Positions 1 through 64,000 of a stretch of DNA of 64,000 nucleotides are shown here, piece after piece (the first letter of the stretch is position 1; every line of letters begins with the position of its first letter). The translations under genes were made by a program, and so were the position numbers. Origin of the DNA: Asterionella formosa (taxonomy: Eukaryota). The notes below the pieces were generated by a model. That model searched no databases, had not been told where the DNA came from, and was given only the letters and a program-made list of their open reading frames with translations. Where the stretch lies: contig NKIB01012837.1 of NCBI GenBank assembly GCA_002256025.1, forward strand, positions 1 to 64,000, given 5' to 3'.

Positions 1-1935
1 GCCATTGAGGCTGTAACGACGGCCAGACATCAAGTCACTGACCACAACCGTTTCGCCTCGCCACACGCGAATAATCTTCGGCATCACAATTTGCCAGATT
101 GTTGTGAATGTAATCCCCATAAACAAAATTATGGAAAGGAATGCTGTAACATTTGGGCTTGTGGTGTCATCGTCAGTAATGAATATCAAAGACAGGACAA
201 TAAACGCGATGAACGCATTGACGCTTGCCGCACTAAAAATCTTGTCCTTTTCATTGAATAAGCTAGGTAGGTCTCTTGTCAACCAAGCAACATACGTTGA
301 GACAAGAAACATAAAACCCAGGAATATTACGCTCGAGAACTCGATCCATCGAGAACGATGGACACATACAACTTTTCCGACCCTTTCATCGTCTGACAGG
401 ACAACTCCAATTTCTCCAGGGCTAATGATTGGTGCAAGCATTTGAAGCATCAGCTGCGGAAGACTCAAGACAAATATCAAGCGAGACAGGTCCCACTCCG
501 TAATCTTCTCCCGCAATGTTGATTTTTTGGGAGAAGGAACTTTGCCTTTGAAAATTACGTGGAAGTTGGCCAACATTCCGAAAAAAGCCATGATTTGTTT
601 CCCAGAAAACCTTGTTGCCTTTTTGCTCCTTCCCATATCCATGGCAACAGTCAATGTTGAGTATATTCTCCACAGTCTACCAATCATGACGCAAGACATG
701 ACAGTGACTGGATAAATGACAAGAATTCCTGAAAGATTGCAAAACATCGCTCGTATTGGCATGAATGAGAACAAGGAAGCTGAGCTAATAATTGCACACA
801 TCAACAACAAGGCAAGAAAATTCCCTTGCGCGATCTTCATAACGGAATGGTTTCGGTGATGTATGACATATGCCAAGAGAGCTGTAAGTATTAAAGCAGT
901 AACAATACTAAACCCCACCACGAACCACTTGAACGAGTCTGTAATGGTCAAAATGTCCGGCGCCACCCGAAACTGTACAACTCGTTCATAAGGTGCATCT
1001 GCAATGTCGATGCGCATCAAATCGCTCTGTCCAGTTCGATTTGTTTCAATAAAGAGAACAGCATGTACTAGGAAAACAAATGTTGATGAAATGTCCAACG
1101 GCACTGTGAACCCAATGTCCGCTGCAGCATAGTAGCTGTTTTGCGTCTTTTGTTGTAGTGGACATCGAATGTATCTGGTCATGCGACGCGATCCTTGGAG
1201 GCTTGGAGATAGCATGAAAGTGTTGAAATAGGCAAATTCGTCTATTTGTCCACTCGCGGGGTCAATGATGGGGGTATCGGCAAAGTCTGTCCCATTGTCT
1301 GTCCCGATAAACGGGTAACAAAATCCCGAGTAGGAGTTCTCACAAAGAATAAGGCGTAGAAAAACAGCACTACTTGAATTGCCTGCAGCTGTAAGAGTTG
1401 AGGGACTGGAAGATCCATTCCCACTGATCAACGTTGTGTCCAACGCTAAATCCACTTGCAGCGAATAGTTCGCACCCGTGTAATAGGATGCTTGCTGGCT
1501 CTCCTTGTCTATTTGCGTGATATTCAACTTGACTCCTTCGTAGCATGAGGCGCGGATATTGACGTTACTGCTGTTGGCTTGGTACAACCAAGCATCATAT
1601 GCATGGAATCGTGCATTTTGTTCTACAGTGGCGGAACTGTTGGAACCAATGTCAAGCGCAACTACTGTTGAATTCACGACCGTCCAATCAACTGTGGAAT
1701 CCCAACAGGTGGGTTCAGTCCCACCGACTTCATAGCCATTGTCCGAAGTGAAAGGATGCAAACTGGCTTCCACTGATGGCAACGTAAGTGCAAGCACAAA
1801 AACTAAGTTCAGGATTCGCTTCGATCGTTGTGAACAACAATTCCTTGATTCCGAAGCATTCCTTGCTGACATACTCGCACGCGACTGTCTGCTGGTGGCC
1901 TCTCCTGCTGTGTCGACACAATATCTCCAATTCAT
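1..1935 (-). CDS. Class C (7tm_3, GABA-B-like) G-protein-coupled receptor-like protein, 3' end runs off the window
   Basis: ATG at 1935, and the segments I translated are in one frame running toward position 1 (absent from the ORF track, consistent with no stop in the window). It has an N-terminal hydrophobic stretch (ILNLVFVLALTLPSVEA) and a long extracellular region. TM segments carry 7tm_3-like motifs HRNHSVMKIAQGNFL, GRLWRIY and AWLTRDLPSLFNEKDKI. Confidence 0.75.
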   Translation of the reverse strand, partial: MNWRYCVDTAGEATSRQSRASMSARNASESRNCCSQRSKRILNLVFVLALTLPSVEASLHPFTSDNGYEVGGTEPTCWDSTVDWTVVNSTVVALDIGSNSSATVEQNARFHAYDAWLYQANSSNVNIRASCYEGVKLNITQIDKESQQASYYTGANYSLQVDLALDTTLISGNGSSSPSTLTAAGNSSSAVFLRLILCENSYSGFCYPFIGTDNGTDFADTPIIDPASGQIDEFAYFNTFMLSPSLQGSRRMTRYIRCPLQQKTQNSYYAAADIGFTVPLDISSTFVFLVHAVLFIETNRTGQSDLMRIDIADAPYERVVQFRVAPDILTITDSFKWFVVGFSIVTALILTALLAYVIHHRNHSVMKIAQGNFLALLLMCAIISSASLFSFMPIRAMFCNLSGILVIYPVTVMSCVMIGRLWRIYSTLTVAMDMGRSKKATRFSGKQIMAFFGMLANFHVIFKGKVPSPKKSTLREKITEWDLSRLIFVLSLPQLMLQMLAPIISPGEIGVVLSDDERVGKVVCVHRSRWIEFSSVIFLGFMFLVSTYVAWLTRDLPSLFNEKDKIFSAASVNAFIAFIVLSLIFITDDDTTSPNVTAFLSIILFMGITFTTIWQIVMPKIIRVWRGETVVVSDLMSGRRYSLNG

Positions 1936-2488
1936 TTTGTATAGTTTCACATTGCTATAAAAGATGATGTATTTACAAGAAGCTCAAGAAGGAGTGCAAA
2001 CATCAACTAAATGGCCTATCATCTTTCAAGATTCCTGCATACAAAAATTAAAATATTGCTTATTAGGGTTGCTGAAATTACCTGGAACTAAGAATTTTTA
2101 TGAGTTAGTAAATTTTGAATGACGTGAGCATTCCATTTGAAATATTTAAAATCACCACTGGAAATTTGCGCTTAGGTGCGTACATAGATTCCTGTCCGAA
2201 TTTTGTTACAATCCTCGCTGAACGCCATGACATGATGCAGATCAGTGCAATCAAATGAATGTTAAAAAGTAACTCATGTTGACCAATCATATATTTTATA
2301 CCGGTATCTGGAAGTGGGCACTTATGTACAATGAAATTTGTTGGACAGGATATATTAGGACTAAAAGTTCTGACACATGACTACCAGCAGTACTTACTAT
2401 TCTGATAATGATGTTTTGGCTCATAGTGTAGAAAAGGCCGATTTTGTCGAATTTTTGGATGAGGACAATAGCTCAATGTCGGCTTGGT

Positions 2489-2677
2489 CTGACGGCGATT
2501 TCAATACATAGGTAACCTTCAAACAGCATCAGTATATTTCTTCCGGCAAGAAAGTGCAGAAAGGAACTTCGGTTTTTTACTATGCCATACTATAAACAGA
2601 TTTCCACCAAATTTTCTAGTCTTTATAGCAAAATAAAAAAGCCGAAGTTACTTTCTGCTCTTTCTTGCTATATCCTA
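2489..2677. repeat. Dispersed repeat family A, copy 1, with internal inverted repeat (arms about 2546-2578 and 2635-2668)
   Basis: Arm gcaagaaagtgcagaaaggaacttcggtttttt pairs with aaaaaagccgaagttactttctgctctttcttgc. The whole segment aligns by eye, in reverse orientation, with 19901-20087. Confidence 0.8.
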
Positions 2678-2956
2678 TATCCTGATGATATATAGAGTGG
2701 ACCTACTTTCACAGAAGACTGTATGTAAGTATATGGAAAGGGTGTCTCTTGGTGAAAGCTCTGTTGAGCCTAATAACATATCTATTTTAAATTGTGAGAA
2801 TAACTTGTCTGATTAGTCTGACTCAAATATATATTTTTAGGGGTTCAAATGCAAGGGGTTCAAATGCAGGAACCTTAAAAGTGATAGCTAAAATGCTATG
2901 ATGTAAGCAAAGCAGGGGGTTTCCTGATGTAATTTGAATACAATACAGTATAAATT

Positions 2957-3143
2957 GGGCTCTTTCTGGCTCATTAGGCTGATTTCAGTATCTCTTTGAG
3001 GCTCCATATGAAAACCTTTTTGTTACTTTCCTTTAACTTTAGATACATAATTGGATAGCATTCTTTCTTTTGAATAAAAGGGCTTCCATAATGCATGTTA
3101 AAGACAAAGAATTGGAATCGAATTACTACTATTTAGTGATGTG
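2957..3143. repeat. Dispersed repeat family B, copy 1
   Basis: The reverse complement aligns with 36286-36490. Shared blocks: actgaaatcagcctaatgagcc, atgtatctaXagttaaagga, agccctttta, ttccaatt..tttgtctttaac. Confidence 0.8.
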
Positions 3144-3385
3144 ATCTGCTGAACTGGCATTCTTTCAAGTTGATGACCATTTGCAATGTTCACATAATGA
3201 TTTCGGACCCACAGTGATGGGTGAAAGTATTTTTTTTTAAATATATAGAAATGTATTGGGACTCTACCAGTTTGTATATTATGGTCAGGAGTGCTGGCAC
3301 GTCATAAACTATCAACAATGTGTTCAAAATCTGCCGAAAATTGATGTGAATGCATAATATTCACACATTTGCTTACTCATTATAT

Positions 3386-6300
3386 CTATGCAATTGAACC
3401 CTTCATAACTACCCCAGTACCTTCGACCAGAACACCCAAGTCATAGACAACATCTGCACCAGATGCCTTCAGGACATCTTTAACAGCTTGCACATCTTCG
3501 CTAGAAACAATCAGGACCATACCAATGCCACAATTAAAAGTTCGCAACATTTCAGTATCGTCTAAGCCACTGGCGCTTTTCATCCACTTGAACACGGCAG
3601 GCAAAGGGGGGTGGCCAGTGATAATTGCTCCCACGTTGCTGGGAAGACTTCTCGGCAAATTCTCCAGGAGACCTCCTCCAGTGATGTGGGCCATTCCCTT
3701 GACGAGATTCTTCTTAAGTAGAGGCAAACACATTTTAACATAGATTTTCGTAGGTGTCAAAAGGTTGTCAGCGATTGTTTCGACTGAGCTGTCCCATGGG
3801 CAGGGGCTTTCATAAGTCAAGCCTTCTTTTTCTATCAATTTTCTAACCAAACTGAAACCATTGCTATGAATGCCACTACTTGGAAGACCCAGAAGGGAGT
3901 CCCCAATGCATACTCCCTGCGGAAGGATACGGTCGCGGTGGACAGCACCCACACTGAAGCCGGCAAGGTCATAATCACCTGGTGCGTACATAGACGGCAT
4001 CTCCGCAGTTTCTCCACCAATCAGACCACAGCCTGCTAGCTTGCAGCCTTCCGCGATTCCTCGAACGACTGCCGCCGCTTCGTCGACATTAAGGTGACCC
4101 GTAGCATAGTAGTCTAAGAAGAAAAGAGGCTCCCCACCGGCAACAATAAGGTCATTGACGCACATGGCAACCAAATCAATACCCACAAATTCATTCTTCC
4201 CTGTCGTTTGTGCTATTCTCAGCTTTGTTCCGACTCCATCGGTAGCACCAATCAATACAGTGTCAGCACCATTATATCCGGCAGCAGCAAGATCGAAAAG
4301 TCCACCAAAGCCCCCAAGATCAGCATCACATCCTGGTCGTCGAGTAGATTTGCAAGCTGGCTTAATCATATCAACAAGATGATTGCCAGCATCAATGTCA
4401 ACACCGGCATCGGCGTAGCTGATAACTTCTTCTTTGGTGGCCTTATCAATGGCTTCGATGAATGCAATTCCCTCTAGCAGCTGAATTTTAGCTTTCAGGG
4501 TTTCGGCTGTATCGTCCTTCTCCACTTTTACAACCTTTTGAACGATAATGGGACCCCCATCAACAACATCAGTGACTTCGTGAATTGTACATCCTGACTC
4601 GCCTTCACCAGCATCAATAACGGCCTGATGAACCGCAAGGTCCATACCGCCAGCATGCTTCGGCAAGAGGGATGGATGGACATTTAAACAGCGGCCACTC
4701 CAAAAGTCAGTAAAACCCTTCGAAAGGATTCGCATATAGCCAATCAGAAGTACCAAGTCAACACCCGCGCTCAGAAGGATAGAAGTGCATTCTGCATCGT
4801 ACTCTTCTCGGGAGAGTCCCTTGGACGAAACAAACTGTGTTGTAACAGTCACACCCAAGGCACGTCCCTTTTCAAGAATTGGAGCAGCAGACTTGTTACT
4901 GATAACAGAGACGATTTCGGCATGCAACCCGCCGGAGTGACAAGCTTCAATTACAGGGATGAGAGCACTTCCTCTAGTACTCCCAAGGACTCCAATGCGC
5001 AGCTTTTTTTCGGTCGCCTTCTTTCCTATATCACTTCTTGAGTGCATTAGCGATTCTCCAGAGGGTCCCAAAAAATCCAACTTGCCTACTCCCTGGTAGG
5101 ACCGATGCAACGCAGTTTTCAAGTCCTGGCCAATACCAGTAACAGCGAGCACACGTCCTCCAGAACAACGTAGGACACCTTGATCATCATGCGTAGTCCC
5201 TGCATGATAAACCTTGACATTATTGATTGCGTTTGCAACGTTGACACCCTCAATTGCCATACCCTTGGGGTATGCCTCCGGATACCCTTGTGCTGAACAC
5301 ACAACAGTAGCTGCCGAAGTATTTTCTTTGAAGCGCACATCAACATCTTGAAGAGTACCATCGCAGCATGCAGTCAATACTTCGTACAAATCCGTTTCCA
5401 GAAGGGGCAAGACAACTTGTGTCTCAGGATCCCCGAATCTGCAGTTGTATTCCAGCATCATGGGGCCATTCGGTGTAAGCATCATGCCAGCATACAAGCA
5501 ACCAACATATGGAGTTCCTCGTTCTGCCATCTTCTCCACTGTCAAGATGCACATGGCCTCGATTTCTTTTTGCAACGCTGGTGTGACACAAGGGGCAGGC
5601 GCATATGCACCCATGCCTCCCGTATTGAGTCCCTGGTCATTGTCCAGAGCGCGTTTGTGATCTTGGGCTGCTGGCATCAATACAGCTGTCTTTCCATCAC
5701 AAAATGCAAGGCAAGACGCTTCTGGTCCAGTCAAAAAAGATTCAATGACACAAACATCCCCTGCTGTACCAAACGCCTTTTCGGACATAATTTCCTTGAC
5801 AGCAGCAATTGTTTCATCCTTCGTTGTAGGGAGCAGCACTCCCTTTCCTGCGGCAAGTCCGGACGCTTTCACAACTTGGCGGTCGCTCTCATCAAGGGAC
5901 TCAACATAGGCAATGGCTTCCGCAATGTTTGTAAAATTTTTATATTTTGCAGTTGGAATGCCATGTGTATTGAGAAAGTCCTTAGTGAAGGCCTGCAAAA
6001 ATGAGAAAAAGAAAACGTATTTGGGTCAATTGGCAAGTCCTCCATACATTTGCACCAATGTTGTTGCATCACCACAACGAATCGTTCTAATCCTCTCAAT
6101 ATCATACCTTGCTCGCTTCAAGTTCTGCTGCCGCCTTGGTCGGTCCAAAAACTTTGACATGTGGACACTTGATAGCCAATTCATCAACAAGTCCATCCAC
6201 CAACGGTCCCTCAGGTCCAACCACAACCATGTGTGCAGCAAGTGTCATTGTCAAGGCCACAACAGTAGCATTATCTTGACCTCCCGGCGCATTCGAAATT

Positions 6301-7073
6301 TTACCTCCTTCCATAGCTGTCCCACCATTCCCAGGACAGCAAATAACGTTTGCCACTAATGGCGACTTGGCCAAGGCAACAGCAAGAGCATGTTCGCGAC
6401 CGCCAGATCCAACGACAATAACAACGTCACGACGTTGTCCACATAGTTGAGTTGCGACCCATTGATCTAGCTGTCCCAGAGCAGCTAACGAAGCGGCACA
6501 TAGATTCGACTGCAAATAAACGTCTCCAGTCATTGCGGCGATAATGTTATCTTGAGTACCTCCACAAAAGGAGTCGGTAGTTGGGTCGTAGACCACCACA
6601 ACGGTAGTGTGTGCATCATTCAACAACGTCGATCGCACAATGGAGGCTTCGGCGTTGGCTGCAATGAATTCCGTGACGGACGACGGCTTACAGTAGACCA
6701 AGAGGTTTTTGCCATTGATAGTAGTAGTTGCAGTTGATGCGCTATCGTTACTACTCTGAAGGAAGATTCTGAAGGGGGGTTTCTGCAAGGCCCATTGAAC
6801 ATTTTGGGATCGTTTGGGGGTGATTGTCTGCACTCCAATCTCACGCACGGCCTTGGTCAATAACTCCAGGAGCTTTGATGGAGTAAGAGCAATTGTATTG
6901 GTTAGATTTAGAACTAGTTTTAGAATTAGATTTAGAATTCTCCATGTTTGTATTAGTAGGTCGACACGAAAGTATTGTGTGCTACCCTATGTTACTGCAA
7001 TCGAACTTAACCACTAACTTACCTCGTTGGGAACCCTTCCTCCAAATCCCAACACGGTTGCGACACTCATCAT
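3386..7073 (-). CDS. GART: Trifunctional purine biosynthesis protein, domain order N-terminal extension-GARS(PurD)-GART(PurN)-AIRS(PurM), about 1140 aa
   Basis: Exons 7073-7023 (first exon tentative), 6872-6108 and 5992-3386, joined by GT-AG introns. The second splice restores ELEASK|AFTKDF. GARS motifs: VGSGGREHALA, KASGLAAGKGV, QDHKR, NTGGMGAY, EYNCRFGDPE. PurN motifs: NVHPSLLP, GCTIH..VDGGPI. PurM motifs: YADAGVD, TDGVGTK, GGETAEMP, HITGGG, TFNCGIG. Confidence 0.95.
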
Positions 7074-7893
7074 ATGCAATTGCTACTATATCTTTTGTTT
7101 TAACAATGAACGCAAGCTTCTTTACCTGCTGTAATGTCTGTAACACCCTGCCGCTACTGACAAGCAAGAGAAAAGGAGCGATTGTATATACGTCTACCTT
7201 ATGTCTTTTTCAAGATCATGGACTGAAAAACAAATGTTTTGTTGATGGGATATGGTACCAGGTACCTGGTACCGGTAATACTGGTTGGAGTAATAATACC
7301 TGTTGTAGACCAAACATCATGATGGCATACCGGTACTCCTGTGATAAAAGTACTGGTATGGTACCAGTAACAGTATACCAGGTATCAGGGCATGCTGCTG
7401 TACTGTATGATGTGTGAGGATGACCGATGAATGGATACCCTTCGCGCATGACGCACGATTTCTACTCTTGTCCGACTTCCGTCGCCTATTATACCGGTAC
7501 TTACTACCGATATATGATATAGTGGTATATACTGGTAGGATGCTTGTGATGCCAAATGAAAGGATTACACGTGGAGGAATGATCTGCTCCACGACAACAC
7601 GGTATATATATACCACGGTGCAAAGCACAGCATGATATACTGATAATTGTCTCTCATTCGCTCTTGTATGGCATTTTTGTGTCCACATCACCATGTCATG
7701 CATCGCGACGATCCGAAAAACGTCAGTGTGCGTAGTACTTGTAACTTTTGGAATTTGATTGTGATATCTCATACACGTTTGATTCAAGAAAGCTATTACC
7801 AACATGCGAGCTTTTAACTACAGAATGCAATGCAGTTTACCAATCAATAGCAAAAAGGCATCACGACAATCATCTTTTTTTCATGTCAGTTTG

Positions 7894-8661
7894 ATGCGAT
7901 ACACCGTTTTGATGATGATGACACAAAAACATCATCATATGGTTCGTTCCATTGACATTGATTCATATATTCGTGATGAACTGGGTTTGGATCTAGAGTC
8001 CATGTCGGAACGCGAATTGGAACAAGTTTGCGAGGATCGAGGGTATGAAATGGTAAAGGACGAGATTGATGAAGATACTGGAAAGCTCTTGATTTCTAGT
8101 CACGATGACTATGTAGACGCTGCCAAACAGTGCCTCAGCATTCAATGGTTCACGTGAGTAACAAACAACACAAAAAGACATGAAAAAATCAATAGAGTGA
8201 AGTGAATCGCATCCAAAAAGTTACATGTGCTTGCCCTTCTGACACCAAGTTATTCGTCTCTTGTTATGTTTACTATTTTCTCTACTCACAGTGATAGTGA
8301 ACTCGCTAACTCTCGAGCCATGGAGGATGAACTTCGAATAAAGCTGGAAGATACTATGCGAGAGAACCAAAGGCTTCAACAAGAATTGGCCGCGGTTATA
8401 GAAAATCGTGACGGGGGTATTCTTGCAGCAAGGAGAAAGAAACTGATGAAACAAGTAGCGGCGACATGGGATTCATTTGTCCGAATTCTACCAGAACCTC
8501 TTCAAGAGTTGTCCCAGAAAGGAGTGATGTTAATTCGACTAAAGGAGACACTGCAATTAGTACAGCAAATGACTATAAGGTATGGAAATGCTATTGTTGG
8601 AAATATGTTTCTACCAATTACCAACCAGAATCACTCCAACACAACTGTTTCGGAGCTATAA
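7894..8661 (+). CDS. Hypothetical protein, tandem paralogue of 9248-10299 (start uncertain)
   Basis: Exons about 7894-8153 and 8292-8661 with a phase-2 intron (gtgagt...cacag). It shares a ~60-aa domain (ELGLDLESMSERELEQVC..GYEMVKDE.D..TG....SHDDYVDAAKQCLSI) with the neighbouring gene, followed by a coiled-coil-like segment. Confidence 0.65.
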
Positions 8662-9247
8662 ACCTGCTTTGATTGCTTTCTATGTCCACAATTCTGGAAA
8701 GGCCAATAAGATAATTACAAAAGTTATTTGCTACAGCTCATCACTCTCTATATTGTACACATACATACATGCACAGAACTGGTCACTACATTTCAAATGT
8801 ACAATTTTAGTGTTCACATACCGGTACATATTACGTATAATAATATGTTATATATTCGTCACTATTATTTTTGCTGTTCTCCCTACCGGTACGATAGCTA
8901 CAGTACATGTGAATGTGTGTCCTCCACTTGGCACTTTCAAAATCAAACAATTAAATCCTCATGTCGCATCACTTTTTCATTGCGATCCCATGTTGTATAC
9001 TTCCCATGTATCATTACTGGGTATGAATATTTTGTTAAAAACAATTCTCTCAGGTACACATTGATGATTTGTTTATCATTCAGTTATTTTCATAGACTTC
9101 ACTGAAATCGTCACATCATCATTGTATCCTTACCATCTCGTCGAGCACAGTACTGTTACCAACAGTGGCAACCAGTAATTCGATACTTTCTGACACAATT
9201 ACTCGTAACATAAGGTAGATACAGATCGATACAGCATTCTAAACAAA

Positions 9248-10299
9248 ATGGTTGCCTGCCTCGTGGTTCGACAATTCGTCATTCTGCTATTGGCAGTATT
9301 AGCACTCGTCGGCAAAGCACAAACAACATCCAAAGGGCTAGATAATGAGTTTGGAATGGACCTCCATAACATGACGGAATCGGAATTGGAAAAAATCTGT
9401 ACTGATCTGGGATTTGCTCTTCAAAAAGATATTGTGGACGATGCGACGGGAGAAGTTATTGTCTTTTCTCATGGCGACTACGTAGAAGCTGCTCGTCAAT
9501 GTCTGAGTATTGAAAAGGAACTGTAAGTGCTTTTGGTAGAGGTGGATGTTATTTTTAAAGCCTTGTTGGAATATTTAAAATGTCAAACACTTGGAATTGA
9601 AAGACTTGGCAACATTATAAGTGGCTGGTTTTCATTATTCAATGACACGCTCACATTTTTGGTTCTGTCTCCCCCCTCCCATACAGTGAAGACGTGTTGG
9701 CCGAGCACCCTGAGATTCTTGAAGAACTGGAGGCGGAACGCACTCGAATGATGCAGGAGAAAGAACGTCTTGAACATGATTTGGAGAACACCAAACAGAA
9801 ACAAAATGCTACCGCACGCGACCAGCCTTTATCGGCTGCATTTATTTCAGATCAAAAGGAGGTCGAGGGAAAGAAGGCATCTGCAAAAGTGGAAACGGAA
9901 CTGAGTACAAGTAGTGAGGAGAAAAGAAGCAATCTCAGAGGTAATGATATTCCTGAGGAAAGAAACGTATCTACGCCATCACAAGAGCATCATGAGTTGA
10001 CTGAACAACGTAAATCCCCACAAACACTATTGGAAGTTCTCGACGAATTGTTTTTGGGACCTTTACCCCCACCAGTGAAAGAAATTGTGCACCAAGTCTT
10101 GGCAAAAATCAAGCAAGACTTGACCGTAGTTTTGTCATTGGTCAATCGTCACGTGATGCCACTGATTGGGCAGCTAGTGAAAGCCATTCGGTCCCTTATG
10201 AATGGGGAGAACAGCAAAGAAAATTCTGCGGCCCCCATACCGGTTCAAGAACAGAACCTATCTGAGGAACAAGCGGACGATGCTACAACAGTTGCATAG
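9248..10299 (+). CDS. Secreted/ER hypothetical protein, about 295 aa, tandem paralogue of 7894-8661
   Basis: Signal peptide MVACLVVRQFVILLLAVLALVGKA. Exons 9248-9522 and 9687-10299 with a phase-2 intron (gtaagt...tacag). Domain EFGMDLHNMTESELEKIC..GFALQKD..D..TGE...SHGDYVEAARQCLSI, then a coiled coil. Confidence 0.8.
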
Positions 10300-10497
10300 A
10301 AAATGATAGCTGTGTGAATGAAACGCCATATATATATACATAGGATAACTTGAAATTCTGGATGTTGCTTGTTAACAATCTGACGTCTACTGCAAACAAA
10401 GTCGGTGCAAAACACTAAAGGCAAAAACGTAAATTTACCATCTATTATTTCATATGGTTGGATCTTCAAAGAACTGAATGCAAACATAGTTGTATAA

Positions 10498-10932
10498 CTA
10501 TGCCGCCTTCTTTCCAGTCCAGAGTCCCTTAATGCAACCCTTGATACCACCCTTGTCATTCAGTGCAATCTTGCCAAGCCCCAGCAGAGTGAGGGTTCCG
10601 ATTCCGAAATTGAGAACTCTAGCAGGTCCGAGAAGAGCTTTGGAGAGCTTGGGGACATAATCTGACGCCACGTAATTCAATCCAATCCATGAATGAGCCG
10701 ATATAGTAACAGCCACAACACCACCAAAGATTCTCCCAGATATGCCATCTGTGTAGGAATCTGGCAAAGCCATTATGAGCGGAGCAGCACCAAGGAGGAA
10801 GATCGTCATACTATGATGAATGTGAGTTCCTAGACTACCAGTGTCTCCTTCAAGAGGAGACACGGAGAAGGAACGCTTTGGTGAACGTTGGGCAACGAGC
10901 CTAGACGACGACGAGAGCAATCGGAGTGCCAT
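10498..10932 (-). CDS. SDH4: Succinate dehydrogenase cytochrome b small subunit (CybS)
   Basis: Arg/Ser-rich mitochondrial presequence, three hydrophobic helices and the CybS motif HSWIGLNYVASDYVPK. Confidence 0.85.
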   Translation of the reverse strand: MALRLLSSSSRLVAQRSPKRSFSVSPLEGDTGSLGTHIHHSMTIFLLGAAPLIMALPDSYTDGISGRIFGGVVAVTISAHSWIGLNYVASDYVPKLSKALLGPARVLNFGIGTLTLLGLGKIALNDKGGIKGCIKGLWTGKKAA

Positions 10933-12349
10933 GGTGGAGTTCGGATTCTTGCCGATTTATTGTGACGGTATCAAAGGATTCGTTATGCTTCTTTACAGCA
11001 GCTGCCATCAAAGGTTGCATCATGCATGATATTGTGTTGGCTGTGTCTCGCTTGCTGGCTGTGCGTGGCTCTATTTATGTATTACCCTGGGCGCCTGGAA
11101 GGCCTGCCTGTGGTGCTCGTTTTATGCGCACTTATTCCATTTCGACCCAGTCCCGATGACTCATCCCATGCCTACTGGATGAGATAGTCTGGCTTTCCAT
11201 TCCAAACTCCCTTTGGTAATTTCAATAATGTTAAATTATCAATCATTAAATCCAAGTTGTGTTCTGATCATCAAAATTGTGTTCACCTACTACTACAACT
11301 GGTAATGGTATTCAGCAACAGGGAGATGGTTTACTAATGGAATTCACCAATCAGTAACTTCTAGTCATTATCAGCAAGTTCTAGTTGTTGTCAGCAGATT
11401 TCTAGTTGTATTTAGTCACCAACTGGATCAGTAATCATAAACGAAAGAGTCATTTTGAAAATATCATAGGACGACTACTATTAATTGATATTGTTACATA
11501 GAAAATTTGATTTGACCAACAGATTGCCATAGTGTAGAGTGTAGCATACTGTGAAAGTGTTAAATCTCATTGTAACTTCATTTTGAATTGTGCTTTATAT
11601 AAACTACATGAAGAATTGCGCCATCGGCGACTTGTTCAATTTTCGTTGTCAATAGTATTAGTGTTATTACATTTTTTTACGATTGTATTATCTATGTCAA
11701 GTTAGATATTTATGACCCCATCTCGTCTGGCAGGAATGAGAAAAATCATTGGAAGTGGGTCAAAATTGAAAAGGTTTGCATAAAATGTGCACTTCTAGAT
11801 TTTTCTGGAGGAACAAGAATACTTTCCTGGTAGCTAGTAGCTACAAGCAAGGAGTAGTACCTGGAAGACTATGGAGTACCTTGCACCCTGTACTCTGCCT
11901 GTACATAGTTTGATTTTTAATACTAACGGCATTATTGATTGAGGCAAGCAGGGAATACAACGAAATAATGAGTCGCTTGGTGTTGAGGTAAAAATATCTC
12001 AGACTGGCTGTCTATAGCATGCTGGCTGGCTGAACTCCATTGCGGCGGAGTAGGGCTGAAGCATTTTGGTGAGGTCAAACAATTCTAAAATTTTGTACAT
12101 CTAGCCACACCAGAACGAAAACAAAAAACAATTGATGCATACATAGGATTATTGTCCTATGATCAAATAAAAAGCATTGCCATCCCCAGTGCACTGGACT
12201 TATCACCCACATCCCAGTGTAGCTAGATCAACATTAACCTTCAGAATTCTTTCCCTGCACCAGGTAATAGAAGTCATCAGGTCCTATATATGGAATTATA
12301 TTATAATCTGTGTACTGATCAAAATGAGCCATATCTTTATAAGTAACTG

Positions 12350-12830
12350 CAGTGGTCAGTGATATTATACTGCAACAGTAATACTGCGGGTTTTATTCTG
12401 AGAAAGACAGTATAATGTTATACCATATTCAATTGCCAAACAGTTAGGTATTTCAATATTGAAACAACAGTATACCAGTATCCTGATACTGCTGCCAAAG
12501 CAGTATTCTTATTCTCACTACCTCACAATTTTTGGCCTACTAATGGCAGCTATTACAAAAGTGAAAATGCGGTGCTTTTTTCCCCTCTTTGGTGTTGCTT
12601 GCCTACATGCACACAAACAGGGATTTTGTGCTCCTATTCTTTGCAAGACACGGCCAGATTTTCTGTCAGATTCCTACATAACAGTATGCTGGCATGCTAG
12701 ACCAGTATACTGGTGAAATTTTAGAACAGTATGGTATTTGGAAAATGAAATGACAGTATCCTGGTATACTGATCCTGTGTCTGGAACAGTATCAGTATCC
12801 AATATTGCAGTATACTATCACCAACCACTG
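12350..12830. mobile_element. hAT-like non-autonomous element (MITE), 481 bp
   Basis: 27-bp imperfect TIRs cagtggtcagtgatattatactgcaac / attgcagtatactatcaccaaccactg (23/27 match). Near-identical 8-bp flanks agtaactg (12342-12349) and ggtaactg (12831-12838). Many internal cagtat/atactg motifs and no transposase ORF. Confidence 0.75.
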
Positions 12831-13055
12831 GGTAACTGATCATTGTTCTGATTGGCAAAATATACAGGGATCCCATCAATCATAGTACTTGGGTTCCGAC
12901 CCAAGCACGTCCTTCAATTGTATTTCTAAATAATTTTACTTTCATCATAATCCAGACCATTTCGAGAGTGCATCCCTAATCACATTTGTCGACTTCTGAG
13001 CAAACATCAATTACGCTAAAATACCAGACTCGTGAGTGGTGGACCATTGACTCAC

Positions 13056-13787
13056 CTACTCCATTTTTGGTGCAAGGGCCAAAATAGTGAACCTCATCTC
13101 ATCAGGGTCTCGATTCATGAACGTTTCGACTATCCTGCATGAGTCTTGGAGCAGGCTGAACTCTGACGTGCCTCCATGATACACAGGCCCCTTCTTCCTT
13201 CCATCCAACTCATAGAGCTCCCCATCTACATGCACCAGGGCAATGAAATGAGTAATAACATCATCATCACGTTCTCCCCGCAAGGTTTGGTTGCTAGAGT
13301 CTGTAGTTGCACTATCATGAAGGGTTTCAATGGTGGAATCTTCCTCAAGTCGCTCCGCTTTGCTGACTGGAGCTCGGTCAAGTGGACAATCCTGGTAGAA
13401 TTTACTCAACCAAGAGTCAGGCACAATCGACGCCGCCTTTATTCCTTCGGGAGTATTCAAGAGTGAGTGTAGCAGACCGATTGTTCCACAGGCGTTACCG
13501 ATACGTTGTTTGATAAACCACACTTTGGAGTCGCCATTTTCAGGAACGCCCGCGGCTTCGTCTCTTCGGTGCTGCTCCTGCACGTCTGTAAGAGGATACA
13601 ACATAATAACCGCGGCGACTGGCTGAGGAATCATTGACAGCGCCCATTCTTCAGTGGAATAAACATCGACAAACTCGTAATGACTAGTGTCAAAGCCCAA
13701 CTTTTGAACATAGGAATTCATTAGAGTTGGATTGCTCTCAAGAGGAAACCATTTCTTTGTTGTCGTTCCTTCCTTTGCGTCTGTCAT
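13056..13787 (-). CDS. Ubiquitin carboxyl-terminal hydrolase, peptidase C12 (UCH-L1/L3 type)
   Basis: WFPLESNP, QRIGNACGT (catalytic Cys), HFIAL (His) and ELDGR (Asp). Confidence 0.95.
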   Translation of the reverse strand: MTDAKEGTTTKKWFPLESNPTLMNSYVQKLGFDTSHYEFVDVYSTEEWALSMIPQPVAAVIMLYPLTDVQEQHRRDEAAGVPENGDSKVWFIKQRIGNACGTIGLLHSLLNTPEGIKAASIVPDSWLSKFYQDCPLDRAPVSKAERLEEDSTIETLHDSATTDSSNQTLRGERDDDVITHFIALVHVDGELYELDGRKKGPVYHGGTSEFSLLQDSCRIVETFMNRDPDEMRFTILALAPKME

Positions 13788-14246
13788 TTTTTACCAAGCA
13801 GTGCCTCTTCCTTGTTTGCTTGGTGAGTGTGTGTGAAAGAACAGCAAGTCAGTGTATTGTTGTTGGTTGAGAGCATCACAAAATGACGGTCGGAGTCAAC
13901 ACAGAGTGGTAAATAAACGTAAATGACGGATCATGTGCGAACAATTATACTACCGGTAGTGCGTACCGAAGTTTTGTGGAATACCTGTGACATACATCCC
14001 TACCGGTAAAGTAGTAAGTAATCATACATACGACATTTTGTAGTAGATGAGAGCTCTTTTTCTTTGTATCTTTCATTTTAGCTCTCCATGGAGGCATGCA
14101 TACCGATCGTTTTTACAGTGTGTATGGTATAAAATAAAAATGCTGGCACATCTTGGCTGCTGTCTCGCCTCCTCTGCTCTGAGCGATGTTACCGGTAGCA
14201 GTACATATCATCATTCTTCGTGCATATTTTGCCATGAAAGCCAAAA

Positions 14247-15359
14247 ATGTCATTCAACCACAACAATGTCCGCCTCCGCCACCATCAAACAACAACTTTC
14301 GCACAGCTTCGATCAGATAAGAACCAACTCTTCTTACTTGATGGTGGGACGGGCGAGGAACTCTTTCGACGAGGCGTTCCTAACGATCGGACCATTTGGA
14401 GTGCCATTGCCATTGTCGATCCTGTGAACCATGACACCTTGAAACAAGTACATGCATCATTTATTGAAGCTGGATCACAAGCCATTACAACCAACTCATA
14501 TGGATTCGGTATGGTATTTCAGAATGTTAATGAGCTTCAACAACATTTAGCCAAGGCCGGGGAACTGGCGAATGAAAGTGCCGGGGACAAGGAAGATGTC
14601 ATCGTCCTGGGCAGTCTGGGTCCACTTGTAGAAAGCTATCGGCCAGACAAAATTTTGAACCATGATTTAGGAGTGGAAAGGTATAGCAAGATGAAGGGGG
14701 CACTTATGCCGTACGTTGATGCATTCTTGGTGGAAACCATGTCATCGTTTGAGGAAAGTACACAAGCCATAGAGGCGGTGGGAGGCGACTTACCTCTGCT
14801 AGTGTCCTACACTTTGGATTCCAATGGTAACCTTCGAAGTAAGGAGCTTGTTACTTTTGGAATTTCTCGTTTGCTAGATTTTACAGCACTTCGAAATGTG
14901 GATTGTAAGTATGCTACTAGATATTTGCAAATGACCAGGTTCCAACAATGTCACGTGTGAAATCATATTATTAACCCATATTCCTGTTCATGATGATTGC
15001 CTCAAATAGTATTCGCAGTATTATTCAATTGTACTGAACCAGAGGCAATTACGATGGCTCTACAGGAAATTAAGACCGATCTTGAATTAACCAAACGCCT
15101 GTCAATGCGCGGCGTGTTGTTGGGAGCCTATGCTAATTGTTTGACTCCAGTTGCCCCAGATTGGTCGTTACAGGAATCAGATGGACCTCAACCAATGAGA
15201 AATGACTTGGATCCAGGAAGGTACTACAGTGAATTTGTCAAAGTATGGGTACAAGATTTTAATGTACAACTAATTGGCGGGTGCTGCGGCATAACACCAG
15301 AGCATATCAATTTTTTGCGAGAAAAGTTACAACGAGGAGCAAATGAAAAACATCTATAG
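14247..15359 (+). CDS. Homocysteine S-methyltransferase family protein
   Basis: Exons 14247-14904 and 15010-15359 (gtaagt...aatag). Motifs LLDGGTG, HxxFIxAG..ITTNSY, GSLGP, ETMS, and Zn ligands FNC and IGGCCG. Confidence 0.92.
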
Positions 15360-17651
15360 CTTGAATGAACTAGATTTTGGGGTTGTCTCCACCTTGCGCT
15401 TCTTCTTGTTTGAACCTCCATCACTGACCTTCTGCTCCACATCTTCCTGCATACGTCTGAAAAACTTTCCACTGGTACCATAATCCGCGTTGGCGTCTCG
15501 TTCTCCGGTGGTAATCTTTCCTTTGGCACGAGCCTCTGACAACTCCTCCCGAATCTTGCGCTTTTCATAGGGATTGTTGAGACCCAATCCAGGCTGTAAT
15601 CTTGAAATAAGCTTTTCGTCGGCCAGCTTCTCCTGTCGGGACTTTCTGCGAGCTGCCTTCTTGGCATTCCGAAGTCGCTTGCGTTCCGTCTAAAATAAAA
15701 GCAACAAATCAGAACATTTTTCTTAATATAAAATGCATGTACACATGAAGAGAGAATACAAACTTACCTGATCCATTTCAGTTTCACCGCGAAGAACAGC
15801 ATCTCTACCCTTCTTTCCGCCGTAAATCTCTTCTGGTGCAACACCTCGTGCGTTGCTGACATGGAGTGGCATGACCTCCTCCATAGCAATTGCTGGTTTG
15901 CTCACTGTTCTAACTTCGGCTTCGTCGGCGATTGGTCGCGGGGCAAAGTGATAGTTTGAGAGTGCGTCAAGTCTACTACAAAGACCAGCAAACAATGCCT
16001 TCATTTCGCTCTTGGCCTTTTCTTCCTCCGTTTCTCTTTCAACCGCATCGACGTCATAGCCTACTGCTTTTTTCAAGTATTCTCGCTCATAGAGTTCTCC
16101 TAAACCTAGTTTGGATTTTTCTTGACTGACCTCAGGGAGCTCACCGCGTTTCTTATTCCATGCGACGTCGGGTAGTTCTCTCGGCACAATATCGTCCCAA
16201 TCCTCAGCGAGGATTCGGCGTTTGATAACCTCTTCAATGTTTGCCGTATGCTCCACGGTAATTATGGGTGCCATTTTCGTAGTAACTTCAAATTCAGGAG
16301 TTGAATCCAGTAAGGAGTTAACAGGTCGAGAAGTTGACTTGCTCTCACCCGTCATTTGCCACGGTTTTTCTGCCAGCATTTCTTCCTCGAGTTCTTCTGT
16401 TTGGCGTGCAAGCTTGGTCTTTGCCTTTGACTGAATTTTGCTGTTGGCTGGAGCAGGAACTGGATCCTCGTCCTCGTCCTCCTTGTTATCCTCGTCCTCT
16501 GTATCGTTACTTTCATTGTGATCATTTGTTTCATTCCTCCAATCTTCGCCTTCTTCATCAAAATCGTGCCCGTCCCAAGAGTCCGCATCGTCATCATTAA
16601 ATCCATGCTTTTCTGTTTGGCGTTTTCCTTTTCCGGCACCTTTCTTCTTATCAAGGTATTTTTTGTCGGGTTTTCCAAACAAATCAGCAGCTGTCATATT
16701 GACAACACTATCCTCATCATCATCGTTGGGATGATTATACAAATCGAACAATGCCTCGACTTCATCGTCTTCACGATACTTCTTTCGTCGCACAGTGGAC
16801 TCTGTCTGAGGGAGGACGAAACCATCATCTTCATTTTCATCATCATCGTCGTCATCATCTTCATCGGATCCTGAATTAAAGTCGCCGTCTCGCTGTTTCT
16901 GATGAAAGGATTTCTTAGGTTCTACATCATCAGTCTCGTCAGGTTTCACTATGCCATAAGCATCGTCAGGCAAATATTCTTCCTCCTCATCGGCGAATTC
17001 TTCCATTTCTTGAATATCAAAAAAGCCGTCGTTCAGTTCTTCAGCAGCAGGATCAACGAGTGATTCCTGGTCCTTTTCTTGTTTCTTCATGTTTCCAGAT
17101 ACAATACTATCATTCTCATCATCCATGTCAGCCATGGCACGTTCCATTCGTTCTCTTATTCTCGTTGCCTCGGCATCATCATCATCTTCTTCTTCTTCGT
17201 CGGAATCGTCATCATCTGATTCAACCTCAGATGCACTTTCATCTTCTTGCTGTTCATCATTGCTCATAACTTCACCCATGTCTAAAAGCTTCACGTCTTG
17301 CACATTCCTTGTCAAATGCTTCAGAGATGACTTCAGCAGAGTGCGTAGACTTGCATTCTGCAAGTCGACTTGACCCCAAATAGTTTCGACGTCAATGGGA
17401 TCACTGTCATCTCCCAAGTAGAGCTGATCCAAACCAGAAAGCTCACCTGACGTCTTTAGTACAAGCTGTTGATGAATTTTACCTAATTTTTCGATTTGAG
17501 TAAAGAGTGCCTTGCACACGTTACGAAGAAGTTTCGTTTCAAACTCGGTGCCATGGTTCTTCGTTGCAAATAATAATGCCACCAGAGTATCTTCTGGTTG
17601 AGCCAGGAACTCGAGAAAGTCGGAAACTGGTGACTCTTGAATATCAGTCAT
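15354..17651 (-). CDS. MPP10: U3 snoRNP protein Mpp10
   Basis: Exons 17651-15768 and 15689-15354. Acidic central region and motifs ETIWGQVDLQN, DGFF, KPWQMTGE, RPVNSLL, IKRRI..EDWDD, KSKLGLGELYE, LDALSNYHFAP, PAIAMEE, APEE. C-terminus SSSFKL. Confidence 0.93.
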
Positions 17652-19900
17652 TATCAGTAAATCAGGAGTCCTAGTAAGTGCTATGGAGCCAGACGTTGAG
17701 AGCAAGAAGTGGAATTGCTTTCTCCTATATGGATGAGGCCTTGTTTAGTGCTGTAGTGTAGCTTCCCAGAGTGTCGTAGTAGGTGTCTGTGTTGAATGAT
17801 GGTATGATGATAACAACATCATGCATGCAACCCAAGAATGGAGGTGGACGAAGGAATTGCATGATGCATAATCTTATACCATGTATACCAGTACAAAAAT
17901 CCATCAATAGGGGACGAAATTAAAAAAATAGCACTCCTGCTTTCATAATTGGTGGTCCAACGATTACGTCTGTCCATCCCATCCTTGAATTTCAAGGAGG
18001 AGGATGACATTGTTGGATACTCACTTTCTCATTAGCCTTTTGACAGCCCACTGATGATGGTGACTGCGTGCACACATGCAAGGATCTGATTTTGTAAAAT
18101 TTCAATGCCCCCTTACAATAACAGAAAGTGTACTACTAAGCAAACTAAAAAATATCTGATCAAAGTCGTCCCCCCCAATCATTGTTGTTGCTTGCTTGTC
18201 CTTCTAGTAGGAGGGGTAGCTGGATGGTGGCTTTGCTACTGTGCAATGAAAGTTCACTCACCTCTTGGCAGTGTACGCTATTGAGTTTGACATGGCATTC
18301 AACAAAAAAAGAATGTCATTATGAGGGGTTGATCACAAGACACACCATTTACTGCTCCAATGACAATCTTTTGTAGGCTGGTGTCGAGACAAGGAGGTTC
18401 AAGAAAGCTTTTGATAAGGGTTATCTAAACTTTATGGGTGGCAAAGCAAGGTAGAATGAGAAATAAATGGATCAATTTCTCTTATGGGGATTGTAGCAAT
18501 GGTATGTTGCATATTGAATCTTTAAAATTTCAAGCAAATACTATATTTCAGGTTCTTCAACTTTATTTGGTGAGCAAAGTCAACTTTCATTAGCTACTTA
18601 CACTAGTACATTACGTACCCCCTCCCCCCTTTTTAATGGCTGATCAGCTAGTATTTTATGTTTCTTCAATACATCTTCATCAAGCTAGTCAATGGTCATG
18701 CTGTGATTACCAGTCCAACAGCAGCAAGTTTGCTACTACTAACCAAAACTAAAAGTTTGACATATAATATGGATGACAAGTTTGTCATCCTCAAAAAAGT
18801 ACATGTTGGGGCATTAAATCATGAGAAAACTTCAATATCCCATAAAATAAGGAATCAAATAATATGACTACTATTGTTCATGCATTAGACTTGCTCTTCG
18901 TTTTGATCTAGCATGCATAAAGAAGAGCAAGGGCACCACATTGGTTCCAAGCCATCAAGAGAAATAATAATATCACAGTCTCATAGTAGCTAATATTCAT
19001 ACTAGCTCACCAATAAATCCTTTCTGCAAATCTTAAGGTGCATAAATCTAGTGAAACTATAAAAAATCGTATTTGTAATGGACAGGAAAGTATTTGCAAT
19101 GTCTTTGCTTGTCTTGATCCCCAGCATAACTAGCTTCAAAAGAAAAGGAATGATTTCACACTTGATTCTGAGGAAAAAAACTGTCGGTATTGTATGATAT
19201 GATGACAAAACTGTCTATGCTGGTGATGTACTAATGTATAATATAAATACATATGTAATATAGAGTTAGTATAAAAACACAGCATGTCATGCCTATTCCA
19301 TCATAGCTTCACAGAGCCTTATTGGGAACTCAGTCCTCAGCATCATTCAGTACCTGATCCTCCCTCGCTCTGGGCGAAAATAATTCCGTCAAATCGCAGC
19401 GACTCAAATCCGAGCAGTTTATTTTTAGAACGGATTATGTAGAAAACATGACATTGTTCCTCTACACCAGCACAAGGGTTGACTTGCTCGAAAAATGAGG
19501 ATTTCTTTGTTTTTTAGATGTGAGCATAAACTTGCAATCACTAATTAAATTATTAGCCTCTAAATACATAAATTAATCGAAATCAATTTAGCATACACAT
19601 AATGATAGTAGCTTACATTTACATATCGCCAAACGTTGTTTTACATCGGCCAGCCACTCAAATATTTGCAGGAAACCGAATACAACATGCCACTATCATT
19701 ATTATATCATGAAGGGAATAGCTATTATTCAGTACATTTTCAGTAAATGTTCTACTTATTTCATATTTACATCAACCATACTACTACCGCAAATTATTTA
19801 ACGGTTCCAATTCTCAAAAAGTGCATTCCATCGTTTTCTTCCTTCCCATCATAGTCACTTTTGCGGTTGCGCATTCCATAATCGAAGGCAAGTTACACAT

Positions 19901-20087
19901 ACTAGGATCTGGCGAGAAACAGCAGAAAGGAACTTAGGTTTTTTAAACTATGCTATAAAACTAGAAATTTCTCGGGAAAATCACTTTATTTGGCATAGTA
20001 AAAACAAGTTTTGTTTCTGCAGTATCTCGCTAGAAGTAATATACTGGTACCATTTGAGAGGTCCTTATGTATCTAAATCGCCTTCAG
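19901..20087. repeat. Dispersed repeat family A, copy 2 (inverted relative to 2489-2677)
   Basis: taggat..gc.agaaa.agcagaaag.aactt.gg.ttttt...tgctataaa.ctagaaa...tggcatagtaaaaa...tttctgca...aatatact...tatgtat..aaatcgcc.tcag matches the reverse complement of copy 1. Confidence 0.8.
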
Positions 20088-22093
20088 CCCTATTGCTATG
20101 AAGGAAAGATACAAACTCTTGTCATTTTTGTTTACAATATTCTTTTATATATGCATTGACAAAACTCTAGCAAATCACATTGTCATTCTTCAATTTGGTG
20201 AATGAAAAAATTTAACCTCACTTGCTTATGTTAAGCGCTTTAAGACTAATATTTTGATAGAAGGGTAGACCGCATAGCTGAAGTAATTTTATACGTTTGT
20301 ACATAAAAAACGCTGAAGTACAGCCGTTATCTTTGGTTGGAGCATCTTGTAACATGTCGTCAATGCCTTGACCATGACAAAAATAGCGAATATCTAGAAC
20401 AACACTTTTCAATTTGGTCTGTATATCATACACAACATATAAAATACAATAGTAAAATAGTTATTCTGATAACACAAATATTAACAACGAAAATTAGAGA
20501 CGCAAATGGCACATTTTTTCATGAAGTTTATGGAAGCACAATTCAAAACAACGATGCTCTGAAAGGATTTGACCCAGTCACAGTATCTGCACAATCACTA
20601 CAATGACGACTTTAAGAATAACATGATAGAATGTAGGAAAATAAGTGAAAAAGCTATTTTTAACTAAGAATTGGTTGTTTGTATTGATGCCACAAATGGA
20701 TGTGTTGTGATCGATTCCGTGGGTTTCTTGACAATGCACCCATATTTGTGAAGGGAATTTCTTCGTCTTGCATGATGCACAAAAATCATAGCATGATTTG
20801 ATTGGCTTGCGGAAATTCCGGCAAGACAGAACTTTGTTGAACCTACACAAGATAATACTGGTATGTGTGTAGAAACATGTAAGTAAAGCTAAACAAAGAA
20901 AAAAGTATCAGGTACTCCTTCCTGGTACCAGGGTAGCGTGTTTGACTTGTGCTAATTTTCCGGCGCACAAGTGCGCCAAAAATTGGAAAATCAACTGATC
21001 ATAGAAACAGATTCAACCAAGAACAATAGTAGTAGTATCACCTTTTTTAAAACACATGTACCGGTATGTTTCAATCTATGGTGAATGCCAAAATCGACAT
21101 CATCATCCTGTCGCCCCATCTAAGTAAATCTAGTCGTGGCTGCGTACATTTGGGACGACCGAAGCACGGGACTTTACGATACGAGTAGTAACTAGGACCA
21201 GGCTCCGGCATTCGAACGACACGTAACTGGTAATTCCCTACCAGGTATCTGGTACCAACAGTATCCGACCACCAGTAAGGTCTGGGAAAAATACGTATTG
21301 TACTTTGGAAAAGATAATGCTATATATCTCGAATACCGGACCTTCCAGGTATACCAAGTACTGGTATTATTCTGCACATCTACCGGTACCTGTTACCATG
21401 TACCGGTATCTGAATTACCACCTAGAGTTAATACGCAAAGCAAATCTATTGTCGTATGTGCATTTGTATGAATAGCCACGATTCGTATGCCTCAAGAGAC
21501 ACTGTACGTAGCTTATGCGCGTAGAGGGAATTTTCAAGATTCTTGGTAGGTTCGAATCTTCGTAAAATCAGAAAAGGTTCACATTTCGTGCCACATCTAG
21601 TAAAATGTAAACCAAGGGACAATATACCAGATACTGCTGCACTCCGTAGTTTATTCCATGTAAACTACCGTATCACACTGCATTCTCCTGTGGGTTGAAG
21701 ACAAGTGTAACGTAATAAAGGTACCGGTACCGGTTATACTCTTGTTGTACTGTACGATTAATTATAATCAAGCAAGTATATGTGGAGAACTGTCCTTGAT
21801 GTTTTTAACATTCTTTTCATCACTCATCAACTCTGGCAGCGTTCGTCACTCATTTCCTTTTGAGGGCGACAAAATTTAGGCCCGTAAACCTTCAGACTTG
21901 AATCAACAGTATTGAGGAGAGGTTGAAGGTGCCAGCTTGCGTTTGCGGTCTGAGAAAGAAATCTCCCGAGACAAGTAACCCCCCCCCCCTGTCTCTGCAT
22001 TGAATCTGAATCGGGTAAGAAATTCAAATTCATTTTAGCAAATAGGCTAAAACACGCCGACAGTAAGCGGCGGACGGAGAGCTCGGTCATTAT

Positions 22094-22639
22094 ATGCAAG
22101 GACAAGGCTGCTCATCTATGCATCCTTTCGATGTGGACGCTCGTCCATGTTCAAACCCACAAATGAAGATTGAGGCCTGCAGTCCTGGCTCTCCTGGTAA
22201 ACAGTCAGGGTCAACGAGTCAGATGGTGTGCAATCCACAGAATGTCACTGCCCTACTATCAACGTGGACTATTGCTGGCAGTACGACAGATTCAAATGGG
22301 TCGAGCACAACAACCCGTGGCCGTCGTCGCTTTCGAAGACGGAGAAAATGTCTCCTTCTGCAAGGAATGGAAGTGCCCCTTAAATCTGCAAACATAGCTT
22401 CTGGGATCATGGAAGTAGAGTTCATCCACAAGGCTTGGGAGGCATGCTCACAAAAATGCGCCACTGAGGCTTGTGATGCAGACATTAGTTCGTTAAGTGA
22501 CTTTGGAGATTCGGCTGATGATGTAAGCTCAGATAATAATTCTGTTTCGTCGACATCAGGCACCAAGAATACCGCTTGGAGTGATTTTCGGCGTACACCA
22601 CACAAGTCTAATGTATCGAGGAAGTTGGGAGTTCTGTAG
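22094..22639 (+). CDS. Hypothetical Ser-rich protein with basic stretch (possible NLS)
   Basis: 181-aa ATG-started ORF, more GC-rich than its flanks, containing RGRRRFRRRRK. No family recognised. Confidence 0.4.
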   Translation: MQGQGCSSMHPFDVDARPCSNPQMKIEACSPGSPGKQSGSTSQMVCNPQNVTALLSTWTIAGSTTDSNGSSTTTRGRRRFRRRRKCLLLQGMEVPLKSANIASGIMEVEFIHKAWEACSQKCATEACDADISSLSDFGDSADDVSSDNNSVSSTSGTKNTAWSDFRRTPHKSNVSRKLGVL

Positions 22640-22874
22640 TGACGTTGCAATGAATTTCCATGTTTCCAATGAATGAATACTCTTGTGTATGGGAAGATCA
22701 AGCGAAGAACCAGAATTGTAATTTGTTTCCCTACTGCTGTTGCTCTACGAATCTCTCAAAACCAGCTAAATAGTATGTATGTGTCCCTCATATTTTCCTG
22801 AGTGAGGGCACCGACAAAATGGCAGATCGAAAACAAAAGGAGTGATAATTCTTGATTTTGAATCTTGACATTCC

Positions 22875-23351
22875 TTATCTGGAAAAAGTATCTTGCGTTT
22901 GCTTCTTTTTCTTATCTTTTTCCATACTATCCAGTAGCAACTCTTTCATCCGTTCGTCTCTTAGTTCCAAGAACTTGATTTCCGCAAGACCCACACCCAA
23001 CATTAGAGGGGTAAGAAGTAGCATTCCTCTGACTACTCGTCCCTGAAAAAGACCTCCAATGATACCTCCTCCACACACACCTCCCAAGCAATGAGATATC
23101 AGCAAGTCTCGTTTGTGTTCTTCTTTTGCTCCTGTCGCTTGATTGAACCTTTGAAGGGCAGCGTATGCCAAACTCTCCGAGCCAAAGCATGTAGTCCCCA
23201 CAAGGCAGCACGACGCTCCAGAAAAGCCTGCTGCCCTCAAAACAGGGCTGCCGGTATACATTGCTTTCATTCCTCCACCTAAAAATCCTGCAAATCCCAT
23301 CATGATCATGCGATTTCCTACTCGCTGCGATTCTCCTATAAAACCTTCCAT
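22875..23351 (-). CDS. Gly-rich multi-TM protein, possibly Tim17/Tim22/Tim23/NDUFA11 superfamily
   Basis: ATG at 23351 (MEGFIGESQ...). Four hydrophobic segments with GxxxG repeats (GFAGFLGGG, LGGVCGGGIIGGLF) and a charged C-terminal tail. Confidence 0.55.
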   Translation of the reverse strand: MEGFIGESQRVGNRMIMMGFAGFLGGGMKAMYTGSPVLRAAGFSGASCCLVGTTCFGSESLAYAALQRFNQATGAKEEHKRDLLISHCLGGVCGGGIIGGLFQGRVVRGMLLLTPLMLGVGLAEIKFLELRDERMKELLLDSMEKDKKKKQTQDTFSR

Positions 23352-24984
23352 CCTCACAATGGGCTCAAAGCAAGTGCAAGTAATATACTTGTGACTGAGT
23401 TACAAGGATAATACAATGAGAACAAAAGACAGCAAGCCAGCTGTATTTGCGCTATTTCTCTATCAAGCGTCTGGAAAGATTGCGAGAGGCGAGAGAACAG
23501 AAGAAGAGAGCGACGTTGCTTTATCCACGTCGCATCCATTGGTTGAACAAATGCAAATCAGTACTCCTATAATACCGTTATCATCGGCGGGCAACAACCG
23601 AGCGACGAGATGGCTAATGACGACACGGTTTTGTGGACTTACCTGCGACTGAGATGTTTACTGGCAGATAGAGCTGCGTTTGCCCGTTGCTATGCTACAG
23701 GTAGTATAAAAAACTACAACTACTGGTATGTAACCACATGTGACGGACAAGAACGAGAGTTGTGTGTTCGGCTAGCTACTGGTACATCCTTACTAACTAC
23801 CGGCATGGATCAGGTAACCAGGTAAAGCACGTGCAGCCTTTGGAGAATCAAACGTTCTTTGTAGACGAAAGGGCAATAGAAAATCACACGATAAAAAGAA
23901 TCCTAATCAGTCCAGTGTTTTCTTAGCTAAATAAAAAGCATTGCAGACTTAAGCATTACATAATAAAGCTTCAGTTTTTAAAACTTAAGTCAACTTTATT
24001 AAAGCTTAAAAAAGTCTGGAATGCTGCCAAGAGGAGAAGAAGTCGAAAATGGCAAATAGCGTTGATTTCATAATTTTGGAGATTTACTAGTATCACTCAT
24101 GTATCCTTGCATAGTAACCTTTGTAGACTTTGTTCTCCCTCTGATAACAAGACAGCATAGCTAGTACATATTGGGAGCAATACAAGTTCACCACAAATAT
24201 TATATTGTCACACATCACCTGTATTGTTGTCATTGCCTTCCTTGTCACCCCGGCCCCTTTTAATCTTGTTTGTCTTGATTGATGGTGTCTCACAGATTCA
24301 CACAGATTAATTGTAGGATTTAGGAGCTGCCCCTTGGAGGTGAGGTAATTTTAGCCATTGTCCCTCATGTGGCAAACAAACAGAGATACCTCCTACTAAC
24401 AATAAGTGACAAGCAGTAGCCCAGAAATTGTAGCACAGTATCTTGGTCCACCAGAATCTCACACAGCAGCCAGTCCAATTTCATATCTCCTCATTCTTGT
24501 GAAATCAGCGATAACGACTATATGAGCGAGGAAGGTTTGATTTTCAAGAAAAGCAACTGGCATAATGGAAGAGAAAGAAACATCCTTCAAGGCGGAAATT
24601 GGCAACCAAGAAAAGGAAAGGTAATAGATGTTGCTACCAGTAGTAAGTAGTATCTTTCTACTCTTCCGCATCAGCGCGATATACTGGGGATGGTATATCT
24701 ATACAGCATTATGTATAGCACCAGTACCATGGTACGGTAGTTCGCTCGTCGCCATTAGCATCACCAAAACAACGGATAAATATCTAGCAAATCCGATGGT
24801 TCGTCGAGCAACAAAATCAAGAAGGAAAAACCACAATAAATCCTTCATCCAGAAAATCAGATTCGCATACCGGTACATCAACATGTTTACAGCCCAGCCC
24901 ATACGAGGCAAGCGACTCACACATTATTATTCCAGCACCACAATTTGAAATTCTCATCCTCATCAAGCGGTCTATCTAAACGTA

Positions 24985-27900
24985 ATGTTGATCAAGCGCA
25001 CCTTGGCATGGGCCGTTCTAACGGCGTCCCTGATGGCGTTGGAGAACTATCAAGCAGCATGCTGTTCCGCATTTGTCCTTCAACAGCCGAAGCGAAGCCC
25101 TTCGGTCCCGTTGTTGAATTTTCGTCACACGATTGCGAAGCGAAACAAATCGCTCCCTTCGACGACACAGGAGAATGCTGTGAGCGAACGCACAGACTCG
25201 TCTGTGAACAAGAAGCCCAACATTGTGCTTGTGGCTGGATTTGAATCATTCAACAGGGCGTTGTATCAAAATGCCGCCAATGATCTAGGGATAAACCTCC
25301 AAGTGTTTGCCGATTCAGATATTCGTGGAAGGGTGATTTCTAATGGCGACGAGTCAGGTGTTAACCCGGTTTTTGCTAAAGCTGTCAAGTCTGCGGACGC
25401 ATTCGTTGGATCACTGATTTTTGACTACGACGATGCGCTTGCGATTCAGAAACTTCTGGACGAGGTGAAAGGCCCTCGGCTAATATTTGAGAGTGCAACA
25501 GAGCTCATGTCCTACAATAGAATAGGATCATTTTCCATGGAATCAGGCAACCAGCTCGCTGGTCCACCTCCTGCCGTGAAAGCGATTCTATCGAAATTCT
25601 CGTCTGGAAAAGAAGAGGATAAGCTCAGCGGATACCTCAAAATGCTCAAAATGGGACCAACGCTGTTAAAGTACATACCTGGGGAAAAGGCCAGTGACCT
25701 GCGAACGTGGTTAGAATCGTACCGATACTGGAATCAAGGAGGCTCGAAGAATGTTGGCGCAATGTTGCAATTGATTGCTCAGCGTTGCAAGAATAAGCCA
25801 ATATCGGAGCTAGAATTACCGGAACTAGTGGTGACACCCGATACCGGACTATTGCATCCGATGCATGATGGATACTTTAAAAGTCCATCTGCTTACTTGC
25901 TGTGGCGCAAATCATCCGCTTGCAAGCAGAAAGCCATGGAACAACACTTCCAATTGGCTTCTGACTCTGGTCCCGTAGTAGCATTTCTTCTCTATAGAAA
26001 ACATGTAATCACGGAACAAAGATATGTCATGGACCTAATCACGCAAATGGAATCACAGAATATTATACCTGTCCCAATTTTCATCAATGGTGTTGAAGCT
26101 CACACCATTGTTCGAGACTGGTTAACGAGTAAACACGAAAGCAAAGGGGTAACGCTTGGATCGTTGTCACGTGATTCTACTTTTCAAGAATCTGCGTCGG
26201 TAGATGTGGACGCAATCGTGAACACAATTGGTTTTCCTCTAGTTGGAGGCCCTGCTGGGTCCATGCAAGCTGGACGGAATGTAGCAGTTGCTGAATCGCT
26301 ATTGAGAAGCATGAATGTTCCATACATTGTTGCAAGTCCGCTATTACTACAGAGCATTCCTCAATGGAGGAAAAGTGGAGTCCTAGGCCTTCAATCTGTT
26401 GTGCTTTACTCGCTACCGGAATTAGATGGAGCTATTGATACAGTAGTTCTTGGAGGACTTGTTGGAGATAAAATCGCTTTGATTCCTGAGAGGGTACGTA
26501 AGCTCGCGAGACGTGTTCATGGATGGGTAAATTTACGACAGACACCATTGGCGGAACGAAGGATTGCGATTTCAATCTATGGTTTTCCGCCCAATGTTGG
26601 GGCCGTAGGCACAGCTGCTCTCTTAGATGTTCCAAGATCCCTCGAGGCATTGCTCCAGAGACTTCACAAGGAAGGGTACGATGTTGGGTCGTTCGCTACT
26701 GATCCAGACGCCTCAGGCGAGAGTTTAGTTGCAGCGTTGTCAATTTTGAGCGAGCCCGGTGTCATTGCTTGCGGGGCTTCGAGAATGCAAGAATGCATTG
26801 ATAAGAAGATTAGTCGAGCGATAGATGGTGACCCGACGGTAGCTGCTACACTAGCAAAGCAGGGAGGTGGTTTAGGAGGGGCGGTCGTGCGAGCCATAGA
26901 TATATCTCGAGAAGAATTAGATGTATCTTTGGGGCGCTACATGTCAAAGAAGGTGCGGCGAGCATGGGCCGACAAGGATCGTGCACCCGGGGTTTCTTCC
27001 ACAAGAAATTTGGTAGTATCTGGAATGCAATTGGGAAATTTGTGGATTACCGTACAACCACTTCTGGGAGTTGAAGGTGATCCTATGCGGCTGCTTTTTG
27101 AACGAGACCTTACGCCACATCCACAGTATTGTGCTGCCTATCACTGGCTTCAACGTAGTGAAGCTAATGGTGGCATTGGCTCCCAAGCAGTAATTCACTT
27201 GGGTATGCATGGGACTGTTGAATGGCTTCCTGGTCAGCCCTTGGGAAATGACAGACAGTCATGGAGTGACGAGTTAATAGGGGATCTGCCGAACTGTTAT
27301 GTTTACGCCGCCAATAACCCTAGTGAAAGTATTCTCGCGAAGCGACGCGGTTATGGGACCCTGGTGAGCTACAATGTCCCACCATATGGAAGAGCAGGGT
27401 TATATCTTGATCTTGCAAACCTTCGGGAACTGATCGATGACTACAGATCAAACGATAGTAGCAACGAGTTGCTCAGTTCGATTTGGAGTACTTGCCAACG
27501 CGCTGGTATTGACAACGACGTTCCATTGCTTGACAAATCCGGAGCACAAGTAAAGGATCAAGAGTTATCCTCAGAACTGGATATTTCCATAATAGATTCA
27601 TGGGTTGTCAACGTTTCGAATTATTTGAATATTTTGCAAGAACGCCTTTTTTCAAGTGGTCTACATACTCTTGGAAGTCCTCCATCGACCAAGCAGGCTA
27701 TGGAATCCTATCTTAATGCTTATTTTGGAGAGCAACTTTCTGACGACGATCGCCAGAATATCTTTGACGCGTGGCAGAATGAGAATTCGTCTCAGGAATC
27801 GAAGTCTGAAAATCCGCTGGTGTCCTTCCTTTCGTGGCTGAAAAGCTTCATTGATACGAAGCGTACGGACAAGGTCGAGGAGAGAGGTTATTCTCAACTT

Positions 27901-29268
27901 GAAAAAGAAGCCCTTGAGATACTATCACTGCTCAATCGAAACACCGAAGAAATCGACAGCATTATCAATTGCTTGGATGGAGGTTATGTCCCAGCTGCTC
28001 CTGGTGGTGATCTGCTTCGAGATGGTCCATCAGTCCTTCCTACTGGTCGTAACATACACGCACTGGATCCGTATCGCATGCCTTCTGTTGGGGCCTGGGC
28101 AAGAGGCCAGAAAGCGGTGGAGGAAATATTGAAGCAGCATCGTGCCGCCAATGAAGGCAGAGATCCAGAGACTGTGGCGGTGAATCTTTGGGGTTTGGAT
28201 GCTATCAAAACTAGGGGCGAGTCAGTTGCCATTGTATTGGCATTAGTTGGTGCAACTCCCATCAAGGAAGGTACAGGCCGAATAGTGAGGTTTGACTTGA
28301 TTCCACTGGAAGAATTGGGTAGGCCTCGGATCGACGTGCTTGCGTCGATGAGTGGTATTTTCCGAGATTCCTTTGCCAACATTGTCGATCTTTTGGATGA
28401 CATGTTTGAACGAGCAGCTAGTGCACAGGAACCGGAGTCAATGAATTACATTAAGAAGCACGCAACGTTACTTATTGCTGATGGCGTCGACAGACCTGCT
28501 GCTCGTTTATTCTCAAATCCTCCGGGAGACTATGGCAGCATGGTGAACGAAGTGGTTGGCTCTGGTGATTGGGACGATTCGGAGTCACTTGGGGAGACCT
28601 GGAAGAGTAGGAATAACTTTTCATATGGGCGAAATGAACAAGGAGCCACTGTTGGGACAGCCCGGCCGGAAGTTTTAGACTTGCTCTTGAGAACAACTGA
28701 TCGAGTGGTCCAAGAAGTAGACTCTGTCGAGTATGGTTTGACCGATATTCAGGAGTACTATGCCAACACTGGCGCCTTAAAAAAGGCTGCTGAGAATCGC
28801 AAGGGCGGCAAGAAAGTGGTGATTTCTATTGTTGAGGCATTTGGAAACACTGGCGACGGTGTGCCTGTTCGTGATGTCGATGACGTGCTTCGTTTGGAGT
28901 ACAGAAGCAAGCTTCTAAATCCCAAATGGCGCGACGCAATGCTTAGGCAAGGAAGTGGTGGAGCATACGAGATCTCTCAGCGAATGACGGCAATGGTTGG
29001 CTGGTCTGCGACTGCCAATGTGGACAATTTTGTCTTTGATCAGGCTTACGAAAGGTATGCATTAGACGAGGATGTAGCAAAGAAGCTGCAGCAGGCTAAC
29101 CCTGAGGCATTTAAAAATGTAATTCGACGCATGTTGGAAGCGGCTGGGAGAGGAATGTGGTCCACGAGTGACTCAACTTTGGCCAATTTGAAAGCCTTGT
29201 ACAGTGATGCTGATGACAGGATTGAGCAAGGCTCGTCAATTCAACGACAAGTTCAACATAGAAAGTAA
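24985..29268 (+). CDS. chlH: Magnesium chelatase subunit H (CobN/ChlH family), plastid-targeted
   Basis: 1427-aa intronless ORF with a signal peptide followed by CSAFVL. Motifs GFPLVGGPAG, LPELDG, YGFPP, GVEGDPMRLLF, HLGMHGTVEWLPG, YAANNPSE..AKRR, LPTGRNIHALDP, LWGLD.IK, SGIFRD, DIQEYY, LLNPKW. Confidence 0.93.
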   Translation: MLIKRTLAWAVLTASLMALENYQAACCSAFVLQQPKRSPSVPLLNFRHTIAKRNKSLPSTTQENAVSERTDSSVNKKPNIVLVAGFESFNRALYQNAANDLGINLQVFADSDIRGRVISNGDESGVNPVFAKAVKSADAFVGSLIFDYDDALAIQKLLDEVKGPRLIFESATELMSYNRIGSFSMESGNQLAGPPPAVKAILSKFSSGKEEDKLSGYLKMLKMGPTLLKYIPGEKASDLRTWLESYRYWNQGGSKNVGAMLQLIAQRCKNKPISELELPELVVTPDTGLLHPMHDGYFKSPSAYLLWRKSSACKQKAMEQHFQLASDSGPVVAFLLYRKHVITEQRYVMDLITQMESQNIIPVPIFINGVEAHTIVRDWLTSKHESKGVTLGSLSRDSTFQESASVDVDAIVNTIGFPLVGGPAGSMQAGRNVAVAESLLRSMNVPYIVASPLLLQSIPQWRKSGVLGLQSVVLYSLPELDGAIDTVVLGGLVGDKIALIPERVRKLARRVHGWVNLRQTPLAERRIAISIYGFPPNVGAVGTAALLDVPRSLEALLQRLHKEGYDVGSFATDPDASGESLVAALSILSEPGVIACGASRMQECIDKKISRAIDGDPTVAATLAKQGGGLGGAVVRAIDISREELDVSLGRYMSKKVRRAWADKDRAPGVSSTRNLVVSGMQLGNLWITVQPLLGVEGDPMRLLFERDLTPHPQYCAAYHWLQRSEANGGIGSQAVIHLGMHGTVEWLPGQPLGNDRQSWSDELIGDLPNCYVYAANNPSESILAKRRGYGTLVSYNVPPYGRAGLYLDLANLRELIDDYRSNDSSNELLSSIWSTCQRAGIDNDVPLLDKSGAQVKDQELSSELDISIIDSWVVNVSNYLNILQERLFSSGLHTLGSPPSTKQAMESYLNAYFGEQLSDDDRQNIFDAWQNENSSQESKSENPLVSFLSWLKSFIDTKRTDKVEERGYSQLEKEALEILSLLNRNTEEIDSIINCLDGGYVPAAPGGDLLRDGPSVLPTGRNIHALDPYRMPSVGAWARGQKAVEEILKQHRAANEGRDPETVAVNLWGLDAIKTRGESVAIVLALVGATPIKEGTGRIVRFDLIPLEELGRPRIDVLASMSGIFRDSFANIVDLLDDMFERAASAQEPESMNYIKKHATLLIADGVDRPAARLFSNPPGDYGSMVNEVVGSGDWDDSESLGETWKSRNNFSYGRNEQGATVGTARPEVLDLLLRTTDRVVQEVDSVEYGLTDIQEYYANTGALKKAAENRKGGKKVVISIVEAFGNTGDGVPVRDVDDVLRLEYRSKLLNPKWRDAMLRQGSGGAYEISQRMTAMVGWSATANVDNFVFDQAYERYALDEDVAKKLQQANPEAFKNVIRRMLEAAGRGMWSTSDSTLANLKALYSDADDRIEQGSSIQRQVQHRK

Positions 29269-29444
29269 TCTGACTTGTCCGTGGCTGTCAACATGTGAAC
29301 GCTGCTCAATTACATCTGGTTAACACAAATCCAAGACAATCTATGGTTCTCAATAGCTGACACACCAGGAAGGAACTTGTCATTTCATAGTTCCCCAGGA
29401 GTACTTTGGTTCTGTGCACTGCGCCGATCAGTATATTTATATTA

Positions 29445-29494
29445 CTCTCTCTCTCTTTTTCTCTCTCTCTCTCTCTTTTTCTCTCTCTCTCTCT
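29445..29494. repeat. Compound (CT)n microsatellite with repeated TTTT interruptions
   Basis: ctctctctctcttttt ctctctctctctctcttttt ctctctctctctct. Confidence 0.9.
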
Positions 29495-29831
29495 AAATAT
29501 GTAGCTTTTAGAAAAGTTGAAATCAATGTTTTAACTAAATAAAGCTTGATGTTGATCCAAATGGAAATTCGGCAATACTTTTGCAGGCGGGCGGACCCAA
29601 TATTATTCTGAACTATATCCGTGAAAAAATTTCAAGTTGCCCAAACTCTCGAGTCCATCATGAAAGACAATTCGTACCAAGAGGGATGCCGTTGTATAAT
29701 CTAAATGCGACCATACATACTGAGTGCGTGTGGCATGGCTATAGCAACTGATGTGATGCACTTAGTCGTGTATGATATTCATATCTTCGTAAGAAATTAA
29801 TTATAAAAAAAATGTAGGCAATGGCCGGTCA

Positions 29832-31613
29832 TTAGACTATTTTGGGTGTCCTTTCGTCCCAATCCTCTTCTGAGTTCACAGCGACCTGGGCTCGGCGCCC
29901 CCGACTAGATGACGATCCCGATCGTCTCCTGGAACGATTTCGATGTCGCGAGGGTGGCAACAAATGCGAATGGCTGAGAGACTTAATCAGTAAATTGGTA
30001 ATGGAGTGGTGAAGGTAGCACGCATACATTGCCAAAGCACAGCAAAGCACGATACTAATCACTAACCCAGCCTTTTGAGCATCAGTGACTTCGTTGCTGG
30101 CACCGAAGCCCAACTCGGAACTACTAACATAAACTTCACCCTGGCTATTGTAAGTGCCGGAACGAATTGATTCGATAAACGAGCATTCAGTGCTGCGGTC
30201 GGTACTGTCACCGAAGATATCATAATTGAGGTTGTTGGTACACCTGGCACTCGAGCGGTGCACTTTGTTGCACATGTTGCTGTTTGAGCTGTAAAATGGA
30301 GCACTTCCCTGAAAAAGCAAAGAAAAAAGTACGTCAGTTTCATTTCAACAGGCATATCGAAAAAAAGAATTTGAAAGAACGTACCGTTTCGGAACAGTCA
30401 ATGCATACACCGCTGTAGAAATCTTGAAACATGCTTTTTCGGAACATGATGCCGCTGAAATCGCGCAAGTTAACTTCGCCGCCAGCATACTGTGAGCAGT
30501 AAGGATCATAGAAAATAGACATGGTAATAGTTCCAGCACTAGGATCACATCTCGGCCTGATCCAGAAGTACGCATTCGCACCGTATTTGTCTTGACCTCC
30601 AACCTTTGTACATTCAACGTAATTCAAGTAATCCTCGTATTTCACATATCCCGCATCGTCGTCGCTGTTTCCAGCACAGGTATTCGCGGCAGCAGCGCAA
30701 TCGTAGGCATAAGTGTCGCAATCAGAAATAGCATCATCTCCTGTGGATTCTGCTGAATTGTCGGTTTCTTCTTCTTGGTTATTCTCGGCTTCTGTGGCTT
30801 GATTATGATCAAAAAATTAGGAGTAAGTAATTCAGTGTCCTGACGACGATTAAATCAAGGCAATTCTCAAATTGCACAAAAGAATCAAACAATGCAAAAC
30901 GTACCTGCGTCTTCTTCATTTTCGTCCTCCTTGTTGTCATCCCCATTTTCCTTGTTGTCATTATCCTTGCCGTCCCCATTGTCCTTGTTGTTGTTATTAT
31001 TGTCCTTGTCATTGTTTTCGTTCTTGTTGTTATTATTGTCATTGTTATTATTATCGTTTTCACCCAAACCTCGCCGATTGTTACATGTCGCGCAAAATGA
31101 GCATAGATTGTCCTGCTTTTCCATTGTATATTTAACCATAACTTTGATGTAGTCGCCCATATTCATGGCATACTCTGCGTAATTGTAGTAGCAGCCAAAC
31201 GCCTTGCTCTGGCTACAGGCCTTGTACGGACAAAGACGAAGAATAACAATATCATCCGTTACCAGGGAAGAATACTCTCCGTTCTTGACAGCGTCTTCCG
31301 AAAAGCGTTTAATGGTCTGACATTTGGCGTACTTGAGGGAATACCCCTGGAAGGAATATCGGTAGTCCTCGGCAACGACGTAGTCATCATTTGCCAACTT
31401 ACGACGCAGCTCCTCTGCAGTGATGAATGTTGCTTTGTTCCACAGTTCGTCCTCCTGGGTAGTGCTGTCCTGGGTGGCGTCATTACGTTGCCAACGCGGC
31501 TGATGTTGGTTCAAAACGGAATTTTGCACAACATCCCGGTGGAAGCCATTGGTGGCCAGAACAGATGGTAAAAAGTCCAGCAATAACGGCAGCAGCAGAT
31601 ACAAAACTCTCAT
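29832..31613 (-). CDS. Silicanin-1-like single-pass membrane protein (diatom silica deposition vesicle family), about 532 aa
   Basis: Exons 31613-30905, 30797-30385 and 30308-29832. Signal peptide, RXL motifs (RRKL, RRGL) and Cys-patterned luminal blocks (YSLKYAKCQ, ILRLCP..CS...GC..NYAEY, C..C, IRPRC, IFYDPYCS, CIDC, CNKV..SARC, CSFIES..GTYNSQGEVY). Also an Asn/Asp-rich insert, one TM helix and a cytosolic tail. Confidence 0.75.
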
Positions 31614-32623
31614 GGCCAGAGAGAAGAAAAGTTCCAATTGGTACTACAGTTATTATTATGGAGAGGAAGGAAGCAGAAGCGACTGATCCAATTATCAAAG
31701 ACAGGCCAGCAATTTCTTTGAATAATAAAGGAAATACTTGTCGCTGGACGTTAATGTATTGTGAATGTTCATGTAGTTCTGTATGGATATAGAATCAGAG
31801 TATTATTTGTATATACACGTTCCTCTTAGCTTTCTGCATATACATATTCGTACTTTTACATATTTATACTTCCGCACATATGACTTTTACTGTAATATGC
31901 AAGTACTGAACGATCCCATAATATATATTTATCGAGTATGTATGTTCAGCAGTACCTCGAATTAGACGGTTTGAAAGCACTGCTCAACAACGGCATTGGA
32001 CGCTGTGAGCGAGGCTACCTCAAACCCTGTATTTTCTCTACGAGTGAGTAGAGTACCGGTAGATATTAGACTCTAGTAATGAAATAAATTGATCGGAGAC
32101 GATACAAGTGATCACAAGTTACTCCAGAGTCCACGCCGGGCAGGTATTTACCGGCCGGTAGCAAGTATATTTGAATCTGTCGTTCCCTGTGCAGCCGAGA
32201 AGTTTCATGTGGTCATTTTGAAGAAACGGACAACGTGGCGCCGGACAGGCGCTTATGCGGAGAGAAGTGGATGATCGAAAGATTAAAGTTGTCTGTATTA
32301 GTACGTGAGGCACGGTGCGTACATATCTTCCCGGGAAGAAATTGTCTGATTCTGTGGGAGAATATCAGGGAGTCCTGTCCCTCCCTCGTTACTCAATAAA
32401 CTGACATAAACCCCTTTTCTATTTAGGTTTATGACATATCAGCTTCTGGAGAGTTAACATATTTCAATCAAATTTTGTTCATTATGGGGGACGTTTTGAT
32501 CTCATCACAAGAACTATTGATGAGTATGACATTTCGGCTGAAAATCATTGTTGACAATCTAGCTAATCTCCAAGTTTGGCTGCGCAACATGAAACCTAGT
32601 TCAGCGAACTATTCTCAAGATGA

Positions 32624-34220
32624 TCAATACTTCGGATCCCACACCCACAAGTTAATCAGCCACTTTTCTCCTTCTCTAACTGGCTTGGCAGCATGCTGGG
32701 AGAAATCATCCATGTTTCCATCAGGCAATTGGGAATAAAACAAAACCGCCTTACCCTTTTTAGGCAAAACTTTGAGTTCGGCAAAAGATTCTGCATTCAA
32801 ATATCGCGGAAAACCAGTCTCCCCGCCAACGAGGCCATCATCATTCAAGTAAAAGAGGAGTGTCGCAAATCTTGCGGATTGTGTTTTGGAATCCATTTTT
32901 GCATATCCAAAATCATGATGTGCGGTGTACTCTTGGCCGGGATCATAGTGAACCAACTGCAATGACTCTGCCAAGGTCCTATTGGATATTGCCTTTGAAT
33001 GTTCCCCGTCACCACGCTCCCGCAAGAGTGCTTCATCAATTCTCAAAAGATCAGCGGAACGTCTATAAATGGCATCAAAGATCGGGGAGCGCTCTCGCTC
33101 TACCCATGAATTGTATGACGTGCGAGTCTTTCGGGTGCCATCATTACCAGGCTTTTCGCCAAGACCAACTGCTCCTGTGGCAGATAGTTTCAAGTTTTCT
33201 CCACCTGCAATATCCAAAATGTGAGCAATTTCAACATCACTAAGAAAATCTGGAATCTCAAACACACGTGGTTGGCAAGAGAGGACTTTCAGGGAAAAGG
33301 TGGCAATCCCTGGAGCGCGATACTCTGCCAGTAGACGGGGTTCACCTTCCTTCAAGAGTCGGCTTGCTCCAACTGCATCGATTTTAGTTAAGATTTCTGG
33401 TGGTGGCAATGAGGTAAAATGAGTCTCTGTTGATGTGACCCAGTGGGTCTGCTCGAAGAAATCAGCTGGCCACATGTAGTGCATAGGAGGCGGTCGAAGA
33501 TAATGTGCAAGATAGGAGCGGCCAGTGTATTTCTTGTAGACGTCATTAAAAGCAAGGGTTTTACGCCATGACATGTAGTGACCTTGCTGCTCGTTGGAAA
33601 GCTCATTAAAGATTTTATCCCGCGTCTTGTTTTCTTCCCCTTCAATAATAAAGGGATCGTACGTATAAATACTCTCTGGATAGCTGCCAATAACAAAACG
33701 AATCAAAATATTTTCGGGGTGCTCCTCTTCAGCCATGAAGAATCGGTGTCCAGGAAATGACGCGGTTCCAGATGTAGAGAAGGGAGAAATGTGGCTCATC
33801 AGCGAAGCGTGTCCTCCAGCATATGGCTCCCTGATAGTTTGGTGTGAGAGCCTAAGAATGTCATTTCAACACACTTCCACGAAAAGTCTCTTATACAACT
33901 GCACTGGGGACACTTCTGGGTACTCACCAATACAACCTAACCGGCTCACTGCTCAAATTAATAAACTTTGCAGCGAATCCTTGGTGCTTCGGAACCACGG
34001 GTTCCAGGGCTGGCGCCATGATGTGGTAAAAATCTGTGACATGTGGCGGAATCCACACCAACGCCTTTTCCACCTTTCCTTGGAACTCCCATTCAATCTC
34101 CTTCAGATTGGGATCAATCTTTGTTCCGACTTCTGGTTCCGAGCATGTGTGCGACTCTCCGGAGACTATTACTATCAGTATCAAGAGGGGAAGCCATGTC
34201 GGGATGCTAGTGAACAGCAT
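32624..34220 (-). CDS. Prolyl 4-hydroxylase-like 2OG-Fe(II) oxygenase with signal peptide, about 506 aa
   Basis: Exons 34220-33928 and 33851-32624. Motifs LSCQPRVFEIPDFLS..E, RTS, ESLQLVHY..GQEYTAHHD (HxD), RFATLLFYLND, GGET.FP, PKKGKAVLFY, HAAKPV..GEKW. Confidence 0.9.
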
Positions 34221-34481
34221 GTTTGGAGCTTCGCATGTGTGTCGAAAAGAACACTACAATTCGCATTTATTCGAGGAGCGAAGGCACAATGACAATTATA
34301 TTTATTATGCCGAACCCTAAAATTCTAAATTCGTTGCAAGTTGTTGCGGAAATTTTGGTCAACTAAAGATTTAGTTTTTTTCATCCCAGATTAAATTGTT
34401 GCTTTAAGCAAAATGACCGCAACTTGCTTTCCTCTGAAGAACAACATAACGGCATAAAAAATTCACAAGGAAAAAGGAAGC

Positions 34482-35945
34482 ATGAGCGGCAACGGGATAC
34501 TACATCTCAGTCAGAGGAAGCGACAACCTGCTGTTGCTGCTCCCGACAATGAAAACCATAATCACGCTCAAGACCATAGAAGCAAGCAGAGCTCCAAGTA
34601 TAATGACATCAGCAAACCATGGTCAGGGAAAGGTCTGCCAGACCAATCGTTGACCAAATCTCTCGACTACCACAGCTCGACTCGACGAAATCAATTGGAG
34701 GACTGTGACAAGATAATGTCAGAAAAGAAACAAATCAGTTGCTTTTGCTTTTCCAGAAGGGTACAACGCTATCCAATTCTCAACAGTCGAGCAGTTTTGG
34801 TCGTTCTTACTGCAGCTACAACATGGGTGATTCAGTATATGCTCTATCGATACAGGATCCTTGACATTGGAGACTTTTCTGGAAAAGCAGGAGAAAGATC
34901 GGAACATCCGATCGATACCAAATTTGATATTTCAAGTTACACTGGTCCCTCTAGAACGTTTCCAATCTTTCAACATCCCTTTCCATGCTTTCCTGAGGAA
35001 AAGGGCCTATACCTCATGTTGGAAACACCGGCGAACGAAGGCTTCTTCTTTCAACGTCCTCTAAAAACGGGCTCCACCACTATGGCAGGGATCGTCATGA
35101 GAATCGCACATCGAAAGAAATTACCAGGGACACGAGCTTGCAAGCATCGATCATATCATGGAAGGGCAACAAAGTATCAATATGGCAATAGGACCAAAGG
35201 GAAATCATTTCTTTTTTCTATTTTGAGAGAGCCAACAAAGCGGTCTATATCATATTTTTTTCATTTCATGGCGAGTATCGATCAAGAACCTACTGACAAA
35301 AACTTCAAGTCAGCTATGATGTCCCCCTCTATGGAGGACATGTATTTCTTGGATTTGGCTGTTGCACCCATGCCACTGCCCATCAATAATCACAACAAGA
35401 CAAAAGTGGTGGAAGAAATTTTGAATGCCTATGACTTTATTGCTGTAACAGAGCGCATGGATGAATCATTGGTAGTATTGAAGATGCTTCTCAACTTAGA
35501 TACGGAAGATATACTTTATGTGAAAGAACGAAGTAAAGGTGGTTTTTCCAATGGACCAGTAGAAAAGCCATGTATATATATCATACCCAGCTTTTTAACC
35601 GATGATATGAAGAAATTTTTTGCGAGTGATGTCTGGAAAAAGAGAGTGGAAGGAGATGAACTATTGTACAAGGCTGCCTACAAATCATTAGACCGAACTA
35701 TTGATGCACTTGGACGCAAAAATGTGGAAAAGGAACTCCTTCACTTTCAAAAAGTAAATAGCTATGCTCAAGAAAAGTGTGAACCCCACGTTCAATCGCT
35801 TTGCGACAAGGGAGGTAATAGGATTGCAGGTGTAAATACCACATGTTACATTTGGGGTGAAGGCTGTGCTCATGATTGTCTCGATACCATTTCAATCAAG
35901 GATTTGATACTTTCAGGGGATCTAGAAGTCAACAATAAGCTGTAG
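34482..35945 (+). CDS. Membrane-anchored sulfotransferase-like protein (Gal-3-O-/carbohydrate sulfotransferase type)
   Basis: N-terminal TM anchor (type II topology), 5'-PSB-like KTGSTT, 3'-PB-like LREP..RSISYF, and DFIAVTERMDESLVVL. Confidence 0.7.
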   Translation: MSGNGILHLSQRKRQPAVAAPDNENHNHAQDHRSKQSSKYNDISKPWSGKGLPDQSLTKSLDYHSSTRRNQLEDCDKIMSEKKQISCFCFSRRVQRYPILNSRAVLVVLTAATTWVIQYMLYRYRILDIGDFSGKAGERSEHPIDTKFDISSYTGPSRTFPIFQHPFPCFPEEKGLYLMLETPANEGFFFQRPLKTGSTTMAGIVMRIAHRKKLPGTRACKHRSYHGRATKYQYGNRTKGKSFLFSILREPTKRSISYFFHFMASIDQEPTDKNFKSAMMSPSMEDMYFLDLAVAPMPLPINNHNKTKVVEEILNAYDFIAVTERMDESLVVLKMLLNLDTEDILYVKERSKGGFSNGPVEKPCIYIIPSFLTDDMKKFFASDVWKKRVEGDELLYKAAYKSLDRTIDALGRKNVEKELLHFQKVNSYAQEKCEPHVQSLCDKGGNRIAGVNTTCYIWGEGCAHDCLDTISIKDLILSGDLEVNNKL

Positions 35946-36285
35946 AAATACTTATCTATAATATGACTCGAAAAATGGTGCCTGAAAGCAACAAAAAGAA
36001 AGAAGAAGAATTGCTGAGAAGGTCGTCAAGATTCATCAAAAATGCTGAGCACAGAGTTTTTGGGCAGCCCAAAAGCACACAAAATTTCGGGGAAGGGGTA
36101 GTGGATGCTGATAGTTCCCACCTCCTAAGTACATGTGTAGACAGGAAAATGATGACTTGGACATGTTGTGTATGATCCATGGGTATACTTCAATGTGATG
36201 ATTGTTGTTTACATCATTCCATTAAAGCAGTATTTACACATTCCAGACTGATCTGTGTCTGTGGAATTTTTCATGTTGTGACTGA

Positions 36286-36490
36286 CACATTACTTAATAT
36301 TAGTAGTTCAAATTCCAATTTTTTTGTCTTTAACGTGTATACCGGTAGCCCTTTTAATCAGGAGAAAAAGAACTAAAAGTACTATATATCCAATGTATCT
36401 AGAGTTAAAGGAAGAAAGTAAAACAATAAAGTTTTTCAAATTGTACCTCAAAGTAAGACTGAAATCAGCCTAATGAGCCGGGAAGAACCC
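36286..36490. repeat. Dispersed repeat family B, copy 2 (inverted relative to 2957-3143)
   Basis: Same shared blocks as copy 1, e.g. actgaaatcagcctaatgagcc at about 36458-36479. Confidence 0.8.
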
Positions 36491-36643
36491 GAGGTGCTCT
36501 TCAATGCTCAAGATTCTGGATCCAGTGTATATATAATATAACTATTTGCGCCCATACATGTACACATAATAATTCTAAATTGACATTGACCCTGCCTTAT
36601 TATTGACCGAACAAACACTGGATCCTAATCTGGAAGAAACAGT

Positions 36644-38523
36644 ATGTCGTTCTCTTCAAGACGACGGAACTATCTTCTAACACCTCATCGACGAGATGGT
36701 AAGCCAGATGTATGTGTTTATTTAATAGGGAAAACATCCTCAATTGAATGACTTCTCGCACACCGTCCATCACTCAATCGTTTCGTTTTGCTGCTCTAAT
36801 TCATATAAATTATAAATATATATATACATATGTATTCAGGATTCATTGAATGGTAAGAAAGGATGATGAAGATGTGCGATGAAAGATTAGCCTTCGAATC
36901 AAGCGACATGATCCGACCAAAGGTAGCACCCTATTACCAGTACTTACACCCCAGTACGATTATTTGTATGCTATACTTTACACAGGATGAAAGCTATGCT
37001 CAATCATTCGTTCGTGTTGGATGCTCTCGACACTACAGGTGCCGATACCTTTTCACATTTCGAAATACTCATTGATGAACACCGGCGTTTCGAGCTTGAA
37101 GGAGGAGTAGGTGATCATCCCTCGCGATTGCGTCAATTGGTGCCCACAGTTGGTACGTTCCATACTAGACTCCCACTTCGTCAGGCATTCGTAGCCTACA
37201 ATGACAAGCACAAGATTACCCAAAGACGACACATTTGCATCAGTTTCAATGAAATTCGTCATATTTTGAATCTTGCACAAATTATGGCCATACGACCTAA
37301 TGCACCGGATGAGAACATGAAGGACTGGGATCAAGATATTGTCCTTCCCCCTGATAGCGCATTATCTGATTCACCAAGTACTTCTGAGGTAGCCGAAACT
37401 TGTGCTAATGCTGGACCTTTTAGTGGGCCCAAGATGATTACATTCGATGGAGACCAGACTCTATATTCCGATGGGAAGAATTTCGAAAACAATCCTCGTT
37501 TGGCAAATTATTTGTACTTGCTCCTCAAGCATGGTGTCACAGTCGCGGTTGTAACAGCTGCAGGATACGAATACCACGCAGAAAAGTATGAATTACGATT
37601 GAGTGGATTGCTGACATTTTTTCAAGAAAAGGGTTTGTCAGAGGCAGATTGTGAGCGTTTCTATTTGTTTGGGGGAGAATGCAATTACTTGCTTCAGGTA
37701 AGGTCATAATTATAACCTAGGTTTTGATGAGAATTCCATCTGATGGTCCTAATGGGCTCTTCTCTTCTTCCTCTAGCTTGGTCGAGATTACAAATTGCAT
37801 GCAGTCAAGGAGGTTGGACCAGGTGGGTGGTTCACCTCCACACGTTACATACCAGAAGCCCCTGGAAACTGGAATAACGAAGAAATCATTCAATTGCTAG
37901 ATGCCGCAGAACTTTCTGTCACATCATCCATGAAGGATCAAAATCTTCGTGCCACAGTGATACGTAAACGACGTGCCATTGGTCTTGTGCCGCAGCCTGA
38001 AAGTGCTATTCCTAGAGAAGCATTGGATGAATCAGTTTTGCGCGTTCAGAACGACTTGCAACAAATGAACAATGGCAAGGGACCGAACCTACCTTTTTGT
38101 GCTTTCAATGGTGGACGTGATATTTGGGTGGATGTTGGCAATAAGCGAGTTGGAGTAAAGATTTTACAGTCCTATCTTGGTATTCCTGCTGTTGAGACAC
38201 TACATATTGGAGATCAGTTTCTTAATACTGGAAATGATTTCGCTGCCCGCGATGTTTGTCCTTGCGTTTGGATCACTTCACCTGATGAGACAACATACAT
38301 TTTGAAAAGCATTTTGCGTTTGGCTGGTTTGGATCGTGCTGATTTATTGACGCCTAATAATATTCACCAAAATGGGGTGACTTCGAATTCTGGAATGAAT
38401 CACGAAGATGCCGAAAAGAAAAAGGTTGATTTCGGTGAAATTGAGAGACGCACCAAGGTAATGCAAATCATGGATGTGTATACTGGCGAAGTTAGTCAAG
38501 TAGCCGATGGTCCAGCAATGTGA
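36644..38523 (+). CDS. ISN1: IMP-specific 5'-nucleotidase (HAD family), about 508 aa
   Basis: Exons 36644-36698, 36840-36852 (13 nt), 36986-37697 and 37777-38523. The spliced N-terminus reads HRRDG|FIEW|MKAML..SFVL. Motifs SRL.QLVPTVGTFHT.LPL, SFNEIRHILNLAQ, TFDGDQTLY, VTAAGY, GGECNYL, CAFNGG.D.WVDVGNK, LHIGDQF..GNDF.AR. Confidence 0.93.
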
Positions 38524-38684
38524 ATGAGTTATTTGTTATGATACTCGCAATATTATACATAAGTTTGGAAACTGTATATACGTACTGTTTATAGTTCTAG
38601 TAAAAAGTGAATACCTGTACAACCGCTAGACTGCTGGAACTAACCAGGTACCATAGCTACAGGCTCTATGATAAGTGTGTATTA

Positions 38685-39998
38685 TTATATTAGTTTTTTC
38701 TTGTTCAAACTTCTACTACGAGGCGTAGTAATATCAAAGCACCAAATTTGCAAGACCATACATATTTCATTAATGACAAGCTTCATTTTCAACAACAGGT
38801 ATGCCCACAAAGCGGATGCATAAATTAGCAGGAAATCATCTGTTGATGAGCCAGCTGAAAGTTGGTCAGTTCCGATGAGTGCAAGTAACAGCACCATAGG
38901 CAAGATGGCCCATCTGAATGGTCTAAATGTCTCTTTGGTAATGTGATCCAACATAATTTGCGTAGTCATTTCAACGAAAAGGGCACTGCATAGATGAACA
39001 CTGGTACGAGGCATTCTAAGCCACACTTGCATATCGAGGTACCCGATCCCCAGCGTGGTTCCAAGCAACACTGCAAAAGGGATGAGAGTAAGGAGTGTCT
39101 TGTATCCATACGTTGTTGTAACTAGGTTTGATTTGAGCACAATCTCCTGTAAAAATCCAATGCAGGCAATCATCACTTGTAGGTCAGCATTTCTGAGTGT
39201 CGTTGGTAAGAATGGTATTGAATCAGTCCAGCTTGTGGACAACCAAAATTCCTTCCCATAGAGTGCTGTCGTGAACGACAGCAGGGCACCCCCCAAAAGT
39301 CCTTCATTCGGGCCATTGATAATGGGTAATATGAGCTCTCCAGTGTAGTATTCTTCCCACGTGGATATATAAAACATGGCCATGGGTCCCAATACCAAGG
39401 CCCAGCACATGAGTGCATCGTGCTGTGGGTCTAATCCTAAGCTAATGATCCAGTTGACAGATCCAAAAATACTGTTGATGGCATCGCATCCATGATCAAA
39501 GAGAAGTCCAAGCGGACTGGATGATCCAGTTCGTCGTGCTTGCTTGCCATCCATGTTGTCCAGTGTTTGATAAATGAGCATGGCGATGCAATGGTATGTG
39601 AACATCCATCGTGGCAAAGCAGTAGAAGTAGATTTACTAGTGTTGTCAGCATCATCGTCTTCGTCGGTCCATACCAAAGCAGGTACGTAATGCCAAATGA
39701 CAAGGTAGGATAGAATCATAAACATGAGGCCTGTCAGAGTGATCAGGTTGGGAGCGACCCACCGGGGAGTGCAATTATTGACAAGAAATGCAGCCAAAGG
39801 CGACAAGATGTATGCATACAGCAGGGATCGATCGTTTCCTCTGTATTCAAACTTCGGAAGTGACTGTCGAGCGTGAAGTGTGAGGTAATGGAAGCCATTC
39901 GTGTGGACATTATTTCCTGCGGACGTTTCCAGCTGCTGACGCTCGTGGTCGTTTCTTCGTATCTCTTGATCATGGTGGACGCCATTGCCATTGTTCAT
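38685..39998 (-). CDS. Choline/ethanolamine phosphotransferase (CDP-alcohol phosphatidyltransferase)
   Basis: APNLITLTG and the CDP-alcohol motif YQTLDNMDGKQARRTGSSSPLGLLFDHGCD. Also WEEYYTG.L.LP..NGP.EG and multiple TM helices. Confidence 0.95.
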   Translation of the reverse strand: MNNGNGVHHDQEIRRNDHERQQLETSAGNNVHTNGFHYLTLHARQSLPKFEYRGNDRSLLYAYILSPLAAFLVNNCTPRWVAPNLITLTGLMFMILSYLVIWHYVPALVWTDEDDDADNTSKSTSTALPRWMFTYHCIAMLIYQTLDNMDGKQARRTGSSSPLGLLFDHGCDAINSIFGSVNWIISLGLDPQHDALMCWALVLGPMAMFYISTWEEYYTGELILPIINGPNEGLLGGALLSFTTALYGKEFWLSTSWTDSIPFLPTTLRNADLQVMIACIGFLQEIVLKSNLVTTTYGYKTLLTLIPFAVLLGTTLGIGYLDMQVWLRMPRTSVHLCSALFVEMTTQIMLDHITKETFRPFRWAILPMVLLLALIGTDQLSAGSSTDDFLLIYASALWAYLLLKMKLVINEICMVLQIWCFDITTPRSRSLNKKKLI

Positions 39999-40786
39999 GG
40001 TACTGTGTTGTGTTGCTTGTCGTTATTCACGTATTTAGTAGCTGCCTGTTGCCTGCTCTTTCGGTCTATCCCCAGGCAGCAGGTTGCCAAACAATCAGAT
40101 TCAATGCTCCGTGTAATACACGTAGCAAAAATTGAAAAAGTCATTCAATCATCATTGTAAACATTCCGGTATATTTAAATGATATGATATAAAGATAATA
40201 ATTATAAGTAACTACCTGTAAGAATAAGATATAGTACCAGTAATTGACGAGCACCGACCATAAATTTATAATCGTGGCGCGCCGATTGCGTTATTATTCA
40301 CCGGGTTAGTCTAGCTACGGCTGATGTGGTATACGACGAGCAATGTCTGCATTTTGCTTAGCTAAAATATTCTCTCTCCTGTCCCAGCAAGTTCCGGTAA
40401 ATAGGAAATTTAGCTATGTTTTCCTCAAAGTAAAATGGCTGATTTGCTTACCGGTAGTCCTTCTTTCTTGTGCGTTTTTCGCAGTCGTACCAGTAAGCTA
40501 AAAGACAAATAACAACAATATATTACTAATGTAATGATGTTCCACCATGATGCTGCTGTTGCATCGCATGAATAATTGTAGTATCAGCATCAGTACCGGC
40601 ACTTATTTGGCTGCATTATTTGGTGTCTCATTTGCAACTCCTCAACATTCGGAAGCCAAACGACAGGACGTTGCTACTAAGACTGTCTCAAAAACGCGAC
40701 AGCAACTACCAACACGTCCAGGTAATACCAGTAATCCCAACAGCTTTCACTTTCGGCATTCATACGTCCGTCGGCAGATCATCACG

Positions 40787-41458
40787 ATGCTGTTGTCATT
40801 GTCAACCTTTTCACATGCACATAGATCCGCCACTGCCTTTATGACTCGACATTGCCACCACCACCATCGCACTATCCTTTCATCCGCCAAATCCCTCCTC
40901 TTGGAAATACCAACACCAGAGGATATGCAAGAAATTGGTGCTCTCCTATCCATCCATACTGGTCCTTCGGATGTACTACTGATGGACGGGGACTTGGGAG
41001 CTGGCAAGACATGCTTTAGTAGAGGATTCGTACGGGCTAGATCGAATCGACCTGACGAACGAGTGACATCACCAACGTACCTACTTTCCAATACATACCC
41101 AACGCCAGATGGAATCATGATCCATCATATGGATTTATATCGGTTGAGAGGACCCGATGATTTAGGTCCCTTGAATATTGACCACGTATTTCAGCAATGT
41201 ATTTCATTAATTGAGTGGCCGTCAAGGTTGGGGAGTAGGCTGCCGGAAACAAGGTTGCATTTGACATTTCACATTAGAGATGCGGACTTGACCATGGGAC
41301 GACAGGAACTTGGCGATGTGGCAGATGATGATGAGGCCACAACCAGGATACTCAAGTTGGAGCCTCATGGATTGCAATGGGAGGAGCGCCTGGAATTTTT
41401 AGTACAACAAGGCTACATTGATGATTTACTGCTAGAAGAAGATAATAACAAGTTATAG
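40787..41458 (+). CDS. tsaE: tRNA threonylcarbamoyladenosine biosynthesis ATPase TsaE (YjeE), probably organelle-targeted; start may lie further upstream (40547)
   Basis: P-loop GDLGAGKT, VTSPTY.L...Y, HMDLYRL and LIEWP. N-terminal extension with ATAF. Confidence 0.9.
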   Translation: MLLSLSTFSHAHRSATAFMTRHCHHHHRTILSSAKSLLLEIPTPEDMQEIGALLSIHTGPSDVLLMDGDLGAGKTCFSRGFVRARSNRPDERVTSPTYLLSNTYPTPDGIMIHHMDLYRLRGPDDLGPLNIDHVFQQCISLIEWPSRLGSRLPETRLHLTFHIRDADLTMGRQELGDVADDDEATTRILKLEPHGLQWEERLEFLVQQGYIDDLLLEEDNNKL

Positions 41459-41548
41459 CTAGTTGTACGTAGTCAGGTGATGGCTACAAATCTATGTATA
41501 GATATAAATAAATATACATCATTTCAGCATCGATTGCTCAAGCCTTCT

Positions 41549-43399
41549 TTACTGAAATGCATCGCCATCATCATCACTGCTGTCATTTGTGACATCTTCA
41601 CTTGATGTGCCACCAGAACCATCAACTCGTCGCTTCCTACTTCCTCGAGTACGCTCTGATGACCGACGAGCACCTGTTTGCCGAGGACCACTCTCTGCAC
41701 TTGTCACAGGAACATCCACAGTCACTGCAGAAACAACAGAGGTGATTGGAGGAGAAATCACTGATGACTGCTCTGCTCTCTTTACTTCTGCTTGTTCCAC
41801 TTTCTTGACAACTATTGCTTTCTTGGCCAAGCCCTTCTCAACAGCTTGTGATGCGGCTTCAGCCAATTGTCGAACCAACACATCTTCTCCATTCAATGGT
41901 TTGCGACTAATGGCTCCAAATCCCTTGGATGCATCACCTGGACCCCGTGTCGCTGTTAGGCCAGTTTCACTCACTTGAATCACCATTGTGCCGGCTGTCA
42001 CACTCACTAGGTCCACCAACTCTTGCCACACAATCTGGACTTCTCCCAATGCACTTCGGCTGGCATACACAGGACGAGCCCCAATACGAATGGCAGCAAT
42101 GTCATAGGTTCTCAAAACAGCAGGAGCCCACTTGGTGGCCAGCCAATCTGCCAATCTCTCCACATCGGGGACACTTGTAAACGATGTAGTGAACAATTGA
42201 GCCCCCTGTCCAGCCTTGAGCATAGCGTCGACACGTTTGAATTCTTCTTGCCATTCTTCCAATGCCACTGGTTCCCTGCCAGGCAAGGATGACACACACA
42301 CATCGGCAGAGGATGATTCGTCTATTGCAACTTTTCCCAAAACCATCAAGGCGGCTGCTTCACCAACGGCATGACGGGAAGATCGAGTAGTAGAACCCAT
42401 CATGGTATTACCAGATACAGAAAGAGAGGAATCCATTCGAACACTTCGCATGGAGTATTCTTCTGTCAATATGGCATCCTTGCGAGGACCACCAACAATA
42501 GCAGAGAAATTGGGCTAAATTTCAAAAATAGGAATAGTTACAGTATGTGTGTGTGTGTGTGTTTGTGAGAAATGGGCTGAAAGATGGTGGTAATTGAACC
42601 ATTAAATAACAAGACAAGGCAAACAGGAGCATCTTTAGAAAATCCTTACCGATGACTCTGGCGTCCCAAAGAGTTCTCCATGTCGAAGTTTTGTTGCCTT
42701 CCCACCCAATGCTTCTGACAGAGAGGATGGAATTGAACGCTCCTTGTTCCCCATTAAATTCGAGAATATATTCCCCTTGTTGGCAGCCGCAGCAGTCCCT
42801 GTACCATCATCATCATCCTCCTCTGCTGGTAGGATTGCCAATTTCATCCCTCGAACTGTTGAGGAAGCCTCTTGAGCTGCCACCTTGATTGCATTTTGCC
42901 AAATCATCACAGGGTCCTCGTCCTTTGTTTTTGTACCATACACCCCATCCATGGAGCAAATGATTCCATCGGCTTGACCACACCACTGTTTCAAGGCAGG
43001 GATAGCGGATTCATCCAATAATGACTGAGCATCCGCTCCAGCCAGCTCTACTGAGCCACCGGCTGCTTCCACTTGTTTCATAGTTTCCGGTGAAAACGAA
43101 ATGATGGCAGCACCATCAGTTGAAGCACCAGGGCCGCCACTGACCACAAACCACTTGACAGATCCACCCATGGCCGCAGCTTTCACCACAGCAACTTCTC
43201 CAAGACCTCCAGGAGGGGATAGAACCACCAACGATTTTCCCATGGACAATGCCGACGACCACGTAGTAGTAGTAATAGTAGTAGGAGTAGTAGTAGGAGT
43301 AATAGTAGATCGAAATGGAATGGTGGGAGTAAAGGCGCTCGCCAATGTCAAGAGCAACGAGAGAGCGAGTGTTATGATGGATGTAGTCCTCATCGTCAT
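41549..43399 (-). CDS. Plastid-targeted protein of unknown function, about 571 aa, possible degenerate Rossmann-like N-domain
   Basis: Exons 43399-42650 and 42514-41549 (gtaagg...tttag) join in frame as GELFGTPESS|PNFSAIVGGP. Signal peptide plus ASAFTP and a Thr-rich transit peptide. Gly-rich VVLSPPGGLGE after a beta-strand-like stretch. Confidence 0.8.
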
Positions 43400-44095
43400 G
43401 GTACTTATCACAGTTAGCGATGTGTGAAGGATAAATAATAATTGTACAACCAACAAAGCAACTTGTGGTCTAGATGATATGGTAGACAATGGATGGAGTT
43501 GTCTTGTGTGATGAAGGGACGATGGAAAATATAAACCTTCTTCAACCTTTTACATGATATACGCTGAGAATAATATTATTACCTGTTACGTAGCAGTAAT
43601 CCAGACCATATAGCCCTTCAAAAAGATTAGTATGTATATACAAAATTCAGAGTCCGAAGGTTCCACTTGCACCACAAATCGTCACGTTTGTACAGGACGG
43701 GTTGATTCAATCTCGAATTTAAAGCACATTCAAGGATTTCACACATCTGACGTCACAAGAAAGACTGAATATCCATGATGACGGTGCAGCAAAGATACCC
43801 ATATGTAATTCTGCAGGCGGGGCGGTAGGTACAGGTACCCGGTGCTCCCACTACCTGGTACATCATACGTAAAGTATTCAATACGTACGAATATGCAGTT
43901 CCTCGTACCTGGCACTGGTAGTCTACGATGATACGTACAGGACATGGTACCAGGTACCAAGTACTACATGTAATCTATCGTATGTATGACCCTGTACCTG
44001 GTACCTGGTACAATAACGTAGCCGCAGTCGATCATCACTTGACGTTAGCTCCAATTAGTAGTTGTGCGTTGTTGCAACAAACTTCCGGTCCCGCC

Positions 44096-45422
44096 ATGGC
44101 ATCTCTTCGAACAATGGCCCAACGGGCCACCCCTCGTGCGATGGAGGTGTAAGTGCCAACAGGAGAAGGAAACAACAGGATTTGTGTTGATGCAAGGCAC
44201 GCTGTCCAAATGACTTGGTGCACCACCATTGGCACGTCGCTGCTTGTGATCGTCCGTCTGTCGTCGGGCATCGGCGAGGGATCAATTTTGGATTTTTTGA
44301 TGAAGTTGATTTCTTGTGCCTGTATCTTGCTTGTGTTGGTAATGATGGTCTGACTAATGTTGCATTGTATCCCTTGCTCAGTTTCTCACAACAGACCCGT
44401 GGGATGGCCACTGAGAAGCAAAGTGAGTACAGTGCCATTGCTGATCCCATTACTAGCACGATGGTTCAGAACAATGATCCCTTTGGTCCTCATGTCCATT
44501 TCCATTGTTACAATTGAAATATTCTCATCTCACCGTCCCTTAATTATTTTCTTTCTTTTTCATTCTACATTATTCAGTCGCCATGCAAATTGTGTCCACC
44601 AAGAATATTAAAAAGATCACCGCATCCATGAAAATGGTGTCTGCTGCCAAGCTGAAGGGTGATGAAAATCGTCTCAAGTTGGCTAGACCTTTCAACGCAT
44701 GGACTGCCCAACTCGCTGGACCTGTTATGGACGTAGAAGACGCCACCTTTGAAGATCTACCTCAGAAGACCCTCATTGTCCCTTTCTCGTCGGATCGTGG
44801 CCTTTGTGGAGGTATCAATACATACATTACTCGCGCAACCAAATTGGCCGTCGCCGCTGCCAAAAAGGCCGGCAAGGAGGCTGACATTGTTGTTGTCGGT
44901 GATAAGGGACGTGCGCAACTTCGTAGATTCCTACCAGAACACATCTTACGAACTGCTACCGAAGTTAATGCTCCAGGAACGTATGCCTTGGCGTCGGCAC
45001 TCGCGGCTGAACTTTTGGAAGCCGGGGCTGCAGACTACGACGGAATTTGCCTCATCTACAACTCTTTTGTTAACTCGGCCGTATACAAGCAAAAGTACAA
45101 GATCATCCGTCCTTTTATTCGTGAAGGTGAAGATGGTGAAACATTGATGGACTATGAATTCGATGGTGATCAAGGAAATGCAAAGATTGAAATGATGGCG
45201 AACATGTACGAGTACCAGTTGGCCTCCAACATCTTTTACACGTTTATGGATGCTGCGGCCTCGGAACAGTCCTCGAGAATGTCGGCCATGGAGAATGCTT
45301 CCCAGAACGCAAATGATTTGATTGGAAAGTTGACTCTCAAGTACAATCGCGCGCGTCAATCTCGTATTACGACGGAACTCATTGAGATCATTTCTGGAGC
45401 TTCTGCTCTTGATGACAAGTAA
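44096..45422 (+). CDS. ATP3: Mitochondrial F1 ATP synthase gamma subunit
   Basis: Exons 44096-44148, 44382-44422 and 44578-45422 give a presequence then MATEKQIAMQIVSTKNIKKITASMKMVSAAK. Motifs SDRGLCGGIN, SEQSSRMSAMENAS, YNRARQSRITTELIEIISGA. Confidence 0.96.
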
Positions 45423-46502
45423 ACAAGTATTGTAGGGTGCTACAGTCAACGTTACCTATACCATACATCATGATGGAGAATATATTGGAACTAATATTTA
45501 CGGAACAAAGCTTGTTGCCAACCTATAGCAACAGTTTTAATTACTAATTAGCAATGTCAATGCTACACTGATAGAAACCAATACATGTATGCATGTTAGT
45601 CAATGATCTATTCCTATCCATGTAGCACCATCTCTTCTTTACTTATATCTTGGGGTTGACTTCATGTGCTAGCATGATGATGGGATGAATGTAAAATATA
45701 TACCACTGTGGAATTTTTTATTGTCATCCCACCTCTCATGTCTCATCCCTATTATTTGCTAGACTAATAATTGTGATCATGGCCACGTACATCATTTAAA
45801 ACGCATACCGGTACACTTTTTATTTCTACGTAGTCTACATCACTTGATGAAAAGATGAGGATGCAATAGTATCGGAGATACTATTTTATAAAACACTTAT
45901 TGTCATAACTTATTTGCAAGATCATACATATTACCGGAATAACATTTGAACTACTATTGGCTAATACCGGAACAACCGTACTACCAGGTACCGTATATAT
46001 CGGCAATATCATATAAAGAAATAGAATGGAGACGATCAGCCGCCAATAAGTCTATTGTTGAAACGGGAATGAATCGAGTAGGACAACACACAACGAGATA
46101 AATAAAAGAATATACATACCGGAATATGCTATTAAGAGTACCGGTGACAGCCGTGATTTTATAAAATTACATGATTGATTGGTTAATGTACTTCATATTT
46201 TATTGATTATTATATCATTCGACGGCTCCAAACTTTTGCTCCAAGCTGCCAATTGTCTCACATTGATACAATTCCTTGTCAGCAGAAGAAAGATTTTACT
46301 GAAAGCTGAGCGATATAAGCGTGGTCGAGAGAACTTGTATCAGTATTCCTAGCATTGGCAACACTCGTCCGTTCAGTTCTGACAAAACCATTCGAGAGAA
46401 ACTGATGACAAACATTGACAATTCAGATTCTATCTGGGATTTCTTCTCTATTCATTAGACATCAGCACCAATTTCTGCGATTGAGCTTTTATGCGGATAT
46501 AT

Positions 46503-49500
46503 ATGAACACTATGGAAACGACCAGCGCAGAGGAACAACAACCACGTCGGGAGCCGGAAATATACATTGGGCGCCACAATGCCTCAATAGAAGCCATCTC
46601 AATTGGTGAAACAGATGTGAATCTTTCTAAAGGTATGTATATTTAGAGTTTCCATATTGTTCACCACTGATTTATGGTAGCTTCCCTCTGTATCACTTTT
46701 TCTCACCCCGGATGCTGAAGAATCTGGATTCTCACGGCTTTCCGTTTGGACCAATACAGACAAAGATAGCACATCAACATCTATTGATTCAATACTCTCA
46801 AACCACGTGGATCTCGAAAGTCGCATTGATATTACTGATACGAATAATAAAGACTCGAAATTAAAAGCCACTACGCTTCACGATGCTCAACATCGGGAAG
46901 ATATCCTCGACAATTTTCTGACTAGACCTTCCATCGCACCGCACGAGGTTGATGCCGTTAGAAATTCGATCGAAACTGCGCTACGCCAAGCCCTTGAAAT
47001 AGTAGAAAAAGGAGGCAAAGAAGCATTTGATCTACATACAATGCAGGAAAGGAGACGCAAGAACTCGTTGACTTCAAAATCAGTCTACCATAAGGAGTAC
47101 CAGCGAGCTTTAGAGGAAGCAGAGATTCATGGAAATCCTCGTGACTACCAAGCTGCCCTCTTTGAAGCGGCCAAGAAGCGCAATACAATCGTCAACCTAG
47201 GAACTGGTCAAGGCAAGACAATGATAGCATTGTTGACGATTCAACATTTTGCCTTTGCCTATGAAGAAGGCAAGCAAACTTTGTTCATGGTTCCTAGTGT
47301 TCCTTTATGCATACAGCAGTCCATGACACTCCAGGCAAACTTACCCTACAGTACAAAAATGGCTTCCGCTGATGTATCACATTCTTATACAACACTCCAA
47401 GAACTAGCAAACGCAAATATACTCGTGGCAACTCATGGAGCGATTCATGAAATGCTCATGCATTACGGGGACATCTTTCAGATGGAACGGTTCAATCTCT
47501 TGGTCTTTGACGAATGTCACTACGCCTCAGGAAATCATGATTATAAAATAATCATGGAGAAGTTTTATCATGTCTTACCAAAGGATAAGCGTCCTCATGT
47601 CTTGGGCCTCACGGCATCTCCATTACTGAACGTGAGACACACACACAGCGACGGCCAGCTTGGAAGGATGCTGACTGCTCTGGAAACGACATTGGATGCA
47701 AAGGTGGTATCGCTCCGAGATCTGGGAGTCACGGACACAAGATTCGTGCAACAGCACGTCGAAGAAAAGCATGTATTCTTTCAGACCACATACCTACCTC
47801 AAGACTTTCCATCTCATGAACATGTTGGGCTTCATCAAGCCCGTCTCCGAGAATTTCAACAGCTTAATCACATTTACCAAGATTTGGGTCCATTGTCATG
47901 TTCTATTTACTGTCGGACTTTGATTCAAGAAGTGTCTTGTAATGAATACGAGCAAGAGACCTCTCATGAATTCCGTTCAGTCGTAAATCACTTGCAAAGT
48001 ATTGCCAACTATTGCGACAACAAAACGAAAATATGTCCACACGGTGGTCGAACGGAGAAGTTGTTAAAACTCGAACGCTTGCTGGAGGAGTGCATTGAGT
48101 TTCAAGGTGATAAAGACACCGTAGGACTTGTCTTTGTCGAGCGACGCATCACAGCCATGGCTCTTCACAATCTTTTGTTGCATCGTCAGCAGGCATTGGA
48201 TGCCGAAAACTGGAGACGAGCCTCGGATATGGTCGATCTCCCTCCTGATGATGATTGTACACCATTGTCGACCTCGTCTCCAACCGCTCTTGCCGTTCAA
48301 TCTAAGGGAAATTCACATAGGAAGACATTCAAAACATTATCCTCAGTTTCTAGGTCAGTACCACATTTGACAAATTGTCAATCGATCCAAGATGACGAGG
48401 AGCTGTACTCGGATGCAGACGCTCTTGCCATTCCTTTGAAGCGAAATTCTCAGAGCAACACAACCAATTCCTTTTTGTCGGTATCTGCATCAGTGCCACA
48501 TCCGACCCTTTGTCGATCAATCCAACATGACGAGGACCAGTTCGCGAATGCAGAAGCTTTTTCAAAAGCTGCCAAGGAAATGTCTCATGGCAACAAAGAC
48601 AACGAATTTTTGTCAGTATTTGGAGCAATACCACACCCGAAACGACGTTATCGACCAATCCAAGATGATGAGGACAAGTTCGTGGTTACAGGAGATTTTC
48701 CAATGGATTCCGAGGACTTGTCTCATAGCAACAAATTGTTTTCTGTATCTGGAGCAGTACCACACTCGACAGATTGTTTACAGGACACAAAAGCTCTTTT
48801 ACATCATTCCAGGGACAATTCTCAGAGCAGCAGTTCATCGTTGTCGGTATTTGGAACGGTTCCAGATCCCTGCCAAGATGATGAGGATCAGTTCGCGGAC
48901 GCAGAAGATCTTTCAGTTCAGTTCATGGACAATTCTCGGAGCAAGAAACAAGCCAACACATTTTTGTCGGTAGCTGAATTAATGCCGCATCCGACGATTT
49001 ATGGACCAATCCAAGATGATGATGACCAGTTCGCAGACGCTGATGAACTGGAGCTCCATGAAACTTTTAGTATGAGTCAAGCATCTGTACCAGTTCAGGG
49101 ACATAAAAGTAACATTGACGACTCCCATTCTGTTATTTCCGGTCAGTTCAGCGATGTTGATGAAGAGTTTGGCCTCACGAATATTGCCAAGCGGGATTTC
49201 ATTGATAAAATACGGTGCGACGTTCTTGTTCGGCAATCCACTCAGATCTTCAAATATCTCCGTTCTGGAAAAAATCGGGCTATCGGAAGCGATAGGAAGA
49301 AAACGGACCAAGAAATGAACATTCGGAACATTCTAAGTTCTTTGAAACGACGAGAATTCAACTTGCTCATCGCGACTTCAGTTGTCGAAGAAGGCGTGGA
49401 CATTCAAGCGTAAGCACCAATGCATTTCTTATTTGAAAAGGATGGATGTTACTCAACTTGTGTGGTTCTACTTTTTTGACAGATGCTCGTTTATTGTGGT

Positions 49501-52500
49501 TTTCGATCAAATCCGAAGCACAAAAGGATATATACAAATGAAAGGTAGAGCTCGTAGAAATGAATCTGAATTTTTTGTTTTCGAGAACCAGGCCGACAGT
49601 AGCTCAACCAAAAGCAGACAGCTTTCTCTCAAAACTGCCCAGCAGGCGGAAAAGCGAGTGAATGACTTCATCGAAAACCGAGAACTTCCCCCGAATAGCA
49701 CTCTCATTTCCTGTTCAAGATTGAATCCCAAACATTCTTGTTGTACCGTTGATGAGGAAATTCGTGCGGTTGAAAAGGGCGAATATAAAACAGCTCACGC
49801 TGTAGTGGACTTGCGTTCTGCAAAAGCGTTGTTGAATAAGTATGCCTTGACGGTGCCTCTCGACGCTTCAGCCCGAAAGTCGCGAGAATCGTACTTGCTT
49901 AACATGCCGACTTTTGAAGAGTTTCAGTTGATTTTGCCTTCACACCTTCCACCTGATGTCCGAGTGATAGAACTACCATCAGTTTATCAGGCAGCACAGC
50001 GGGGTGAACGACATCACATATTGGCATTGATGGCATGTGTTCGATTGCACAAGCTACATCTTTTGAATGAAAGGCTCCTTCCTCTCACAAGAATTGATTT
50101 ATGCGAGAAACTATTAAATGTTGTCAGAAATGAATTTCCTCCATTCATGAAGGGTGACATGCACAGTCGAGGCCTTGCAATTGGAGAACAAAAAGAGATC
50201 TTTGCGTACCCTATTGTCCAGTTTGGGGTCAAGATGAATGCCTTTCGGAAAATACTCAAAGGTGACCTTTGCTCGCTTGTAGTATTGTCTGTGACGAAGA
50301 TTAAAGGAATTTCAGCGGAGACATATAAGCACCCCGAGATCGGCGAGATAATTTTTCAACTTGGCTCTGAGCGCAAGCAAACGCTGACCATGGACGAATG
50401 GGCCCTCTGCTCGAACTTTTTCGCCATTTTATTCCAGTTTCGCTGGAGCAGAAAGTCGAAACAAGAATGGTTTCGTCCACGCAGCTGGGATGTTACGCAA
50501 GATGTACTGCCACCATACACTGTTGGTATCTTGAACATCAATGGACAATTGGATTGGGAGTACATGCGAAGGACAATTAACGAAAGCTCGCGTGACAATG
50601 AACAATGCTTTAATGCTTGCCAGTCATATTCCGTAAATGATACCGATTCTAAACCGAGACTTTGCGGAACAGCATATAACCCAAATGTAACGTACATTGT
50701 TCACGGTCCCGTTGGACTGGATTGCAGCGCTAGGTTTCCGGAAAAGCTTGGGGGAGTCGATACCTTTCGTGACTATTACAAACAGATATGGAATATAACA
50801 GTTTCTATGGACACTCCTCTATTACTTGCTCAGCCCCTTTGGTTTCTTCCAGTAAAGCCATTGTCTTGTGATAGTGTGCAAACACGTGTGCACCAGTACA
50901 ATGTCGAAAACTATTACGTCCAGGACGGTACTCTTGGTGACAAGCACGTAGAAACAATTGGCGAGCTTGCCACAGTATTACTGCCACAAACTGTCTGCTC
51001 AGAGAATTTTCTTGGCGATGCTTCTCTCGCGCTTCTGACTGTCATGCTTCCTCAATTCCTCCACAATGTCGACCGCCATTTGATTTCGCAAGTAATGGTC
51101 AAGCATTGTTTGATAAACTTGCCTAGTCTTGGAGCGTACCTGCAAGACGTTCCCGTTGTGAATATCATCGAAGCCTTGACAGCGAAAGGGGCGGACCTTG
51201 AAAGAACATATGATCAATTAGAATGGGTTGGAGATTCGGTTTTGAAGCTAGTTCAAACTGATGCCATCCTTAACAATCCAGAGCTCCAATTGTGGGTTCA
51301 AAATCTTCACGAAGGTGATCTGACCATGCTCAGAAGTGCAATATGCAACAACAAGTTTCTTTGCAATGCATGCCAGCAAGTCGGTATCGATCGTTTCATC
51401 CACGTTACCCCGTTGGCTCGTGGGAAGTGGATTCCAGTCAATCTTGAACTCCATTATTACGGAGGGTCCGAAATTAGACTTCCATATGAAGCAAGCCCTA
51501 GCATGAAAGTGTGTGCAGATGTGATCGAATCTTTGCTTGGCATGATTTACCTTAAGTTTGGCTATTCAGCGGCCGTGGAAGTCGCTCAGGAATTTGGCGT
51601 TTCTCTGCATGTTGCCGAAAAACTCAGTGCGCAAAAGTCCAAGCTACATGTCACTCCACGCCGTTTGCTGATGGAACTAGTATCGACCCTGACAAGGAAA
51701 ATCAGTTTTGAAAATCCTGGGCTCGTGGAGGAAGCTCTGACGCATTGCAGCGCATTGTGCAAAGACGTTTCCTCGTATCAGAAATTGGAGTGGGTTGGAG
51801 ATGCTGTATTGTGCATAGCAGTTCGAGAATGGATCTATACTAACTATCCAAATGTTTCTGTCGGTGATATGGTAACAATGGAGGCTGCACTGGTTTCGAA
51901 CGAAATACTTGCTTATCAGTCTGTGAAGACTGGGCTTCATAAATTCATTATTCATCGTGACCAATATTTGCCACCCCGTCTTGAGCATTACGCATGGAGT
52001 ATAGAAGGGGGTCGCCGCGGTATTTGGGGAACCGATCCCCCGAAAATTCTTTCGGATGTGGTTGAATCTGTTCTGGGTGCCGTGCATATGGACGGTGGTT
52101 TTGATGAGGGTCAGACAGCGGTGCTGTCGTTGATGGCTCCAATCTTAAAAGCAATGAAAGAGACGCAGTGCGCCAAGCTGCTCACCCATCCCAAGACTTC
52201 TCTGAATGAACTCGGCGGCTTATTTCTTCGTATCAATGTCACTAGGGAAGATTCGTTTTCCAGAAGTCGGATCGGACTTCTTAGTGTTTGGCAAGGACAG
52301 TGTTTCCGAGATGCAGATTTCCATGGGTCGGATTATGTAGCTACCGTGAGTTCCATTGGGATAGACCTTATTTCTGTCGCTGAGCCGAGCAAAAAAGCAG
52401 CTCGCAACCGGGCCTGTGCCTTGGTGGTTGCTGTTCTACTAGCCAATCCCAGCTTGTTAGAGAGATTGACGGTGATTTCTAGGATTGTTTACGGTGGACA

Positions 52501-52555
52501 TGCACTGGCAGAACAACAAGAGCACGCGAGTGAATCCGAACCGGAAGCGAAGTAG
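46503..52555 (+). CDS. DCR: Dicer-like endoribonuclease (DExD/H helicase, DUF283-like, PAZ-like, 2x RNase III, dsRBD), about 1960 aa
   Basis: Exons about 46503-46632 (tentative), 46721-49409 and 49483-52555. Helicase motifs PRDYQ, NLGTGQGKT, FDECH, LGLTAS, LVFVERR, LLIATSVVEEGVDIQAC, YIQMKGRAR. PAZ-like TFRDYYKQIWNI..PLL. RNase III signatures YDQLEWVGDSVLK / ADVIESLLG and YQKLEWVGDAVL / SDVVESVLGAV. dsRBD-like HPKTSLNEL...SKKAARNRAC. Confidence 0.92.
48337..49050 (+). repeat. Six degenerate ~35-46-codon repeats inside the Dicer helicase
   Basis: Units begin LSSVSRSVPH, FLSVSASVPH, FLSVFGAIPH, LFSVSGAVPH, LSVFGTVPD and FLSVAELMPH. Most continue with a (I)QDDEDQFADA-like acidic motif. Confidence 0.85.
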
Positions 52556-52976
52556 ATAAATTACTATTAACTGGAACGGAAGAGTCTTGCATGTCCGCGC
52601 TTCATCGTGTTTGTAATAATCAAAAGAGAACGACACACAGGGTGAATGACACAGTACCTGGTGTGATTGATGGGGCTATCGTACTAGTATTATAAATTTG
52701 GCGATATACATTCCCATTATTGTGTTTCGTAGATGTACAGCGACCCTCTAACTAATTTGGAATAGCATTGCTTGTTAATCAAGTAAGTAATGCATTTTCT
52801 CCAACAACTTACGGCACTATAAGAAACAGGTGTGATTGAATCTAATTGAATCATTGAAAGATCGAAGAGCATTGCGCTTCTAGTCATCAGTATTTCCTAT
52901 ATTTATGGATGCATAGTCTTGACATAATGATTTGCGGATGGACTCCAATAGTTCTATGTGTTCTCCCTGTTTGCAG

Positions 52977-54521
52977 CTATTTCTTGGATGTTTTCGCGTT
53001 GTACATTCCGTCCGCCTCTTTTCGAGTTGGGACGAGGTTACTTAACTTCCAAGCGCTTGAAAGCCATAGCAGGGACGCTCCAGTTGTCATTACCGATAGC
53101 TCTTGCAAGCCAAAGTTTCCAAATACTGCTGTCAAAGCACTTAAGCATAAGCTCATGCTGGACTTGCCAAACCGATAACCAAATACCCCAATGATTTCTT
53201 TACCAACGTAGCGACTCTCAAAGTCCAATGGAACGTACACCATTTCGTCTAACATACGACGAGCAGAATACTCCAAAGTCTTTTGGACCAATAGTGATGC
53301 ACTCACAATAAATAAAGAGGGGTCAACTTGGGAGGCTTGAAAGGCAGTAAAGACAACAGTAATCAAAGGCATAGCTCTCCAAAGGTCCCGAGGTTCAATA
53401 ACTTGCATCAATGGTGGTAAGACCCCAAACTGCAAGATCATGCTAAAAACATTAATGAGGGCGAAAAATTTGCCCATCCATCCAGCTCGCTCACTATCAT
53501 TGGGAATGGCACTGCTGAGCTTCACAACAAAACAAACATTGAGAAGTGTCGCAAGTCCTTGGGAGGACAATATTTCCAAAAACAAAGCCCATAGTGTAGG
53601 AACCCTTGAAAAGAGGTTTGACGCCTTTTGAAACATACCAATTTCTTGAGAAGGTGCCTTTGTCTTCTTTTTGTCTTTCGTGGTAGAATGATGGTCGTCT
53701 GACGGGGTGAAACCATATCGATCCGAAATTGCGTAGGCCTTGGTTGTGGCAAGCAAACTCAACATCATCATAATTCCGGTTCCAATGAGTGCCCCTGAAA
53801 GACCAACCTTGTCGACAACCCGAGAAACATTAATACCTGCAAGTGCTGATGTAATTGAGGTCAAACCTGATATTGGTGCAAACCACTTGGCAGATTGGGA
53901 GGGGGTCAATACTGACGACATAAAGGACCAGTACTGACTAGTGATTAGTTGAACATACGCTTCTCGGAAGACGAATAAAGGTCCAGCAATGAATTTAACC
54001 AAAGGAATATTGAACAAAGTCACAGCTGAGCCCGATTGTTCCAAATATATGATGGCCAATGCCGACGCAACAAGGACCGAGGCGCAAAATGTAGTCGTAC
54101 GCGACAAGGCTCCTTTTGGACCATTAGCCTCCAAAGTTTTTCCATATCCCATCAAAAGTAACAAGGACGCTGGACTGACAAAAGCCATAGCGAGCGGGAA
54201 GGCCGCTGGAGCATCGGCATATCCAGTAGATGCCGAAGTGAATATGGCCAATGTCGAAGGTCGAGCAAATGAATATCCAAGATAGTGAAAGGACATGGCA
54301 ATTGCCATACAAATCACAGATCGTGCCTTTGGTGTCACTGACTGGCCAAGTATGTGCAGATTATCGTCATCTGCTTGTTTCGCCACGCCGGAAATTCTCT
54401 TGGTAGATGCCACCGCCGATGACATGGCAGTTGCAGCTAAAATTGCGGCGCCTCCTCGTCCCAACTGAAGCGCCCGGTGCAGGGAGGGGAGACTGGAGGC
54501 TGCTAAGCTAGCGACAGTCAT
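52977..54521 (-). CDS. Nucleotide transporter, TLC/NTT (ATP/ADP translocase-like MFS) family
   Basis: About 11-12 TM helices. Motifs YSFARP, QYWSF, AKWFAPI and the C-terminal KTLEYS.RR...EMVYVPLD.ESRY.GKE.IGVFG.R.GKS typical of TLC carriers. Confidence 0.8.
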   Translation of the reverse strand: MTVASLAASSLPSLHRALQLGRGGAAILAATAMSSAVASTKRISGVAKQADDDNLHILGQSVTPKARSVICMAIAMSFHYLGYSFARPSTLAIFTSASTGYADAPAAFPLAMAFVSPASLLLLMGYGKTLEANGPKGALSRTTTFCASVLVASALAIIYLEQSGSAVTLFNIPLVKFIAGPLFVFREAYVQLITSQYWSFMSSVLTPSQSAKWFAPISGLTSITSALAGINVSRVVDKVGLSGALIGTGIMMMLSLLATTKAYAISDRYGFTPSDDHHSTTKDKKKTKAPSQEIGMFQKASNLFSRVPTLWALFLEILSSQGLATLLNVCFVVKLSSAIPNDSERAGWMGKFFALINVFSMILQFGVLPPLMQVIEPRDLWRAMPLITVVFTAFQASQVDPSLFIVSASLLVQKTLEYSARRMLDEMVYVPLDFESRYVGKEIIGVFGYRFGKSSMSLCLSALTAVFGNFGLQELSVMTTGASLLWLSSAWKLSNLVPTRKEADGMYNAKTSKK

Positions 54522-54847
54522 CTTTGGGTAAAAGAAGCGAAGGAGCTTATATGTAGGCTATCGGTATTGCAACTGGCCTACAGTTCCTTCATCACAAAAT
54601 TGTGATGTCGTGTAATAGTGGTGCCACCAATAATGCAGACATCACTGTGAACATCACTGTGTGTGATTGCCGCGAGACATCACTGGGAAAAAAGTGATGG
54701 CTCCAAAACAAAGGAAAACGCACCACCATCATCAGCCAGCCAAAAGGCGGTTAGCGTTACAGGTAGGGTTTCCAATTGCGGTGAATTATTACCTGCTGGT
54801 AGGTTGACTCTGTAGCAGGTACCTGTTACCACCAGCTAGCTACCTGC

Positions 54848-54872
54848 TACCAGGTACCAGGTACCAGGTACC
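54848..54872. repeat. (TACCAGG)3.5 short tandem array in a divergent intergenic region
   Basis: taccaggtaccaggtaccaggtacc. Related arrays at 7256-7277, 43948-44010 and 60005-60038. Confidence 0.85.
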
Positions 54873-55221
54873 TGTCGTTAGTAGCTACACTACGAACCTG
54901 GAGGAGAGTGATGTTGTAAATTCACCGGTGCTTACCGGTACTACTGTTTAGAATGTATCATGGGGTTTTGCCTAACTTTGACAGTGGCGATGAATATATA
55001 GGGTAGACCTAACTGGACAAATGATGTCGTATGGTTGTGCCGCGAAACGTTCGTTTTGTTGCTCCATTTGTAGCATGATACGTGCGATGAAACGTATCAT
55101 GTGGTCATGAATTTTATCGGGTACCAGGGTACTGGCACCGGGTTTCCGCTGCTCAGCATACAGTCATAGTACCCGGTAATTTACTACAGTTAGGACAAAG
55201 CAAAACAGCAAGAAGAAAGCA

Positions 55222-56736
55222 ATGGCACAATCTTCTTACGAGAAGAGGATAGACTATGATAACAATGGTGATACAATTCCCATGAAGGTCCAGAACTCCA
55301 GGCTACGGCGGGCCCTGTCGCTGTCCTTCCTACTTAACCTTCAATCGCTTTTTCTATCTGCCGATGCCCTTTGTGCGAATGCAAGAATACAAACGAGCTC
55401 GGAGCGCATAGTTCCTCCACAGTCTGAGGGTGGAAACCACAACGACGAGGCACCTCTTGGTATTTACGTCCACATTCCTTACTGCCGAAGACGATGTCGA
55501 TATTGTGATTTCGCCATTGTTCCGATAGGCATTAGCGCTAGAGACTCAAATGCCGACGACCGAGCGACCCAGGGATTTCTTCGAATGGATCACGCGTATC
55601 GTCAAGCCCTTCTTGATGAATTAGCTCTGATACAAAAGCATTCTGCTACAAGGAAGACTCCCGTTCAATCCATTTACTTTGGAGGAGGAACTCCGTCTTT
55701 AGCTCCTGTCGAGACTATAGCTGCTATACTGAACCAGATCCAATCTTCATCGTGTTTTCAACTTCGTAATGATGTTGAAATCACCATGGAGATGGACCCC
55801 GGAACCTTTGGACTGGAGAAGCTGCAGGCTTTGAAAGAATTAGGGGTCAATCGCATATCTCTGGGAGTACAATCATTCGATGACGTAGTACTTGAACAAA
55901 TTGGACGAGTGCATCGCTCATTGGATATTTCAAACTCATTGAAGATGATTCAACAAGTATTTGGTGAATACCCTAACTATTCTATTGATTTGATTTCTGG
56001 CCTTCCTGGGACCAGTCTTGCTAACTGGGTGGAAACCTTGGAACAAGCTACAAAACTATCACCAAAGCCAACCCACCTATCCTTATACGATTTGCAGATT
56101 GAATCTGGAACAGTATTCGATAAGTGGTACAGCGAACCACAAAAGCAAACTGGAATTACCATACCCTCGTCGGATGATTGTGCATTCATGTATAAGTATG
56201 CATCTGGCTTCTTGAGACAATTTGGATATCATCACTATGAAATATCTTCGTACTCCTTACCAGGATATCGATCCCGTCACAACCAAATTTATTGGCATCC
56301 TCGATCGACTTGGTGTGCTATTGGCCTTGGTGCTACCAGTAGTGTGAATGGTACAAGGTACAGTCGACCAAGAGCCATGCAAGATTATGTGCATTGGGTA
56401 CAACAGCAGCAGCAGTATGAAATAATGGGAGTTCCAGAGTGGATGGTGCAAGACAGGGCCTTGGACCATCTAGACCGATTGACAGATGTCATCATGACCC
56501 GGCTGCGGACATCAGAGGGACTTGATCTGGATGATGTGGAACAAGAATATGGTCAAGACAAGGTCAATAGAATTCTTAGGGGGGTACAACTGGGGATTGA
56601 CCTCCAACTAGCACGGAGAATTGGAGAAGAAAAGGGTCGCAAGCATGGTGTGTTGCGGCTGAATGATCCTGCAGGCTTTTTGTTTTCCAACTCAATTATT
56701 TCTAGTATTTTTGTAGAATTAGGAGTCGAAAGTTAA
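55222..56736 (+). CDS. hemW: Radical SAM heme chaperone HemW / RSAD1-like (HemN-like)
   Basis: YVHIPYCRRRCRYCDF (CxxxCxxC), YFGGGTPS, RISLGVQSF, DLI.GLP, HYEIS and the HemW-type HNQIYW motif. N-terminal extension. Confidence 0.88.
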   Translation: MAQSSYEKRIDYDNNGDTIPMKVQNSRLRRALSLSFLLNLQSLFLSADALCANARIQTSSERIVPPQSEGGNHNDEAPLGIYVHIPYCRRRCRYCDFAIVPIGISARDSNADDRATQGFLRMDHAYRQALLDELALIQKHSATRKTPVQSIYFGGGTPSLAPVETIAAILNQIQSSSCFQLRNDVEITMEMDPGTFGLEKLQALKELGVNRISLGVQSFDDVVLEQIGRVHRSLDISNSLKMIQQVFGEYPNYSIDLISGLPGTSLANWVETLEQATKLSPKPTHLSLYDLQIESGTVFDKWYSEPQKQTGITIPSSDDCAFMYKYASGFLRQFGYHHYEISSYSLPGYRSRHNQIYWHPRSTWCAIGLGATSSVNGTRYSRPRAMQDYVHWVQQQQQYEIMGVPEWMVQDRALDHLDRLTDVIMTRLRTSEGLDLDDVEQEYGQDKVNRILRGVQLGIDLQLARRIGEEKGRKHGVLRLNDPAGFLFSNSIISSIFVELGVES

Positions 56737-57112
56737 ATCTCCTCTATCGCATTCCTTCAAAACTTAAGAGCTTGAGGCCATCATGGATGGGAAGTATCAG
56801 TATAATTCAAAAGCTGATATACCGAAATATCCTCTTTTCCGCTAGGACCTCGACCTCTACATGAGAGTGCCATAACCCTAATAGGCATTGCACTGCACTG
56901 CAAGTACCGCTACCGCTAACCCTATATAGACATCCGGAATTTACTGTACATACCAGTGCGGTACCGGTCCCTCGTGATTTGAAAATGATCATACCGGAAA
57001 GATTGTATTGTTACTACTAGCTGTAGACGAGGTGTGTGATATAAGATAGTATTTCTCGGCTTGTTTCCCTTTCATTTCACTCTTTGCCAGAACCCATTAC
57101 ATTACATTAAAC

Positions 57113-58687
57113 ATGGATCAGTCGTACCGTGAGGCTGACGAGCCGGCGACCAAACGAAGCAAAATTCCCAATGACAACGAGAACCCTAGCCCGATACCAA
57201 CAGTCAATTTATCATCTTCGCATAACACTCCATTGAGTATAGAGGGCCTTCTCTCCATTCCGTTGGTTGTCATCTTTCGACAAGTCTCGTCAAGCAATAG
57301 ATTCAAACCACTCCTGACACGCACTGAAGCACAATCGATGATACGGATCAATATGTTGGCGCAACAAGGCGATGTTCTGATTCAACTGGCCTTTGATACA
57401 CTAGCCAAGAAACGATGGTGCAAGTGCATCGAACCCATTGTAGTTTCGCATCCGATCCTTAGATCTCTGGTACCACTCCTACACTGTCACGGAATGACCG
57501 ATAAGGCATTGATGTATATACAGCAAGAAATATCCAAGGTCCTGCAGGAGCTGACATCCTTGTCCACGCTGATGCAACAGTTCGCGGAACAAAACTATAC
57601 CCTTGCAGAAAGCTTGTTGGATGCCTTGGGCGGCAATTCTCTGGCGGAAGAAAAGAAGTTATTGGGAGATTTAGAGGAGGAAATATTTGGACGGTGCAAC
57701 GAACTGCTGCAAATGACGGAATGTCAAAGTACAGGAAGCGCTGTGAATCCTTTGTCCATGAAGAACTTTTGCGAATCCCTTTTTGGCGAAACCACGACAG
57801 CCGAGACTCAGAGATATGGAATGCACACCATTGTAGAAAATAGTCAACAAAGGAAGCAACTTCCAGAAGAGGCGACGGATAAGGGTGACCAAGCAGGAGA
57901 ATGTTGTACCAACCGAGAACTTGGCTCCGACGGGAATGTGGTTGTTCTAAATACGATGGCGAATCGAAAGATATTCAAGCCCAACGAAAGTAAGACGATA
58001 GGCGAAAGTGAGTTACCAGGTGCTGCATCGGAGGGTTTGAACCCGACTGTGGCTACGGCTACTGGACCAAAACACAACGCCGATGATGTTGACGAGCAGT
58101 CACAACCAGGAGGGGAAGACACACACCCATCAGCACTCCATGTGATGCAGATCAATGCGACGATGGAGATAGGATCAACTGAACAGCAGCATGAATTAGA
58201 GGGGGGCGATGCACCACGAAATGAATTGATCTACAACGAGGACATAAATGCGGAACTCAGTCCCAAAAAATTTCACCAGCCAAAACCAAATTATCCCGAC
58301 GCAAAAAAGAAGGAATGCAAACGAAGCAGTAGTCAGGAGATTCGCATGAGCGCGGCCCTCGCATTGATACAAGGTGCCAAACAATCCTCAATAAAACCAG
58401 CTAATGCGAACGAACCTACAAAGCCTCCAAAATTCAACAATACAACCGAACGAACAAGTTTTCAGCAACGAGGCACACATTCAAAGGCGCGGAAAATCGA
58501 CATACTTTTCCAAAATCAATCGCCATTAAATGCAGAAACGAGCATTGTCATTCATCAAGACTTGAGGCATCAGGCATCGGTGTCAACAAAGCAGAGTCCT
58601 CCACTGATTGAACACTACAGCAACATGGCAAATACTCAGAGTGCAATTCATGCATTGCAGCGTCTAAGCAACGGTGATCTTCACTAG
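57113..58687 (+). CDS. Hypothetical protein, 524 aa (helical N-half, low-complexity C-half)
   Basis: Long ATG-started ORF, more GC-rich than its flanks. No recognised family motif. Confidence 0.6.
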   Translation: MDQSYREADEPATKRSKIPNDNENPSPIPTVNLSSSHNTPLSIEGLLSIPLVVIFRQVSSSNRFKPLLTRTEAQSMIRINMLAQQGDVLIQLAFDTLAKKRWCKCIEPIVVSHPILRSLVPLLHCHGMTDKALMYIQQEISKVLQELTSLSTLMQQFAEQNYTLAESLLDALGGNSLAEEKKLLGDLEEEIFGRCNELLQMTECQSTGSAVNPLSMKNFCESLFGETTTAETQRYGMHTIVENSQQRKQLPEEATDKGDQAGECCTNRELGSDGNVVVLNTMANRKIFKPNESKTIGESELPGAASEGLNPTVATATGPKHNADDVDEQSQPGGEDTHPSALHVMQINATMEIGSTEQQHELEGGDAPRNELIYNEDINAELSPKKFHQPKPNYPDAKKKECKRSSSQEIRMSAALALIQGAKQSSIKPANANEPTKPPKFNNTTERTSFQQRGTHSKARKIDILFQNQSPLNAETSIVIHQDLRHQASVSTKQSPPLIEHYSNMANTQSAIHALQRLSNGDLH

Positions 58688-58896
58688 TTGGGCTGGAAAT
58701 AGTAAAATAATGGCCAATAGGACTCTTTCAAATGCTTGAATGGCGAAACATATTGTTTATTGGTTTTCAGTCAAAGGTTGCAGCTGCTATTATCACTTGA
58801 TCCGTACATGGAAGTTTCGGACGAGTGCTAGTGCATCGATTAGGGGTTCAGGTAAGCGGAATACAGTATATCGAGCATGTGAGAATGCTATTCAGT

Positions 58897-59802
58897 TTAA
58901 CCCAAGAGTGGAGTGTGGAAAAGAAGGGTCTGAGTAGTAGCTCCAACAAATGCAATCATAGCAAGACGAGAGTGCACAACTTCTTGGGCCTGGATTCTCT
59001 TGACCTCAGCGGCGCTCTTTCCTTCAAGAAGCCCAAGGAAGTCCCAGCCAATATCACCAGGCATGCCCTCAGCATAATGCTTGTTGAAGGTTGCAATCTC
59101 AATAGCTCCAATAGCACAGAAGACTTGCAAGTTTCCGGCGAATCCAACTTGGGCGACGGCAGCGAAAGGGTCAGTGTTGGTGAATTGATCACCAGGGATG
59201 TGCCATCCTGATCCGAAAGGACCATATTCTTGGGTGACCATACCGAGAATAGCAAGCATGCAAATGCGGCCATGCTTCAGTTCAGACCAACGGGCGTACT
59301 TCAAGTCAGCCTGGATCTCCGAAAGGCCCATAGGGTCGAATCCAACATCACCAGCCATGGAGCCATCAAGCTTTTCAGGGCGGACCAAGAAAGGAATGGA
59401 CTCGGACATTTCAGCGTTCAAAGAAACATCAGCCCGTGAAAACTGCGAAGCAAGGGAAACTATGTGAGAAAACTAACTGGCACAACATAGCGACGACGCC
59501 GCCGTGGTCAATAGTTTTTCATTTATGTGTCAATGCCAAGAGAGCAGGGACATCTTAAATAAATAACCAATTTATGAGGATATATTTTCAGGGAACAAAC
59601 TCCTTCATAAAAAGCGCTCGTCCGATTAGGAAGAAAGATCTTCATTGCCTAAATATTTTCTTCGCATCCGCTTGAAAACCGCAATGAGTAAATATGTTGA
59701 ACACTTTCTTCCACAATGAAGCTGACGTACCACCTTGGAGGAAGGTGCAAAGGCGGAGGCAGAAGCCAGCAAAGAAGCAAGGACGATGTTTCGGAGCACC
59801 AT
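58897..59802 (-). CDS. Light-harvesting chlorophyll a/c-binding protein, Lhcr-like, about 205 aa
   Basis: Exons 59802-59731 and 59442-58897. ASAFAP presequence, SIPFL.RP.KLDGSMAGDVGFDPMG, SELKHGRICMLA and QEVVHSRLAMIA. Confidence 0.93.
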
Positions 59803-61097
59803 GGTCAACACTTTTTTACAGCAAAATGGTGACGATTCTGCCGCCTGGGTTTCGACTGAATTCTACGCTATGGATTACGAGGTGCCGATCTTTGAACCTC
59901 AACTCGGGTAGAGTGTGTCTGTGTCGTCACAGCCATATCTCATATCTCACGTTGGAATAAGCATGTTGTCCGCCCACCATCATGTATGCCAGTAAGGACA
60001 TTTGTACCAGGGTACCAGTATCAGGTACCTGGTACCAGAAGAGGAGCGATGCATACTATTCTTACCGGTATATGATATAGTTCATGCTGAGGAGCGAAGA
60101 CGAGATCATCAGAGTGCTTAAGAATGCATACGTCATCACAAAGACCACATCGGTGGGTACCTGGTATGCCGTGTACTGGAGATAATGCACGTATAGTACA
60201 TTGTACATGGTACATGGTATCTGGTACTAGAGACTAGAGACTGCTGGTGAATACTTATTTCCCCAAGGCTTTTATATTAGACTTGTTTGTCTATCAGCTC
60301 TCAGTAGTCAAGAGCGGACTGCTTTTGGGGAATCACTTTCACATGATATTCTAAAAGATATAGCAATATCAGGTGTGCTGGCTGCCATCTGCACCCCAGC
60401 CATTCATTGTGTTTGGTAGCCAGTCAATCAATTCAGGGAAAATTTTGTGAAAAAATAGTTCAGCATGGCACTGGCAAAATATACATTAACATCTTTGACA
60501 CACGATGGTCCTGATCATACTCTAGAGACTGTCGAATATCCTCACCCTAGACTACTGGTACTGGCCAGTACTGGTACCAGTAGTCTGGGAGTAATGACCA
60601 GATAATACCTGCAAATTGCAGTCATTTGTTGAAATTGATAACATGACACAGGGCAGGCACTTAAGTACTTCAAATTAAATCGAGAAGATCATCAATTCAC
60701 AACTTTGAAATCAACTGTATCGGGTCATGGCCCAAAGCAAATGTAAAAGCAAGTCTTGCTTACTTTGCTTTTTTCTCTCAAAAATAAAAATCATTCTCCT
60801 TTTCTGGTCAAAGTGATGAAAACAACCAAAAATGGACAACACTACCGGTATATCAATAAGGATTGGAATATGCATATGCCAGCTTCATCATGTGCAACAA
60901 CTACTGTTACCCCACTGCTGGATGGATTCATGCTCAGGGTAACCAAGCTAGCATGTAACTACCGTATACAATGATTCTATGTACCGGTATACTAGCTACA
61001 TAACAGGAAACGAGCATACCAGTAGTAGCCCATGCAGTGATGACCAAAAAATTGTGAAAGCATGCATACACTTCTATAGACAGTTTTCCGATAAGTT

Positions 61098-62129
61098 TTA
61101 AAAGGACCAGTTAGCCGAGAATGGAGCCATGACCTCACCAGAATAAGGCTTGACAATATCCGCCAAAAGTGGGACGGATCCAGGGATGGTTTGTGCGGAG
61201 ACAAAGCCAAAAATTCCAAGCATGGCCAAACGTCCGTTGTTGATCTCTGCGACAAGTCGTCTTGCTTTGGCATCTTCCGACATGTTCTTCGAGAACTTGA
61301 AAGGATCGTAAAGGTTGAACGGAACAGAGTGTGGGATGGCATCGAATGTTGGATATTGTCCAGGCTTTCCTCCCTTGGTGTAGTGGACTAGACCAGATGT
61401 AGTGCCCTCACCGGGTGTCAACTCGGAATACTTTCGATCAAAATGACAACATTAGAAACGGGTGGAACTGCATTTGTATTGTCAACAAGCACGTTATAAA
61501 GACGCCATCCGAAAAACTTACCCACTCAAGGAAACCAATAAAAAGGACAATTTGAAGCTTCGAAGCCAAAGGAAGGGCATCCCACTGTTCAGGAGGTGAT
61601 AGATCAATGGAAGGGAAAGGAGTTCCGTCCAAGGTCATGGCCCAAGGCCAGTGGAAGTTGGACTGAACGCAGTATCCAACAAAGGCAGCCATTGCAACGC
61701 GGCTGTGTTTGATCTCCGATTGGCGCAACCATCCAATGGTGAACTCATCAGATTTTCCCCAGAAACCGGCGTCTTTCAAAAAGGAGATTTTGCATACGTG
61801 TTAATAGACTAGTCTTCACAGATAAATGCAAAGTGAATTAACAACACAACTAGCGCAAGCAGAACTCACCAGACAAGCCAAGAGGATCGAAGTATCCGAG
61901 AATAGGGTTTAACTTCTTTCCAAGGGCCTCAAGGTCCGACTATTTTATGCAAAGAAAGAAACAAACGAGGGTGAGAATTTGTTATGGCGGGAAATAATTT
62001 ACCCTGCTTTAGTCATTTTCAAAGCCAACATACCTTGGTCTCCGAAAGCTGAGATGCTCCACGGTTGACAGCAGCAGGAGCAAATGCAACGGCGGAGCCG
62101 ACCAACAAAGCAGCAGCAATAATCTTCAT
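61098..62129 (-). CDS. Light-harvesting fucoxanthin-chlorophyll protein, probably Lhcq-like, about 249 aa
   Basis: Exons 62129-62034, 61939-61870, 61772-61522 and 61430-61098. AVAFAP presequence, LNPILGYFDPLGL, WLRQSEIKHSRVAMAAFVG, HY.KGGKPG.YP, LYDPF and AEINNGRLAMLG. Confidence 0.93.
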
Positions 62130-62448
62130 CGTCGTTTTTGTTCTATTCAATCTGGTAGAATGGGTTGTTGGGTAAAACGGTACTTGAATATCAAGGGGAA
62201 AAGAGCCGCATGATCCTCACTTTTTCATACTAACAATCAGGTTAAATTTAGTATGTCAGCCTCACTTTATAGTGTAAATACATGATAATAAGATTTCCTC
62301 AACTAACGCTAACCCTAGTTTAGATAGATCAATTCGACTTCTGTGACTACAAAATTTTGGCGCGACAAAGAAAAGCATCGTACCGGTAGAAAATACACCG
62401 GAGTACCGGTATATACCAGGTTTGGTACCAGTAAAAACACCAGTAAAA

Positions 62449-62662
62449 ACTGCCATGACCCATTGAGTTAGGGTGTTTGTTTGACTTCTCCGACCAATGG
62501 TAAATTCTGTCGAATTTCGGACCCATCTGTTTGATAGTGTCCGAACAGCATCAATCAATCAAGCTGGACTGTCATGTTGAAATTCTAATCGAACGATTAC
62601 ATCAGAAGATAGTATGATGATAATAAAACAGCTAAGAAGTGATTTCAATGGGTCATGGCAGT
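62449..62662. mobile_element. Short MITE-like element (about 214 bp) with perfect 18-bp terminal inverted repeats
   Basis: actgccatgacccattga (62449-62466) and tcaatgggtcatggcagt (62645-62662) are exact reverse complements. Non-coding interior. Confidence 0.65.
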
Positions 62663-62903
62663 ATATACTTTTTTCGATAAATGTAAAAAAATTTATATAC
62701 AATTTCGAGGACGGATTAGGTTATGTGTTAACGCACTTTGATTTCATTATACCTTTTTACTAAAAACACCATTTACTCATGATGCCACACCTTCCACCAT
62801 CATGATGCTCCTCCAACTTTCAAGCAGTCCAATGATCAGATCATTGCGATCCCATTATCCACAGCATCACCTGCATCTTCAGCAGCATGCATCATGCTGA
62901 GGA

Positions 62904-63780
62904 TTAGGAAGCTGGCTGTGATGCAGCAAGTGCATTTCGTGGAATCTGCTCCCCGTGATGGCAAGGGTTGATGTACCTTTGAAGCAGCTGTTGTCTTGTA
63001 TTTTGTACTGGTGCATCACCCTCACGATTATACCAAATTACAAGAGTTCTGAGTTCAGTCACATTGTATGATTCAATCAGCTTTCCAGCAGTTGCTCTCA
63101 CAGCATCAACCTTGTCCACCATTTTTTGAAATCGAATATTTGCTCGCTTTTCCTTTTCGTCTTGTGCAAGCTGTTGCAGCTATTTTCATACTAACTCCTT
63201 TTGCATGATCCCAAAGTTCTGGACCAAGCAAGTCGACAGTTACCAGCAGCAAAGTGCGTCTGCAAATAAAAACCATCATATTCCTATGATGAATCATAGG
63301 ATTATGATCATCTGATAATAAATTTTTATTATATCATCTAATAATTTTGATAATTGCCCTTGTAATTTAAATAATAACCCTTTTGACTATGAATATTTAA
63401 GTATTATATGTATTTTTTCTATTAGATTCCTGTATTTGAATTTCTTGGAAGGATAATGTCGTACCAGTAAGTAATGTGGTTTGGCTCATCAAAATCTTCA
63501 TTTGTCGTTCAAGTCATCATATGTCTTCGATGAATCATCATCTATGTTCGTATGCAATCCCTTAAGATCTTGAAAAGAACCTTCATTGTTGTTTGCTCGT
63601 GGAAAAGTCGGTGTCCGTGTCATCCTCATCAATAGAGGGACAGGTCTCCTTCATCATTGCAATTTGCCACTGGAAAAATTGGTACCTGTTGTATCGTCAT
63701 TCGCTCATTGGAACCACTGTCCGTTGCCTCAAACCTGATTAGCGTGTGTGTACGAGCACTGTTGACTTGTGTACATTACA
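62904..63780 (-). pseudogene. Possible degraded coding remnant (transposase C-terminus-like)
   Basis: Frame-shifted ORF fragments 63106-63297 and 62904-63122 (…LIESYNVTELRTLVIWYNREGDAPVQNTRQQLLQRY) in AT-rich DNA beside a MITE. The resemblance to DNA-transposase tails is only a recollection, and no DDE motif was seen. Confidence 0.25.
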
Positions 63781-64000
63781 GGAGTGACTAGGCTACTAAA
63801 GTGCATGTTATAATGTCATACTCCATAGTAGTACAATGCAGAATACAGTTACAAATCAACATTGAATGATTGATAAGATGATAATGTGATATCATGATAG
63901 GGTTACATCAATGCATACATCACCAAAGTATGCATGATAAGTAATATTGAATAAAGTATATCACATAGCTATGATACATTGATCATAGAACTGTGATGAT

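Follow-up and report, generated by a model that had tools for sequence, protein, structure and literature searches.

A palindromic octamer over-represented in non-coding, promoter-associated DNA within a 64-kb window of the diatom Asterionella formosa

The palindromic octamer TACCGGTA occurs 24 times in a stretch of 64,000 nucleotides of the freshwater diatom Asterionella formosa (contig NKIB01012837.1, positions 1 to 64,000; hereafter the window), i.e., at about one copy per gene. Its excess was confirmed to be real, extreme and specific, and the placement of the copies supports that TACCGGTA is a non-coding, promoter-associated element within the window. Behind the octamer stands a larger family, the unit of which is the hexamer TACCDG (CHGGTA on the opposite strand). 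The chances are about even that TACCGGTA represents the strongest, palindromic form of TACCDG protein-binding sites marking promoter-bearing intergenic DNA, with a candidate factor that is possibly Myb-like.

Abundance of the octamer and absence from coding DNA

An exact search returned the octamer at all 24 start positions listed in an earlier note on this DNA. In 100 dinucleotide-preserving shuffles it was found 0.34 times on average (standard deviation 0.54, maximum 2), and none of the shuffles reached 24 copies. No other 8-mer of the window is as frequent: counted on both strands it reaches 48, the runner-up 25. The earlier note had named loss of the genome-wide enrichment against a Markov background of 4th or 5th order as an outcome that would speak against its reading. 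Within the window the excess persists: with the 24 copies taken out of the training, models of orders 1-6 predict 0.28-0.69 sites. Unmasked models predict 4.1 sites at order 4 and 13.1 at order 5; at these orders, training on the same 64 kb makes the test circular, since 24 of the 29 ACCGGT in the window are bordered by T and A, i.e., fall within TACCGGTA.

Neither the Pfam-supported ORFs (31,760 b) nor the coding-like DNA as a whole (39,068 b or 61% of the window, assigned by Pfam, codon score or RNA joints) contain any of the 24 copies, in agreement with the claim that coding exons are free of the octamer. All of them fall in the non-coding part of 24,932 b, where 0.20 are expected. This absence from exons reflects enrichment in non-coding DNA and not exon avoidance, as no more than about 0.3 copies would be expected there by chance.

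Hexamer family and variants

TACCDG was found at 166 sites in non-coding DNA versus 25.9 expected and TACCCG at 5 versus 4.3, and in coding-like DNA the three TACCDG hexamers together amount to 40 versus 27 expected. The single hexamers TACCAG and TACCTG are likewise enriched. Relatives of the octamer are TACCWGGTA, present in both W forms (TACCAGGTA eight times, TACCTGGTA six times), the CpG-transition variant TACCAGTA/TACTGGTA and short (GGTACC[W])n arrays. The CpG-transition variant is the main one, with 20 sites versus 0.9 expected. Beyond this transition, the 11 remaining variants with one mismatch add up to 23 sites versus about 5.4 expected, a specificity sharper than that of most factor sites, which counts against a binding-site reading.

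The prevalence of the transition variant would suit an origin of the family in DNA modification, repair or recombination, either as a target or as a by-product and similar to HIP1, for instance by a CCGG/CCWGG cytosine methyltransferase combined with biased repair, or as a recombination or replication signal. We regard this as very improbable. C5-methyltransferases classically act on CCGG and CCWGG, the cores of the family. Deamination of the inner C yields the dominant variant with 20 sites, against 3 for the outer-C product (TATCGGTA), and the CpG observed/expected ratio is 0.74 outside Pfam-supported ORFs. However, such a drive should act everywhere, as HIP1 does, yet the 39 kb of coding-like DNA are devoid of copies. 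Biased repair of T:G mismatches would be expected to deplete TACTGGTA, which is instead about 20-fold enriched, and the flanking TA..TA is required as strictly as the core (24 of 29 ACCGGT), which methylation of CCGG or ACCGGT leaves unexplained.

Excision footprints of a TA-targeting cut-and-paste transposon of the Tc1/mariner type with ends CC...GG would also yield TA-CCGG-TA and TA-CCWGG-TA; re-insertion into the TA of a footprint would generate 6-/7-bp arrays, and insertions would pile up in open promoter DNA. All family members fit TA + CC(W)GG + TA, with both W forms found, the arrays parse as units of TA + 4-5 nt, and the abundance is lineage-specific. A sister motif in Phytophthora, TACATGTA, is shaped like a Tc1 footprint; its authors raised the footprint idea for it and rejected it for its conservation (Seidl et al., 2012, PMC3520976). 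Against this origin, which we hold to be improbable, the window contains no element with TA|CC...GG|TA ends, as all 14 candidate pairs are array self-matches, and its sole MITE-like repeat (2543-2670, with a related copy at 19908-19945) has other ends. Partial or ragged forms are not enriched (TACCGTA|TACGGTA 4 versus 1.65 expected, TACCTA|TAGGTA 4 versus 11.9), remnants of 4 or 5 nt would, from what is generally known of Tc1/mariner biochemistry, need unusual cleavage staggers, and enormous activity would be needed to leave roughly one footprint in every 370 b of non-coding DNA. The enriched single hexamers TACCAG and TACCTG are left unexplained as well.

The origin of TACCGGTA from a single transposon family, which the earlier note had named as an outcome that would speak against a cis-element, was rejected within the window: the copies have unrelated flanks, no element ended by inverted repeats was found and 22 of the 24 lie outside any tandem array.

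Association with promoters

The density of TACCDG was 14.2/kb in divergent (n=7), 6.1/kb in tandem (n=9) and 2.3/kb in convergent (n=7) intergenic regions. It correlates with the number of promoters per region (Spearman rho 0.63, p=0.0012) and is higher in divergent than in convergent regions (Mann-Whitney, one-sided p=0.009). Exact octamers follow with 9 in divergent, 11 in tandem and 0 in convergent regions. Some promoters are devoid of the hexamer, which counts against a binding-site reading; the divergent region between 2OG-oxygenase and sulfotransferase genes, for example, has no TACCDG in 592 b. In one-way promoters 31 hexamers are in sense and 29 in antisense orientation, and this lack of strand bias fits an orientation-free site.

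The statement that most copies precede a start codon by about 60-1000 bp holds approximately: 17 of the 24 precede the first in-frame ATG of a gene pointing away from them by 53-740 bp, and seven (21059, 21381, 21401, 21722, 45806, 60843, 60982) are ambiguous as to promoter side. Taken alone this position evidence is weak, since a compact genome puts nearly all intergenic DNA near a promoter. As a weak hint only, 12 of the 13 copies in 6001-26000 are not covered by the contig pieces that were listed for three RNA runs, and one RNA contig crosses copy 21722. The reading as a cis-element was thus upheld within the window as to non-coding, promoter-associated placement and a density that follows promoter number, and has to be amended in that the signal extends beyond the octamer, TACCDG being its unit.

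The genes beside the octamer are housekeeping, plastid and signalling genes alike. A first copy (2299..2306) precedes the first ATG of a GPCR gene (7tm_3) by 367 bp. The densest cluster (7253..7540) occupies the divergent GART/geneA promoter with 16 TACCDG in 514 b; octamers at 7270, 7328 and 7492 are accompanied by copies of TACCAGTA/TACTGGTA, TACCWGGTA and TGGTACCA, and RNA contigs are listed for 7023-7200 and for 7715-8153 but not for the interval separating them. A pair at 8819 and 8884 (8819..8891) is located 172-244 bp upstream of the RNA contig start (9063) of the plus-strand geneB, and three copies at 13951, 14001 and 14190 (13951..14197) lie in the divergent UCH/homocysteine-methyltransferase promoter, with the UCH RNA contig extending to 13924. 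The four ambiguous copies at 21059..21734 adjoin a stretch that is transcribed (21634-22878) but has no clear coding potential. At ChlH, the octamer (24868..24875) lies 113 bp upstream of the first ATG, and RNA contigs from two studies start at 24885 and 24889, 10-14 bp past it. Further copies were found at 32054..32061, 444 bp ahead of the first ATG in the minus-strand ORF 30888-31643 (a putative silicanin, as named in the earlier note), at 36340..36347, 643 bp ahead of the first ISN1 ATG, and at 40449..40456 in the divergent CDP-alcohol transferase/TsaE promoter, 94 bp upstream of the TsaE ATG and together with TACCAGTA/TACTGGTA at 40235 and 40488.

The divergent promoter upstream of ATP synthase gamma (43834..44011) is without exact TACCGGTA and carries TACCWGGTA four times (43852, 43948, 43995, 44002). 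Between the 3' end of this gene and the 5' end of Dicer (45806..45990), the octamer at 45806, 387 bp past the ATP-synthase-gamma stop, is joined by TACCWGGTA at 45982. The divergent NTT/HemW promoter (54805..54940) holds an octamer at 54933 and TACCWGGTA at 54848, 54855 and 54862, and the region upstream of LHC1 (60011..60227) has an octamer at 60063 and TACCWGGTA at 60026 and 60158. Two octamers (60843, 60982; 60843..60989) lie just downstream of the LHC2 stop, that is on its 3' side or far upstream of LHC1. Finally, two copies 23 bp apart (62381, 62404; 62381..62433) are found about 700 bp upstream of the LHC2 ATG, beside TGGTACCA at 62423 and TACCAGTA at 62426.

Arrays and repeat expansion

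Seven arrays of mixed 6-/7-bp period were identified, namely in the GART/geneA promoter (GGTACCAGGTACCTGGTACCGGTA, 7254-7277), at 21720-21734 ((GGTACC)2.5), twice upstream of ATP synthase gamma with a 7-bp period (43946-43964, 43994-44011), in the NTT/HemW promoter (54812-54874) and twice upstream of LHC1 (60011-60035 and (GTACATG)4.6 at 60196-60227). The NTT/HemW array is part of a longer degenerate one (54805-54874), in which TA + 5 nt is repeated about nine times with period 7, the inner units being perfect and the outer ones degenerate. The length of the array at 21720-21734 varies between runs, run X14 having a 6-base insertion behind 21723. Arrays of 6/7 bp with length polymorphism resemble microsatellites, which counts against a binding-site reading.

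A functionless, self-expanding repeat of the GGTACC/TACCNGG type, which spreads by slippage and local duplication, decays at CpG and is kept only in intergenic DNA, where selection is weak and DNA open, would account for the arrays at seven places, for the perfect inner and degenerate outer units at 54805-54874, for the 6-base length difference in run X14, for a CpG-to-TpG product as the main variant and for the lineage-specific abundance. We consider such a neutral origin rather unlikely, as 22 of the 24 octamers are isolated in unrelated sequence outside arrays and slippage does not seed lone 8-mers at many separate loci. Inspection of the listed flanks revealed no GG/CC remnant above background at positions -2 and +2. 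Furthermore, the density follows promoter number and not just non-coding length (2.3/kb in convergent versus 14.2/kb in divergent regions), and the identical octamer is enriched in oomycete promoters.

A candidate binding site

The reading of TACCDG as a protein-binding site builds on what was observed: the sites are over-represented, the exact octamers are restricted to non-coding DNA, density scales with promoter number, and strand bias and transposon structure are lacking. Protein binding, the identity of a binder and any effect on transcription are inferred. An abundant sequence-specific DNA-binding protein would read the hexamer. TACCGGTA would present two overlapping hexamers, one per strand, so that it could be used in either orientation and would suit divergent promoters, and the binder might be a homodimer or a protein able to bind either strand. 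Site clusters within a few hundred bp upstream of transcripts may hold promoter DNA accessible or attract the transcription machinery, much like general promoter factors in other systems. Through CpG-to-TpG transitions, octamers would become TACCAGTA/TACTGGTA with one hexamer left intact, and the short 6/7-bp arrays would lengthen and shorten by slippage.

To our knowledge no protein is known to bind TACCGGTA, Phytophthora included. None of the strings CCGG, GGTA and TACC occurs in the main text of a binding-array study of 73 factors.

Comparison with known systems

In oomycetes, distant relatives that likewise belong to the stramenopiles, the octamer has already been predicted as a promoter signal; the earlier note knew of no description in diatoms, and our searches found none either. 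Independently identified as an over-represented promoter motif, TACCGGTA equals M94 of Phytophthora infestans, called 'high-confidence' (Roy, Kagda & Judelson, 2013, PMC3597505). In the same species motif-9, GTACCGGTA, is an inverted repeat upstream of 1,284 genes for which homodimer binding was suggested (Seidl et al., 2012, PMC3520976), and streme-5 of Plasmopara halstedii is ATACCGGTAT (PMC10031896). Diatom and oomycetes share an identical, abundant 8-bp palindrome over-represented within about 1 kb upstream of genes. In the window the octamer shows a weak bias towards a preceding G or a following C (17 of 48 flank positions by our own count), in agreement with motif-9. The density in the window, 24 in 64 kb, is far above that of the oomycete motif, and the hexamer family and the 6/7-bp arrays are absent from the oomycete motif descriptions we could consult. 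These link the motif to infection or germinated-cyst expression and RXLR effectors, in contrast to the housekeeping, plastid and signalling genes in the diatom, and the sister motif TACATGTA is not enriched in the window (3 versus 0.93 expected). Diatoms or algae in general do not share the excess, as 80 LHC-bearing algal metagenome loci (257,852 b) contain 5 copies, which is about chance level; any factor-site pair shared with oomycetes is thus not visibly used in this way in those algae.

Myb proteins are a large factor family in stramenopiles and their canonical site is YAACNG. TACCGG/TACCDG and TAACGG/YAACNG are one position apart, whereas the canonical hexamers TAACGG, TAACAG and TAACTG are not enriched in the window (0.5-0.8 of expectation), and we know of no Myb of such altered specificity. 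In P. infestans, all six 2R-Mybs with binding specificities (of seven assayed) bind sequences sharing CCGTTAC (PMC11267843). As this site is one base apart from CCGGTAC, a Myb-type domain would be the best lead for the binder; judged by motif resemblance, it may serve as a lead and not as a test.

The footprints of Tc1/mariner elements (TA-CA-TG-TA type) share with the family a short palindromic remnant between TA and TA at non-coding sites; they differ in that the window has no donor element, ragged variants are not enriched and single hexamers are enriched too. Such footprints are discussed by Seidl et al. (PMC3520976, citing Eide & Anderson, 1988). The octamer shares with HIP1 the form of an 8-bp palindrome with CpG-containing core, hundreds-fold over-representation and lineage specificity. 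HIP1, the cyanobacterial GCGATCGC, is spread through coding and non-coding DNA, whereas TACCGGTA follows promoters with 0 copies in 39,068 coding-like bases, so that the likeness drawn in the earlier note is superficial. General promoter palindromes such as the Drosophila DRE TATCGATA (DREF/BEAF-32), the vertebrate TCTCGCGAGA and the apicomplexan TGCATGCA are short, orientation-independent and highly abundant immediately upstream of numerous unrelated genes, often in divergent promoters. Their binders are known, in contrast to that of TACCGGTA, and sequences and taxa differ; as short, common promoter-side palindromes they are alike and, by analogy only, TACCGGTA may resemble them in function.

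Abundance of the octamer

An exact pattern search of the window returned 24 copies of the palindromic octamer TACCGGTA, one at each of the starts listed in the earlier note. In 100 shuffles keeping the dinucleotides the mean was 0.34 copies and the maximum 2, and in a ranking of all 8-mers of the window the octamer came first with a both-strand count of 48, the runner-up reaching 25. In this window it is a short palindrome over-represented by orders of magnitude. The earlier note had named a fourth- or fifth-order Markov background as one possible refutation. Unmasked models of orders 4, 5 and 6 trained on the same 64 kb expect 4.1, 13.1 and 23.3 copies, but at fourth and fifth order such training makes the test circular, since the motif itself contains 24 of the 29 ACCGGT and 24 of the 112 CCGG of the window. 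When the 24 copies were taken out of training, orders 1-6 expected 0.28-0.69 copies, so that the excess survives the check and the enrichment is real in this window.

Gene content and coding fraction

The gene map was built from 82 stop-to-stop ORFs of at least 110 aa, 23 of which have Pfam matches, with extra exons taken from a codon-usage score trained on the Pfam-matched ORFs and from intron joints in RNA contigs. By Pfam, codon score and RNA joints together, 39,068 b (61%) are coding-like and 24,932 b non-coding. The genes named by Pfam are a 7tm_3 receptor, a GARS-GART-AIRS fusion, ubiquitin C-terminal hydrolase (UCH), homocysteine methyltransferase, Mpp10, ChlH, a 2OG oxygenase, a sulfotransferase, ISN1, a CDP-alcohol transferase, TsaE, ATP synthase gamma, Dicer, a nucleotide transporter, HemW and two LHC genes, and those neighboring octamers are functionally mixed. 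Rfam and tRNA scans found no RNA gene in the window, and the motif is therefore not tied to RNA genes here. ATP synthase gamma has its named best matches in diatoms only, at 62-68% identity (Cylindrotheca, Nitzschia, Helicotheca, Ditylum and others), and metagenome protein relatives at 99, 90, 88 and 83% identity; the labeled runs containing window DNA are lake or freshwater samples and one "algae metagenome". The source is thus a freshwater diatom, to which no named entry of the protein collection is closely related.

Some of these genes have features of their own. The purine-synthesis fusion (3389-7200, minus strand) has the domain order GARS - GART (formyltransferase) - AIRS, and its intron at 6873-7022 was confirmed through RNA joints; the order of the animal fusion is GARS-AIRS-GART. 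An additional upstream GART exon, suggested by the loose end at 7166 of an RNA contig from sequencing run X14, was rejected, since this end maps to 4887-4912 inside GART and marks an assembly chimera. Within the Dicer-like ORF, at 48329-49043, a unit of about 135-138 bp (TRF period 138; repeat families D1 and D3) recurs in four to five diverged copies and forms a repetitive coding insert that separates the helicase and RNase III parts. At 10670-12003 the DNA depth in the metagenome run X7 is 58-100 vs. about 5, with several small indels near 11632-11655 and loose ends of RNA contigs at 11636 and 11670; a short element, conserved or repeated, may lie here downstream of a CybS-like gene.

Position and flanks of the octamers

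None of the 24 octamers lies in the 39,068 coding-like bases, which bears out the claim that coding exons are free of them, and all 24 are found in non-coding DNA, where 0.20 are expected. As chance would put only about 0.3 copies into coding-like DNA, the finding is an enrichment in non-coding DNA and not an avoidance of exons. Seventeen octamers are located 53-740 bp upstream of the first in-frame ATG of a gene that faces away from the octamer. The remaining seven are ambiguous as to promoter side: four adjoin the stretch 21634-22878, which is transcribed but shows no clear coding potential, one lies 387 bp beyond the ATP-gamma stop and two directly beyond the LHC2 stop.

No shared flanks were found, the sequences around the 24 octamers being unrelated. 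The copies are therefore not fragments of one repeat, and the idea that they derive from a single TE family was not borne out. The only repeat family of the window involving octamers is the short GGTACCW array family D4. Among the 40 listed of about 170 sequence differences in the runs, none falls inside an octamer. A separate MITE-like inverted repeat with arms GCAAGAAAG...CTTTCTTGC was found at 2543-2670, with ends that differ from the TACCGGTA family, and a related 38-nt copy (87% identity) at 19908-19945. In X7, DNA depth reaches about 674 over the bin 19341-20007 vs. about 5 elsewhere, so that this bin represents a high-copy dispersed element of this or of co-occurring genomes.

The hexamer family and its arrays

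The octamer is the tip of a wider family whose common unit is the hexamer TACCDG. In non-coding DNA TACCGG occurs 62, TACCAG 57 and TACCTG 47 times, in total 166 vs. 25.9 expected, while TACCCG is found 5 times vs. 4.3; in coding-like DNA the three hexamers add up to 40 vs. 27 expected. The eight most enriched non-coding 6-mers are all members of the family. Set against a first-order simulation of non-coding DNA, TACCWGGTA was observed 14 times vs. 0.14 expected (none in coding-like DNA), TACCAGTA/TACTGGTA 20 times vs. 0.84 (4 in coding-like DNA), TGGTACCA 9 times vs. 0.42 (2) and GGTACC 29 times vs. 2.9 (3). Strong enrichment among the one-mismatch variants of the octamer is limited to the CpG-to-TpG product; the remaining 11 sum to 23 sites vs. 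about 5.4 expected. The central two bases in TACnnGTA are CG in 24 and CA/TG in 24 cases, all remaining pairs together accounting for 18. The half-sites are sharply spaced, TACC-n-GGTA having n=0 in 24, n=1 in 15 and n=2 in 4 cases. The divergent promoter with the densest motif cluster also contains, at 7598-7622, the near-palindrome CACGGTATATATATACCACGGTG, whose GGTA and TACC half-sites are separated by 6 bp.

A target of methylation, repair or recombination comparable to the cyanobacterial palindrome HIP1 would fit the CCGG/CCWGG cores and the product of CpG decay. Against such a target, which we regard as the least probable of the explanations considered here, speak the total absence of the octamer from coding DNA and the strictness of the TA..TA flanks.

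The family can also be parsed as TA + CC(W)GG + TA, and this attractive parse raises the possibility of excision footprints of a TA-targeting transposon, with re-insertion yielding the arrays. The TA-CC(W)GG-TA form fits the TA target duplication of Tc1/mariner elements, as would any TA..TA palindrome. However, when every TACC was paired with every GGTA at distances of 40-6000 b, no donor element with matching inverted-repeat tips was found within the 64 kb, all 14 candidates being self-matches of arrays. Ragged variants are not enriched as a class (TACCGTA/TACGGTA 4 vs. 1.65, TACCTA/TAGGTA 4 vs. 11.9 and TACGTA 11 vs. 4.45 expected), and single TACCDG hexamers are enriched as well, which makes a footprint origin improbable.

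Seven short arrays with a period of 6 or 7 bp are present in promoter regions (7254-7277, 21720-21734, 43946-43964, 43994-44011, 54812-54874, 60011-60035 and 60196-60227). Overlap of GGTA and TACC as GGTACC occurs 29 times, and direct repeats of GGTA peak at periods 7 and 14. One of these arrays, at 21720-21734, varies in length from population to population, run X14 carrying a 6-base insertion behind 21723. Neutral, slippage-prone simple sequence would account for both the arrays and their length polymorphism, and the head-to-tail arrangement resembles micro- or minisatellites; yet 22 of the 24 octamers lie outside any array, and slippage leaves these isolated copies at separate loci as well as the relation to promoter number described below unexplained. 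We consider it unlikely, if less so than footprints. Should the family be a footprint or slippage product after all, it would be the sign of a highly active mutational process, specific to the lineage and directed at promoters. Any explanation outside those discussed here takes the leftover probability.

Relation to promoters and transcripts

For 23 intergenic regions classed by their flanking genes, the classes resting on our own gene models, the density of TACCDG rises with the number of promoters. The seven divergent regions with two promoters (4,786 b) contain 14.2 hexamers per kb and 9 exact octamers, the nine tandem regions with one promoter (9,785 b) 6.1 per kb and 11 octamers, and the seven convergent regions without promoter (1,722 b) 2.3 per kb and no octamer. 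Statistics were done per region since sites within arrays are not independent: density correlates with promoter number (Spearman rho 0.63, p=0.0012) and is higher in divergent than in convergent regions (one-sided Mann-Whitney p=0.009). Two more regions of unclear type (4,660 b) contain 3 octamers, and the octamer at 21722, within the RNA-covered stretch from 21634, was counted in no intergenic region. Within the window the motif is over-represented in the kilobase or so upstream of genes. Hexamers in one-way promoters favor neither strand (31 vs. 29). The divergent region between the 2OG-oxygenase and sulfotransferase genes has no family site in 592 b.

RNA contigs from three runs were placed on 6001-26000, and uncovered parts are not read as silence. 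Among the pieces listed, 12 of the 13 octamers of this interval fall outside RNA contigs, the exception being the octamer at 21722, which is spanned by one X14 contig. RNA cover of GART extends to 7200 and the motif cluster begins at 7253, with cover of the next gene (geneA) starting at 7715; cover of the gene near 9063 (geneB) starts at that position, past the octamers at 8819 and 8884; for UCH cover reaches 13924, octamers following at 13951 and 14001; and cover of ChlH starts at 24885 and 24889 in two studies, the octamer occupying 24868-24875. As contig ends differ from transcript ends and the pieces considered are the longest ones, the location of octamers just outside RNA contigs is a weak hint at promoter position.

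The stretch 21634-22878, whose left edge is adjoined by four octamers, is transcribed in three RNA runs, and none of its ORFs scores convincingly on codon usage. A long 3' UTR belonging to the small membrane-protein gene at 22878-23399 (minus strand) is one possibility; the other is a separate transcript, non-coding or unannotated.

Occurrence in other organisms

For comparison, 80 metagenome loci with an LHC relative (257,852 b in all) were collected with an LHC protein query. These loci stem from unnamed algae, include duplicates, are in many cases about 1 kb long and transcript-like, and comprise no close relative, LHC identity being 34-81% over the best aligned segment and 73% at most for full-length matches. 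They contain five copies of TACCGGTA (two in locus L021, one each in L023, L028 and L067), close to the 3.9 expected for a random 8-mer (257,852/65,536), and in the 13 long LHC loci that were ranked no palindrome is among the top 8-mers. Judged from these 80 non-close algal loci, the excess is not general. In the diatom-like metagenome locus L006 (12,214 b) the non-palindromic 8-mer GTACTGTA occurs seven times and may be a different lineage-specific intergenic word.

No relative turned up when prokaryote genomes were scanned for stray diatom contigs. In viral contigs at least 120 stretches have two octamers within 30 nt, none of them relevant among the densest that were read. Pattern searches with TACCGGTA are trapped by apparent collagen-like Gly-X-Y repeat genes of viral contigs: in the viral loci L184, L181 and L189 the pairs lie within apparent GGT-containing coding repeats of this kind, and L176 is a different tandem repeat.

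Interpretation and comparison with known systems

In oomycetes the identical palindrome has been reported as M94, one of several "high-confidence" motifs, and its sister M93 (TACATGTA) has 4,150 promoter copies (Roy et al., 2013; PMC3597505). Motif-9, described as "an inverted repeat", lies upstream of 1,284 genes with a 3-fold enrichment at RXLR genes, and was interpreted as a possible homodimer site; a Tc1-footprint origin of TACATGTA was raised by Seidl et al. and dismissed on conservation grounds (PMC3520976). In Plasmopara, streme-5 (ATACCGGTAT) was equated with motif-9 (GTACCGGTA) (PMC10031896). M94/motif-9 shares its palindrome with the word found here in 24 copies. No diatom promoter motif matching TACCGGTA was found in the searchable literature, figure logos and supplements lying outside the search. 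The earlier note's remark that the motif is undescribed in diatoms thus stands for searchable text, and is to be qualified by the oomycete publications.

We consider the chances about even that TACCGGTA and TACCDG form a family of putative protein-binding sites marking promoter DNA. This reading is favored because the word is razor-sharp and confined to non-coding DNA, because its dose follows promoter number without strand bias, and because octamers lie just outside RNA contigs and the same word was found independently in oomycete promoters. Against it stand the microsatellite-like arrays, the seven copies that are not clearly promoter-side and the promoters without sites. As a binding site, the palindromic octamer would display two overlapping TACCDG hexamers and would therefore work in both directions.

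The best lead for a candidate binder is a Myb-type domain, which is favored by sequence likeness because the site is one base from CCGTTAC/YAACNG. The 2R-Mybs of P. infestans bind sequences sharing CCGTTAC, and in the main text of the same study, a protein-binding-array survey of 73 factors of this species, no site with CCGG, GGTA or TACC is named (PMC11267843). Canonical TAACNG words are not enriched in the window. HSF was dropped as the main lead despite the similarity of TACnnGTA to TTCnnGAA, as the central bases are strongly fixed here and the P. infestans HSF sites quoted in section 15 of that study retain TTC/GAA units (PMC11267843).

Abundant palindromic promoter words are already known, as is the identical word in oomycetes; what is new relative to the accessible literature is the density in this window and the surrounding hexamer and array family. 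Diatom promoters are poorly understood, and the literature reachable by search offers no general promoter word. Here one sharply defined word family dominates the intergenic k-mer spectrum of the window. This striking signal, of putative function and from one 64-kb window, gives experiments direct access to the promoters of diatoms and oomycetes. The family might be used as bait for the binding protein, and one pull-down could answer for both groups, because the word is identical and the oomycete motif has so far no binder. It could also assist the recognition of promoters and gene boundaries in diatom genomes assembled from metagenomes, and inform the construction of compact promoters, synthetic or bidirectional.

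A bolder and doubtful proposal is an ancient stramenopile promoter code, in which a pair of factor and TACCGGTA/TACCDG site would be common to oomycetes and at least one diatom lineage. It would have been amplified here to a density of roughly one site in every 150 bp between genes, as the main promoter-defining and promoter-opening sequence, with the 6/7-bp arrays as its fast-evolving, self-expanding form.

The earlier interpretation is supported in part: within the window, the promoter-associated non-coding element stands. The likeness to HIP1 extends to a short palindrome that is hugely over-represented and ends at its distribution. HIP1-type palindromes are spread over the whole genome, coding DNA included, and the octamer does not share this spread. 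The promoter code, if true, would be the eukaryotic, promoter-restricted counterpart of these cyanobacterial highly iterated palindromes.
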